This document shows, piece by piece, positions 1 through 64,000 of a stretch of 64,000 bases of DNA. Below the pieces are notes generated by a model. That model was not told the origin of the DNA. It was given only the letters and a program-made list of their open reading frames with translations, and ran no database searches. A program made the position numbers and the translations under genes. This DNA is from Mobula hypostoma (lineage: Eukaryota): contig NC_086097.1 of the NCBI RefSeq assembly GCF_963921235.1, positions 166,596,001 through 166,660,000 on the forward strand. The letters are read 5' to 3'. Positions within the stretch are counted from its first letter, which is position 1. Each line of letters begins with the position of its first letter.

Positions 1-144
1 GTAATCAAACACAATTTTTCCTTGGCCTGTTTAAAAAAATATATTTAGAGATACAGTGCGGAACGAGCCCTTCCTTCCAGCCCAATGAGCCGCACCGTCC
101 AGCAACCCACTTATTTAAACCTAGCCTGATCACAGGACAAATTA

Positions 145-336
145 TAAACACAAAATAATCTGCAGATGCTGGGGTCAAAGGCTACCCACCAGCCATCTCC
201 TTCCCACCCTTCTTTATAGGGCCTCTGCCCCTTCCCTCTATAGTCCTGATGAAGGGTTCCGGCCCGAAACGTCGACCGATCTTTTCCACGGATGCTGCCC
301 GATCTGCTGAGTTTCTCCAGCGTGTTGTGAGTGTTG
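145..336 (+). mobile_element. Penelope-like element terminal fragment inserted in a SINE
   Basis: Flanked by 14-bp direct repeat CACAGGACAAATTA (131-144 and 337-350); short inverted terminus followed by the 3' end carrying a hammerhead motif; same terminal sequence family as 17661-18239. Confidence 0.75.
243..276 (+). ncRNA. Minimal type I hammerhead ribozyme motif (Penelope-associated)
   Basis: GTC-CTGATGA-A-GGG(ttccgg)CCC-GAA-ACGT-C-GAC: core boxes CUGAUGA and GAAA, stem I GUC/GAC, stem II GGG/CCC, palindromic ACGU in place of stem III. Confidence 0.7.
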
Positions 337-1059
337 CACAGGACAAATTAACAATGACTAATTAACCTAGTAACCAGCATGCCTTTTGACTGTGGGAGGA
401 ATCCGGTTTATTCGGAGGTAACCCATGTGATCACGGGGAGAATGTCCACATTCCTTACAAACCGTGTGGAATTGTACTCAGAGCTGTGATAGTGTCACTA
501 ACCACAACGCTGCGGTGGCACTTCAAACCGGTCTCAGCCCGAAACGTCGACTGTACCTCTTCCGAGAGATGCTGCCTGGCCTGCTGCGTTCACCAGCAAC
601 TTTGATGTGTGTTCCTTGCGCTGGTGAATCGTGTGTTCGGGACCAGGCTACTGGCATCTCCAAATCTCATCACCAGTTCAAAATTTATTCACCAAGCTAA
701 TTTCACATCCGCAACATTGTCCTGTTTTCCATATCAACCGAGAATTTGCAGTAGAAATGTCATTTTCATCTTTGCATCATCATTAGAGAATAAATCACAA
801 ATTAACTTCTACCAATTGTCGACAAGCAAGTTAACACAAAAAAAAACAAATGTTGGAAATCTTAAATCAAAATAACAGAGCGCACATTCGCGTTAAAGAG
901 CCCCGACACACGCAAAATGCAGGAGGAAGTCAGCAAGTCAGGCAGCATCTATTAAAATAAAAAAACAGTCGGCGATTCGGTCCGAGACCCTTCTTCAGGA
1001 CTCAATGCCCGAGAGCGTCTCGGGGTCCGGGTACAGTACAGTACAATTCCGGCTCTAAG

Positions 1060-1179
1060 AGAATGCGCATGCACGGAAAGGAAACCGCCGACAAAAAGAA
1101 AGCGCGCAACCGCATCGACGGACCCGGCGGTGCCGCTAGGAGGGTGCGCATGCGCATTCCCGAGCGACACTCAGCGGCG
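1060..1179 (+). promoter_or_regulatory. CpG-rich promoter/5'UTR of the NPEPL1-like gene with NRF1-type motifs
   Basis: CpG-dense stretch (~880-1350) in an otherwise CpG-poor window; perfect palindrome TGCGCATGCGCA at 1145-1156 and near-match TGCGCATGCAC at 1064-1074, directly upstream of coding exon 1. Confidence 0.75.
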
Positions 1180-1359
1180 ATGAGGGTCTGCGGAAGGAGT
1201 GGTGGATTGGTCGTGGTGGAGCGCTTGGTGTTTGCCGCCGACGCCGGGGACTCCGACCCATGCTCCAGGGCGGTGTTGTTCGCAGGACAGCTGCCAAATC
1301 TGCACAAACTTGCCTGGAACCAAGTGAAGGGGAAGCTGGAGCCCCGGGTGACCCAGGAG
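1180..1359 (+). CDS. NPEPL1: NPEPL1-like M17 aminopeptidase, coding exon 1 (start codon inferred)
   Basis: MRVCGRSGGLVVVERLVFAADAGDSDPCSRAVLFAGQLPNLHKLAWNQVKGKLEPRVTQE resembles the NPEPL1 N-terminus (AGDSDP..R...GQL..LH...W..V.GKL.PRVT.E); ATG in gcggcgATG context; donor GAG|GTAGCG. Confidence 0.85.
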
Positions 1360-3569
1360 GTAGCGAGAAAGCAAGAGGTCCAAGATGGGGCCAGATGTTC
1401 AGGCTATTCAGCCCTTCTGGCTCTCTGTTGACCCGGCACCTATACTTAGGTGGCAGTGGCCCAGGGCTAAAGAGAGTGGAGTTGCTTGAAGCATGTTCTG
1501 ATGCTCAGTTTGCACCTTGATTTTTAAATTATTACTCTTCATGCTTCCCCCTGCCTCCCACTTATATATCTGTAGTCCCTTGCTCTTAACGTCCTACTCA
1601 TCTCTGAATTTTACTGCTGCACCATAGGTGACTGCACCTTTGATGGGAAAACGTAAACTCTAAAACTCTTACGTTAAAAGCATTGTGCCTGATCTTGTGT
1701 CTACCTACTTTGTGTTTTGGTGCCAATGTTTTCGTTCTCACTATCACTAGTAATGACAGTGTTTATTGTCCCTCATCTGTGGAGGCACATTATTGTGTTT
1801 AGAGTTAGTCCAGGTAAAGGATTGCACATTTCCTTCCCTGAAGGGCCTTACTGCTGCTGAAACCAGTTACAATGAAATATTTAATTGCACTTGTACTACT
1901 GGCATCCATTCCTTCTAGAACTGACTTTATAGACACAGGTAGATTCATTGCTAATTATTTATTTCTTTGAACAGAAGAACCTGGTTTGACCATCACTTGT
2001 TTTTTCTCCACTGTAATTTTTCCTTTCTTCCCCTGACCCAACCATCATGTTATCTGTCAATGGTCAGACCCTATCAAAGGCAGTCCATTCATAATCTGAA
2101 AAAGTTGTCAGTTCAGACACAACCATGGAGCAGGACGCAGTTAGCATTTCAAGGTAATGATGTTTCAGATGAACAGAACTTTCTGATGAAAGGTCATAGA
2201 TCTGATCATTTTCAATTAGGGTCATTTGTTTTGCAGTTAGTGACCCCTGACCTGATGAGTACTCTGGCATTAATTTTAGATTTCCAGAATCTGCAGGTAT
2301 TTTTTGACTGTACATCACTTCTACTATTTGTGCACACCAGAATGTTGATTTACAGTATTAAGACAAATGGAATACTACTTTTAAATTACCCTTTTGATGT
2401 ACAATGTTAGATAATTGCTATCAGAACAATTCAGTATTAATGATGTTTAGATTATATGTAAAATCCATTTTTGCAGATTTCTTGTCCCTACCTACATCTA
2501 TTTAAAAACCTTGCCATTTTGCTCATGTAGTTTTTTTTTAGCATTTAGGACATTGGCTGTTGTATTTTATAGATCAGTGTTAATTCCAAACAGCACAAAG
2601 TTTTTACTGTCTTCCATGAATGCTTAAAAGTTATATCTTCAAAAGATAAATATAGAACAAAAGCAAATACTGTGGATGTTGGAAATCAGTAATAACAAAC
2701 AGAAAATAGCAGAAGAATTGTGGAGAGCAGAGAAATTAAAATGTTGAACATTTTCTGCCAAATGCCATGTTCTCTCCGGTCTTTAGCCAGAGTGTGGTGA
2801 ATCTGTTTTGTTGCCACAGGCAGCTGCGAAGGCCAAAGTCATTGGGTATATTTAAGGCAGCAGTTGATAGGTTCTTGATTGGTCAGGGCATGAAGGGAGA
2901 CTGAGGAGATTGAGGCTGAGGGAAAATAGATCAGCCATAATGAAATGGTGGAGCAGACTTGATGGGCCAAGTGGCCTAATTCTGCTACTGTATTTTGCCA
3001 TCTTATGCTGCCTGACCGAACAAGTATCTCCCAGCAATTTCTATTTTTATTTCAGAGCAGAATATGGGCCACAGTAGGAAGATGGATGGAAGAGGCCAGG
3101 GAGAATAGTTTATGTAAATACTTTGAATTCTCTTCTCCAGAGAATGTAAATGTTTTGTATCTGATTATGTCCTTGTACCTTATTGTCTGCCTGCACTGCA
3201 CTTTCTCTGTAACTTAATTCTACATTCCTACTTGGGATTGAAGGGAAACTAACCTGTGGGAGTTGAGATTATTGCTCTGCTTTTGCCATTGGCATTACTG
3301 CTACCATCATCCTCCACTGGTGTGGTGCCAATGAGTGAAGCAACATATTTTCAGAAATGAATCCTCTTCTGTGCAATACATCATGTAGTTCGTTTACTTG
3401 GATAACAAGAGAGAAACAACATTTATTTAGAGTACCTTTGGTCTGGTTATTCTTAGCCCAAAAACATTCTGATTTAAGTTTAACATAAAATTTCAAATAA
3501 AACCCATATTTATGTGCTTAATGAGATCAATGATTGCAATTGATTCATTATGAAATCTCTTGCTCAGAC

Positions 3570-4520
3570 TGTATCTCTTCCATGATCTCCATCAGCATAG
3601 GTGCATCACAAGGCTGTGTGCTTTGCCCCCTACTCTACTCAATTTATGCTTATGATTGTGTGGCTAAGCACAGATCTAAGGCCATATTCAACTTTGCTGA
3701 TGTCACCACTGTCGTAGGTTGAATTAATAGTGGACAAATCAGCATATAGGAAAGAGATTGAAAATCTGTATGAATGGTGCCATAGCAACGACCTCTTACT
3801 CAATATTAGCAAGACCAAGGAGCTTTTATTGACTTCAGGAGGAGAAAAGCAGAAGTCCATGATCCTATCCTCGGAGGATCAGAGATAGAGATGGTCAGCA
3901 CCTTTAAGTTTCTCTGCGTTATTATTTCGGAGGACCTGTCTTGGGCCCAGCACATAAGTGCCTCTTACTTCCTTAGGAGTTTGCAAAGATTTGGCATGAC
4001 AGCCAAAACTTTGACAAACTTAAATAGATGTGTGGTGGAGAGTATATTGACTGGCTGCATTACAGCCTGGTATGGATATACCAATGCCCTTGAATGGAAA
4101 GCCCTTCAAAACTAGGGGATACAACCTAGTCCATCATGAGTAAAGCCCTCTTCATCATTGAGCACATCTACATGAAACATTGCTGCAGGAAAGCAGGGAT
4201 CCCCACCATGCAGGATATGCTCTGATTTTGCTGCTGCCATCGAGAAGGTATGGGAGCGTCAGGTCACACCACCGGGTTCAGGAACAGTTATTTCTCTTCA
4301 ACCACCAAAGGGGATAATTTCATAATTTCATTCAACTTTACTTGCCCCATCATTGAAATGTTCCCACAACCTCTGGACTCATTTTCAAGGACTCTTCATC
4401 TCATGTTATCAATAGTTATTTATTATTATTACTTATTTTTGTGTTCACACACTGGTTGAACACCCAAATTGGTATGATCTTTCTTTGATTCTATTATGGT
4501 AATTATTCTATTAAAGATTT
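3570..4520 (+). mobile_element. Degraded Rex1/Babar-like LINE 3' fragment
   Basis: Broken frames GASQGCVLCPLLYSIYAYDC..FADVTTVVG and FKFL.V.ISEDLSW..YFLR.L..ESILTGCITAWYG. Confidence 0.8.
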
Positions 4521-4567
4521 ATTGACTATGCCCGCATATTCAGGGTTGTATATGGTGATGCGCGTGT

Positions 4568-4569
4568 AT

Positions 4570-4631
<62 letters not shown>
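4568..4631. repeat. (CA)n/(CATA) compound microsatellite
   Basis: Direct reading; about 90 bp upstream of the exon 2 acceptor. Confidence 0.95.
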
Positions 4632-4719
4632 GCTGAGTTTGCTAAGTTTAGATATAATTGTAATTCTCCTCTGTGTAGAGCCAAATAAGCCCTGGAATAA
4701 TGCTCAGTTTGTTGTTCAG

Positions 4720-4905
4720 GTCTGGCAGACAGCACTGAGAACTTTGAATCCAAATCCTACAGCTACTTGCTCTCTTTGGCTCAATTATGCTCTAGTGGCA
4801 GCACTCCGGTCCAAAGTCAGTCGTCACAACAGTCCATCTTCAGCTCACTTTCTCACACGATTGATTAGTAGTTCCTTGACTCGAAGAACCAACCAGTGCA
4901 TTGTG
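4720..4905 (+). CDS. NPEPL1: NPEPL1-like exon 2
   Basis: ttcag|...|gtgagt; 186 bp; VWQTALRTLNPNPTATCSLWLNYALVAALRSKVSRHNSPSSAHFLTRLISSSLTRRTNQCIV. Confidence 0.93.
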
Positions 4906-6912
4906 GTGAGTGATCTTTTTGTCTCTTGTTTATATAAGCTCCATCCTGTTATTTGTGAATTTTCTTTTTTCAATGTTCATTTTTATTTTCAAAAGGCTAA
5001 TTAAAGTTAATGCTGATTATTTATGATAAATTACTGGCGATTTTTTTCTGTATGGGCAATCCCATGTTTTTTTTTTGGAGGGAGGTGATATTGCCTTCCT
5101 AGAAATTGGTTCTTATTGTAAATTTCTGAAATTCTAAGATGTGTCTTCTGTGCATGTGTCAAGAAATTTGAATTTAAAAGGTTGTTTGTTTATTTTTCAC
5201 ATGTAAATTTTGTAAGAGTGCATTTGTATTCTATATCTCAGATTTTCTAGTGGTCATTTGAGAATTCAGCAAGGGTGAATTTCCATTACCCAAACTTCTG
5301 CGTTGGGGAGGGCATCCACCTGTACAGTTATTTTACTGACTTGACATGATTTTTCAAAAGCAATGGGAATTTTCAGAAAAAGCTGTACAAAATAGTTTTC
5401 CTTGATGGCTTTCGAAAAGTCAATTGAGTTGACCAATTAAATAAAAAAAATTAGAAAGAGGCCTTGAGGTTTTAGCTCAAAAACGTTACATGGGATGATT
5501 TTCATCTAACGTTCTGTTGTCTATTTGAGTGGGATTGTGGTATTAAAGAAAAGACCTTCATTAGTGTTATATATTTGCATCCCTTTCACGACATCTCAAC
5601 GGGTTTACTAGCCAGTGAAATATGTCTGTGGCATGATTATTGTTGTAATGTGGCCAATTTTTGTATAACAAGATTCCCAAAATGGCATTTTAGTGCAAAA
5701 ATTAGAATTGATACAGTTGAGCTAACAGATTAGATGACGGAGACTGGAACTTACTGCCTTCATGATTAGCGAAAAGTGTGGAGATGGTATTTCACTTCTG
5801 ACTTCATAAAAATTGCTTTAAGTATTTGCCTGAAATCTATTTGTGGTATCTTGAAAGAATACCATAAAACAATATTTAATGGAGTCGAGGCTATGGAATA
5901 GGTGGAAGGAAAATAATTCTGAGGTGATAGATCACCTATGATTTTACTGAATGGTAAAGAGGCATAGGATGGAATGATCTACTACTTAGTATGTTCTTGA
6001 GGATATATGCTGATTTTTAATACTGATAAGCAAATAGTTTTGTTTTTTGTACCAATGACAATTCAACAAATAAAATTCAGTGCTGCCTGTGACAAGATTA
6101 AAAAGCTGAAATTGCCAGGAAAATCAACTGTATCTGAACATCATGCCGAAGGAACTAATGTGCTTTTTCATACAGAATAATAATACTGTTGAAGCAGATG
6201 ATAGTATCTGTAGTTTTAGTCTGCTCCAGGATACTTAAAATACAACCACAACATTAATTATTTTCCTCGTAAGCTTATTAAGTATTTATTAGGGGTTTGC
6301 ATACATGACATAATACTATCTGATATTTGCTTGCATTTCATTACCAGCACTTAAAATTAATGTTACTAGAGACTTGAGTCATTGTTTTGCAAGTTATCTG
6401 CTTTCAGTTGAAATATCTTTTTTTCTCAATGTTATATACCCGGGGCAAAGACTATTTGCTAAATCGTATATCAGAGAATTAGCTGATGTTACAAAGAGGA
6501 CAAACATGAAGGAGTCTAGTAAGTTGACTATTAATACCTGGCACAAACATTAAAGAAAAGTGAGTCTGTTAAAACTCTTAAGTTTTAAGATTTGTGCAAA
6601 GGGAAGAAAACAAAAAGAATCCAATTAAATGACTTGTGTGAACTCTTTTTTTGACCATTGAACAACTTCTCTGATGTATGCAACTTTTAATTTATGGTTA
6701 AAAACAGAAATAGAAACAGTAGTCAGCTCTTCAGCTCCACCTGACTACTACAGCATTCTGTCATTTCAAAGCTGACCTTCTGCTTTGGCTACATTTTCCC
6801 GCATTGAACCCTAAAAATGTATCAATTTCTGTCTGATTTGGATATGATTATGTATCACATTGTTTTTCAAAAGACTTTTAACTTATTATTATGGTTATAA
6901 CTTTTATTTCAG

Positions 6913-7083
6913 TTGGTCTGTGAATATGCAGAGGTTTTTGCCTTAGCATGTGCACTAACAAGAGCGTTTCCTTTGTTCACTCGACGCACTGGAATGCATG
7001 AACATGAAGACAAGATCACTGTTACTGTAGAGTTTATTCTAGTGGGAGAAAATACCAAGCCACTCTGTGAATCTGCACTTGAA
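6913..7083 (+). CDS. NPEPL1: NPEPL1-like exon 3
   Basis: tttcag|...|gtaagt; 171 bp; LVCEYAEVFALACALTRAFPLFTRRT...VTVEFILVG...ESALE. Confidence 0.93.
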
Positions 7084-7164
7084 GTAAGTAATAGCACAAT
7101 GGTAGGAGCTACAAAATGATGTAGTTGCTGATTTAAGATTAGCTTTCTTTGTTACATCAAAACC

Positions 7165-7425
7165 TTAAAATATGCAGTGAAATGCATTGTTTGCTTCAAT
7201 GGTAGGCACAGTTTGAAGATGCGTTAGGGACAGCCCGCGTCCACAACTTTAATAACCCTAACCCGTATGTCTTTGGAATGTAGGAGGAAATTGGAGAAGC
7301 AAGAGAAAACCCATGTGGTTATGGGGAGAACATACAAACTCCACACAGCCAGTAGCGGGAATTGAACTCCTATCACTGGCATTGTAAAATGTTGTATTAA
7401 CTGCTGCTCTGCCGTGCCACCCATG
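7165..7425 (-). mobile_element. tRNA-headed V-SINE-like element (related fragments near 350-515, 13245-13420, 28200-28365, 32550-32670)
   Basis: Minus strand GGGTGGCACGG..., B-box-like GGAGTTCAATTCCC, then GGAGTTTGTATGTTCTCCCC...GGGTTTTCTC resembling the V-SINE central domain. Confidence 0.65.
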
Positions 7426-8354
7426 ATGTTTGTTTTCATAGCTTCTAATTCTGTGTGGTTTGACAGGGATCTGAATTGAGCTGCACTTGGTTGCATAAAT
7501 TGCCAATTGTCTTTTACCATCATTGTAATGGATTACTTCCTAAAATAACAGTTGACTGCAAAGCCAAATATTTTAAGTGAGTTTTATGTTATGGTGTACA
7601 CTGTTTTGTCAGCTGAACAAAATCATAGGGACATATTTTACTAAACTATGGAGGATTAATGTTTGCTCCCATGGAGCAAATTGTAGTTGCAGAGACATTT
7701 GGAAAGTTGCGGTTAGTGCTCTCTTAAAACCCTTTAGCCTTTGGTAGCATACTGGAAACCCAGAGGTTTTCTTAATTTTGTTAAAGGTATTTTTAATGGC
7801 CCTTTCACATCTTCTTGTATTTAGTTCTAGCTTCTGTGACATAAGGTATCAAGAAGCTTCTTTCAACTTCCCCTGTGTTTCTTGCTATTTTAGTTTGTCT
7901 TGATTACCAGGCTTTTATACTTTCAAGATCATCATCACAATTTTAATTGCCTTTCGATGGTGACTGCAGCAATTTTCATATTACCTGTACAAAATTTAAA
8001 AGGGTTTCTCTTTTGTTGAACACTAAAGCCTGCTTTCCATAAGTTCAATTGTTTTTGTTTTCCTTTTTAACACTTAGTAGGTGGGATAGTAGTAACTTAT
8101 GCACAATAGGCCTTTGCTTAATATAGCATCAAAAATATTGTTCAGATTAGTTGCTGTCTAGTGCCATAATATAAATTGCAGTGACTTGAGCAGCCAGTGA
8201 CTTTAAAGGATGTTAAGTTGTTTATTTCATTTTATTCAGAAAAGAGTAGCTTACTGCATAGCTTGCAATATTGACAAAATAACCTCATTAGGGTGGAGGT
8301 ACTGTTAGATGGCCCTGTTAATTTTCCAGCACTTAACCATTATTTATTTCATAG

Positions 8355-8444
8355 TGTTTGTTAAATGCTGCTGAAGGCATCCGATTAGCAGCTCGTATTG
8401 TGGATATGCCATGCTGTGAGATGAATACCGATGACTTCCTTGAG
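8355..8444 (+). CDS. NPEPL1: NPEPL1-like exon 4
   Basis: catag|...|gtgagc; 90 bp; CLLNAAEGIRLAARIVDMPCCEMNTDDFLE. Confidence 0.93.
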
Positions 8445-9153
8445 GTGAGCACTTTCAGTTCTTTAGACAGTGGCATAAACTGATTCAGCTCACTCTCTCC
8501 TGTATTTTGCACTTGATATCAACAATTACATCTGCCACTTTATTTTTGTCAAAAGTGTATTTTTTCAGAACTCCAGTGGTAAAATAATGTTTTATGCACA
8601 TGCAGCAACTTAAAACGTAGTATTGATTTGTTAACTATTTAGCTTTCTAATAGACTGTTAGGGAATATACGGCACAGAAGCGGATGAACTCAACCATGCT
8701 AAACAAGTTGCCAACCTGACTTAGATCCATTTCCCTTTTTTGTAGACTGATTTATGTAAATGTGTTGTTAATGAGACCTTTTGCTATAGGGTTCATATTT
8801 ATTCGGTTTCAGAAGAGCAGTGCAAGAATCTTTGGGTACATGTTAGAATTTCATTGTTGGTTGATTCAGATAACCTGATCTCTTAACTAGATATAGCATG
8901 GAGTTGAATTGGTCAAACACTCCCTATTGAGCTTTCTTTTAGCTGCTTTCAAATGTGTATTAATTTTATTTGATTAAAAATATTGGGAGCAAATAGTAAT
9001 GCTGTGAAGTAGAGCAAGATATTGCATTGATATAGTTCCTTTGAACTTGGTTTGATTCGAGAGGGTTGTGAATCTCTGAAATTCTTTGACCATTTGGGTG
9101 TGAAATATAGATTATTGAAGGTATTTTTAAAAAGGTAGTTTTTTCATATATCT

Positions 9154-11355
9154 GATTAGATTAGATTCAGATTAGATTCAACTTTATTGTCATTGTGCCG
9201 AGTACAGATAAAAAGCCAATGAAATGCAGTTAGCATCTGACCAGAGATGCAAAGAATAGTGTTATTTACAAAATAACTGCGAATAAAAAGTAAGTGCTAC
9301 AGCACACAAATATAAAAGTACTGAGACAGTACAATATGGATACAATACTGCTTAGCGCTGTGATGAGAGGTTCAGCAGTGTCATAGCCTCGGGGAAGAAG
9401 CTCTTCCTGTGCCTGCTGGTGCGGGAGCGGAGGCTCCTGTAGCACCTACCGGATGGGAGGAGAGTAAAAAGTCCATGGTTAGGGTGAGATGCATCCTTGA
9501 TAATGCTTTTCACCCTGCCCAGGCAGCATTTATGGTAGAAGTTCTCAATGGTGGGCGATTGGGTGCCGATAATCCGCTGGGCAGTTTTCACCACACACTG
9601 GAGTGCTTTGTGGTCCGATACGGGACAATTGCCACACCACACTGAGATGCAGTTGGTGAGTCTGCTCTCAATGGTACAGCGGTAAAAGTCCATTAGTATC
9701 CTGGGACAGAGGTGAGCTGTCTTCATGCTCCACAGGAAATAAAGGCGCTGTTGTGCCTTTTTGATCAGGATGGAGGAGTTCAGGGACCAGGTGAGATCCT
9801 CGGAAATGTGGACACCAAGGAATTTGAAGCTTGATAAACGCTCCACTGCAGCTCCGTTGATGTAGATTGGGACGTGAGTGTGGCTCCTAGCATGACTGAA
9901 GTCCACAATGATCTCCTTGGTCTTCTGGGTGTTAAGAGCCAGGTTGTTGTTGCCACACCACGCGGCCAGGCGCTGGACCTTGTCCCTGTAGGCCGTCTCG
10001 TCACCCCCTCTGATCAGGCCAACCCTGTGGTGTTGTCTGCGAACTTGATTATGGAGTTAGAACCATGTACAGGAACGCAGTCATAGGTGAAAAGGGAGTA
10101 CAGAAGAGGGCTCAGCACACAGCCTTGAGGCACGCCGGTGTTCAGGGTGAGAGTGGAGGAGGAGAGGTTGTCTAATTTAACTGATTGGGGTCTGTTAGTC
10201 AGAAAGTCCAAGGTCCAATTGCAGAGGGATGATCTGATACCAAGCTGGCGAAGTTTGGCGATCAGCTTGGAGGGGATCACAGTATTGAATGCCGAACTAA
10301 AGTCAATGAACAGCATTCTGACGTAAGAGTTGGGGCTGTGCAGGTGGGTCAGGGCAGAGTGAAGTGCTGTGGAGATAGCGTCCTCTGTTGACCTGTTGGT
10401 GCAATAGGCAAATTGACTGGGGTCCAGGGTAGTGGGCAGACAGGATTTCAGATGTGATAGAACTAGTCTCTCAAAGCACTTTGCAATGATGGGGGTGAGT
10501 GCAACTGGACAGAAGTCATTCAGGCCTGTGGCAGTGGAATGCTTCGGCATTGGCACGATGGTGACGAGCTTGAAGCTTGTGGGGACAACTGCCTGGGCCA
10601 GGGACAGATTAAAAATGTCCGTGAAGACCCCGGCCAACTACCCTGCACAGACTCTGAGCACACGGCCAGGTATTCCATCCGGACCAGCTGCCTTCCATAC
10701 ATTCACCCTGCTCAGGGTGGCACAAACATCGGAGGTGGAAAGTGAGAGAGGCAGTTCACCAGGTGGGAGATCCGCTATGAGGGTGACCTCCTTGATCTCT
10801 CGGTCAAAGCGAGCGTAGAAGTAATTGAGCTTATCAGGGAGGGAAGCAGAGCTGGCAGGGGGCACAGTACTAGGTGGTTTGAAGTCTGTAATGACCTGTA
10901 TGTCATGCCACATGTGCTGGGGGTCCGAAGAGTTGAAATGCTCCTCGATTCTCTGTTTGTATATGTGTTTAACCTGAGAGATTCCCCTCCTCAGGTTGGC
11001 CCTAGCTGAGCTGTAAGCCTCCTGGTCTCCAGACCTCAAAGCTGAATCTCAGGCTTTGAGCAGGAGGTGAACTTCTCTGTTCATCCATGGTTTCTGATTG
11101 GGGAAAACTTTTATTTGTTTTTGTGATGTCACTATCTACACACTTGTTGGTGTGCTCAGGGACAGAGTTGGTATATAAATCAATGTTGAGCTGAGAGTCT
11201 GTGGTGGCATGGGCAGCAAACGCGCTCCAGTCTGTGTGCTGGAATTGGTGCTGAGGAGCAGAGTCAGCACCCTCCAGCCAGATCTTAATAGTCTTCATTG
11301 TGGCTTTCAAAAGTTTAATGACCGGGCTATACTTGGGAAGCAGAAACAATGAAAG
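9154..11355 (-). mobile_element. 5'-truncated Rex1/Babar-like LINE (RT plus C-terminal domain), few disruptions
   Basis: ORF pieces [70 protein letters not shown]; 3' AATAAA followed by (TCTAA/TCTGAA)n tail. Confidence 0.9.
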
Positions 11356-11632
11356 ATGGATGGTCTGAAGGGTATAGAGAACTGTAACTGAATGGATGAG
11401 GCCTGGAGCAGATCATATTGAATGGTGAGTGGCCAGGTGACCTAATCTTCCTATTTTCTTGTGTTCTTAGGCTATTCCAAAGCACTATGATTAATTAGGA
11501 ACTTTTGTAATGTAGGAAGCAAGTTAGTGGTATAGTCAAACTCATCACACACAACATTAAGATAAAAAGCATATTGTATCATAGAATTATAGAATGCCTA
11601 CAGCACAGTAGGAGGCCATTTGGCCCATTGTG

Positions 11633-12448
11633 TGTGCAGCCCTTTTTTACCACGGGTGTTTCTAGAGATGCAGCTCGTTACCCCCTTGCTAACAGCTGCC
11701 GGACTCGGTGATGAGAAAACCACCTTTCTCAGACCCCATGCGTCTAGGGTCGATAGGACTTGGATCCCACCAAACTGGGGAGGTTGGTTGCTTTGTCCAC
11801 CCGAACCCCAGTCTGAACACTGTGTAAATGCTGCCTGTCAGGAAGAGATAACAGGTCATACACCACATACAATTCTGAAGAAAGTATATTTACAAATTTC
11901 AGCTTTATTGAACAGTTAGTAGGAAAAGAAAAAAAAACAAGGGTCTATTACAGTTAACTCAGTCCAAATGTGCACATAAGTTGGAGCTCATCTTGAAGTT
12001 GTCTTTAACTCACACGCTGGACCCACAGTCTGCCTGAAAGCACACACCGCCTTCTGAATATCACTTAAAATTAATCTCGATAAAATGAGCTCCCCCACGG
12101 GAGTATTGGTCCTTCTTCCTAGAAGCCGTTCATCAGCACAAAGCACCTTATGCAACAGGAATGGCATTCTTAGCTATCTTCCCTCCTGTCTTCTCCCAGC
12201 TCCTGCCAAAAGGACCTTAACCTACACCAGTGTCTGTCATAAAAACCTCTCCGTCCAGCATTCTCTAGAACCTTCTCCCAATTCCATCATCCTGATTGGA
12301 TGACACTACATTTCTAAGCATGAACATCACACTCGCTTATTTTTAGCTCAAACCCAAATATGCTGAAAGCAGAACAGACTGCTCTTACAGAACTGCTAAA
12401 ATGAAATACCTACAGCATAGCAGTAAAAATCTTAACCAGGGCGTTACA
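11633..12448 (-). mobile_element. Solo LTR (Gypsy-like)
   Basis: TG...CA termini with imperfect inverted repeats (TGTGCAGCCC / GGGCGTTACA), 4-bp direct repeat TGTG at 11629-11632 and 12449-12452, internal minus-strand AATAAA near 11905. Confidence 0.65.
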
Positions 12449-12469
12449 TGTGCATAATGTGCATGTCTA

Positions 12470-12535
12470 CAGTACTGTGCAAAAGTTTTAGGCATATATA
12501 TATAGTTAGGGTGCCTAAGCTTTTGCACAGTACTG
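12470..12535. mobile_element. 66-bp Tc1-derived MITE
   Basis: TA-CAGTACTGTGCAAAAG..TAGGCA / TGCCTAAGCTTTTGCACAGTACTG-TA; TIRs match those of the Tc1 at 43179-44672. Confidence 0.8.
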
Positions 12536-13779
12536 TATTTGTCAAGATGGAGCAGAGTAAGTTTGTAACTCTTGCAGGAGCATAGAATTTTGTGAATGAA
12601 GTGCTGCAGGAGGGAATTGGGATGGGTGGCAGAGAAGGAGTGCCGGGGGAGGGGATGGCACTGGTGCAGTCACACCCAGCCATGAGACACCAGACAAAGT
12701 CATTTGATTCCCAACAATTTGTTTATTGATCATTACAGAATGTCTCTCTGGTGCTTTCTGCTTCCTCCCCTTTCCCAACCATGATTCCCTGGCCCCTTCC
12801 CACTCTCAGTGCACAATACAGACCCATATCAGAGTTGGGTGTATCTTCACTCATATGTCATGAATTATTTTTGCAGCATCAACATATGGTCTTCAGTCGT
12901 GCTATTAACAGGAACACTGTCATCTGTTGTGTACTTCTATCAAATAATTTCTTAATCTCCTTTAAAGAAATCAGTCCCAGGCCCTTTGATCTATCATTGT
13001 AATTATGGACTCTTTTTCCAGGAACAATTTTCATATTTCTTTTCTGGACCCTTTCTAATGCCTTTACACTTTTCCTGTGATAAAGTGTGCAAAACTGAAC
13101 ACAATAATTTAGTTTTTATGAATGTTCAGTATGACTTTCCTGTTTTCTACTTTATGCTGCAATTGATGAAGTTTGCCTTATTAAATGGTTTCTCAATTTG
13201 CCCTGCCATTTTTATTTCCTGTTTTATTTATTTACGAAACTGGCCCTTCTAACCTAATGAGCAGCAGTGCCCAGCAACCCACCTATTTTACACCAGCCTG
13301 ATCACAGGACAATTAACTTACTAACCATTATGTCTTTGGGCTGAGGAGGAAACCCACATGGTCATGCGGAGAATATACAATCTCCTTGCAGACGTAGCTG
13401 GAATTGAACTCTGATGTCTGGAACTATAATAATAGCAAGGTTTTTAATAGCAAAGAGCTTAACACTGATCCCTGGGGAACACTACTGTTCACCGTCCTTA
13501 AGCTGAAAAGGCAGCCATTTTCCTTAGCCAACTTCATATTCATGCTACCCCAGTCCCTTTCTTGCTATATGCTTCAATTTTGCTGATAAGTTTAGCCAAA
13601 AGCTTTCTGGAAATTTTGGAATGTGACAACGGACTAATATTCATCATTCCTGAATCCTCTGGCATCATGTCTGCATCCACAAAGCATTGAAGATTAAGGG
13701 CAATATCTCTGCAAGTTGTTCTCAGACTCTGCTCAGAATTCTAGGATGCATTCCATCAAGTCCTGGTCACTTTCTAATA

Positions 13780-14835
13780 CAGTGGATTCTGGCTAATTGG
13801 GCCATTGGTTAATCAGGGCAGCCACTTATTGGGATGACTCTTTCAGAACAAAAACAATTTGAGAAATAGCCAGGATTCCCTTCGTTTACTGGGGACAATG
13901 TGCCACTTAATTGGGCAGGAGAATGTTGCTTGAACATTTTCTAACTAGCATCATTCACGTGCATGTCATGTGGCAGCAGGACACTAAACCGTGCTTAAAG
14001 CGAATAGTTTTTAAATAGCCTCAGCTGCATGTGTCTGTGTTCAAAAAGCAGTGATTTTTGCCATTGATAATTGACAAGAAATAAGCAACAAGACAACTCA
14101 GAAACTGCTTTGCTCACTGTGGTTTCAAGCATTCAGACTTAGAAATGCCAGATATGGCCAAAAGTGAAACTGAAATTATTTCACTATTCAACAAGTGAGG
14201 AACTATGAAGAATATGAAGGTATTGACAATCATCTTGAATGTTACCTTTGGTCCCTACCTGTGACTCGAAGTAGCTGTTCGCATGCAGCAGCGGCCATAT
14301 CCTGGTATACCACTTTAACAGGTGAGCTAAACCAAGTAGCTGGTGGGTCTCATACCCCAATGAGATAGGGACATGCTGATCTAGTATGCAAAATCAGCTC
14401 CAGCAGACTGGGAAAATGAGATCTACATTGAGATCCAACAGCCAGGAAGGCAGTTCTGCAAAGCCACGTGGAGAGCAGAAGGGTATGATTGGGCACAGAA
14501 GTCATATCCACTGCAACCAGGGAAGGCCCAAGTTGTGCTGTCTACTTGTCCCACTGGACTTGGACTTCCAAGGTTGAGAGAGTGGAAATCCCCCAGTGCA
14601 ACGGCCTTTCCATGTTAAAAACTCTCTTGCACAGGTTTCCTGTCATTGTCTGATATGATGGACAACTACTAGTAGTATGGGTAGTGTTCCAATTTGTTTG
14701 TATTTCATTTAAATACATAATTTGTTACCCAGTTAAATTTTTTTATATACCTTTTTAACTATTTCCAAGAAATTTTGGCTTAATTGGGCCAAAATATACT
14801 GGTCTTCATGTGTCCCAATTAACTGGAATCCACCG
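13780..14835. mobile_element. Non-autonomous pogo/Tigger-like DNA transposon with a probable nested insertion (~14250-14670)
   Basis: TIRs CAGTGGATTCTGGCTAATTGGG / CCCAATTAACTGGAATCCACCG flanked by TA on both sides. Confidence 0.7.
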
Positions 14836-16289
14836 TACCTCCCAGTTTTTAACAGTCACAGTGGCAACATAAAATGATACAACACAGGAACAGATCCTTT
14901 AGTCTGCAGTGGTGTACCAAACTAATTAAGTTATTTATCAAGTGCGCAACTAAACTATTCAAGTTCAATTGTCATTCAACCAATCACATGTATACAGTTA
15001 AATGAAACAACGTTTCTCCAGAGCCGAGATGCAACACACAGAACATACAGGTGCACATAGCACGAACAGTTACAAACAAAATACCATGCTACCCTCAGTA
15101 GCATGGCCTGTATGTAGATGGATAGTGCATGGGATGAACAAGCAGCCAGCAGTTTCTCATCACGTGCTAGTGCAGCTACAGGCAAACGCAATCCGGCTTG
15201 TCTTCCACTGAGTGAACTCCAGAGAGCAGCACCGATGGGAAATGCCATCCCCCATCCCAGCAAGGAATTTAGCACACCCGCTGCACCTCTGCTTTCTTCC
15301 ACGCTGGTTTCAGACCTTCCTCTTCTGGGTGGCTGCAATAAGCAATGCTGTGGTATAAGGGCTTGGTCCCCATAACAACAGAGGACATTCAGTTCCCACG
15401 TTGTTGGTCTCACTAATGAACCAGACATGAAGTATTCAACATTACCAATGTCTAACAGAGTCTTGTGATCACAAGAAAAATACCCAAGACAATCATTTGC
15501 ACTGCTTGTTGGACCATACACTGCCTCCGATGCTTTTCCTAAGTCGCTGTAGCAGGCAATGACACAGTACTCAACAGATAAGCCTGTTCAGCAATGGATC
15601 GTGAGCTGGACCTGCAGTACTTGCTGTTCTTAATATCCAGCCGTGTCTTGTGATCATAAGGAAGACATAAAGGATGAACAAATATACCAGTTCTTTAGGT
15701 AAGATAGCGACCAAGTGTGCCGCCATCTTACCTAAAGAACTAATCTCTCCTGCTTGTATTACTTCCATATCCTTCCATCTCCTGCACATTCACGTGTTTG
15801 TCTAAGAGCCTCTTGTAACACCTCTATCATATTTGCTTCTGCTGCCACCCCAGGCAGCACATTTTAGACGCCAACCACTCTCTGTAAAAAATAAATAAAT
15901 AAATAAATAAATTTAAATAATTCTTGTCCCCCACACCTCCTTTGAAGTTGCCCTCTCTCACTTTACTGCATGCCCTCTAGTATTAGACATTTCAACCCTG
16001 AGACAAAGATATTGGCTGTCTACTCTTTCTGTGCCTCTCATAATCTTATAAACCTTTCTTCAAATCTCCCTCAGCCTCCACCACTCGAGAAAGAAACAAC
16101 CCGAGTTTGTCCAACCTTTTTATAGTACATACACTCTAATCCAGATCTCTTCTGCACCATCTCCAAAGCCTTGGAGAGGCTCTTCTTATTATATTCTTCC
16201 TATAATGGGTGATCAGAACTGAATGCAGTACGCCAGATATGGCATAACTAGAGTTTTATAAAACTGCAGCATAGCTTCCGATCTCTTGG

Positions 16290-17160
16290 AGGTGTTGTGG
16301 ATAGTGTGGAGGGCTATCAGTGCAGTGGGACAGTGATAGGATGCAAAACTGGGCTGAGAAGTGGCAGATGGAGTTCAACCCAGATAAGTGTGAGGTGGTT
16401 CATTTTGGTAGGTCAAATATGATGACAGAATATAGATTTAATGGTAAGCCTCTTGGCAGTGTGGAGGATCAGAGGGATCTTGGGGTCCGAGTCCATAGGA
16501 CACTCAAGTCTGCTGCGCAGGTTGATTCTGTGGTTAAGAAAGCATATGGTGCATTGGCCTTCATCAATCGTGGGATTGAGTTTAGGAGCCGAGAGGTAAT
16601 GTTGCAGCTATATAGGGCCCTGGTCAGACCCCACTTGGAGTTCTGGTCTCCTCACTATTGGAAGGATGTGGAAGCCATAGAAAGGTTGCAGAGGAGATTT
16701 ACAAGGATGTTGCCTGGATTGGGGAGCATGCGATATGAGAATAGGTTGAGTGAACTCTGCCTTTTTTTCTTGGAGCAATGGAGGATGAGAGGTGACCTGA
16801 TGGAGGTGTATAAGATGATGAGAAGCATTGATCGTGTGGATAGTCAGAGGCTTTTTCCTTGGGCTGAAATGGCTAGCACGAGAGGGCACAGTTTTAAGGT
16901 GTTTGGAAGTAGGTACAGAGGAGATATCGCGTAAGTTTTTTATGCAGAGAGTGGTAAGTGCGTGGAATGGGCTGCTGGCGACGGTGGTGGAGGCGGATAT
17001 GATAGGGTCTTTTAAGAGACTCCTGGACAGGTATATGGAGCTCAGAAAAATAGAGGGCTGTGGGTAACCCTAGGTAATTTCTCAGGTAAGGACATGTTTG
17101 GCACAGCTTTGTGGGCCAAAAGGTCTGTATTGTACTGTAGGTATTCTATGTTTATATGTT
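16290..17160 (+). mobile_element. CR1 LINE 3' fragment inserted into an older minus-strand CR1 (pieces ~15740-16290, 17160-17660, 18250-18700)
   Basis: ORF WAEKWQMEFNPDKCEVVHFG..RDLGV..LYRALVRPHLE..RGDLMEVYK; ends in ttctatgtt-type tail. Confidence 0.9.
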
Positions 17161-17660
17161 TCTTGAACTCAATTCTTTGACTAGTAATGGCAAATATACC
17201 GTATGGCTGCTTTACCGTTTGTACCATTACCATGGCTGCTTTACAGTTCCTTCAGTCTGTGGAGTCACTTTCAGGGAGCTATGGACTTGAATCCTAAGTT
17301 TCCTCTGCACGTCAACACTGTTAAGGGTCTTGGCAAACAGTGTATGCTTGATCTCCCAAAGTGCAGTACTTTAAATTTGGCTGGGTTAAACTCCATCTGT
17401 CATTTCTCAGCCCATAACTGCAACTGATCTATATCTTGCTGTATCCTTTGCCAGTCTTCTACATTATCCACTACATCACCCGTCTTTGTACCATCTGCAA
17501 GCTTACTAACCTACTCATCCATGTTTTCATCCAAATCATTTATATAAATTACAAACAGCAGAGGTCCCAGTACATCACCAGTCATGAATCTCCAACCACA
17601 ATAAGCCCCATACATCACTATCATCTCTCTACTATGGGAAAGCCAATTCTGAATCTGAAT

Positions 17661-18239
17661 ACAAGCAACACACATCAAAGTTGCTGGTGAACGCAGCAGG
17701 CCAGGCAGCATCTATAGGAAGAGGTTCAGTCGACGTTTCAGGCCGAGACCCTTCGTCAGGACTAACTGAAGGAAGAGTGAGTAAGGGATTTGAAAGTTGG
17801 AGGGGGAGGGGGAGATCCAAAATGATAGGAGAAGACAGGAGGGGGAGGGATAGAGCCAAGAGCTGGACAGGTGATAGGCAAAAGGGGATACGAGAGGATC
17901 ATGGGACAGGAGGTCTGGGAAGAAAGACAGGGGGGGGGCCCAGAGGATGGGCAAGAGGTATATTCAGAGGGACAGAGGGAGAAAAAGGAGAGAGAGAGAA
18001 AGAATGTGCGCATAAAAATAAGTAACAGATGGGGTACGAGGGGGAGGTGGGGCCTTAGCGGAAGTTAGAGAAGTCGATGTTCATGCCATCAGGTTGGAGG
18101 CTACCCAGACGGAATATAAGGTGTTGTTCCTCCAACCTGAGTGTGGCTTCATCTTTACAGTAGAGGAGGCCGTGGATAGACATGTCAGAATGGGAATGGG
18201 ATATGGAATTAAAATGTGTGGCCACTGGGAGATCCTGCT
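17661..18239 (-). mobile_element. 5'-truncated Penelope-like element (GIY-YIG C-terminus + 3' terminal repeat)
   Basis: Minus frame 18240-18055 reads KQDLPVATHFNSISHSHSDMSIHGLLYCKDEATLRLEEQHLIFRLGSLQPDGMNIDFSNFR*; 14-bp TSD TTCTGAATCTGAAT at 17647-17660 and 18240-18253. Confidence 0.88.
17728..17763 (-). ncRNA. Minimal type I hammerhead ribozyme motif
   Basis: Minus strand AGTC-CTGACGA-A-GGG(tctcgg)CCT-GAA-ACGT-C-GACT; intact core, 4-bp stem I. Confidence 0.72.
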
Positions 18240-19939
18240 TTCTGAATCTGAATGGTCAATTCACTGTGGATCTCATGCATTTTAATCTTTTGGATGAGCC
18301 TTCCATGATGAACCCTTACAGGTGCCTTACTAAAATCCATGTAGAGGACATCCACAAATCAACTTTGATCACCTCTCTAAAAAAGTCAAGCTAGGAAGCG
18401 ATGACTTGTCCCGTTCAAAGTCATAATGACTGTTCCTAATTAGGCCATTGTTTTCCAATTGCTCATAAATCCATTCCCTGGGAATCCTCTCTAGTAACTG
18501 CCCTACCTCTAACATGAGAATCACCAGTTCCAGGATTTTTCCTATTTCATTTCTTGCATTATGGAACACTATTAGCTCTTTGCCAATCTGCTGAGATCTC
18601 ACCTGCTTCACTCTTAATGTGGCCCCTTTCAGCACCCTTTGTACTGATGAAGACAGATACAAAGAATCTTTTAGTACCTTATTGGTAGCCTCAGCATCCA
18701 GGTACAATTTACCATTTTTTGTACTTGATACTTTATACTTTATTGGCTTTAATAGGCCTCATTCCTCCACTTTTTTGTTGTTAAGTTTCTAGAAAATTTA
18801 TGCCAGTGGGTTTGAAAATATTGAGTAGCATATTAGGAAGATTTCCCTGTTTTTCAAAAGTGTGCCTACCATGTGAATCTGATAGGCCAGGCCTTGATTT
18901 AAACAGTAACATGTTATCCTTATTTGTCACATGTACATTGAAACATTCAGTGAAATAAGTTGTTTGCGTTAACAACCAACACAGTCCAAGGATGTGCTGA
19001 GGCCAGCCCACAAATGTTGCCATTGTTGGATCCATCTGTTGGTCATTTTCTTTGCTTGTATTTTAAGTAATCACTACATGCATAAGTTTAATACGTCTCT
19101 TGTAGCTACACAAAGTATAATTCTGGAAAGCCACATACACAAACGGCTTGGAGGAACACAGCAGGTCAGGCTTTGGCTTTCCAGCATCTGCAGAATTTCT
19201 TGTTTAGAATTCTGGAAATTTCTGGAAGCTCTGCATTGAGTGAATACTCATTGGTTTTTCTCATTGGTTAATTTTTTACTGCAGTATACTGCAGTATTGA
19301 CTAAGTACTTTATAATAGGCTTATTGTCATGAAGTAGAATGGAATTTTCCTCATCTTTATTCTTGAATTGTAACTTTCCCCGTCACTGTCCACTCAGTTT
19401 CCTCTGTTCTATCAGCTCTTAACAAAATGACCATAAAGCAACAAGTTTTGTGCCTTGTTCCCAACTTCTAAAAGAGACTTGGATTTAAACACCAGAATCC
19501 AACAATTTTGGTGGAATTGGCAGGATATTCTGAAGTTAAAAATTTGTTATGCTCAAAGACAAAAAAGGGGGAATTTTTAGCACACAATAAAAAGGAGCAA
19601 AAACTTCCTCTGTTCTTCAGTTGTCTGGGGGAGGGGGAGTTCTGGTTTAGAATATCAGATGGAAATCAGGATTGAGGACTGCTGCATTGCTATTTAAAAG
19701 AGAAACAGCTGTGGAAATTTTGGTTACAATCTATTTTGGTTGCATAGTGATCTGTTTTTGGTACCTGGTGAAAATAGTGGTTGTGCAATCTGTTTTCTCG
19801 TGATCTATTTAGTTGCTGGATGAATTTATGGTTGTTGAATCAACCTATGTGGTTGTGATCTATTTAGTATTTGATTACAATCTATTAATATTTTGAGAAC
19901 TCGGTCAAAGTGATTAAAGTACATCAAGACAATGGCCAA

Positions 19940-20630
19940 AGTTCTGGCAGCCAACCAGAAAAGGCCCCTTTTATTCCCACTTGCTACCTCCTGCCTATCA
20001 GCCATTCCTCGATCTGTACTAGTATATATCCTGTAACACCATAGGATTTTATGTGAGGCACCTTATCAAATGCTTTATGAAAATCTTAAGTAAGTGACAT
20101 TGACTGCCTCTCCTTTGTCCACCCTGCTTGTTACATCTTCAAAGAATTCTAACAGATTTGTCAGGCAAGATTTCCCTTTACAGAAGCCATGCTGACTTTG
20201 AGTCAGTTTATCATTAATCTCCAAGTACCCTGAAACCCCATCCTTAATAGTGGACTCCAACACTCTCCCAACAACTGTCTTCCTCTCTTCTGAAAGAGTG
20301 GGTGACATTTGCAATTTTCCAGTCCTCCAGGATCCGGGATCAAGTGATTCTTGAAAGATCATGACCAATGTATCCTTTATCTCTTCAGCATCCTCTTTTA
20401 GGACTCTGAGATGTCTGGTCCAGACCTTACGATTTGCCTAGTACTTTTTTCCTTTATAATAGCCCTGACGTTCACGGACTTCTGGCATACAGCTAATATC
20501 TTCCACAGTGAAGACTGAAGTTCATCTGCCATTTCTTTGTCCCCCATTACTACCTCACCAGCATGATTTTCCAGTGGTCCATTATCAACTCTCATCTCCA
20601 TTTATTCTTTATATAACTGAATAAACTTTA
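19940..20630 (-). mobile_element. Old CR1 RT fragment nested in the ERV
   Basis: [33 protein letters not shown]. Confidence 0.8.
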
Positions 20631-21879
20631 TTAAGAAAAAAATGACCTGTATGAAGTTTGGGAAAAAAATGGCTGCTATTGATTTAGAGATAAAACAGTG
20701 TTGTCAATTTGATTGAACATGCAAATGATTGAAAGAGCTAGAAGTGAGTAAAGTCTTTTACTAATTGAATGAACATGAAACTTGTGATAAGCTACAAAAA
20801 CAGCATGATACGAGACAGTAAAAACTAAAGAGCAAATCTTTGCATTAATTGAACAAGCAAAAGAATAACACAGTAATTCAATCTACGTAGAGTATGTGCA
20901 ACGTATTGAGTTTTAAAGCAAACTAAAACAAAATGGAAAAGTGCAGCCGTGATTTCAAGTGGGCAGTTCTGCTGGTGACACTACTGCTGGTGCTCCGTCC
21001 TGGGAAACACCTGCTTCTGTACCTACACTGGAGGAATTATGGCTCACATTGAACCGTCTTCCTATATGGTGCCACCATCCGAACCCTGGAGAATTATAGC
21101 CTACATCGGACAGTCCTCCAAGTCACCGACACCATTTGAACTCTGCAGGATTACAGGATGGACATGACATGGACTCTGCAATGGGCCTTAGTGATTCAAG
21201 TTAGAATGACAGTGATGGAACAGTAAGATTGATGGCTCTGTCACAGCTTGTTCCAATAAAGACCAAGGGAGTGAGGAGACACAGGACTGAAGATGAAACA
21301 ATCGTTAATGAATATATTGACAAGCTAGTGGTAAATCCATCGACTAATGCTCAATCACTCAATAATCTGCTAAAGGACAGTAAGTACTCTGACAACCTTG
21401 TGACTCAATGAGGAACAGCTGAAAGTCTTTCAAACTTCAAAGGTGACAATTGTGTATCAGCTGCATTAAGAATCCTGATGCAGGTAAATCATTTACCCTG
21501 CATGTCAACGAGAAACACATGAGAGCAGTTTTAATTCAAGAACATGCTCTTATTATTCTCCCTAAAATGATGGCGGCTCAATGATTGAGAAAGGAATTCT
21601 AACGGCTGTTTCTGGAACTGAAATTCTGGCATTAGGAAATACACCTCCTGGTACCGCCAGAACAGGCAGGACTGAAAACTTCGAATGAAGTCTGTAAGTT
21701 GGTAGAGGGAAGATAAGCTAATATCTACACTGATCAGCACAAATCGAATGAATGAATGGAACTATCAGATAATGATTGACTAAGTATCATGAGGGAGCAT
21801 ACTGTGGTCTACAGGTCTTCCTTTGTTCTTATGTAACAACAGAGCAACCCCAAACAAGAAAACGAGACCAAGTCCATTC

Positions 21880-22421
21880 TTTCTTTCTTTATCAATCTTT
21901 TAATTAATTTTAAAAAAAGTACATATATAAAAACAAGAGGATTATCTCAGATAGCTATATTGATAATAATACATATAAAAGGTAAAATAAGCATTATCAA
22001 AATCATACATAGTATTAATCTAATAGTATATAATAAAAAAGATAATCAATTCTCTTAGCATTTCATAAGAAAAAATAAAGAAACTTTTATAATTTTTATA
22101 TATATAAAAAATCCCACTCTTCTCTATAAACAAAAAATAATTTAAAAAAAAAGAAAAAAATGGGGGACTGGGCAGCCCAAATTGAGAGTAAAAGCAAGAA
22201 AAAAGAAAAACTTACTGATCAAATCCAAAGTTTCGAGAAAGTAACTGGAAGAGCAATAAATCAAACCATATGAAAATATTGAATAAAAGGTTGCCAGGTT
22301 TGTTCAAATTTAAAGGATGTATCAAATGTCTGACTTCTTATTTTTTCTAAACTTAGACAGGACATAATGGAGGGAAGCCAAAAAAAAACCAGTAGGTGGA
22401 TTAGAGTCCTTCCATTTAAGA
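21880..22421 (-). mobile_element. L1/Tx1-like 3' fragment nested in the ERV
   Basis: 13-bp TSD ACCAAGTCCATTC (21867-21879, 22422-22434); ORF end CLSLEKIR...KFEQTWQPFIQYF like an L1/Tx1 ORF2 C-terminus; (AAAG)n tail. Confidence 0.72.
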
Positions 22422-23579
22422 ACCAAGTCCATTCGATTTGGTAACAGGACGTCCTAAATCTCAGAGAGGCTGATATATACATTATGGCGGACAGTTCAGT
22501 TAACTATTGTGTGAAATTAACCCAAGCTGGCCAGGCTGCTTCTCAACAGTTTTCTGCCACTTGGGAAGACCCAACAGAATGAGGACACACCTTGATTCCT
22601 GGCAAGTGAGTCCTGATTAAGAAACTGCATAAGGAACCACTGGGAGCTGGATGGGAAAAACGTTATCATGCTGTTAATTACCAACTCAGTGTTGAAAGTA
22701 GAAGATAAAAGTAACTAGATACACATCAGCCACTGCAAGTGAGCTAAAATGGAATTTACAAAGGACAATAAGTGCTGTGGTTAATGTGCTAGTAACCTCT
22801 GTCACATTGCGTACCCTGCTGGGCTACAGTGAACAAATCACTAATGAGCCAGAAGATTTCAAGCAAGCCTATAGTTACTGAACTTTATGAAGTTGATTCT
22901 AATATTATTTGTTATATTTTTGCCAATTTCCGCACTCATAATGTGCTAGTTGACATGACTCAAATGTATGCTTGTATAATTGATGATCAGAAATACTACA
23001 CTTCAACAAAGCTCCTGTCAAGTAATAAGAAATGGTCTAAGTTCGTTGAACAATACGTACTTTATGTGCAGAGAGAGTACACCTCTCTTCCATGTAATTG
23101 GTTAGGATCTTGTTAATTTAGGGTATGGTTTTCCTGCCATGAGACACACACACACCTTGCCTTTACCTCCTGAGTCTAGAAGTAAATGAAGCATTTCGGA
23201 AGGAGATTTTTTTGCATCAATTTTATTCCTGTTTTGTGTTGTGAGGAGTATAAGAGATTAAAAATGTTGCTGCAGCCTAAGAAAGGAAGCAATGATGCTG
23301 CTGAAGCTTTGGGAAAGGTAACAACGGAAATGATTGTCATGCATAAAATGGTTCGTCAAAATTGTATGGTATTAAGATCTTCTCTTAGAAGTTAAGGGGG
23401 TGGGGAAAAACGTACAGTTATAGGCAAGGAGTGTATACATATCTGATGAGTCTGAAGACATAACTAATTTGGCTGATCATATTCATAAGAATCTGCTAAA
23501 TGCATCAATTGGATGTATGGGATTTCTTTGATTAAATTCATTAAGACTTGGAATGGGGGGGTTACTCAATATAATTCTA

Positions 23580-26500
23580 TTGGGAGAAGTGCGCAGACGT
23601 AGTAGCTCGTAATCGTGCAAGGTTGCTGAGAAGATTTAAAAAGCGATGAGCTTCTTTCAGCGGGAGATTCGATTGGGCTAAGTGCACAGACACAGTAGTT
23701 TATCATCACACAAGGCTGAGAAGGCTCTGGGATAAAAGGGAGACACTGCCTAGCGGAGCGGTCGTTAAAGAAGCGTGAGTCAGAGTGGTAGGGCTTTGGT
23801 GAGGACAGGCGAGGTAAGTTAGGAGGGAAGCTGAGGAGGAGGACTTTAAGGATAGTAATCTCAGGATTAGAAAAAGGACAGGATGCATTTGAATCTGAGG
23901 GGGACCAACATCCTGGCAGGGAGGTTTGCTAATGCTATTGGGGAGGGTTTAAATTAGATTTGCAGGGGGATGGGAACCAAAGTGAAAGTGAAGAGGCAGA
24001 GAATGGGGCAGCTGGCGTGCAAGTAGAGATATCTTGGTTGGGGCAACTGTAACGAAAATCAATTTCCCTCGGGATCAATAAAGTATGACTGTGACTATAG
24101 CTTGTAGGGAGTTTGTGAGGAAAATATAGGCAGATGATAGAACAAAGATGCACTCAGCCTATTGATTTGAGATGTGTGTTTTAATGCACGGAGTATCATA
24201 AACAATCTGGATGAACTTACAGTGTGGATCAATACGTGGGACTATGACATTGTGTCCATTACAGAGACTTTGATATCTGGGCAGGATTGGCTGCTGAGTG
24301 TTGAGGATTTAGATGTTTCAAAAAGAACAGGGAGGGAGCAAAAGAGGTGGGGGTGTAGCAGTGCTAATCAGGGATAGTGTCATAGCTGAGGAAGTCATGG
24401 ACGGGTTATCTACTGAGTCAGGATGCAAGGAAGTCAGAAACAGGAAGGGGGTAATAACTCCACTTAGTGATTTTTTTCGTCTCCCTCCGTAGTAACAGGG
24501 ACATCAAAGGGCATATTCTGGAACAGTGCAATAAAAATAGGGTTGTTGTGATGGGAGATTTTAACTTTCCTAATGTTGACTGGCATCTCTTAGAGCAAGG
24601 GGTTTAGATGGGGTGAACTTTGTAAGGTGTGTTCAGGAAGGTTTCCTGATGCAGTATAAAGATAAGCCATCTAGAGGAGAGGGTGTACTTGATCTGGTAT
24701 TGGGATATGAACTGGTCAGTTGATCTCTCAGTGGGAGAGCATTCTGGATGTAGTGATCACAACTCTATCTCCTTTACCATAGTGCTGGAGAGGGATAGGA
24801 GCAGATAATTTCGGAAAACATTTAATTGGGATAGAGGGAAATATGCTGTTAGGCAGGAACTTGGGAGCATAAATTGGGAGCAGATGTTCTCAGGGAAATG
24901 CACAGCAGAAATATGGCATTCTGCGTAGGCATGTTCCTTTGAGGCAGGGAAAAGTTGGTAGGGTTAAACAGCTATGGTGTACAAAGAATGTGGAAAATCT
25001 CGTTAAGAACAGAAGAAAAGAAAAGCTTATGAAAGGTTCAAGAAATGAGGTACTGATAGAATTCCAGAAAATTTGGAAGGTTGCTAGGAAGGAGCTTAAG
25101 ACTGAAATTAGGAGAGCTTGAAGCAGCCATGAGAAAATCTTGGTGATCAGGCTTAAGGAAAACCCCAAGGCATTCTACAAATGTGAAGAGCAAGAGGATG
25201 AGCTGTGTGAGAATAGGACCAATCCCGTGCAATAGTGGAAATATATGCATGGTGTTGGAGGAGGTAGCGGAGTTACTTAATGAATACTTTGCTTCAGTAT
25301 TCACCAGGGACAAAGACCTTGGCAATTGTGGGGATGACTTACAGTGGACTGAAATGCTTGACCATATAGACATTAAGAAAGAGGATGTGCAGGAGCTTTT
25401 GAAAAGCATTAAGTTAGATAAGTCACCGGGACTGAATGAGATATACGCCAGGCTACTGTGGGAAGCAAGGGAGGAGATTGCTGAGCATCTGGCGATGATC
25501 TTTGCATCATCAATCGGAGCGGGAGAAGTACCGGAGGGTTGGAGGGTTGCAAATGTTGTTTCCTTGTTCAAGAAAGGGAGTAAAGATAACCCAGGAAATT
25601 ATAGACTAGTGAGTCTTACTTCAGTGGTGGGCCAGTTGTTGGAGAAGATCCTGAGAGGCAGGATTTATGGGCACTTGGAAAGACATAACCAGATTAGGAT
25701 AGTCAGCATGACATTGTCAAGGGCAGGTCATGCCTTACGAGCCTGATTGAATTCTTTGAGGATGTAACGAAGCACTTTGAAGATAGAGCAGTGGATGTAG
25801 TGTATATGGATTTCAGTAAGGCATTTGATAAAGTTCCCCACGGAACGTAAGGAGAGTAAGGAGGCATGGGTTCCAAGGAGACTTGCTTTGTGGATTCAGA
25901 ATTGACTTGCCCACAGAAGGCAAAGGATGGTTGTAGGAGGTTGGTATTCTGCATGGAGGTCAGTGACCAGTGGTGTTCCACAGGATCTGTTCTGGGACCC
26001 CTCCTTTTTGTGATTTTTATAAATGACCTGGATGAAGAAGTAGAAGGGTAGGTTAGTAAGTTTACTGATGACTTAAAGATTGGGGGTGTTGTGGATAGAG
26101 TGGAGGGCTGTCAGAGGTTACAGTGGGACATCGATAGGATGCAGAACTGGGTTGAGATGTGGCAGATGGAGTTCAACTTAGATAAGTGTGAACTGGTTCA
26201 TTTTGATAGGGCAACTTTGAAGACAGAATATAGTATTAATGTCAGTGTGGAGGATCAGAGAGATCTTGGGGTCCATGTCCATACGATACTCAAAGCTGCT
26301 GCGCAGGTTAACAGTGTTGTTAAGGAGTATGGTGTGTTGGTATTCATCACCTGTGGGATTGGGTTCAAGAGCCGTGAGGTAATATAAGACCTTGGTCAGA
26401 CCCCACTTGGAGTACTGTGGTCAGTTCTGGTCACTTCACTACAGGAAGGATGTGGATACTATAGAAAGAGTGCAGAAAAGGTTTACAAGGATGTTGCTTT

Positions 26501-26940
26501 GATTGGAGAGCATGCTTTATGAGAATAGGTTGAGTGAACTTGGCCTTTTCTCCTTAGAACAATGGAGGATGAGAGGTGACCTGATAGAGGTGTGTAAGAT
26601 GATGAGAGGCATTGATCATGTGGATAGCCAGAGGCTACAATGGCTAACATGAGGGTACATAGTTTAGGTGCTTGGGGGTAGGTACAAAGGGGATGTCAGG
26701 AGTAAGTTTTTCACACAGAGTGGTGGGTATGTGGAATGCAGTGCCAGCAATAGTGGTGGAGGTGGATGCAAATAAGGCCTTTTAAGAGACTCTTAGATAG
26801 GTACATGGAGCTTAGAAAAATAGAGGGCTATGTGGTAGGGTAATTCTAAGCAGTTTCTAGAGTAGGTTACATGGTTGGCACAACATTGTGGGCCAAAGGG
26901 CCTGTAATGAGCTGTAGATATCTATATTCTATGTTCTATT
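23580..26940 (+). mobile_element. Near full-length degraded CR1 LINE nested in the ERV env region
   Basis: FNARSIINN (AP endonuclease), KSPG..IY.RLL, PGNYRLVSLTSVVG, GSVLGPLLFVIFINDLD, WQMEFN; tail ttctatgttctat. Confidence 0.9.
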
Positions 26941-27669
26941 ATGAGTCACAATATTCATACTGGTATGCCTTATCATAATTTACATCTTCTTTAACTTGTT
27001 TAAAGGTGATTATTAACAGAACAGTTCAAACTCGCATAAATGCGCCTAGTAATCTGCCTAACCATGAAATAATCTTCTGAATATTTTGAAGAATTTATAT
27101 CCTTTGATACTTCAGAACCTAAGTAGTCTTTTGATTGTTTTATAGTAACATACATACAAGTTTTTCCGTTTCTGAGTTTTTAGATGTAATGATTCTAAAC
27201 ATGTGATTCAGAATCAAAGGAGTGGATTGATGGATCTATTGTTTAATTGTCATTTTCTTTGCAGTTTAACAATTATCTGCTTCTATCTATGCAAAACAGT
27301 TTAATATGCCTCTAGTGGTTATACAAAGTATAATTCTGGAAGCTCTGAATTGAGTGAATAAGTATTTTTCTCATTGGTTAACTTTTTACTGCAGTATTGA
27401 CTTACTTTATAATTGGATTATTATTATCTATAGATTTGATTGGAATTTTCATTATCTCTATGGGTATAAAATAGTTGTATTGTGCTAGGCGTAATATTTT
27501 TATTCCTGTTCTTGAATTGTAGCTTTCCCTGTCACTGTCTGTTCAGTTTCCTCTGTTCTGTCAACTCTTAATAAACAATCATGAAGCAACAAGTTTTGTG
27601 CCTCGTTCCTGACTTCTAAAAGAAACTTGGATTTAAACACCAAACTCCAACACCATGCTTCTGGCACCA

Positions 27670-28195
27670 TTCCACAAAGTTTAAATCTGAAAGTAAATGT
27701 ATGTCACTATTTATTATTTTGAGATTCATTTTCTCGCAGGCATTCTTAGTAAATACAAAGAAACACAATAGAATCGATGAAGAGCGGCACATAGTAAAGA
27801 CGGACAAACAACCAATGTGCAAAAGACAACAAATTGTGCAAATACAAAATAAATAAGTAAATAATATTGAGAACATGAGTTGTAGAGTACTTGAAAGTGC
27901 CCATTGGTTGTGGAATCAGTTCAGCGTTAGGGTAAGTGAAGTTGTCCATTCGGGTTCAGGAGCCTGATGGTTGAGGGTTAATAACTGTTCCTGAATCTGA
28001 TGGTGTTGGTCCTGAGGTTCCTTTACCTCCTGTCTGATGGCAGCAGCGAGCGAGAACGGTGCATGACCTGGATGTTGAAGGTCCTCGATAGTGGATGCTG
28101 CTTTCCTGAGATAGTGCTCCCTTGCAGATGTGCTCAGTGGTGGGAAGGGCTTTATTATTGATGGCTGTATCCACCATTTTTTGTAGAATTTCCAT
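27670..28195 (-). mobile_element. Rex1-like LINE 3' fragment
   Basis: Similar to the 3' part of the element at 3570-4520, in opposite orientation. Confidence 0.65.
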
Positions 28196-29280
28196 TTAAC
28201 TTGTTAACCCTAACCCGTATGTATGCCTTTGGAATGTGAGATGAAACTGGAGCACGTGGAGGAAACCTATGCGGTCATGGAGAGAATGTGCTGATAGTGG
28301 TAGGAACTGAATTCTAATCACTGGCACTGTAAAGTATTGCGCTAACCACTATGCTACCATGTGGCTGACAGTACTCATGACAATGTACTGTTTCCCCAGT
28401 ATTGCACTGATGTGTTGGCTCTAACTTTGTTATAAAACAAGAATGGAACCATTGGAACCTAACCATGTTATTTGGAGACCCGAAAACTATTTGACCTGAA
28501 TGTCATAGAAATAGAGAAAGGTGAGTTGATTTAATTAGTTAACCTTGAATGGTCTGAGACTTGGATATAAGTCAAGTTTGCAAGCTGTATATGTGAATCC
28601 TGTTTTTGATAAGAGGACTGAGTACATGTTGGATGAAGTTAATGAGAATTAGTTTCATTTGAAGGACAATGTCTTAGAAATTTTCCACATAGAGAGGATC
28701 GTGTAAATTCAGTGCTGACTATGAGCTGGTAGATCATTTTGGACATAAATAGAATCTAAGAATATCGCAGGTTCCTGCTGAATAGCAATGTAGACTCTGG
28801 GTTATGTACCTTATTCTTATGCATATTTGTGGCCAGTGATGTGACAAAAAGGTAGAGATATGGTGAAGGATTTGTTTATTATTAATTTGTAATTAATGTT
28901 TTCAGCTGTTTCTGGGTTGGAGACTTTTCTGCCTGCTTAATCTGCATTCATCCACATAGCTGAGTGAGTCCTGTTATTCTGCTGCTCTGAAATAATTTAA
29001 CATGATACTGAAATGATGCTCTCCATGTTCACCTGATTTATGCTATTTTAATTTTATTGCAGCAAGGAAGTTGACTTGTTTTACTTCCCCATTATAATGA
29101 ATGAATTGAGGAACCAAAAATTATATGATATTGGTCCCGCAAAATGAGCGATAGCCATTTAACACACTTTTTTGATTTTACTTATTGGAGGAATTTCCTC
29201 ATTAACCTGTATAGCTTCTCTGTTTAATACTTTTTCTTTCCGAGAGGTTCACTTAAGAGTTTATTTTTCCTTGCTAATAG

Positions 29281-29362
29281 GAAATCAACCTTGTTGGATC
29301 TGAACTGGGTATTATTCCCACAATTATCCGTGGGGAGGAACTAAATCACAAGGGATTTGGAG
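29281..29362 (+). CDS. NPEPL1: NPEPL1-like exon 5
   Basis: aatag|...|gtaata; 82 bp; EINLVGSELGIIPTIIRGEELNHKGFG(G). Confidence 0.92.
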
Positions 29363-30049
29363 GTAATATCCAGAGTAGAGCGATAAGTATTTCTAAAAGA
29401 TTAAAATTATGATAATAATAATAGTAGAATGTAAACATTGTACAGCTAGATATGGTTAAAGGCAGGATTGAGCTTCTAGTACCCTAGCTACTTCTACTAA
29501 TAAAACACCAGAAGCTGCAATTTACAGAAAACATAATCATACTGAGCAGAAAGCCATCATGATTTCCTGCCAGCTGCTCTGTGGAGAAATTGTTCTGAAC
29601 TAAAAGCAAAGGAGTGTGAAACCATCCCTTGAAGGAATGAGTGAAACAATCTTGAGTAGATTGAAGAACTGGGCAGACAACTGGCAATTGTTATTTGACA
29701 TGAACAATGCACTGAATTTGCAGAAATAAAGCACTGAGATTTTAAGAATAATTTAAATGGAAGGGGATTCGAAGGTGGACATTTCTGTAAAGCCACTGGC
29801 ACCAAGTAGGTTAGCAACATGGTTAATATATTGCAGTTTATTCCACACTTAAGCTCTTTATGGAAGGACATCAGTCGTGGAATTATATCTGCTATTCAAT
29901 GTGTAGTGAGAAGTTGCAAAGGGTTAATTGTATCTCTACCTGATGTGCAATCGAAAAGTCAAGAAATACAGATGTTGGGAATTGAAATTTTAAAAAAAAT
30001 GCATTTATGGATATTTTTACTTGAAGGGGATAACTCATTACATTTAAAT

Positions 30050-31165
30050 TGATGCTAAAGTTACATACGTGGATAGAGTGTTGGCTGATTGGCAGGAAAC
30101 AGAGAGTGGGAATAAAGGGATCCTATTCTGGTTGGCTGCTGGTTACCAGTGGTGTTCCACAGGGATCAGTGTTGGGGCCGCTTCTTTTTACGTTGTACAT
30201 CAACGATTTGGATTATGGAATAGATGGCTTTGTGGCTAAGTTTGTTGATGATATGAAATAGGTGGAGGGGCCGGTAGTGCTGAGGAAACGGAGAGTCTGC
30301 AGAGAGACTTGGATAGATTGGAAGAATAGGCAAAGAAGTAGCAAATGAAATGCAATGTTGGAAAGTGTATGGTTCTGCACTTTGGCAAAAGAAATAAATG
30401 GGCAGACTATTATTTAAATGGGGAGAGAATTCAAAGTTCTGAGATGCAACGGGACTTGGAAGTCCTCGTACAGGATACCCTTAAGGTTAACCTCTAGGTT
30501 GAGTCGGTGGTGAAGAAGGCGAATGCAATGTTGGCATTCATTTCTAGAGGAATAGAGTATAGGAGCAGGGATGTGATGTTAAGGCTCTATAAGGTGCTGG
30601 TGAGGCCTCACTTGGAGTACTGTGGGTAGTTTTGGTCTTATTTAAGAAAGGATGTGCTGACATTGGAGAGGGTACAGAGAAGAGTCACTAGAATGATTCC
30701 GGGAATGAGAGGGTTAACATATGAGCAATGTTTGTCCGCTCTTGGACTGTGTTCCTTGGAGTTTAGAAGAATGAGGGGAGACCTCATAGAAACATTTCGA
30801 ATGTTCAAAGGCATAGACAGGGTGGATGTGGCAAAGTTGTTTCCCATAATGGGGGAGTCTAGTATGAGAGGGCATGACTTAAGGATTGAAGGGCGCCCAT
30901 TCAGACCAGAGATGTGAAGAAATTTTTTAGCCAGAGGGTGGTGAATCTATGGAATTTGTTGCCACGGGCGGCAGTGGAGGCCAAGTCATTGGGTATATTT
31001 AAGGCAGAGATTGATAGGTATCTGAGTAGCCAGGGCATCAAAGGTTATGGTGAGAAGGTGGGGGAGTGGGACTAAATGGGAGAATGGATCAGCTCATGAT
31101 AAAATGGCGGAGCAGAGTCGATGGGCCGAATGGCCGACTTCTGCTCCTTTGTCTTATGGTCTATG
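30050..31165 (+). mobile_element. CR1 LINE 3' fragment
   Basis: [46 protein letters not shown]; tail tcttatggtctatgg. Confidence 0.9.
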
Positions 31166-31877
31166 GATTAGATAGCTGAGTAACGAGTGAATAAGGAGTA
31201 GTTTGTATGTGGCAAGGAGAAATAAATGCAGTTTGATATTTTCAGGATTTGGAAGTGTGTGGTTTACTAGGTTAGGTAACTTACTTTGATGTAGCCATAA
31301 ACTCTAAGGGAAATTTTCTGAGTTGGGAAAAGGAGACATGAACAATTACTCCAGATTCAGCTGGTTCATAATTAGTGAAATATACTGGCAAAGGAGATGG
31401 CTTCTATTGGCAAATCCAAGCATTGCTGCAATTTATCTTGGCAAACTATAAAGATGATTATAAATGTAAATTTGTATAATTTTTTTTTAACAATTTGGTC
31501 CTAGCAAATGTTTTAAAAATAATTCAAGTCGGGAGTTTCCCATTCTGCACACTCGCTACATTCAGCTTCCCACATGAAATAAATGCTCAGTAGTTTGTAC
31601 CAGTGAACTTTGCTTACATATTAGTGTTACTGTCGAAGAAATATTCTTTGCAGGATTTTCACTGACCTTTCTACGTTTGGGATTATGCTATTTCGCAGAT
31701 GTCTAGATTTCAACTTTCAGCCTTGATTTTGATTTCATTGAATGTTAATGCAATAGTTAAAATGCAAATCTGGACTGCAAAGTTTATTGGACCATATTTC
31801 TGCCTTTTTGATATGTATTAGAGATTCATTTTCTTTCATTAGGCATTTACTCCATTTGTATTTAATTGGCTGTTCAG

Positions 31878-32020
31878 GCATTTATGGAGTTGGAAAAGCT
31901 GCAGTGAACCCTCCTGCTCTTGCAATACTTAGTCATACACCAGAGGATGCTACGCAAACTATAGCCTGGGTCGGCAAGGGTATCGTTTATGATACCGGTG
32001 GTCTCAGCATTAAATCAAAG
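31878..32020 (+). CDS. NPEPL1: NPEPL1-like exon 6 (metal-binding GKG..YD motif, catalytic Lys)
   Basis: ttcag|...|gtgatg; 143 bp, phase matches exon 5; IYGVGKAAVNPPALAILSHTPEDATQTIAWVGKGIVYDTGGLSIKSK. Confidence 0.95.
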
Positions 32021-33813
32021 GTGATGTGGTGTTACTTTTCACTTCTTATGTTTGTATTGTACCTAATTTAGAGTGAACAAATATGTTGTAGTTGTTAAAT
32101 GCCTATCTCATTTTAAATTTATAAAATGAAGTACGAGTAAGATTAAAGTCCGATGTATCTTGATTCTCTTTAAACATCATAATAGCTATGAGAATGGATA
32201 TTCTGTGATTGGATCACAGAGACTGAAGAAAGATTTAAACAAGGTGCATAAAAATATGAGGACTCTCCAGAGACTAAATAAATACCCTTTCTTTTCCCCC
32301 TTTGCTGAGGAGTCAAAATCAGAAGTATCTGAATGATTGGGAGAAATAAACTTCAAGTGGAATTGAAGTGATATGGAATTCACTGCCTGACAGTTTGTAG
32401 AGGCAGTATCATTTATCATATTTACTAAGTGCTCATATCAGTTCTGTAGGTATTAGGAACTGCGGGGCATGGGATCAAGTGCCAAAAGATGAGTCCAGGT
32501 TCAAAAAAATGGGCCCTTTAAGCCCATTGAGCTTGCTCCACCCAATTACCTATTAACCAATTAACCTACTAACCTGTATGTCTTTGGAACGTGGGGGTAA
32601 ACTGGAGCACCCGGAGCAAACACATGAAGTCACGGGGGCAAAGTACAAACTCCTTACAGACAGCAGCGGGCTAAGTAGGTGCTTTTGAACTGGTACAAAA
32701 ACCATTGGTTGAGAAGACCGTTAGGCCATAAGAAATAGGAGCAGAATTGGGCCCTTTGGCCCATTGAGTCTGCTCTGCCAATACATCATGGCTGAACCAT
32801 TTTCCTCTCAGCTGCAATCTCCTCCCCCCCCCCAATATCCCTTCATACCCTGACCAGTCAAGAATCTATCAACCTCTGCCTTAAATATACATAAAGACTT
32901 GGCCTCCACAAAAAACTTCTTGTGTCATTGATTTTCCATGATTTGGAGGAGGCAAATATCCGTGAATATGTTTCTTGCATACCCTATATATTTACATGGA
33001 TTTTCTGTGACTGCTTTTTCTGCGTATCTTAAAATATATTCCAGAATATTACGGCTAGCCCATAACCATTGCATTTGGATGAACTACTTTAGTGGACTGT
33101 GAATTTTCAGACACTGCTTCTGCAAATACCTTTCAGTACAAATTTTGTATTTGGTCAATAAACAGAAAATGCTAAAAATACTCAATTACTTGGGCAGCAT
33201 CTGTAAAAACAAATGTTCAAAATCTGAAGGACTTTGGACTGAAATTTTCACTATTTCTACCTTCACAGATGCTGGCTAACTCAATTAGAATTTATTTGGT
33301 CTTACATTTACTAATAACTCTTCAAAAATAAGAAACCTTTAATTATTAACAACTGATAAGTAAACTGATATGTAGGAGTGAATACTTGAGGTAATCAATT
33401 GCCATAAATTACCCATTTGACATATTGACATTCCAGGTTCTAATATTGCCTTGACACTGTGTAATGGTTTCTTGATCCAGAATGAATCTTTATTAGTTTT
33501 GATGCACTTGATCTCCCTTTAATAAGACTGTACTCCAAAACAATATCAATATTGTTGTGTTAAAATCTCTTAATGGAGTAGTAGTGGAAACAATTTAAAA
33601 CCCATCAGGTTGTTTACCTTTGAAGAAGCTTGTCTTCTGTCGTGGCCAGATGATAATATGCTACACTATTACAATTATGACTCTAGCCAGATTCCAGTAT
33701 CTGCAGTCTCTTGTGGCACCATTAACATTTTGGCTTCTTTTATACTTTGTAACTAACTATTGATTGCTGATGTTTTTAAAATGAATGAGAATTCCATTTG
33801 CCTTATTTTGTAG

Positions 33814-33891
33814 TCACAGATGACAGGGATGAAGAGAGATTGTGGAGGAGCTGCTGCTGTCCTTGGAGCCTTCCGAGCAGCAGTGAAACAG
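33814..33891 (+). CDS. NPEPL1: NPEPL1-like exon 7
   Basis: tgtag|...|gtaggc; 78 bp; SQMTGMKRDCGGAAAVLGAFRAAVKQ (M17 MKxDxxG motif). Confidence 0.95.
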
Positions 33892-35603
33892 GTAGGCAGG
33901 TGTAACATTTTCCATTTCTGGTAGTAGGTCACCAGAGCAAATTTTTCTAAAAAGAAGATTTTTATAAATTTTGTTCTATAAAAGTTGTTCCAGTTTCTTT
34001 CTTTGTATTTCTTTCCTGATGCTGCTTATTGCTGGACATAGCGAAACTGGGCCCATACTTTTAAGAGAAGTGCTTTTAGGATGCTGGATACTGGGTAATT
34101 AGCTTCCAAAGTTGTATAGGTTCTTGGATTGTTAAGGGTATGGACATTGAATTTTCTAAATTCAGGTAATCCTCACCTCCAGTGTGTTTTCTACTCCTCC
34201 TTATCCCCTCTTTCTGATTCTCCTCCAGACCCCTGATTTTGTTTCCTTCGTACCTGCTCTTATCTGGTTCTGCTTCCATCAGACTTTCATCTCTACCCTA
34301 ATGGTTCCCATTATCTCCTGATTTATCAGTTTCCAACACTGGTAACCTTTGTGATCCTCTTCCAGCTGTCTCCACCTTCATTCTTCCTATTACCCATTGA
34401 TTCCATTTGCCTCTTATTTTTTTCTCTTTGTCATCATCTATTATCCACTTGCCTTTGATCCCCTACTCCATCCATCCTGTTTCCTTGCCTAACTCCATTG
34501 GCCCATTATTCTTAACCCACATGTCTCCAGTCTTGTCACTCCCCTTTAGACTGACTACATCCCCTCTCTACTCATAGCTATGATTCAGGGTTTCAACTTG
34601 AAACATTGACCTTCTTTCTCCTAACTCCACCTCCCCCCACCATCCTCAACATATTCTCCATAAGGCCATAAGACATAGGAGCAGAATTAGGCTATCTGGC
34701 CTGTTGAGTTTGCTCCGCTATTTCAACGTGGCTGATCAATTTTCCTCTCAATTACTCCGCTATTTTAACATGGCTAATCCATTTTCTTCTCAACCCCACT
34801 CTCCTGCTTTTTCCCCATAACCTTTCACGTCTAACTAATCAAGAACCTATTGACCTCTGTTAAATACACCAAATACTCTCCACAGTTGCATGTGGCAATG
34901 AATAAACATTCTAAATGCTCTTCCCTCTATTCTGAGGCTGTTCCCTCTGGACCTTGAGTCTCCACCATAGAAAACATCCTCTCCACATCTACTCTTGAAA
35001 TGACAATAGACAATAGGCGCAGGAGTAGGCCATTCGGCCCTTCGAGCCAGCACCGCCATTCACTGTGATCATGGCTGATCATCCACTATCAGTATCCAGT
35101 TTCTGCCTTATCCCCATAACCTTTGATTCCACGATCTTTAAGAGCTCCACTATCTTTAAATGCTAACATTGCATTTGCCTTCCTCACCACCGACTCAACA
35201 TGCAAATTACCATTTGGGGAATCCTGCACAAGGACTCCCAAGTCCCTTTGCACCTTTGATTTTTGAATTTTTTCCCCATTTAGAAAATAACTTGCGCTTT
35301 TATTCCTTCTACTAAAGCGCATAACCATACACCTCCCAACACTGTATTCCATCTGTCACTTCTTGGCCTATTTTCTCAATCTGTCAAAGTCCTTCTGCAG
35401 ACTCCCTGCTTCCTCGACACTGCTTGCCTCATCACCTACCTTCATATTATATGCAAACTTGGCCACAAAGCCGTCAATTCCATCATCCAAAGCATTGACA
35501 TACAATGTAAAAAGAAACAGTCCCAACACCAACCCCTATGGAACACCACTAGTCACTGAACGCCAATCAGAAAGGGCTCCCTTTATTCCCCCTCTTTGCC
35601 TGC

Positions 35604-36161
35604 TGCTGATCAGTCAATCCTCTATCCACGCTAGTATCTTTCCTGTTATACTTGGTGACAAGGCTTTTATCTTGCTGATCAGTCAATCCTCTATCCACGC
35701 TAGTATCTTTCCTGTTATACTGGGTGACAAGGCTTTTATCTTGCTGATCAGTCAATCCTCTATCCACGCTAGTATCTTTCCTGTTATACTGGGTGACAAG
35801 GCTTTTATCTTGCTGATCAGTCAATCCTCTATCCACGCTAGTATCTTTCCTGTTATACTGGGTGACAAGGCTTTTATCTTGCTGATCAGTCAATCCTCTA
35901 TCCACGCTAGTATCTTTCCTGTTATACTGGGTGACAAGGCTTTTATCTTGCTGATCAGTCAATCCTCTATCCACGCTAGTATCTTTCCTGTTATACTGGG
36001 TGACAAGGCTTTTATCTTGCTGATCAGTCAATCCTCTATCCACGCTAGTATCTTTCCTGTTATACTGGGTGACAAGGCTTTTATCTTGCTGATCAGTCAA
36101 TCCTCTATCCACGCTAGTATCTTTCCTGTTATACTTGGTGACAAGGCTTTTATCTTGCTGA
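35604..36161. repeat. 69-bp x 8 tandem repeat derived from CR1 RT sequence
   Basis: Unit TGCTGATCAGTCAATCCTCTATCCACGCTAGTATCTTTCCTGTTATACT(G/T)GGTGACAAGGCTTTTATCT repeated 8 times (552 bp), bounded by TGCTGA. Confidence 0.97.
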
Positions 36162-37157
36162 GCAGCTTCACCTGTGGTACTTTGTTAAAGACCTTCTGAA
36201 AATCCGTGTGCACAAGGCCCTTCGATTCTCCTTTGTCTATCCTGCTTGCTATTTCCTCAAAGAATTCCAGCATATTTTTTACCATGCTCATGGTCTGTTC
36301 TTTATCAAATTACGGTATTCCTTTGCACTGTTGTAACTATACGTTATAATTATGTGGTTTTTGTCAGTTTTTCAGTCGGTTTGTCATGTGTTTCTGTGAT
36401 GTCATTCTGGAGAAATGTATCATTTCTTAATGCACGCATTATTAAATGACAATAAAAGAGGACTACGTGTCCTCATAATCTAATCTAATATTTGTCAGAC
36501 AAGATTTTCCTTTAAGTTAACCATGTCAACTTTTGCCTATTTTGTCATGTAGTCAAAGTACCTTGAAACTACGTACTCAACAGTCGACTCCAACATCTTC
36601 TCAACCACTGAGGTCAGGCTAACTGGCCTACAATTTCCTTTCTTCTGCTCCCCTCCCTTCTTGAAAAGTGGCATGACATTTGCAATTTTCCAGTCATCTG
36701 GAACCTGCCAGAATCTAGTGATTCTTGAAAGATCATTACTAATGTCTCCACAATCTCTTCAGCTACCTCTTTCAGAACCCTGGGGTGTGATCGATCTGAT
36801 CCAGGTGACTTATTTACCTTCAGCCCTTGCAGCTCCCCAAAAACCTTTTCCTTAATAACAGCAACTGCACTCTCCTCTGCCCCCCTCGAACTTCTGGCAT
36901 ACTGCCGGTGTCATCCACTGTGAAGACTGAGGCAAAATGAGGTAAAATACTTATTCAGTTTGTCCGCCATTTCCTTGTCCCCAATTACTGCATCTCCAAT
37001 GTTATTTTGCAACAGCCTGATATCTATTCTCACATCTCTTTTATTCTTGATTTATCTGAAAAACTGTTTGGTATCCTCTTGATATTATTGGCTAGCTTAC
37101 CATCATATTTCATCTTTTCCCCTATTATGGCCTTTTTAGTTGCCTTTTGTTAGTTTT

Positions 37158-39615
37158 TAGAAACATAGAAACATAGAAACATAGAAAATAGGTGCAGGAG
37201 TAGGCCATTCGGCCCTTCGAGCCTGCACCGCCATTTATTATGATCATGGCTGATCATCCAACTCAGAACCCCGCCCCAGCCTTCCCTCCATACCCCCTGA
37301 CCCCTGTAGCCACAAGGGCCACATCTAACTCCCTCTTAAACATAGCCAATGAACTGGCCTCAACAGTTTGCTGTGGCAGAGAATTCCACAGATTCACCAC
37401 TCTCTGTGTGAAGAAGTTTTTCCTAATCTCGGTCCTAAAAGGCTTCCCCTCTATCCTCAAACTGTGACCCCTCGTTCTGGACTTCCCCAACATCGGGAAC
37501 AATCTTCCTGCATCTAGCCTGTCCAATCTCTTTAGGATCTTATACGTTTCAATCAGATCCCCCCTCAATCTTCTAAATTCCAATGAGTACAAGCCCAGTT
37601 CATCCAGTCTTTCTTCATATGAAAGTCCTGCCATCCAGGAATCAATCTGGTGAACCTTCTTTGTACTCCCTCTATGGCAAAGATGTCTTTCCTCAGATTA
37701 GGGGACCAAAACTGCACACAATACTCCAGGTGTGGTCTCACCACGGCCTTGTACAACTGCAGTAGTACCTCCCTGCTCCTGTACTCGAATCCTCTCGCTA
37801 TAAATGCCAGCATACCATTCGCCTTTTTCACCGCCTGCTGTACCTGCATGCCCACTTTCAATGACTGGTGTATAATGACACCCAGGTCTCGTTGCACCTC
37901 CCCTTTTCCTAATCGGCCACCATTCAGATAATAATCTGTTTTCCTATTTTTGCCACCAAAGTGGATAACTTCACATTTATCCACATTAAATTGCATCTGC
38001 CATGAGTTTGCCCACTCACCCAACCTATCCAAGTCACCCTGCATCCTCTTAGCATCCTCCTCACTGCTAACACTGCCACCCAGCTTCGTGTCATCCGCAA
38101 ACTTGGAGATGCTGCATTTAATTCCCTCATCCAAGTCATTAATATATATTGTAAACAACTGGGGTCCCAGCACTGAGCCTTGCGGTACCCCACTAGTCAC
38201 CGCCTGCCATTCTGAAAAGGTCCCGTTTATTCCCACTCCCTGCCTCCTACCTGCTAACCAATTCTCCACCCACACCAATACCTTACCTCCAATACCGTGT
38301 GCTTTAAGTTTGCACACTAATCTCCTGTGTGGGACCTTGTCAAAAGCCCTCTGAAAATCCAAATACACCACATCCACTGGTTCTCCCCTATCCACTCTAC
38401 TAGTTACATCCTCAAAAAATTCTATGAGATTCGTCAGACATGATTTTCCTTTCACAAATCCATGCTGACTTTGTCCGATCATTTCACCGCTTTCCAAATG
38501 TGCTGTTATCACATCCTTGATAACTGACTCCAGCAGTTTCCCCACCCCCGACGTTAGGCTAACCGGTCTATAATTCCCCGGTTTCTCTCTCCCTCCTTTT
38601 TTAAAAAGTGGGGTTACATTAGCCACCCTCCAATCCTCAGGAACTAGTCCAGAATCTAACGAGTTTTGAAAAATTATCACTAATGCATCCACTATTTCTT
38701 GGGCTACTTCCTTAAGCACTCTAGGATGCAGACCATCTGGCCCTGGGGATTTATCTGCCTTCAATCCCTTCAATTTACCTAACACCACTTCCCTACTAAC
38801 ATGTATTTCACTCAGTTCCTCCATCTCACTGGACCCTCTGTCCCTTACTATTTCTGGAAGATTATTTATGTCCTCCTTAGTGAAGACAGAACCAAAGTAA
38901 TTATTCAATTGGTCTGCCATGTCCTTGCTCCCCATAATCAATGCACCTGTTTCTGTCTGCAGGGGACCTACATTTGTCTTTACTAGTCTTTTCCTTTTTA
39001 CATATCTATAAAAGCTTTTACTGTCCGTTTTTATGTTCTCTGCCAGTTTTCTCTCATAATCTTTTTTCCCCTTCCTAATTAAGCCCTTTGTCCTCCTCTG
39101 CTGAACTCTGAATTTCTCCCAGTCCTCAGGTAAGCCACTTTCTCTGGCTAATTTGTATGCTACTTCTTTGGAATTGATACTATCCCTAATTTCTTTTGTC
39201 AGCCACGGGTGCACTACCTTCCTTGATTTATTCTTTTGCCAAACTGGGATGAACAATTGTTGTAGTTCATCCATGCAACCTTTAAATGCTTGCCATTGCA
39301 TATCCACCGTCAATCCTTTAAGTGTCATTTGCCAGTCTATCTTAGCTAATTCACGTCTCATACCTTCAAAGTTACCCCTCTTTTAGTTCAGAACCTTTGT
39401 TTCTGAATTAACTATGTCACTCTCCATATTAATGAAGAATTCCACCATATTATGGTCACTCTTACCCAAGGGGCCTCTCACGACAAGATCGCTAATTAAC
39501 CCTTCCTCATTGCTCAAAACCCAGTCCAGAATAGCCTGCTCTCCAGTTGGTTCCTCGACATGTTGGTTCAAAAAACCATCCCGCATACATTCCAAGAAAT
39601 CCTCTTCCTCAGCAC
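37158..39615 (-). mobile_element. Young 5'-truncated CR1 LINE with a nearly intact ORF2 RT region
   Basis: 598-aa open frame 39361-37565 with [42 protein letters not shown]; frameshifts near 39380 and 37635; (TTTCTATG)n tail. Confidence 0.95.
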
Positions 39616-42549
39616 TGCTTCTGAATCCTCTAACTTCCCACTATTTGCTCTGTTTTATGCCATCCCGTTTGCTTTTATGTTGGCACTGACTTCCCTCGTT
39701 AGCCACCATTGCATCATCCTGCTTTTAGAATACTACTTCTTTGGAATGTATCCTGCATTTTCAGAATTGCTCCCAGAAGTGCTGGCCTTGGTGCTCTGCT
39801 GTCATCCCTGTTAGTGTCCCCTTCCAACCAACTTTGGCCAGCTCTTCTCTCATGCCTTGGTAATTCCCTTTACTCCACTGTAATGCTGATACATCTGACT
39901 TTACTTCTCCCTCTCAAACTGCAGGGTGAATTCTATCATAGTATGATCACTATTTCCTTAAGGGTTCCTTTACCTTAAGCTCATTAATCAAATCCAGTTC
40001 ATTACACAACACCCAATCCAGAATAGCTGATCCCCTAGTGGGCTCAACCACAAGCTGCTCTGCAAAGCCTTCTCGTAGGGATTCTACAAATTCTTTCTCT
40101 TGGGATCCACTACCAACTTGATTTTCCCAATATACCTGCATATTGAAATCCCCCAAGACTATCGTAACATTATTTTTAAAAATGCCTTTTCTATCTCCCA
40201 TTGTAATTTATAGCCCACATCCTGGCTACGGTTCAAAGGCCTGTATATAGCTCCCATCAGGGTCTTTTTACCCTTGCAGTTTCTTAACTCTATCTACAGT
40301 AATTCTACATTTTCTGATCTTATGTCACTTCTAAGGGTTTGATTTTGATTTTTTACTAGCAGCACACGATTCCCTCTGCCTGCCTACTTGCCTGTCCTTT
40401 CAATACTGTGTGTACCCTTGGATACTAAGCCTCCAACTATAATCTTCTTCAGCCACAACTCGGTGTTGTCCACAATGTCATACCTGTCAATCTCTAACTG
40501 CACTACAAGATCACCTACCTTATCCTGTATACTGCATCATTTAAATATAACAGCTTCACTCCTTTTATCTGTCACCTTTTCTGATTTGCCCCCCTTTTAC
40601 GCTGCAGCTTATCCCACTTATTGCAATTTCCCCCAGTCATCCACCTGTCCTTGCTGACAGTCTCACTCTCCCCTGCCTCTGCTTGTTAACCAACAGCCCT
40701 GTCACTCCATTTACCATCCCCCTGCCAAACTAGTTTAAACTCTCCCCAATAGCTCTAGTAAACCTGCCTTCAGGGATATTGGTCCCACTTGGGTTCAGGT
40801 ATAAACTGTTCCTTTTGTACAGGTCATACCTTCCTCAGTAGAGATCACAATGATGCTGAAATTGAAACCCTGCCTCCTGCACCAGTTTCTCAGCCACATA
40901 TTCATCTGCCAAATCATCCTATTCTTATCCTGACTTGCGTGTGGCACACAGCAATCCAGCAATCTACTCTGGAGGTCCTGCATTTCAGCTTTCTACCCAG
41001 CTACCTAAATTCTCTCCTCAGGTCCTCCTTGCTTTTCCTACCTACCTCATTTGTGCCAAAATGTACCAAGGCTTCTTGCTCTCTCCCTTTAAAATGTTGT
41101 GGTCTCAGTTCAAGATGCCTCTGGGAGGTAACATGCCATCCAGGAGTCTATATCGCATCTACAGAATCTTGTGTCTACTCCTCTATGGAATCCCTCCTGC
41201 AGTTCTCTTCTCTCCCCACCGCCCCCCGCCCTTTTCTGTGCCACAGTGCCAGAGTCAATGCTGCAGCTCCTCCCCACGCCCGGCAGGTCATTCCACTCAA
41301 CAGTATCCAAAATGGTGTACTTGTTATTGAGAGGTACTCTGTACCCTGCCCATTTCCCTTGCCCCTCCTGACAGTCACCCAATTACTTACCTCTTGTGAC
41401 TTAGGAGTGACTATCTCCCTGTCTGTCAGCTCCTCAGTTTCCCGTATGAGCTGAAGTCACCAAGCTGCTGCTCCAGTTCCTTAACATGTTCTCTGAGGAG
41501 TTGGTTGGCATTGAGCAGTTGGGTCAAAGAACCAGTTTCTGTGCTCTGGCTCTCTAGTAGACTGTTAGGCTAGATTTATCGACAATGTTAGAGAACATGG
41601 AAAACTGGCAAGCTATAACTTATGATGTACCACAGGCTGCAGTTATTCACAATCAATGTCAACCAGATCCCTTAGAGGACCAAATGTCATATTTTAAGTT
41701 TGTGGACAATACTAAAGATAGAATTGTAGTCTGGAAGAAGATGTAAAGAAGCTTCTAGAGAATGTGAACAAGCTAAGTGGTCAAAACATGGCAGCTGGAT
41801 GGTAATGCCCAGTAAGTGTGGGATCTGGAACCTAGGTGATTGGGAAGGGGTCACAAGAACCAGAGCCCTGGGGAGTTTAAAGAGAACATGGCAAATATTA
41901 TCTGGTGAAGAAAGCAGCTGGAACAACTGGATTACAAAATGGTCAGAGCAGACTATTGAAGTTTTAGTGTATCGACAGCGCTCATCTACAACTAACTAAA
42001 AATTGCTGGATATTGGGCAATTGCTGCTGATTTTTTTTTCTTTTGTAACACTTCTAAGCAGCACCAGTTTTGCATGGAAAATAAGCCTCGAGTCTTAAAA
42101 GGATAAATAATTAAATAGTGGACGTCTGGGGGTTTTGATCTTAATGTGAATGGATTATGTTGTAACTTGTTTTGAATCCAGTTTTAAATCTCTGAATAAA
42201 TGAATCCTAGGATAAATAGTTGAGTAATAGCTTATTTCTTTTTACTATAGTGTAATATCTTGATGCCATTAAATAAATTTAGTTTTAGAAAATGTGTTTT
42301 GAATCTTGTTGAGAATCTTTTGAAAATAGTGTAGTTCAAGCAATCACCTAATTGCATTCAGACTGTTCTGCTGCAACATCACTTGGTTGTAACTGACCTT
42401 TGTGTGAACGATTTCTGTGCGAACACCATTCTTTTAAAGGCTATCTTAAATATGTTACTATTTCAATACCAGCTAGGCAATCTATTTATATTCTTCCATA
42501 AACTTGAGGAGATCTGCCAAACCTGTGTTTACTTGACTAACTTTCCAGT

Positions 42550-43178
42550 CAAGTAGATGATTTGGATGACAGAATTGATGGATTTGTGGCTAAGCTTGTG
42601 GACTAGATGAAGAAAGGAGGAGGGGCAAGTAGTGTTGAGGAAGCAGGGAGGCTGCAAAAGGACTTCAACAGCTTGGAAGAATGAAAGAAGTGAAAACAGA
42701 AGTGGCAGATGGTATAGAAGTGGTAGGGAAGTGTAAGGTCATTTTGATAGAAGGAATAAAGGAATAGACTATTTTCTAAACAGGGAAAAAAATTCAAAAA
42801 TCAGAGCTGTAAAGGGACTTGAGAGTCCTTGTGCAGCATTCCCTAAAAGTTAACTGTCAGATTGAGTTGGTAGTAGGGAAAGCTAATGTTAGTGTTCATT
42901 AGTGGGTGAGTCTAGGACCAGAAGGTACGGCCTCAGAATAGAGAGACATCCATTCAACAGTGATGAGGAAGTATTTCTTTAGGCAGAAGGTAGTGAGTCT
43001 GTGGAATTCATTGCCACAGATGGCTGTGGAGGCAAAGTCATTGAGTATATTTAAGTTGGAGGTTTATAGGTTCTTAATTAGTCAGGGCGTCAAAGGTTAC
43101 AGGGAAAAGGCAGGAGAATGGAATGGAAAGTGTTAATAAATCAGTCTTGATGGGCCAAATGGCCTAATTCTGCTTCTA
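42550..43178 (+). mobile_element. Degraded CR1 3' fragment, interrupted at its tail by a Tc1
   Basis: Similar to the 30050-31165 copy; tail resumes at 44675 (tgccttatggtc). Confidence 0.75.
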
Positions 43179-44672
43179 CAGCACTGTGCAAAATCTTAGG
43201 TACATGTAAAAAAAATTCTGTAAAGTGAAGATACTTTGAAAAATAATGTGGTGAAGTTATTAAATATCAAAAAATACTGTAAAGAATAGTAAGCAGTAAA
43301 AATAAATCAAATCAATATTTGGTGAGCAACCTTTGCCTTCAATTCTCTAATGTACACTGTCGTGCAGTTTTATAAGAAAATCGAATGGTAGTTTTTTTCC
43401 AAGCATTTTGGAGAGCTTGCCTCAGTTCTTCTGCAGACTATAGTTGTCTCACTTGCATCTGTCTCTCCAGGTATTCCCCAGTAGCCTCAATAATGTTGAG
43501 ATCAGGGCTCTATGGAGGCATTCCATCTGTTGCAGAATTCCTTGTTCTTCTTTTTGCTGGATTCTTCTTTATGACCTTGGCCGTGTGTTTGGGGTCATTG
43601 TCCTGCTGCAGAATGAAGTTGGTATTGTGCGATCGATGAGAATCTGCTTGTATTTCTCAGTATTGAGGATTCCATTAGGGCTGACAGATCACTAGAAATG
43701 CAGCCCCAAATCTGCAAGGTCACTTTCCCATGCTTTACTGTTGACTGCAGGCACTATTCCATGTAGTGCTCACCAGCTCTTCTATAGATAAACTGTCCCT
43801 TGCTTGAGCCAAAAATTTCAAATTTCGGCTTGTCAATCCAGAGCACTTGCTGCCATTGTTCAGCACCCCAGTCCCTGTGTTTTTGTGCGTAGGTGTGGCT
43901 TGGCTTCGTTTCCACCTTGGAGGAATGGCTTTTTGGCAGCAACTCTTCCATGAAGACCACTTCTAACAAGACTGTAGAGGAGTTTACTTGGGTTCCAGTG
44001 GTTTCTGTAAGTTCAGAGCTGATAGTAGTTTTTCCGATTTAGAGGGGACGTCAATTTGATGCATTTCTCATCTGCTGCACTCAGTTTCTGAGGCCAGCCA
44101 CGGCACTCAACTTTGACTATTTCTTTGTGCTTCTGCAGAAGAGCTAGGATAGCACATCTTAACTTCTGTCTGTTGTGAAATTTCTGCTTGGAAGAGACCT
44201 TGCTGATGGACGATGACCACCTTGTGTCTTGTTGCTGTGCTCACTCTTGCCGTAGTGTAAGAATTGAGGATTTGGACGTTAAAATGCCACATCTACCACA
44301 CCCTCACCTTTTAGTTTGTTTGTCCTTCACCCAGTTTCATTCCTTCTACATCCGTTTCTGTTTCAGTTCATTAGTTTAGTTCATTCAACTTATTATGTCA
44401 TTGATAAGTACCTGTTTGTTATCTTTGTTTAATCTTGCACTGGGCTGTACACTTACAAAGTAGTCAAGTTTTTATTTGAAAAGTGGCTTATTGATAATAT
44501 TTTAACGAAATACAAAACTTCCTCCAAATGTAATTTTTTAGAAAATAAATATTTGTAAATCTAAACTTTGTTCTTTTCTCCTTACACACTAATGCAGAAG
44601 ACCAAAAAATAAACATCTGAAACAAAATGTATATGAAAAACCTGGGGTGCTTAAGATTTGTGCACAGTACTG
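43179..44672 (-). mobile_element. Tc1-family DNA transposon, degraded transposase
   Basis: TIRs CAGCACTGTGCAAAATCTTAGG / CTTAAGATTTGTGCACAGTACTG with TA duplication; remnant AQKHRDWGAEQWQQVLWIDKPKFEIFGSS matches the Tc1 W..VLW(S/T)DE.KF motif. Confidence 0.88.
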
Positions 44673-44976
44673 TATGCCTTATGGTCAGTCTTTGTATGTG
44701 TTTATAATTAAATTACTCCACATTTTGTTGTCCAAATAATACTCTGTTTATCTCTGGACTAAGCATTTTTTAAATCATATGACATATTTGTTTTAGTTAA
44801 TTTGCTGTGCTGTTTATGGAACACCTAATTAGGTGACACATTTAATGAAAAAATAGTTATCAGTGTCTTTATTTAGTGCAAAGTAGTTGGAACTGAATTC
44901 TTGCTTTACAGAAGAATCCACTTTAAAATGCTGTGCTCAAGGATATTGCTACAATATCTCTATTTTGTTTAACTAG

Positions 44977-45077
44977 GGTTTTAAAGAAAACTTGCATGCA
45001 TTGTTCTGCTTGGCTGAGAATGCAGTAGGAGCTGAAGCCACAAGACCTGATGACATTCACCAACTGTATTCTGGAAA
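44977..45077 (+). CDS. NPEPL1: NPEPL1-like exon 8
   Basis: actag|...|gtgagt; 101 bp; GFKENLHALFCLAENAVGAEATRPDDIHQLYSG(K). Confidence 0.95.
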
Positions 45078-45494
45078 GTGAGTTAGTGGATGTCTGCTGC
45101 TACATTTTTGGTCTTCCAGTATCTTGGTGTACTATGTATGAGCAAAATGCAGAATATAAACAAATAGGACGGAGACAATTTGTTGCAACTTTAGAAGGTC
45201 AATAGATGCATTTTGTTCTCCAAGTACCTTTGAGCAGAAATTAGGATTTGACTGTAATGTCATTTGTAGTACTTGGGTTGTATGTTCAGCCTGGATAATT
45301 TTCTCTGATTTTCTCTTAGCAATTTATCATGGTACATTTTTTAGAGGCCAGGAATACTTTATAAATCCTAATTTTACTGATGATTGCAGATTCATACACT
45401 GAATGGGTTATAAAACAAAAAAATGTTGCTTCAATTTTTTGCAAATCAGATCTGATTGTGTTTTACTTTTAAAAAAAACACATTTACTCAATAG

Positions 45495-45618
45495 AACTGT
45501 TGAGATCAATAACACAGATGCAGAAGGTTCTCTGGTTTTGGCTGATGGAGTATCCTATGCGTGTAAAGATCTCAAAGCAGACATCATAGTAGATATTGCA
45601 ACTTCAGCTGGAGCTCAG
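45495..45618 (+). CDS. NPEPL1: NPEPL1-like exon 9 (NTDAEG signature)
   Basis: aatag|...|gtaagt; 124 bp, phase matches exon 8; [41 protein letters not shown]. Confidence 0.95.
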
Positions 45619-46750
45619 GTAAGTGAATGTTTCTATGTTTCTGTTTTGATTTTACTCTTAATTTACATTGCCTCCAGTGGTCAATGAATATTAGTGTCAA
45701 AGAATGCACTTTTTTTATTGGCAGCAGTTAGAATCCATTGACCATCCACATGAAAACAGCATGTACAGTTATTAAGTCATAGAGCTGTAACTCATGGAAG
45801 TTAGCCCTTTGGCTCAAATGGGAAAACAAGATGCTCATTAAAGCTAATCCCATTTGACTGCATTTGGCTTGTATCCACCTTCCTATCCATGCTCCAATCT
45901 AAGTGTCTTAAATGTTGTTAACATACTTGCTTCAACCATTTCGTCCAGCAACTCATTCCATATACAGACCATTTTCTGGGTGAAAAAGTTGGCTTTCAGG
46001 ATAATATTAAATCTCTCCCTTCTCACCTTAAATTATGCCGTTTAATTTTGATTTCTCAACCCTGGGAGAAAAAGACTGTGTTTTCACTATGTCCCTCATG
46101 ACTTTTATTGAGTTCTAATTTATAATGACACTTTGTGGATAATGGAATTCTGGTTAATAGTCTAATTAATAAAATTGTTAAATTTTAATGTTGCATACCA
46201 GAGAGAAGAATGGTTATTCTGCAGATCTAACTATCAAATGAACCTAAGTGGACCTAAAATGCTAAGATTTTATCACTTGTAAAAGTTGGCCTTTGCAATT
46301 CTTCTGCAAAGTAGATGTACCCCCATTGGCTATCCTGCTCTGACCTTGTATTGTACTTGCCAAGAAAAGTAGTAGAATCTTCTTCCTGATGATGGCTTCC
46401 TGTTGTCCACCAGATGCTGCAGCACTAACAAGGAATATTCCCTGAACATTTTGAGAATTCCAAGTGAATATTTTACCAGTGCTCTGCACCATGATAGAAT
46501 GTGTCTCAGTGCATTTGTCGTCCTATTTTATGCAAGCAAATACATCTGTGCCCGGTTCACAATGATCACTTTTCACTAGTTCAGTGTGCTATTTTCAGAC
46601 CCTGACTTGTGTGATCATAGATGATGACCTCATTTTTATTTATTATACTTTTAGAATTAGCTCTCTTGTAATATGTGTAATTGAAGAATAGATTTTGGTA
46701 TATTTAAATAGCAGATCTTTGTATAAACTTTTCATATGAACTTTAACTAG

Positions 46751-46927
46751 GGTATTGTGACTGGGAAGTACCATGGTGGATTGCTTACCAATAATGAGGA
46801 GTGGGAACAGGCCTGTGTTAAAGCCGGACAAAACAGTGGAGATCTTGTGCACCCATTGGTTTACTGCCCAGAACTCCACTTCAGTGAATTTACTTCAACT
46901 GTGGCAGATATGAAAAATTTTGCGTCT
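46751..46927 (+). CDS. NPEPL1: NPEPL1-like exon 10
   Basis: actag|...|gtaagt; 177 bp; GIVTGKYHGGLLTNNEEWEQACVKAGQNSGDLVHPLVYCPELHFSEFTSTVADMKNFAS. Confidence 0.95.
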
Positions 46928-49161
46928 GTAAGTTAGTTGTCTATCTTGGCTATTCTGTTAGAGTTATTTAACTCTCTAAATTAGGCTGATGCTGTGTAAG
47001 AAGTGTTTTTTCTCTCAAAATGTAATCTACTGGCGAGATGTTAAAATCAAAAATACAAGAGATATTGCAGATGCTGGAAATCCAGAGCAACACACACAGA
47101 ATGCTGGAGAAACTCAGCAGAGCAGGCATCATCCTTGGAAATGAATAAACAGTTGACATTTTGGGCTGAGACCCTTCCTCGGGTGTTAAGATCAAATTGA
47201 CTGTCCAGTCATCTCGATTTAAATAACATTTCAATCCTAAATTTAAACAGCCTGTAACTTAGTTGGGTTAAATTGTTCTCAGATCTTTGCAATTTACTTG
47301 CAAACATCTTGCCACAATGTGAGGAGACATTGTCACTGTGCTGTAAAACTTAATTTACAAATGGGTATAGTCAGTGAAGATTTTGAAGCAACTTACTATG
47401 CGGAGGTAACAATAAGTTAACTAGGAAATAGAATTTTTTCATTCTGTAAATATTTTCTGTGTTTTTCCTTTAATCTCGCAACGATTTATACGGTGATATG
47501 TCCACAATAATTTCTTTGACACTACAACTTCCTGTGTCCATCTTTTTCATATCTCCAATTGCATTTCCAAACAACAGACAAAACTCATTTTAATTACAAT
47601 ATTTGTTACCTATTAATGAAAAAAATTCTTCCTCTCAGTCTGGAGTAAACCTGCAGCTGATCTTCATGTCCCTCTGCATCACTTAATGTGCAAAATATTA
47701 AAGATTCCAGGGATAATGGAATAGGAATAGGTTATTCAGCCCATTGTTTGCTTTGCCATCCAATTGTCTTTGATCTTTTACCTGAATGCACAAGCCCCAC
47801 ATTTTAACATCACTGGTATAGTTGGTGTAATATTGATAACAAAAAAAAATTAATGGCATCTTAATTCATGCTCCTGGTATGATTCTGCCTTGCCCACCAT
47901 CCCATCTTTGTACCATTCAATGACTTTCTTAATTGATTCTTGAGTTTCTACCTTTATTACTGTAAGTGGAATTTCAAATCTTGATCATCTTTTTGTGTGG
48001 AGAATATCCTGATAATTGACCTAAAGTTAAGGTTTACCATTATGAATCTTTTTCTCTGTCCTGTTCTATACTGAGTTTTATGTAAAGCATTTTAATACAT
48101 TGCCTTTATACAGTCTATAATATATTATGGATTGGTGTTGTCAATGGCTGTATAGAAAGTGAAGGGATTAAGAATGGAATATTACTTATGCTAATGCCAC
48201 TATAAAAGTTCAAGTTGTTTAAATAGGTTTTGAGAAAGTTCTGAAGATGTTTATAATAGTGATGGAAGTGAGTTTTGGAGAATAAGGTTACACAGTAATT
48301 TCTAAAGGGTGGAAGTTTGTATTAGGAATGGAGGATAAGCTGTAATTAAATTCAGGAACAGAAATCTTGTTACAGAGACAAAAAATGATTTTCTGAAGGT
48401 TGTGATGTGAGATTATGGGGAGATTTAAAAATGAAGTTGAGTGTTTTTGGACACGAGACTCTGCGGATGCTGGAATTCCAAAGCATCTCACACAAAATGC
48501 TGGAGGACACTACTGGAGACAACATTACAAGAATTTTGCATGTGTACAGCACTTTCTTGTGGCATAGACATGGCAATAAATTTGTCCTTGTTTGGGGTGT
48601 ACTTTCATCCTGAGAACAAATAAATGTCCCAAAAAGGACCCAGTGCTTTCCCAGCTTTCAACCAGGTATAGGTATTGATTATAACCGATGTTTTGATGAC
48701 AAGCTCTGGGTTGTCATAAAAATGAAAGTGCTTTCTTTCAACAGCTTCCATAGTTTTTCTGTATTTCATGGCTATCTCGAGAAGACCAATATCAGAGTTG
48801 TATTGTACATGCATACTTTGACTATAAAGTGAATTGTTGAACCTTTTTTTAAAATCCTGCTGGGCTTTCTCGGGTCAGCTGGCCATCTCTCAGCCAGCCA
48901 GTTACATGGCACCTCTCTGTTCCTGACTAAAATGCATATTAACTTGCATTCACTGGGGATCAACTAAAACTTTGTTATAAAATGATTAATTTGAGCTCAA
49001 TGTTATGACGATACTAGATTGTATTAGCTGTGGTTTTTGAATTTAAAAATATATTTAATTCAGAAATATATACATTAATGGTTTACAAACAGATATCCAT
49101 TTGCATGTTGACTGTGCAGTGTCTGGCAGGGAACAATTTTAATGTAGTTGTGTCATTGTAG

Positions 49162-49272
49162 GATCATGCCAGTGCTCTGAGCTCGTGTACAGGCTTGTTT
49201 ATTGAAGCACATATTGGCTTTGATTGGCCAGGAGTATGGGTGCACATTGACATGGCTTCTCGAGTTCATTCT
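49162..49272 (+). CDS. NPEPL1: NPEPL1-like exon 11
   Basis: tgtag|...|gtaagt; 111 bp; DHASALSSCTGLFIEAHIGFDWPGVWVHIDMASRVHS. Confidence 0.94.
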
Positions 49273-50122
49273 GTAAGTAAAGTTTTCTGTAACATTTGAT
49301 TCTCAGTAGAAAGGTTAATTTATTGCATGCATTATTTAAGTTTGGATGTCCATACCGCAGGATATATGTTAGCATGGCAAACCAATTTGTTTAATCCACA
49401 TACAGTTTTCAAAAGCAACAGGATCTGGTCAGTTATTTGTTTAGAAGTTTAATATGGTGCATATATGTTCCTAGTTGATTCTTTTCATCCTATAACTGCA
49501 ATTATATTTATCATCTACTCTCCAATTCGTTTTAATTTATTTCTCTGTTCTGCTTACAAGCAATATATTTTGCATTTGGGCAGAAGAGAGGATGACTAAT
49601 GATGAGTCAGAAAAAACAATGGCTCTGGGAATGTTCAGTAGGAGTTGGATTTGAGCATGAGCCTTGGGAAAACCTAGGGCAGAAGTGTTCTGAGAGTAGT
49701 CGATTACCATTGTACTGCGTGAAAGTGAGTTACCTTACACATTTGGGACGCGCAGAATTCCAACAAAGCTTTGGAAATGAGTTTTCTTTTGACATACCAT
49801 ATAGTGATATTTCAGCATTGTGAATGACTTGTTCTTTTAAGATTCTGATTAACTTGGGTTATAATGTATCACAATTTTGAACTAATTATAACTTAAAGCT
49901 TTAGAGAATATTTGATAAGTAGAATGTTTAAAAACTTTGTTTTACAAACACATAATTGTAAGAAACTGCCTCTTTATACAAAGGGTTATTTCTAGCATGA
50001 TGCTTTTGGGAATGTCCCATAGTGCATGTGATAAGTTCCATTGTATGTACATGATTATTACAATTTGAGTATACAAGAAGATGTGTAAGCTGAGAAACTA
50101 ATGGTTATACTTTCTCCATCAG

Positions 50123-50284
50123 GGAGCTCGGGCTACAGGCTATGGGGTAGCACTACTTTTAGCATTGTTTGGTCATGCAACAGATAATGTATTGTTGAAC
50201 ATCATTTCACCAAATGGTGTTAGCTTTACCACAGAAGTTGGTAATTCGATGGAAAATTGCTTCAAAAAGAGAAGACTGATATGA
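50123..50284 (+). CDS. NPEPL1: NPEPL1-like exon 12 (terminal, stop TGA)
   Basis: atcag|GARATGYGVALLLALFGHATDNVLLNIISPNG...CFKKRRLI*; summed CDS 1605 bp = 534 aa + stop, frame open across all 12 exons. Confidence 0.94.
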   Translation, partial: GARATGYGVALLLALFGHATDNVLLNIISPNGVSFTTEVGNSMENCFKKRRLI

Positions 50285-50637
50285 ATCCTGATTGCAATTG
50301 TGTTCATTTTCTGCTTTATGGAATTGAAAGTATTCATTTCCTGATCCTGTAAGAAATTTTGCATTAGTATTTGGGAGCATACAGTAATTATTTTTCACTG
50401 CTATTCCTTAATGCTGGTGACTTGTCAAATAGAACACACAGCTTTGCTAATGATTTAATCCCATTACTTTTTGCATGGAGACTTGCAGAGATTGGAGTTG
50501 TATTTATTGCAGATTAAGAGTTTTTATTTCTATGAATGTAAGTTGAGCTATAATGTTTGGAGGTCACATACTTATACAATGAATCAAATTCTCTTATGTA
50601 TAGTGATTAGCCTTAGTACTATCTCTTAGCAGCTTAA

Positions 50638-50643
50638 AATAAA
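50638..50643 (+). terminator. Candidate polyadenylation signal of the NPEPL1-like gene
   Basis: First AATAAA I found after the stop codon, followed by T-rich sequence; another lies at 51911-51916. Confidence 0.45.
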
Positions 50644-53600
50644 ACTGTTAAGATTTTTTAAAGCAGGTTTAAAACATTTTTGTATATTTTCATGTATTTG
50701 AATAAGATGTGCATAAAACATTGTATAATTTTCAAAGTTGTCCTGTTGCTTCTATTTAACCCATCGTTGCATTTCTTATCCTTTGGTTTTCTTTTAGATT
50801 ATGTATTTGTGCTAATGTGGTGACTATCACTAGAGTGCAAAATTAGCAGCCCTCCAATGCTAATGTGCTAAAGTTACTTCTTCATTGATTTCCTCTTGTT
50901 ACTCCAGTTTAATATTCTGATGACAACAGGGCTAACTTCAAACACTTTACAAATAAGTGGTTAAAATTCTAATACACATAAGACTCATAGCCTCAGGTGT
51001 TTCACATTTGTGCAGGAGAAGGTAGGTACCCTGGTTTGTCCCCCGTAACCCTGTGCTAGGAAGATTGGCCCGACTTGCCTTTGGGTGGAACTGGAGGAAG
51101 GGTTTTATTGCCATAGTTGACCCAATTAAGTCAAGGGAAATAATTAGCAACATGGTAAATTATTTCCAAACTCCTTCAGCATTGAACATTTACTTTTATA
51201 AATGTGGAGATTCTTGCTTTAGTTTCATTTGTAATACAGCTACACTGTTATTTTCTTCATTCCCTCAATCGTTTTCAGTATTATTATCTACATATGATTC
51301 TTACATTGAATTAAATTGTTATGATTTACCCTTCATATCAGTGAGAATTTTACAGTGTAATTGAGGAGGTATGCCATTGCTGGTTCTCTTCATATAAGTT
51401 CCAAATTCTGTGTTATTGATGTCATTGTTCTGTTGCTTGAATTACTATAAAAAAGTAGCATGAATGGTGAGGGACTATAAGCATAAGTGCACTAAAAACA
51501 AACAGGTCTGTATCAACGAATTGCAATATTGGAGATAATTTGGATGAATTCACATTTATCAAAATTAAATGATTTTTATATACTTGACCTACCCCATTTC
51601 TAACCTGGTGCTTATTGACCCCTACTTTAGTTCCAAAAACACTTGCCTCTGTTTATACTTTACAAAATCTTCTGGTGAGCGAATACCCAGTTTTCATGAA
51701 ATTTTATTGAAAATGTCAATCACTGTGAGATGTTTTAGAAACAAATATAAAACAGGGACATATTTTCACTGGTAACTATTGACAGTAGAGCCACAATTGT
51801 CTGGGTCTGGTAGACAGCATCAGGTTAAGGAAAAAAAAAGAGCAATCCAACTAGAAGCAAAGCTTATTGCATATTTTCTAAAACTAATTTCAGTATTCCA
51901 GAAGTTCATGAATAAACTTGAAATATAAATACACCTTAACACTCTACTATTGAAATCCATAAGGTAATGTTATCCTTTGTCATACAAAACTTAGTTGCAC
52001 CAACTATTATTGTTCATTTTCAGTTTTGACTTAAAATCATCCACTGTAATACACATAGTATGGTGAGTTGGATCATGGACTTAGCCTATCTATATTGTTG
52101 AAAATAGCCAATTCCTTCCAATAAATATAGTCAAGCTACTTGTAGAATGGGAAAAAAACATTGCTTTTCATTTGATTTTCTAAGCAACCAGAACTTTGAA
52201 AGATGAGAAATCAGTAAAACAGCTGTATCTGGAAAAAAAAATTGACTCTTGAATGCTATTTTCATCTTCAAACAAATTTATAAAGTGATCTTAAAAACAG
52301 TTTCTAAAACTATTATTGCAAGATTAAAGGGTTTTGAAGGCTAACTTGGATTTTTGTTTGGTTTTAAGACAATAACCCTTAATGTTGTTTGAAACTTACG
52401 GTAGCCCTGTGTTAGTTTTCTAAGTTATAGGTCAATTATTTAGCACATTTTCTTACATGGAAATCAGTGCTGTGATTGCCAAACTTCTATCTGGATCTCT
52501 ATGAGACAGACATAAGCAAAGACAAATTGCATTATTAACCTGACGATTAAATCTTCACCAACTGGATTTGTTTGTGCAACCAAGTTACAGGAATATTTGG
52601 TGAGTTACCTTCGGTAGGAAAACTGCCAAAGAGGAAGTTGAGTTTCAATCCTTGCTTTACATTAACAATACAAATGTGTAATAGTTGTCAGAAACCAATA
52701 ACTGACATGAAAATAGTTGGCCACATTGGTAATGAGCCAGTGCTACCTTTAAGAAGCATGGCAAATTACACACACAATTCCTTCTTGGTTGCAGTAACCT
52801 TTGCTGTAATTGCCTGTTTTTAAAAGAGTTTTCTCACTTTGGGTCTGTGCTTGTGCTATAATTCTACTCATCAATAATATAATCCTTAGAAATACACCAT
52901 TATTTCTAAACCAAAACAGTGTTATTAATCTTGAACATGTTTGCATTCAGATAAGTAGATTAAAATTAAATCTTAAGATACATGTATATTTTGCCCTTTT
53001 CAGGGTTTTAGTTACCTTGAAAATTGTAGCAATAACAATTTGCATGTGGAAATATGCAGAGAAAAGTCAAACTTTAAGCCAAGTAAATCTTCTATCCAAA
53101 AGTCAGGCAGTCTATTTTTCAGAATATTATGCAATATGAATGGTTACATAATATCCTTTTATATTGACTCCAGTTATTATTCATTCTAATACTGTGACAC
53201 AAGATAAATCCACTTTACTGTGCCAGAGTGAAAGCACGTGAATGTGCCCATCAAACCCCTATAAGCAAGTTCCTGATACTGGTTAGGCTGTCATGGGTAA
53301 TATCCATTAGAAGAGGCCACATGGTTCCCAGTAAGAAAATCAGCAAATTATCACCTTGGAATATATCACCATATATTCCAATAATTGGTTGAAGATGGAT
53401 CATCATAACAGTTGGAAACACATCACTCAGGTTCTAACCAGACAAATGGAATAGGTGAAAAGGAGATGGAAATGAAACAGTTATGGTTGGAGTCTTCCTA
53501 TCAAAATAATTGATGACACTGTGGGCTCATTAAGAAAAAAGTTATGTTAGCTTCAGTTTAATCAAAGAGAAAAGCTATTGAAAGATTTGCCTTTCAGAGG

Positions 53601-54356
53601 TTCAAGTAAATTCTGAACGTTTTGGTGACTTCTGGTTTCAAGTACTTTTGTGAGTACCACAGGAGCCTTTATCTAGGAGAAGTATGTTTTGAAGCATTAA
53701 TGTAAACCCACTTTGTTTTTTTTATAAGATATTGAAGATACAGAAGACAGATAAGCCTTTGATAAAATAACTCTTCCTGAGAAAGCTCACTGATAAGGTG
53801 ATACTTTTCTATTGCCTGTACAAATAAGTCATGTAAAATAAATTGTTAAATTATTTCCCTCGCTTAAGCTCGTCAGTAAATTCATTCATCAGTGGAGACC
53901 TGTGATGTCCTTAATCTTTGATGATGTCTTCTTTCATTGGCCATTATAGAATCACTCCAGGTCTTCTTCCCCGAAAACTGGGTGGTATTGACATGAAGTT
54001 GTGTCGCTCAAAAATCATAAAGAAAATTCAAAGGATTGATACAGATGATATCTGCAAGGAAGGTTAGCATTTCGGAAGCCCTGATTTTGGCTATCTGAAA
54101 GTGAAAAGAAACTGGATTCAGCTACTATCTGGAATCAACTCCATAACCAGGGCTGAATGGTGGCACAAACACCAGTCTTACACTGTCAGCAGAGGGAGAC
54201 TGTAGGCAGAGAGGACTTGAGAAACGTACAACTGCCTGGGCTCCAGAAGGAAAAGCTCCTATCACCTAACTGTGAATAACTCAGCTTTTCTGTGATATTG
54301 TGCTTTTTTTTTAAAATCTCCAAATTAGAATTTTACATCCAGATCAGTAAGATTGG

Positions 54357-54609
54357 TCACTTCGTCTTTTCGCGTGTCCATTTGATCATAGTTTCTGGTG
54401 ATCTATATAAGAAGATGAGCTTAGCATACAGATCCTCCTCCAGTTCTAACTCTCCAGTCTCTCGAACCAGGAAGATATCTGTGCATAGCTTCAAGATTCG
54501 GTCCACGTTTGGTAGCTCCTCAAACATGATGGAGTGAGAGATCCCACTGAAGAACTCGCGCACAAACTTTCCAATGACTAGCACAACTGATGCATAGAGA
54601 CCCATAATG
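54357..54609 (-). CDS. PIEZO2: PIEZO2 mechanosensitive channel, terminal coding exon (inner helix + C-terminal domain)
   Basis: ttttcag|C then IMGLYASVVLVIGKFVREFFSGISHSIMFEELPNVDRILKLCTDIFLVRETGELELEEDLYAKLIFLYRSPETMIKWTREKTK*; essentially the PIEZO2 C-terminus as I recall it. Confidence 0.92.
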
Positions 54610-55599
54610 CTGAAAAACAATGAAAACCATTAGAATACATCAGGAAATTCAGATTTATTCTTTAAAATTGGGGATGAAAAGTGGAGCTTCCAAGTTTAAG
54701 TTATACATGGCTTCCTAAATCTGCAACATAGTGATGGAGAATGCATGCTCATTATGAGCTATATCCCATAATAATAATCTATGTCTGAAACGAGGTTCTC
54801 TGGTCTAGTTCCATTGTATATGCAAACAGGTATGCAAATATTTCATCAATGCTTTAAACATAATATTGTTCCCCTTCACCTACCCGCAGTGGTAGCCACC
54901 ACAACTTACACTTAGTGAAGACCTGGCATATAACATGCCAAGTTCTTCAACTGATGTGCTGTCACTTGCATCCAATCAAACTGTATTACTGGTGTAGATG
55001 AAGGAATCCAATGTGTTACTGTTAAATTTAGTGGCAGTACACAGAGGTAGAAAAATGAGCTGGGAATTGCTAAGTTTGCTAAGGGATATAGTTGCATTAA
55101 CTGTATAAAATTTAGCTGATGCTGCGTAATGTGAGATTTCCATTTTGATAAAAACACTAGAAAACCAGCAAATTATTTAAATACAGATGGAACATAGTAC
55201 TTTACTGTACCAAACAATCTGGGTGTTATTGTACATAAAACATAGAAGCATGTAGGTGCAGCAAAAGATTACGAAAGCAAATGGAATATTGTCATTTAGT
55301 CCAAGATGGTTTGAGTTTAATAAGTACAGGGTGTCAATGAGATCACATCTGGAGTGCAGTGAACAATAATACTCTCCTTATTTAAAGAGGAATATCCTTG
55401 GGTAGTTCAAAGAAGGTTAACCAGGATGTTTCACATCAAGGAACTGTCTAATGAAAACATATTAAACAAAAAATATTGGACCAATGTTTATGGATGTTTA
55501 GAAGAATGAGAAGTGAACTTTTTGAAAATTTATAATATTCTAAGTAGATTGCCTGACAGTATCTGGCAATAGCAAAATGTACTCTTGTTTCTTCTCTGT

Positions 55600-56085
55600 C
55601 CATCTTACGTACTAATATAATTTCGAACTTGATGAGTTCAAGACCTTTGTCGTGTTCTCTGTGGGAATTCTGGGAGACCTTCAGCCTCCCAGATAACCAC
55701 ATCTATACCAGGTGCACCGATCTTCAGTTCCTCAGGAGGCAGGTGCCTGCGTGACTGTCAGGAGAGGGAAGGGAAATGGGCAGCCAGTGCAGAGTACCCC
55801 TGTGGCCAACTGTTGAGGGGGATAACCTTTCGGAGGGAGCCACAACGACCAGGTCTCTGGCACTGTTGCTCAGAAGCGAAGGGGTTTTCTGTAGTTAAAA
55901 GAGCAGACACAAGATTCTGTGGACATGAGAAAGACACCCAAATGGTGTGTTGCCTCGTAGGTGCCAGGGTCGGGGACCATCGGGTCCATGGCATTCTGAT
56001 GGGGGTGGGTGAGTGGCCAGAAATCTTGGTACATATTGGCACCAGTGACATAGGTAGGAAAAAGGAGAAGGTCCTAAAGAGAGAA
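55600..56085 (+). mobile_element. Degraded CR1 ORF1 fragment
   Basis: MVCCLVGARVGD...PEILVHIGTSDIGRK, SGNH-like motifs as in 56366-56760. Confidence 0.7.
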
Positions 56086-56365
56086 TTGTGCAAAATGTTG
56101 GAGGAACTCAGCCGGTCAGGCAGCATTTATGGAATGCAGTGAACAATCGATGTTTTGGGCTGAGACCCTTCATCAGGACTGGAAAGGAAGGGGGAAGAAG
56201 GCAGACTAAGAAAGTGGGGGAAGAGGAGGAAGAAATACTGGATGGGGGGGCGCTGAAGTGGAGCTGGGAAGTTGATGGGTGAAAGAGATAAAGGGCTGGA
56301 GAAGGGGGAATATGATAGGAGAGGACTGAAGACCATAGAAGAAAGAGGAGAGAGAGGAGCACCAG
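56086..56365 (-). mobile_element. Penelope terminal fragment (resumes ~59768-59935) with a decayed hammerhead at 56145-56180
   Basis: Same terminal sequence as 17661-18060; hammerhead GAAA box mutated to AAAA. Confidence 0.7.
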
Positions 56366-59300
56366 ACATTCGCTTGCATGACATTCTCAAGTGGGAGGGT
56401 GATCAGCCAGATGTCGTGGTGCACATCGGTACCAATGACATAGCAAGGAAGAGTGAAGAGGTCCTGGACAGTGAGTATAGAGAGCTTGGTAGGAAGTTGA
56501 AAAGCAGGACCTCGAGGGTGGTAATCTCAGGATTGCTACCTGTGCCACATGCCAGTAAGGGTAGGAATAGGATGCTCTGGAGGAGGAACAAGTGGCTGAG
56601 GAACTGGTGTAGGGGGCAGGGTTTCAGATTTCAGGATCATTGGGACCTCTTCTGGAGCAGGTGGGACCTGTACAAGAGAGACGGGTTACACTTGAACCAC
56701 AAGGGGACCAATATCCTTTCAGGGAGGTTTGTTAGTGCTATTGGGGAGGCTTTAAACTAGATTTGCAGGGGGATGGGAACCAGAGTGCCAGAGCTGACAG
56801 TGTGGCTGGGGTGAAAATAAATGATGTTGAAAGTTTAAACAAATCCACTGATAGAAAGGTTGTGAGTGGTGGTAAAAATCTTCTGAGGTGTATATATTTC
56901 AATGCTAGGAGTATTGCGGGGAAGGCGGACGAGTTGAGTGCGTGGATTGACACGTGGAATTATGACATTATAGCAATTAGTGAAACTAGGCTACAGGAGG
57001 GACAGGACTGGCAGCTTAATATTCCAGGGTTCCGATGTTTCAGATGTGATCGAGGCAGAGGAATGAAAGGTGGGGGGGTAGCATTGCTTGTCAGGAAAAA
57101 TGTTACAGCAGTGCTCAGGCAGGACAGATTAGAGGGCTTGTCTACTGAGTCCTTACGGGTGGAGCTGAGGAAAAGGAAAGGTATGGCCACGTTAGTGGGG
57201 TTGTATTATAGACCACCCAATAGTCAGCGAGAATTGGAGGAGCAAATCAGCAGAGAGATAGCAGGCAACTGCAGGAAACATAAAGTTGTGGTGGTAGGGG
57301 ATTTTAATTTTCCATATATTGATTGGGACTCCCATACTGTTAGGGGTCTAGATGGTTTAGAGTTTGTAAAATATGTTCAGGAAAGTTTTCTAAATCAATA
57401 TATAGAGGTACCAACTAGGGGGGATGCAATATTGAATCTCCTGTTAGGAAGCGAGTTAGGACAAGTGACAGAAGTGTGTGTAGGGGAACACTTTGGTTCC
57501 AGTGATCGTAACAGCATTAGTTTCAACTTGATCATGGAGAAGGATAGATCTGGTCTTAGGGTTGAGGTTCTGAACTGGAAGAAGGCCAAATTTGAAGAAA
57601 TGAGAAAGGATCTAAAAAGCGTGGATTGGGACAGGTTGCTGTCTGGCAAGGATGTGATCGGTAAGTGGGAAGCCTTCAAAGAAGAAATTTTGAGAGTGCA
57701 GAGCTTGTATGTTCTTGTCAGGATTAAAGGCAAAGTGAATAGGAATAAGGAACCTTGGTTCTCAAGGGATATTGCAACTCTGATAAAGAAGAAGAGAAAG
57801 TTGTATGATATGTATAGGAAACGGAGTAAATAAGGTGCTTGAGTATAAAAAGTGCAAGAAAGTACTTAAGAAATAAATCAGGAGGGCTAAAAGAAGACAT
57901 GAGGTTGCCTTGGCAGTCAAAGTGAAGGATAATCCAAAGAGCATTTACAGGTATATTAAGAGTAAAAGAATTGTAAGGGATAAAATTGGTCCTCTTGAAG
58001 ATCAGAGTGGTCGGCTATGTGCAGAACTAAAAGAAATGGGGGAGATCTTAAATGGGTTTTTTGCGTCTGTATTTACTAAGGAAACTTATGAAGTCTATGG
58101 AATTAAGGGAAACAAGTAGTGAGATCATGGAAACTGTACAGGTCGAAAAGGAGGAGGTGCTTGCTATCTTGAGGCAAATTAAAGTGGATAAATCCTCAGG
58201 ACCTGACAGGGTGTTCCCTCGGACCTTGAAGGAGACAAGTGTTGAAATTGCAGAAGTCCTGGCAGATATATTTTAAATGTCGCTGTCTACGGGTGAGGTG
58301 CCGGAGGATTGGAGAGTGGCTCATGTTGTTCCGTTGTTTAAAAAAGGATCGAAAAGTAATCCGGGAAATTATAGGCCGGTAAATTTGACGTCGGTAGTGG
58401 GTAAGTTATTGGAGGGAGTACTAAGAGACAGAATCTACAAGCATTTGGATAGACAGGGACTCATTAGGGAGAGTCAACATGGCTTTGTGTGTGGTAGGTC
58501 ATGTTTGACCAATCTATTGGAGTTTTTCAAGGAGGTTACCAGGAAAGTGGATGAAGGGAAGGCAGTGGATGTTGTCTACATGGACTTCAGTAAGGCCTTT
58601 GACAAGGTCCCGCATGGGAGGTTAGTTAGGAAAATTCAGTTGCTAGGTGTACATGGAGAGGTGGTAAATTGGATTAGACATTGGCTCAATGGAAGAAGCC
58701 AAAGAGTAGTAGTAGAGAATTGCTTCTCAGAGTGGAGGCCTGTTACTAGTGGCGTGCCACAAGGATCAGTGCTGGATCCATTGTTATTTGTCATCTATAT
58801 CAATGATCTAGATGATAATTGTGGTAAATTGGATCAGCAAATTTGCTGATGATACTAAAATTGGAGGTGTAGTGGACAATGAGGAAGGTTTTCAGAGCCT
58901 GCAGAGGGACTTGGACCAGCTGGAAAAATTGGCTAAAAAATGGCAGATGGAGTTTAATACAGACAAGTGTAAGGTATTGCACTTCAGAAGGACAAACCAA
59001 GGTAGAACATACAGGGTGAATGGTAAGGCACTGAGGAGTGCAGTAGAACAGAGGGATCTGGGAATACAGATACAAAATTCCCTAAGAGTGGCGTCACAGG
59101 TAGATAGGGTCGTAAAGAGAGCTTTCGGTACATTGTCCTTTATTAATCAAAGTATTGAGTATAAGAGCTGGAATGTTATGATGAGGTTGTATAAGGCATT
59201 GGTGAGGCTGAATCTGGAGTATTATGTTCAGTTTTGGTCACCAAATTACAGGAAGGATATTAATAAGGTTGAAAGAGTGCAGAGAAGGTTTATGAGGATG

Positions 59301-59766
59301 TTGCCGGGACTAGAGAAACTCAGTTACAGAGAAGGGTTGAATAGGTTAGGACATTATTCCTTGGAGCGTAGAAGAATGAGGGGAGATTTGATAGAGGTAT
59401 GTAAAATTATGATGGGTATAGATAGAGTGAATGCAAGCAGGCTTTTTCCACTGAGGCAAGGGGAGAAAAAAAAACAGAGGACGTGGATTAAGGGTGAGGG
59501 GGGAAAAATTTAAAGGGAACATTAGGGGGGGCTTCCTCACACAGAGAGTGGTGGGAGTATGGAATGAGCTGCCAGACGAGGTGGTAAATGTGGGTTCTTT
59601 TTTAACATTTAAGAATAAGTTGGACAGATAAATGGATGGGAGGTGTATGGAGGGATATGGTCCGTGTGCATGTCAGTGGGACTACGCAGAAAATGGTTCG
59701 ACACAGCCAAGAAGGGCCAAAAGGCCTATTTCTGTGCTGTAGTTTTTCTATAGTTTTCTATGGTTT
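56366..59766 (+). mobile_element. CR1 LINE with ORF1 C-terminus (SGNH esterase-like) and full-length but disrupted ORF2 (APE + RT), in the last PIEZO2 intron
   Basis: ORF1 VVVHIGTNDI...DGLHLN; ORF2 [42 protein letters not shown]; several stops and frameshifts; tail ttttctatagttttctatggtttc. Confidence 0.93.
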
Positions 59767-60420
59767 CAGAGGGAGGTGATGGGCAGGTAAGGAGAGAAGG
59801 TATGAGAGGGAAGCAGAAATAGTGAGGGAGTGGGGCAATAATAAGAAGTTTGAGAAATCAATCCCTCCCTCTGGTGCTCCTCCCCCTTCCCTTCCCTTCC
59901 ATGGTCTTCTGTCCTCTCCTTTCAGATTGCTTATCTTTTATCAGAATTTATTGCCTCTGCAACGTGGATCTTTGTTTTCACATTAAATCCACCTTACACT
60001 GAAATGGCAAAGAACTTTAAGACCTGTCTTAGAGTTCATTCTGAGTGCAGGGTAATCTTAGAAACATTCATGTGCAATTAAGGCATCCAATATTTTAATT
60101 GGTTCAAAAGCTGTACTGGTGAGATGATCTTGGAAACCTGCAATAATCCAAGTATCAAAGTGGAGGAAAGTGCAAACTTCCTCTATCATTTTATACACCA
60201 GTAGAGTAATAACGATGTGTGTAAGAATTTATGAAAAAAACAATTACAATATTTAAAAGACATTTGGACAGATATATGGAGATAGGAAAGGTTTAGAGGA
60301 ATATATGCCAAATACAGGAAGGCACTTTGGTTGGCATGGACTAATTGGGCCATAGGGCCCGTTTCTGTACTGTATAACTCTAATGTAAAGTAAATCAAAG
60401 AATTGAATTTGTTGTCTTAC

Positions 60421-60613
60421 CCATAGCCAGCCAGGAAGCCAAGACTTGGAGGACTAACTTTATCACTGAATACAATAATTTCTAAACTTTCCTTTTTATC
60501 ATTTTTGAGAAACTTGTTGGTCTGATTAACAATCCACCATTCCTGTATGAGTCCTGTAACATTGCTTTTTTCCTGAACCAGCATTAAATTAAGTTCACAG
60601 TAGTCATCACCAT
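60421..60613 (-). CDS. PIEZO2: PIEZO2 penultimate coding exon (end of cap domain)
   Basis: ccaacag|...GG|gtaaga; 193 bp; ...QEWWIVNQT...SLEIIVFSDKVSPPSLGFLAGYG; split codon GG|C joins the terminal exon in frame. Confidence 0.92.
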
Positions 60614-62692
60614 CTGTTGGAGGAAAGTAAAGCACAGATCATATTGAAAAGGTTACATATTTTAATACATTTTAGTGTATAATGTATTTTAGGATGTCTG
60701 TGTGAAAATAGTAGAAAAAGGGACAAATCAATGATTAGATGATATGCAATTAATCGTATCATTTGGTTGATCTTTCATTGATCCTGTTATAGTTAGTATT
60801 CTATAGATTTGCTGAGTATGCCCAGCAAATGCTCATGGTTGTATGTGGTGATTATATGCACTTTGATCATAAAATTTATTTTGAAACTACCTTTAAAAAG
60901 TCACAGTGAAAAATGAAAGAAGAATCAAGAATGTTAAATCATGCAATGTGCTTGGCTCTGATCTGCCTTCTGAGGTGACTGGTAACCCACTCAGTTATAT
61001 TAAGCATTACAAAGAATTACTATGCAGACTACAGCTATTCAATAAGGTGGTTCAGCTTCACGTTCTCAGCCATGACTAGGGATGGACATTCAATACTAGT
61101 CTTGCTGGTGATATCCACAGCCTGAGAATTAAAAGAATTAAATATAGGAGAAGATGTGAATCTTGATTACAACATGGATATTACAAACAAAAATAGAAGA
61201 ACCATAGAAGAAGAATATGAAAGATGGCACATGTTAAAAAATCATTTATGAAATCTAAATCAGATACCACATAAAAGAAACTTTTTTTGGTTACTGATCA
61301 ATTTGAAAATGTGGAAAGGCTCTAAGGAACTTGATGCTTTTTTTTTTAAAAAAAAAGAGTTAACAAAAGTCATTTTGATGTCAAATTTCAATAGAGCACA
61401 AATGTTGCCCAGGCCTAGCCTCAGAGACATAAGATATAGGAGCAGAATTAGGCCAATTGCCCATCTAGTCTACTCTAACATTTGATCATGGCTTTCAGTA
61501 ATTCACTCAAAGCTGTTCTTCTCACTGGAGTAAAATTGAGTTCATATTTTACAGCATTTTGAAAAATGAGATTATTCCACCAAAATTTATAGAATTTTTA
61601 AAGGGTCTGGAAAGCTAAATGTTGAGAAACTTTCTCACCATTCTAAAAACGTAGAACTGTGGTGTCTGTATTAGTCTCTGCATAAGGAATTAGTCACTTG
61701 TAATATTCTCCACCACTTTCCACATCACCTCTTGCTACAAGAGTTGTGCATGCAGAAATATTTAGTACATCTCAATGAAATGTGCACAATTCCCCCAACG
61801 CTTTGTAGGCTGGTTACGGGGAGGAGCTTTCCCTGACTGAGGTTTGTTAAATTTGTTCCAAAAAGAACCCGATAAATTTCTGGACATCAAGGATCTAATC
61901 CAGGGAAATAAAGGAAAAGATAAGTCATGATCTTGTTGAACATGGAGCAGGTTTGAAGGTTGGGTTGGCCCTATTCCTGCTGCTAGTTCTTATGTTCAAG
62001 ACAGAGTGTTAAAACGCTTGGACTATGAAGTCAAGGGAGTGTATTTGAGGCTGGTAATAAAGTTTGATTATGATCCATATAGCCGAATAGGCTTGAATTG
62101 TCAAATAGCCCCCTTCGCCTTCCATGTCTATTGTTTCTATGTAACTTTATCAATCAGGGCATAGAAGTTGGGAAATTATGTTGGACTCTACAAGACATTG
62201 TTGAGCCCACACCTGGAGTATTATTTTCAATTTAGGTCATCCTGTTACAGGATGGATGTGACTAAACTGGAAAGAGTGCAGAAAAAGATTTGCAAGGATG
62301 TTGCTGGGACTCCAGGACCAAATTATAGGAAGAAGTTAAACAGGTAAGGAATTTACTCCTTAGAGCATAGGAAATTGAGGGGTGAATTCATAGGGGTATA
62401 TAAAGTCACAAAGAGGTGAGTACTCTTATTTCAAGGGTTAGTGAATCCAGAAGACATAGTTTAAAGTTTAGATATGAAAAGTTTAATAACCTGAAGGGCA
62501 ACATTTTAACACAGTGGGTGGGACCAGCTGCTAGAGGAAGTGGTTGAGGCGGGTACAGTATATTAGATACATTTAAGAAATATGTGGACAGGTATATGGA
62601 TAACAAGAATTTAGAGAGATTATTGTCTAAACGTTGGAAAATGGGATTTGCTATAATACAGATTTTAGTCAGCATAGGCACATATGGGCTGA

Positions 62693-62877
62693 TCACAAAC
62701 AAGAGAAAATCTGCAGATGCTGGAAATCTGAGCAACACAAAATGCTAGAGGAACACAGCAGGCCAAGCAGCATATACGGAAAAGAGTACAGTTGAAGTTT
62801 CAGGCCGAAACGTCAACTGTACTCTTCTCCTAGATGCTGCCTGGCCTGCTGAGTTCCTCCAGCATTTTGTGTGTGTT
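62693..62877. mobile_element. Fold-back (inverted) Penelope-terminus element inserted in a CR1 tail (CR1 remnant ~62145-62915)
   Basis: 15-bp TSD GCACATATGGGCTGA at 62678-62692 and 62878-62892; arms 62731-62800 and 62805-62879 are imperfect reverse complements. Confidence 0.78.
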
Positions 62878-64000
62878 GCACATATGGGCTGAAGTGCCTT
62901 TTTGTGTGCTGTATCACTGAATTTCCCAGAATTGGTCGATATACAGAGACAAAGTGTGAGCTTGCTTCTGAAGAACTCAGAAAAGCGGACTATCACCTCC
63001 ATGGAAATAACAGATCAGAACTAATTGCATTTACGTTCCTTCCATAGTTACTCCTTTATTGTTATATATTTATGCACTGTAAAGTTGAAAACATCTTAAA
63101 GAGGTACACTTACGAACATAAAGTTGTTTCACAGGCTTTGTGTCAGAATCGCTGGGAGCTCTGATATAGTTTGGAAATATCTTTGAAATTTTTCTGAAAA
63201 ATAAAACCATTTCATTAAAATATAATTTGTATCAAAACACATGAATGAGTTATTTGTTCATAATAAATCATCAACACGAAGGAGGTTGAAAGGTGTCTTG
63301 ATAGACATGTGTAAGATTATATAGGGCATAGACAAGGGTGGACAGCCAGTGCCTTTTACCAGAGGACATCCTTTTAAGGTGAGTAGACAAAAGCTGAGGG
63401 GAGAAGGCAGAAATGGATTTTTTCAGAGAAAATGGTAAATGACTGGAATGTCCTGCTGGGTGGTGGGAGAGGCTGATACGTTAGGGACATTTAAGAAACT
63501 TAGACACTTGGATGAAAGAAAAGTGGAGAGTTATGGACAACATAGGAGAGAAGAGTTAGATTGGTTATGGAGTAGGTTAAAAGGCTGCTACAACATGAGC
63601 CTCAGAGCTTGTACTGTGCTGTACAGTTCTACGACAATCGTCCATAGCAGAAAAACTTGTTCCCCTCTGCCATTTGATTTCTAATCAGTGCATGAATACT
63701 ACTTTGTTATTCCTCTTTAATTTATTTTTGTAACTTATAGTAATTTTGTGTCCTTACACACTGTACTGCTGCCTTAGTTCAACAAATTTCATGTCATAGA
63801 AGTTAATGTTAACAAATATACTGATCCAGACATAGGTTCCCCAGCAGAGGGTACAATTTACAACTTTCTTATGGCATTTAATTTTCCACTGAAATTAAGG
63901 TGAAATGTCTAAAAAGCGTAAGTGATAGCTTGCACCTTAGAAAATATCATTGTTGGAAGCTTTAATTCGGCAGTCAGAGACATCAAACTGTGGGTTCTAG

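What the first reader, a model, noticed from the sequence alone, without database searches (positions are those of the whole stretch)
1180..60613. NPEPL1-like gene tail-to-tail with PIEZO2: possible retained whole-genome-duplication ohnolog lost in mammals
Seen: a divergent NPEPL1-like gene ends about 4 kb from the stop of a PIEZO whose terminal exon is PIEZO2-type. From memory (verify): human NPEPL1 lies in the STX16-GNAS region with a PIEZO pseudogene (PIEZO1P2, the Piezo3 locus) nearby, whereas human PIEZO2 lies between NAPG and GNAL with no NPEPL1 paralog. Inference: either this is a second NPEPL gene kept on the PIEZO2/GNAL paralogon, which fits its divergence, or it is true NPEPL1 beside an unusually PIEZO2-like PIEZO3.
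Basis: inference. Interest (0 to 1): 0.72.

Follow-up and report, generated by a model that had tools for sequence, protein, structure and literature searches.

The report
Second NPEPL1 gene beside ray PIEZO2
A devil-ray genome holds an intact, spliced second copy of the peptidase gene NPEPL1 next to the touch-channel gene PIEZO2; it is likely a leftover of the early vertebrate genome doublings, kept by sharks, rays, sturgeon, bichir, bowfin and coelacanth and likely lost in tetrapods and teleosts, and in these rays it lacks a conserved catalytic arginine, which would likely weaken the enzyme.

Summary
The window holds a 12-exon, 534-aa M17 aminopeptidase gene (+, 1180-50284) that ends 4,072 bp from the stop of a true PIEZO2 (-). 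The protein is 100% identical to a Mobula hypostoma RefSeq protein. That species also has a canonical NPEPL1 (71% identical), on another chromosome-length contig, with an accession next to PIEZO3's. Trees split jawed-vertebrate NPEPL1 into clade A (canonical, 99/97) and clade B (window, 99/91). Both clades are on record in 21 species: elasmobranchs, sturgeon, bichir, bowfin and coelacanth. A shark-only duplication is rejected (AU p=0.0004). In bowfin, B has accessions consecutive with PIEZO2. No tetrapod or teleost B was listed, so the loss is likely wider than mammals. 1R versus 2R is unresolved. B evolves faster than A in 9 of 9 species pairs. In four stingray/devil-ray species the catalytic Arg356 is Ser; two of them also lose a metal ligand. 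Spliced contigs carry the Ser. Verdict: a real, apparently unnamed ohnolog of a well-known kind, with a testable hint of enzymatic decay. Modest interest.

The parts
1180..1359 (+). NPEPL paralog B, exon 1 (ATG), in a CpG-rich stretch
4720..4905 (+). exon 2
6913..7083 (+). exon 3
8355..8444 (+). exon 4
29281..29362 (+). exon 5 (after a 20.8-kb intron)
31878..32020 (+). exon 6; K270, D275 and K282 of the M17 active site, all intact
33814..33891 (+). exon 7; metal ligand D293 intact here (Gly in Hypanus and Hemitrygon)
44977..45077 (+). exon 8
   Evidence: joint 45077-45495 in 4 of 4 runs
45495..45618 (+). exon 9; D352 and E354 intact; catalytic Arg356 is Ser; Leu381-Thr382 are Ser-Ala
   Evidence: spliced contigs of X2 and X4 show 0 other letters over this exon
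46751..46927 (+). exon 10
49162..49272 (+). exon 11
50123..50284 (+). exon 12, coding part with stop
50285..51586 (+). likely 3' UTR of the NPEPL paralog; AATAAA at 50638 and ATTAAA at 51564 are candidate poly(A) signals
   Evidence: spliced contigs run to 50661/50664 (X9, X1), 50712 (X4) and 51046 (X2); a separate X2 contig covers 51078-51586; signals; contig ends are only a weak hint
51687..54356 (-). likely 3' UTR of PIEZO2; AATAAA on the minus strand at 51703
   Evidence: X4 contig covers 51687-54610 and goes on beyond the exon; signal
54357..54609 (-). PIEZO2 terminal coding exon with stop
60421..60613 (-). PIEZO2 penultimate exon (cap domain)
   Evidence: PF12166
63114..63193 (-). PIEZO2 third-last exon

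Best explanation
The gene is an intact, spliced second NPEPL1 paralog (clade B) lying tail-to-tail with true PIEZO2, likely an ohnolog made when an ancestral NPEPL-PIEZO-GNAS/GNAL block was doubled in an early vertebrate whole-genome duplication. Shown: two jawed-vertebrate clades; A shares its contig with PIEZO3, and B sits with PIEZO2 in this ray and in bowfin; B evolves faster than A. Inferred: the doubling was 2R (about 60%), 1R (about 30%) or a large segmental event (about 10%). Inferred: later losses were reciprocal, so that humans kept NPEPL1 and a PIEZO3 pseudogene on 20q13, and PIEZO2 without clade B on 18p11. Predicted function: a cytosolic two-metal M17 aminopeptidase that trims N-terminal residues. 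In devil rays all five metal ligands and the catalytic Lys remain, but Arg356, Leu381 and Thr382 are replaced, so it most likely folds and binds metal with reduced or altered activity. The stingray copies, which also lack Asp293, are likely near-inactive.
For: Gene model identical to M. hypostoma XP_062915378.1, 534 of 534, on a 256.4-Mb contig. The same species' canonical NPEPL1 XP_062897640.1 is on a 252.4-Mb contig, with accessions 638/639 being PIEZO3-type. IQ-TREE LG+C20, 49 rows: A 99/97, B 99/91, each with sharks and bony fishes. All chondrichthyan copies as one clade rejected, p-AU 0.0004. Both clades on record in 21 species; in the 20 with separate contig lengths, A and B lie on different contigs. 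PIEZO3-type shares the contig of A in 13 of 13 species where all three are listed, and that of B in 0 of 13 (one of the 13 rests on a 271-aa fragment). Amia ocellicauda B and PIEZO2 share one 63.57-Mb contig with neighbouring accessions; Amia calva MBN3310926/27 are consecutive on one 3.2-Mb contig. Published blocks: piezo2-napg-apcdd1 and gnas-piezo3-npepl1-...-apcdd1l-vapb-rab22a (PMC13228305). GNAS and GNAL come from the WGDs (PMC5896119). Human 18p11 OMIM order RAB31, VAPA, APCDD1, NAPG, PIEZO2, GNAL has no NPEPL (PMC8104293). Four introns joined in contigs of public runs. Active-site tally: 146 of 149 A intact at 11 positions, against 37 of 46 B.
Against: The best trees place lamprey NPEPL1 with clade A (97/88), which points to a split older than 2R; the 2R topology is only not rejected (p-AU 0.075). 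Adjacency of B and PIEZO2 is seen directly only in this window; in bowfin it rests on contig length and accession order, and no PIEZO2 record was fetched for the other B species. Only one full-length gnathostome PIEZO2 was in the PIEZO tree (93/84 with the window), and a clade of the window plus all PIEZO3 rows was not rejected (p-AU 0.08). The loss in tetrapods and teleosts rests on lists capped at 120 of 1393 and 120 of 7780 hits. The effect of the Arg is disputed: a 10-100-fold drop is expected in PMC3078892, while PMC10666288 says the E. coli PepA Arg mutation did not lower activity. 37 of 46 B records keep the full site, so clade B as a whole is not a pseudo-enzyme.
Confidence: 0.88

Rival explanations
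1. The gene is the true, only NPEPL1 and its neighbour is an unusually PIEZO2-like PIEZO3.
For: NCBI names the protein 'probable aminopeptidase NPEPL1'. NPEPL1 next to a PIEZO is the published PIEZO3 arrangement. A clade of the window's PIEZO with all PIEZO3 rows was not rejected on 175 columns (p-AU 0.08).
Against: M. hypostoma has a separate canonical NPEPL1 and a separate PIEZO3 on another contig. The window's PIEZO is only 105 of 174 identical to that PIEZO3 and is rejected from the shark/ray PIEZO3 clade (p-AU 0.0001). The window protein is outside clade A.
Confidence: 0.01
2. The paralog is a later duplicate of NPEPL1 confined to cartilaginous fishes, which landed beside PIEZO2 by chance.
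For: The elasmobranch B stem is long (0.18), so its position could be distorted.
Against: AU test rejects one chondrichthyan clade (p=0.0004). Sturgeon, bichir, bowfin and coelacanth share the B-diagnostic residues (6-7 of 7; the columns were chosen on a set that includes these species). Bowfin B is also linked to PIEZO2. The gene has 12 exons, so it is no retrocopy.
Confidence: 0.02
3. The A/B split comes from a pre-gnathostome segmental duplication of the block, or a local duplication older than vertebrates, not from a whole-genome duplication.
For: Lamprey groups with A (97/88). The invertebrate outgroup is thin (5 rows; no named amphioxus, tunicate or hagfish NPEPL row).
Against: Many neighbours are paired between the two blocks (APCDD1/APCDD1L, VAPA/VAPB, RAB31/RAB22A, GNAL/GNAS, TUBB6/TUBB1, PRELID3A/PRELID3B; names, pairing from established knowledge). 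B lies on the larger and A on the smaller contig in 18 of 20 species, the large/small pattern described for 2R pairs (PMC8302630). All 44 vertebrate rows form one clade against the 5 invertebrate rows (100/98).
Confidence: 0.09
4. On function only: the ray copy is a decaying redundant gene on its way to loss, with no role of its own.
For: B is faster than A in 9 of 9 species pairs, and departs from A-invariant columns at 16-32 of about 285 sites, against 0-3 for A. Active-site changes appear in three separate elasmobranch lineages. B appears to be gone from tetrapods and teleosts.
Against: The frame and all splice sites are intact, spliced contigs exist, and Mobula and Hypanus B are still 95.3% identical. 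The Arg356, Leu381 and Thr382 changes are shared by all four myliobatiform species, so the gene has persisted since they arose.
Confidence: 0.3

Closest known systems
NPEPL1 (aminopeptidase-like 1, M17 family; clade A here)
   Same: Same two Pfam domains (PF00883, PF18295), about 70% identity, matching exon blocks by tblastn, a PIEZO gene as neighbour.
   Different: Separate clade, other chromosome, linked to PIEZO2 rather than PIEZO3, faster evolution, and in myliobatiform rays changed catalytic-site residues.
PIEZO3/PIEZO2 paralogous blocks (PMC13228305; saw abstract, introduction, first results, passages, and a search of its one supplement)
   Same: The paper describes the two blocks and places npepl1 beside piezo3.
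   Different: Its piezo2 block is piezo2-napg-apcdd1, with no npepl gene in the passages read. This finding adds the missing partner and shows that NPEPL-PIEZO adjacency predates the duplication.
Ohnologs kept only in slow-evolving fishes, such as Pdx2 (PMC2944030) and nanos1A/B (PMC5932020); search listing and start of abstract only
   Same: Same pattern: kept in cartilaginous fishes, coelacanth or basal ray-finned fishes, absent from mammals.
   Different: A housekeeping-type peptidase rather than a developmental regulator.
Drosophila sperm leucyl aminopeptidases, S-LAPs (PMC3078892; passages)
   Same: M17 duplicates with substituted active-site residues; cluster II has a substitution at the same Arg.
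   Different: S-LAPs are an expanded testis-specific family. Here there is one ancient duplicate, tissue unknown, and most clade-B members keep the full site.
C. elegans LAP1 (PDB 2hb6/2hc9)
   Same: Closest solved structure, E=2.6e-101 over residues 88-502.
   Different: It keeps the Arg and the Leu-Thr pair that the ray protein has replaced.

Membership tests
M17 leucyl aminopeptidase family | Peptidase_M17 catalytic domain plus N-terminal domain | tested here: met
   PF00883 303 bits (cut-off 25) and PF18295 83 bits (cut-off 27)
M17 leucyl aminopeptidase family | Five metal ligands (Lys, Asp, Asp, Asp, Glu) | tested here: met
   K270, D275, D293, D352, E354 present; spacing +5, +23, +82, +84 equals that of the residues named in PMC3078892
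M17 leucyl aminopeptidase family | Two catalytic residues (Lys and Arg) | tested here: not met
   K282 present; Arg356 is Ser in the window and in all four myliobatiform species. This lowers 'canonical active enzyme', not family descent.
M17 leucyl aminopeptidase family | Hexamer and aminopeptidase activity | not testable with these tools
   Needs purified protein
NPEPL1 orthologs (clade A) | Nests in the clade of mammalian NPEPL1 | tested here: not met
   0 of 7 A-diagnostic residues
NPEPL1 orthologs (clade A) | Linked to PIEZO3/GNAS/STX16 | tested here: not met
   Neighbour is PIEZO2; PIEZO3 is on the contig of the other copy. STX16 and GNAS are outside the window and were not seen.
Vertebrate WGD ohnolog pair | Duplication predates the shark/bony-fish split and postdates invertebrate outgroups | tested here: met
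   outgroup is only 5 rows, with no named invertebrate chordate
Vertebrate WGD ohnolog pair | Copies lie in paralogous blocks on different chromosomes | tested here: met
   Window, contig lengths and accessions plus papers; only the PIEZO neighbour was checked on sequence
Vertebrate WGD ohnolog pair | Round of origin: lamprey outside A+B for 2R | tested here: inconclusive
   Lamprey with A 97/88; 2R tree not rejected, p-AU 0.075
PIEZO2 orthologs (the neighbour) | C-terminal region groups with PIEZO2 and not with the species' PIEZO3 or PIEZO1 | tested here: met
   82 of 82 terminal residues equal bowfin PIEZO2; tree 93/84; shark/ray PIEZO3 clade rejected; only 174 aa are in the window
M17 pseudo-peptidase (S-LAP-like) | Loss of metal ligands or of the essential Lys | tested here: not met
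   Window copy keeps all of them; met only for single ligands in Hypanus, Hemitrygon, Heterodontus and Rhinoraja records

The most novel reading that the evidence does not exclude
Clade B is an ancient vertebrate ohnolog that has turned into a non-catalytic M17 protein several times in cartilaginous fishes (stingrays and devil rays: R356S, plus D293G in stingrays; horn shark: D275N, D293E, R356Q; a skate: K270M, E354D) while staying expressed and conserved. It would be a vertebrate counterpart of the Drosophila S-LAP pseudo-peptidases, acting as a structural or regulatory subunit, possibly in mixed hexamers with NPEPL1.
Probability: 0.25. Interest if true: 0.55.

Novelty: new member of a known kind. 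Interest (0 to 1): 0.38.

Why it matters
It exposes hidden paralogy: RefSeq names both copies 'probable aminopeptidase NPEPL1', so an NPEPL1 beside a PIEZO cannot be used to call PIEZO3 in sharks or basal fishes, and ortholog sets can mix the two. It adds one gene pair to the PIEZO2/PIEZO3 duplicated block, with a neat reciprocal loss in humans. It offers a natural series (intact shark B, Arg-less devil-ray B, Arg- and Asp-less stingray B) to test the disputed role of the M17 bicarbonate-binding Arg and how a duplicate enzyme decays or changes job. Retained ohnologs in cartilaginous fishes are common, so a specialist would not be very surprised.

Tried and rejected
The window's genome is not held, so there was no genome-wide tBLASTn and no view of flanking genes; contig lengths and accession order in public records were used instead. 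No listed sequencing run is on record as RNA; the four laid runs are 'RNA?' guesses, so only their spliced joints are used, and depth is not. Comparing exon and non-coding differences in run X9 to gauge selection was dropped: the organism is coded, counts are small and the 90% filter truncates them. The first PIEZO tree used a mis-framed first exon and was redone. The first NPEPL join had two wrong acceptors and was redone. PMC3281095 gave no residue numbers for the S1 pocket, so the pocket role of Leu381/Thr382 is recalled, not tested. The supplement of the ohnolog database paper holds no gene lists (0 hits); its web database could not be seen and may list this pair. Rfam found nothing in the window. 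No earlier scan finding matched. Structure and complex prediction were not run, since the fold is clear from sequence and a paralog pair would pass by likeness to known hexamers. Literature searches for a described second NPEPL1 (30 of 210, 25 of 661, 20 of 737 and 12 of 13 papers listed) showed none; for GNAL/GNAS paralogon papers gave 0 and 2.
Full report
Observation. tblastn with public NPEPL1 proteins finds 12 exons on the + strand. With splice sites fixed, all 11 introns are GT-AG and the 1605-nt frame gives 534 aa. The protein is identical at 534 of 534 residues to Mobula hypostoma XP_062915378.1, 99.8% to M. birostris and 95-96% to Hemitrygon and Hypanus, so the window is from a devil ray or a very close relative. 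Three PIEZO exons lie on the - strand (63114-63193, 60421-60613, 54357-54609). The two stops are 4,072 bp apart. The introns hold many LINE-type fragments.

Which PIEZO. The terminal exon equals mouse and human PIEZO2 in the PDB alignments and bowfin PIEZO2 at 82 of 82 residues. It matches 13 PIEZO3 rows at 69-74 of 82 and 3 PIEZO1-type rows at 68-74. A search with a turtle PIEZO3 region returned ray and shark PIEZO3 proteins (120 of 2103 hits listed). Over the 174 aa in the window, M. hypostoma PIEZO3 is only 105 of 174 identical. In the tree the window joins bowfin PIEZO2 (93/84), apart from a PIEZO3 clade (99/95). Forcing it into the shark/ray PIEZO3 clade is rejected (p-AU 0.0001); forcing it together with all PIEZO3 rows is not (p-AU 0.08). 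Only one full-length gnathostome PIEZO2 was in this tree. 'PIEZO3' is my label for the clade; NCBI names these proteins PIEZO2 or PIEZO2-like.

Which NPEPL. Two searches (120 of 1393 and 120 of 7780 hits listed) and two cluster look-ups gave 261 NPEPL-like records, 209 of them near full length. IQ-TREE (LG+C20+F+G4, 49 chosen rows, 523 columns) gives clade A (25 rows, 99/97), with mammals, amphibians, teleosts and sharks, and clade B (17 rows, 99/91), with the window, elasmobranchs, sturgeon, paddlefish, bichir, bowfin and coelacanth. A 69-row FastTree gave the same split. On 26 rows, one clade of all chondrichthyan copies is rejected (p-AU 0.0004). Seven diagnostic columns sort the 209 into 149 A, 46 B and 14 others, mostly lampreys and invertebrates.

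Two copies per genome. Both clades are on record in 21 species: 17 elasmobranchs, Acipenser ruthenus, Erpetoichthys, Amia ocellicauda and Latimeria. In the 20 with separate contig lengths, A and B lie on different contigs, and B's is the larger in 18 (the two Scyliorhinus species are the exceptions). In 13 of 13 species with A, B and a PIEZO3-type record, PIEZO3 shares the contig length of A and never of B; one of these rests on a 271-aa fragment. In M. hypostoma, accessions XP_062897638/639 (PIEZO3-type) and 640 (NPEPL1 A) are consecutive on a 252.4-Mb contig, while the window's protein is on a 256.4-Mb contig. In bowfin, B and PIEZO2 share a 63.57-Mb contig with neighbouring accessions, and in A. 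calva they are consecutive on a 3.2-Mb contig. Accession order is indirect evidence of adjacency.

Origin. [quoted passage not shown] Human 18p11 OMIM lists run RAB31, VAPA, APCDD1, NAPG, PIEZO2, GNAL with no NPEPL (PMC8104293, passages), and the same neighbours are named on chicken chromosome 2 (PMC5043582, one passage). GNAS and GNAL arose in the vertebrate WGDs (PMC5896119, passages). 2R pairs typically gave one large and one small chromosome, and lampreys split after 1R (PMC8302630, passages). So a WGD origin is the simplest reading. The round is open: lamprey joins A (97/88), which suggests 1R but could come from B's faster rate, and the 2R tree is not rejected (p-AU 0.075). I put 2R at about 60%, 1R at 30% and a segmental event at 10%; these are judgements.

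Loss. All 46 B records belong to elasmobranchs, acipenseriforms, polypterids, Amia or Latimeria, two of them unnamed members of such clusters. No B was listed for any tetrapod, teleost, gar or chimaera. Bony-fish B proteins outside the query profile scored 976-987 bits against a list floor of 898, so similar B proteins would likely have shown, but partial or very divergent ones could be missed. The loss is therefore likely and wider than mammals, but not proven. In humans the outcome looks reciprocal: 20q13 kept the peptidase and lost the channel, and 18p11 kept the channel and lost the peptidase (inference).

Expression. Contigs of four public runs from three studies, none on record as RNA, were laid on 44900-55400. 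Joints match the predicted introns: 45077-45495, 45618-46751 and 49272-50123 in 4 of 4 runs, and 46927-49162 in 3 of 4 (the fourth has a nearby joint with 7 other letters). Two runs show no other letter across exon 9, so the Ser codon is in spliced sequence. Introns 1-7 were not tested this way. Spliced contigs of two studies stop at 50661 and 50664, just past AATAAA at 50638. A PIEZO2-side contig stops at 51687, just past a minus-strand AATAAA at 51703. These are weak hints that the 3' ends lie 0.1-1 kb apart.

Function. Both Mobula copies carry PF00883 and PF18295; the nearest solved structure is C. elegans LAP1 (E=2.6e-101). The seven M17 active-site residues named in PMC3078892 (passages) have the same spacing as K270, D275, K282, D293, D352, E354 and position 356 here. 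Position 356 is Ser, not Arg, and Leu381-Thr382 are Ser-Ala, in all four myliobatiform species. Hypanus and Hemitrygon also have D293G. Heterodontus B has D275N, D293E and R356Q, and Rhinoraja B has K270M and E354D, each from a single annotation. At 11 scored positions, 146 of 149 A records and 37 of 46 B records are intact; the three A exceptions were not checked and may be annotation faults. B is more divergent than A in 9 of 9 species pairs, for example Mobula-Hypanus 95.3% against 98.9%. The weight of the Arg is disputed: 10-100-fold lower activity is expected in PMC3078892, no loss is reported for the E. coli PepA mutant in PMC10666288 (passages). My reading: clade B is generally an active M17 aminopeptidase under relaxed constraint; the devil-ray copy likely has reduced or shifted activity (about 60%), and the stingray copies are likely near-inactive. 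None of this was assayed, and one search for NPEPL1 biochemistry listed no such paper (12 of 56 listed).

Novelty. Four searches listed no paper describing a second NPEPL1. The ohnolog database paper PMC13450315 (abstract, passages, supplement search) does not name it in text or supplement, but its web database was not seen and subscription journals are not covered. The proteins are already in RefSeq under the same name as the canonical gene. The class, ohnologs kept in slow-evolving fishes, is well known (Pdx2, nanos1; listings only). Verdict: real, new member of a known kind, interest 0.38.

Noticed in passing
window 50638-51703: Candidate poly(A) signals and contig ends put the 3' ends of the NPEPL paralog (about 50664, perhaps also 51586) and PIEZO2 (about 51687) within 0.1-1 kb of each other; PIEZO2's 3' UTR would be about 2.7 kb.
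   Followed up: partly
window 35604-36165: 69-bp tandem repeat, 8.1 copies, 99% matches, inside intron 7 and amid LINE-like sequence; it gives the spurious ORFs at 35291-36199 and 35567-36184.
   Followed up: no
window 37565-39382 (-) and 56736-59513 (+): Young LINE fragments: a 605-aa reverse-transcriptase frame in NPEPL intron 7, and a broken endonuclease-plus-RT element in the last PIEZO2 intron. CR1/L2-type is a recalled label.
   Followed up: partly
window 47055-47180 and 48480-48510: A short, very abundant repeat (likely a SINE) in intron 10 draws contig depths of 8,000-58,000 in all four runs.
   Followed up: no
window 1-2000: CpG-rich stretch (observed/expected 0.7 against 0.13-0.4 elsewhere) around exon 1, consistent with a CpG-island promoter.
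   Followed up: no
P0465-P0489, P0524-P0534: Several shark PIEZO3-type proteins (Cetorhinus, Carcharodon, Heptranchias, Mustelus, Hemitrygon) are named plain 'component 2' in NCBI, so PIEZO2 and PIEZO3 are mixed up by name.
   Followed up: partly
   Followed up: partly
P0008 (Heterodontus) and P0129/P0130 (Rhinoraja): Independent active-site substitutions in clade B of a horn shark and a skate; single annotations, not checked against reads.
   Followed up: no
P0030, P0054, P0116, P0198, P0230, P0235: STX16-NPEPL1 fused records in lizard, mammals and a teleost fit the STX16 neighbour of canonical NPEPL1; none was seen for clade B.
   Followed up: no

Follow-up and report, generated by a model that had tools for sequence, protein, structure and literature searches.

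The gene described here is a second, ancient paralogue of NPEPL1 in the ray Mobula hypostoma, distinct from the NPEPL1 orthologue that the same genome carries elsewhere. We refer to it and to its clade as NPEPL1b, a name coined here. It lies in a stretch of 64,000 nucleotides, called the window hereafter (contig NC_086097.1, positions 166,596,001 to 166,660,000 of the forward strand), and positions are counted from the first letter of this window. On balance, we lean towards the reading that NPEPL1b of myliobatiform rays is a folded pseudo-peptidase whose retention reflects a role other than catalysis, and the residues it has lost suggest that it likely has little or no cutting activity.

NPEPL1b comprises 12 exons between 1180 and 50284 on the + strand, all 11 introns being bounded by GT..AG. 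The joined exons form a 1605-nt frame encoding 534 aa without internal stop, and the translation equals, letter for letter, P0125, a Mobula hypostoma protein listed under the name 'probable aminopeptidase NPEPL1'. An earlier note on this DNA had described an intact NPEPL1-type M17 gene with a fully open 12-exon frame; this description stands, whereas the paralogue status of the gene and the canonical second copy had been missed. Exons were placed by tblastn and translation, supplemented by splice sites for exon 1, alignment for exon 2 and spliced joints for exons 8, 10 and 12. Exon 1 (1180..1359) opens with the ATG and encodes residues 1-60; in chondrichthyan b proteins its start (window 1180-1220) encodes an N-terminal extension that is rich in Gly, about 5-12 residues long and missing in canonical copies. 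Exon 2 (4720..4905; residues 61-122) carries D75A and P90R, common to four rays, and is followed by exons 3 (6913..7083), 4 (8355..8444) and 5 (29281..29362). Exon 6 (31878..32020) contains the metal ligands K270 (31976-31978) and D275 (31991-31993) as well as the catalytic K282 (32012-32014), all intact, and exon 7 (33814..33891) contains T285S and P288T, again common to the four rays, as well as the metal ligand D293 (33838-33840). Exon 8 (44977..45077) is connected via the spliced joint 45077-45495 to exon 9 (45495..45618), where D352 and E354 are intact. Exon 10 (46751..46927) precedes exon 11 (49162..49272), which harbors His446 (49165-49167), N448S, A454T and P478R (49261-49263), and exon 12 (50123..50284) runs through the stop codon, the protein ending in KKRRLI. 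Downstream, two 3' exons of PIEZO2 on the - strand (54369..54647, a coding exon with 79/79 residues identical to PIEZO2 in the alignment, and 60420-60608) face NPEPL1b tail to tail.

The canonical NPEPL1 of this genome, with NTDAEGR and TLTG, is located on a different contig (G000:C2) and matches protein P0236 in 12 segments. STX16 lies directly upstream of it, VAPB about 130 kb further, and a Piezo gene is positioned tail to tail, which is the gene order given for NPEPL1 in the available part of PMC13228305. This third Piezo gene (G000:C2:226333264-226340334 (+), L043/L047) occupies the piezo3 position of that source, again as far as its accessible text goes. The window gene does not share this setting, known for human NPEPL1 at 20q13, beside STX16, VAPB and Piezo3/GNAS. 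Besides PIEZO2, its surroundings include VAPA and an APCDD-family gene, situated upstream at about 710 kb and about 610 kb, respectively, and on the downstream side a G-alpha gene at a distance of about 1.3 Mb. The canonical-NPEPL1 block and the PIEZO2/VAPA block are named as sisters in the same excerpt of PMC13228305, and from these paired blocks we infer that NPEPL1a and NPEPL1b originated in vertebrate genome duplication, with synteny support coming from the Mobula hypostoma genome alone. The APCDD family is represented by one locus among the matches listed (G000:C1:165953556-165985118); APCDD1L would be expected beside the C2 block, and no APCDD-family match was found there among these matches. 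As to further M17 genes of the genome, C5 holds an intact one of LAP3-like type and C22 a divergent fourth one (G000:C22:130163093-130170749; L012, L016), whose NTDAEGR is intact. No intronless genomic copy occurred among the three matches of the own-genome search.

Phylogenetic placement agrees with gene order. In a FastTree analysis of 64 sequences, to which the second copy of gar was added afterwards, the window protein falls into a clade with the second copies of skates, sharks, coelacanth, bichirs, sturgeons, paddlefish, bowfin and gar (support 0.90-0.94). Canonical copies of tetrapods, teleosts and chondrichthyans form a separate clade that includes P0236 and excludes the window protein, and lampreys group with this canonical (a) clade. 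S442F, present in 28/28 NPEPL1b proteins, is a mark of the b clade. Tetrapods and teleosts contributed no b copy to the set of proteins used for the tree, and the best 120 hits of the protein searches contained no b copy of tetrapods, teleosts, Callorhinchus, Pristis or Narcine, although a copies of the latter three genera were retrieved. Likewise, the best 120 of 2843 hits included no further b fragments at high identity among shorter proteins.

Within exon 9, two changes had drawn attention to the gene, and both read as claimed: a TCT codon (Ser356; 45529..45531) follows NTDAEG in place of the bicarbonate-binding Arg, and T380-S381-A382-G383 (ACT TCA GCT GGA; 45601..45612) replaces TLTG. The protein consequently departs from the NTDAEGRL signature at Ser356 and from the ATLTG loop, which reads ATSAG. 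These positions are nearly invariant in the family: in the 150 top-ranking representatives from a 50%-identity library, Arg occupies the R356 column in 143/144 proteins with a residue there, Leu the L381 column in 143/143 and Thr the T382 column in 142/143, while D293 is kept in 147/148 and Arg at position 446 in 113/131. By alignment, S356 corresponds to bovine LAP R336 and E. coli PepA R356, S381 to bovine L360, and the TSAG site to bovine LAP 359-362 and T. brucei LAP-A 401-404; the catalytic lysines correspond as window K282, bovine K262 and PepA K282 (bovine and PepA numbering as given in the accessible part of PMC10649214). The counterpart of R446 (His in the window protein) in T. brucei LAP-A is, by alignment, R467, to which the carboxyl group of bestatin binds according to an excerpt of PMC5557676. 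K282 is present in all 28 b proteins, and the window protein retains every metal ligand and the catalytic Lys (K270, D275, K282, D293, D352 and E354), as the earlier note had stated.

The distribution of the changes across orthologues is restricted. R356S, L381S and T382A occur together in 4/4 myliobatiform proteins (two Mobula, Hypanus and Hemitrygon) and in none of the 4 skate, 13 shark and 7 bony-fish b proteins; skates and 12 of the 13 sharks retain Arg and LTG. Sharing by other chondrichthyans, raised in the earlier note, thus extends to myliobatiform rays and stops short of skates and sharks. The four rays further have T285S, P288T and P478R in common, together with loss of R446. S356, S381, A382 and R478 are identical in all four and R478 is also ray-specific, whereas at position 446 Mobula has His and dasyatids have Gln, and positions 443, 445, 448 and 454 likewise vary, T454 being found only in Mobula. 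Canonical orthologues carry the altered residues in 0/36 cases, ruling out that they are common in NPEPL1 proper. Other segments suspected of having changed fared differently: H446 and R478 are ray-specific, whereas MKNF (S442F, all 28 b proteins) and GARATG (E483A, 21/21 chondrichthyan b proteins) are older features of the b clade and therefore do not belong to the ray change. The assertion that the protein still binds metal agrees with the five ligands of the window protein and does not extend to the dasyatid orthologues of Hypanus and Hemitrygon, where D293 is replaced by Gly.

Separate damage to the active site was found in three further lineages, each known from one annotation: horn shark b (P0003) carries D275N, D293E and R356Q, the skate Rhinoraja (P0142) K270M and E354D, and gar K270S, D275N, E354G and T380N. 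An 11-residue catalytic set is altered in 7/29 b proteins, representing four lineages when the four rays are counted as one event, compared with 0/36 canonical and outgroup proteins. The spotted gar protein (P0396 / P0541) has 13 changes at 80 conserved positions, including three metal ligands, and an unalignable N-terminal part; it may reflect ongoing gene decay or an annotation error.

For the rays, these changes suggest a stepwise loss of catalysis. Loss of R356 would remove the bicarbonate site, L381S, T382A and P478R would reshape the hydrophobic substrate pocket, and loss of R446 would abolish the grip on the carboxyl end of the substrate; dasyatids would afterwards have lost the metal ligand D293 as well. 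Peptidase activity would be provided by the canonical copy, whose retention on C2 makes loss of the b active site affordable. The b protein itself would most likely have been kept as a putative subunit with a structural or regulatory part in M17-type hexamers, built either from b alone or together with the active copy. The grounds for lost catalysis would be cumulative: both arginines are gone, the pocket is probably reshaped, the site appears to drift, and the gene was kept in dasyatids despite a lost metal ligand. A broader version of this reading, which we put forward tentatively, takes NPEPL1b as a vertebrate ohnologue that may have a conserved non-catalytic job as regulatory or scaffold subunit co-assembling with NPEPL1a, catalysis having been shed independently in myliobatiform rays, a skate, horn shark and gar. 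If true, vertebrates would have an M17 pseudo-peptidase too, and NPEPL1b would serve as a natural experiment on roles of NPEPL1 beyond peptide cutting.

Selection on the b copy was estimated using introns of sequencing run X9 as neutral yardstick, since X9 shows stingray-type residues; its match to dasyatids is inferred solely from these residues. X9 introns differ from the window at 118/1832 bases (6.4%). At this divergence, a neutral gene would have accumulated about 79 replacement changes, about 4 stops and about 10 indels, compared with 22 and 25 differences seen, and no stop, frameshift or indel was found in 4/4 ray b proteins. The resulting ratio of protein change to neutral is about 0.3 for b and about 0.09 for the canonical copy, both being comparisons of living sequences with changes not mapped to branches, and distinct from codon-based dN/dS. 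Silent to replacement differences in exons amount to 7:6 for X9 (p=0.015) and 9:5 for run X10 (p=0.001), versus about 1:3.3 if neutral, as counted in 40 of 80 difference rows. The two Mobula b proteins differ at 1 residue in 534. The view that the gene is still under selection is borne out by this reduced protein change and the lack of indels.

Constraint is unevenly distributed along the protein. We defined a near-site set as the 14 ligand-contact residues given in the available portion of PMC5557676, plus or minus three residues, yielding 58 scored positions; the set was chosen after the alignment was seen and follows the sequence instead of 3D distance. Compared with sawshark b, the window protein differs at 9/58 near-site positions and skate b at 1/58 (p=0.016), with similar numbers at conserved positions elsewhere (13/210 and 11/210). 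Between Mobula and Hemitrygon, 5/58 near-site positions differ, which fits the 8.6 predicted under neutrality (p=0.13), and the 443-448 loop holds four of these, whereas the conserved core differs at 4/210 with 31 expected and so departs from neutrality. Positions that vary within the family have changed at 9/199 where neutrality predicts 29, about a third of the neutral rate. In a stricter test confined to 80 positions conserved in at least 85% of the family, the four rays change 6-7, compared with much lower numbers in the 17 other chondrichthyan b proteins (0-3 for the nine with listed values). Clustering of these changes near the site reaches p=0.02-0.05 in dasyatids and gar; for the window protein alone it is not significant (5/34 near the site versus 2/46 elsewhere, p=0.11). 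Collectively, purifying selection holds the b scaffold and has been released around the active site.

The same data bear on the slow decay of a redundant duplicate that has no specific job, in which catalysis went first, the remaining constraint reflects the cost of a misfolded subunit, and b is heading for the loss seen in other vertebrate lineages. Such decay would account for the faster evolution of b compared with a in rays (22/534 versus 7/526, p=0.007) and, by a factor of about two, in sharks, for four lineages harming the active site in four different ways, for the state of the gar protein, and for patchy retention, read from the best 120 hits and thus a floor. It sits poorly with reading frames free of stops, frameshifts and indels in all four rays, with the near identity of the two Mobula proteins, with the slow change of family-variable positions and with the excess of silent differences in X10 and X9. 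We consider it doubtful as an account of ray NPEPL1b, which we rather take to be a probable pseudo-peptidase with a non-catalytic job.

The predicted model of the window protein (pLDDT 93.4) resembles C. elegans LAP-1 (2hb6) with a TM of 0.86 and an E of 5e-53, and an intact two-domain M17 fold is thus predicted. An alignment of 132 sequences was used (pLDDT 93); an earlier attempt with 37 close sequences gave pLDDT 55 and was discarded. As the model rests on an alignment of active relatives, it tells nothing about activity. A two-copy complex prediction for residues 172-505 scored 0.29 against a mark of 0.32 and carries no weight in either direction.

Residue chemistry tempers what had been said about individual positions. 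In E. coli PepA, mutation of the Arg did not lower activity and a bicarbonate-free mechanism was proposed, according to the part of PMC10666288 at hand, whereas the available text of PMC3078892 expects Arg loss to cut activity 10- to 100-fold. Both excerpts call the Arg non-essential, so its portrayal as a strictly essential residue was overstated and R356S alone would not prove a pseudo-peptidase. The importance ascribed to TLTG was likewise too strong, since the Thr and Leu ligand contacts in trypanosomatid LAP-A structures are main-chain oxygens (PMC5557676, in the section available); in Plasmodium M17, the Leu at the same motif position as L381 makes an additional packing contact with a hydrophobic group of the inhibitor, as read in an extract of PMC9470162.

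These points leave some room for a weak or re-specified peptidase, in which the Mobula metals and K282 would hydrolyse without bicarbonate, and the polar pocket formed by S381, A382 and R478 would take other N-terminal residues, e.g. acidic ones. The non-essential Arg is compatible with this, as are the five metal ligands and K282 preserved in both Mobula proteins, and the constancy of S356, S381, A382 and R478 in all four rays is what re-specification would predict too. R478 lies two residues past A476, whose aligned counterpart in bovine LAP, residue 451, we take to be part of the pocket. On the other hand, the two dasyatids lost D293, a ligand otherwise almost universal, which favours lost catalysis over re-specified chemistry, and the differences among rays at 446 and at 443, 445, 448 and 454 imply that no new site is being maintained unchanged. 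Recombinant S-Lap1 of Drosophila, in which three of the seven catalytic residues are altered, was inactive, as was recombinant S-Lap6 (PMC6388916, from the portion accessible). We therefore regard a re-specified peptidase as unlikely, and lost catalysis in a retained fold as the better description of ray NPEPL1b.

Spliced contigs were inspected in 4 of 10 matching sequencing runs; none of these is recorded as RNA, and only spliced joints were used as evidence. In 4/4 runs (4 organisms, 4 studies), contigs join exons 8-9, 9-10 and 11-12 at GT..AG sites. A contig of run X2 shows 0 differences from the window across exons 8, 9 and 10, including 45495-45616, and hence the Ser codon and TSAG sit in a spliced molecule. 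Artefacts of sequencing or assembly, and a recent pseudogene confined to one individual, are extremely improbable and were ruled out, given the same residues in four species, this identity of the X2 contig over exon 9 and 11/11 canonical splice sites.

NPEPL1b shares the M17 architecture of NPEPL1 (PF00883 + PF18295), is 70% identical to its own canonical copy (157 differences in 524 columns), and both copies have 12 coding segments, a basic C-terminus and the same database name. It differs by its location in the PIEZO2/APCDD/VAPA block, its own clade, the lack of R356, L381, T382, R446 and P478, and an evolutionary rate about three times higher between the same ray species. The closest solved structures by both sequence and fold are C. 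elegans LAP-1 and trypanosomatid LAP-A (5ntf, 5nsq, 5nth), with fold TM of 0.86 and about 0.8 and aligning metal ligands and catalytic Lys; unlike ray NPEPL1b, they keep NTDAEGR and TLTG, and T. brucei LAP-A keeps R467, the counterpart of ray H446. Bovine lens LAP (LAP3) and E. coli PepA follow the same seven-residue catalytic scheme as the family of the window gene but belong to a distant subfamily; the intact LAP3-like gene on C5 is the ray's own.

M17 proteins moonlight, and dead M17 copies of insects have a structural role in sperm. Like the S-LAPs of Drosophila, NPEPL1b is an M17 duplicate beside an active paralogue, having lost conserved catalytic residues while its frame stayed open under purifying selection. 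In one S-LAP cluster the same Arg is replaced (Arg413Val) and the catalytic Lys kept, according to the accessible pages of PMC3078892. In contrast to ray NPEPL1b, a single gene from a vertebrate block duplication, the S-LAPs have a separate insect origin, number eight genes, are testis-specific and are structural in sperm mitochondria. M17 pseudo-peptidases as such are known; a second vertebrate NPEPL1 appears to be new, as none of the papers listed in searches of the open-access literature dealt with it or with an M17 pseudo-peptidase from a vertebrate.

Both ray copies go by 'probable aminopeptidase NPEPL1' in databases. The a and b copies occur as a pair in one animal, and b is intact in skates and most sharks, so that shark, skate, Mobula and dasyatid b proteins form a graded series by which the input of the Arg, on which PMC10666288 and PMC3078892 disagree in the parts available, of the TLTG loop and of one metal ligand could be measured. 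Ray NPEPL1b would thus represent a duplicate caught between enzyme and either pseudoenzyme or loss.

The introns of NPEPL1b and the sequence downstream contain retroelement-type open frames resembling reverse transcriptase and endonuclease at 9352-11412 (-), 37565-39382 (-) and 56736-59513 (+). Within a retroelement-like stretch of intron 7, a 69-bp unit is further repeated 8.1 times in tandem, with 99% identity, at 35604-36165.
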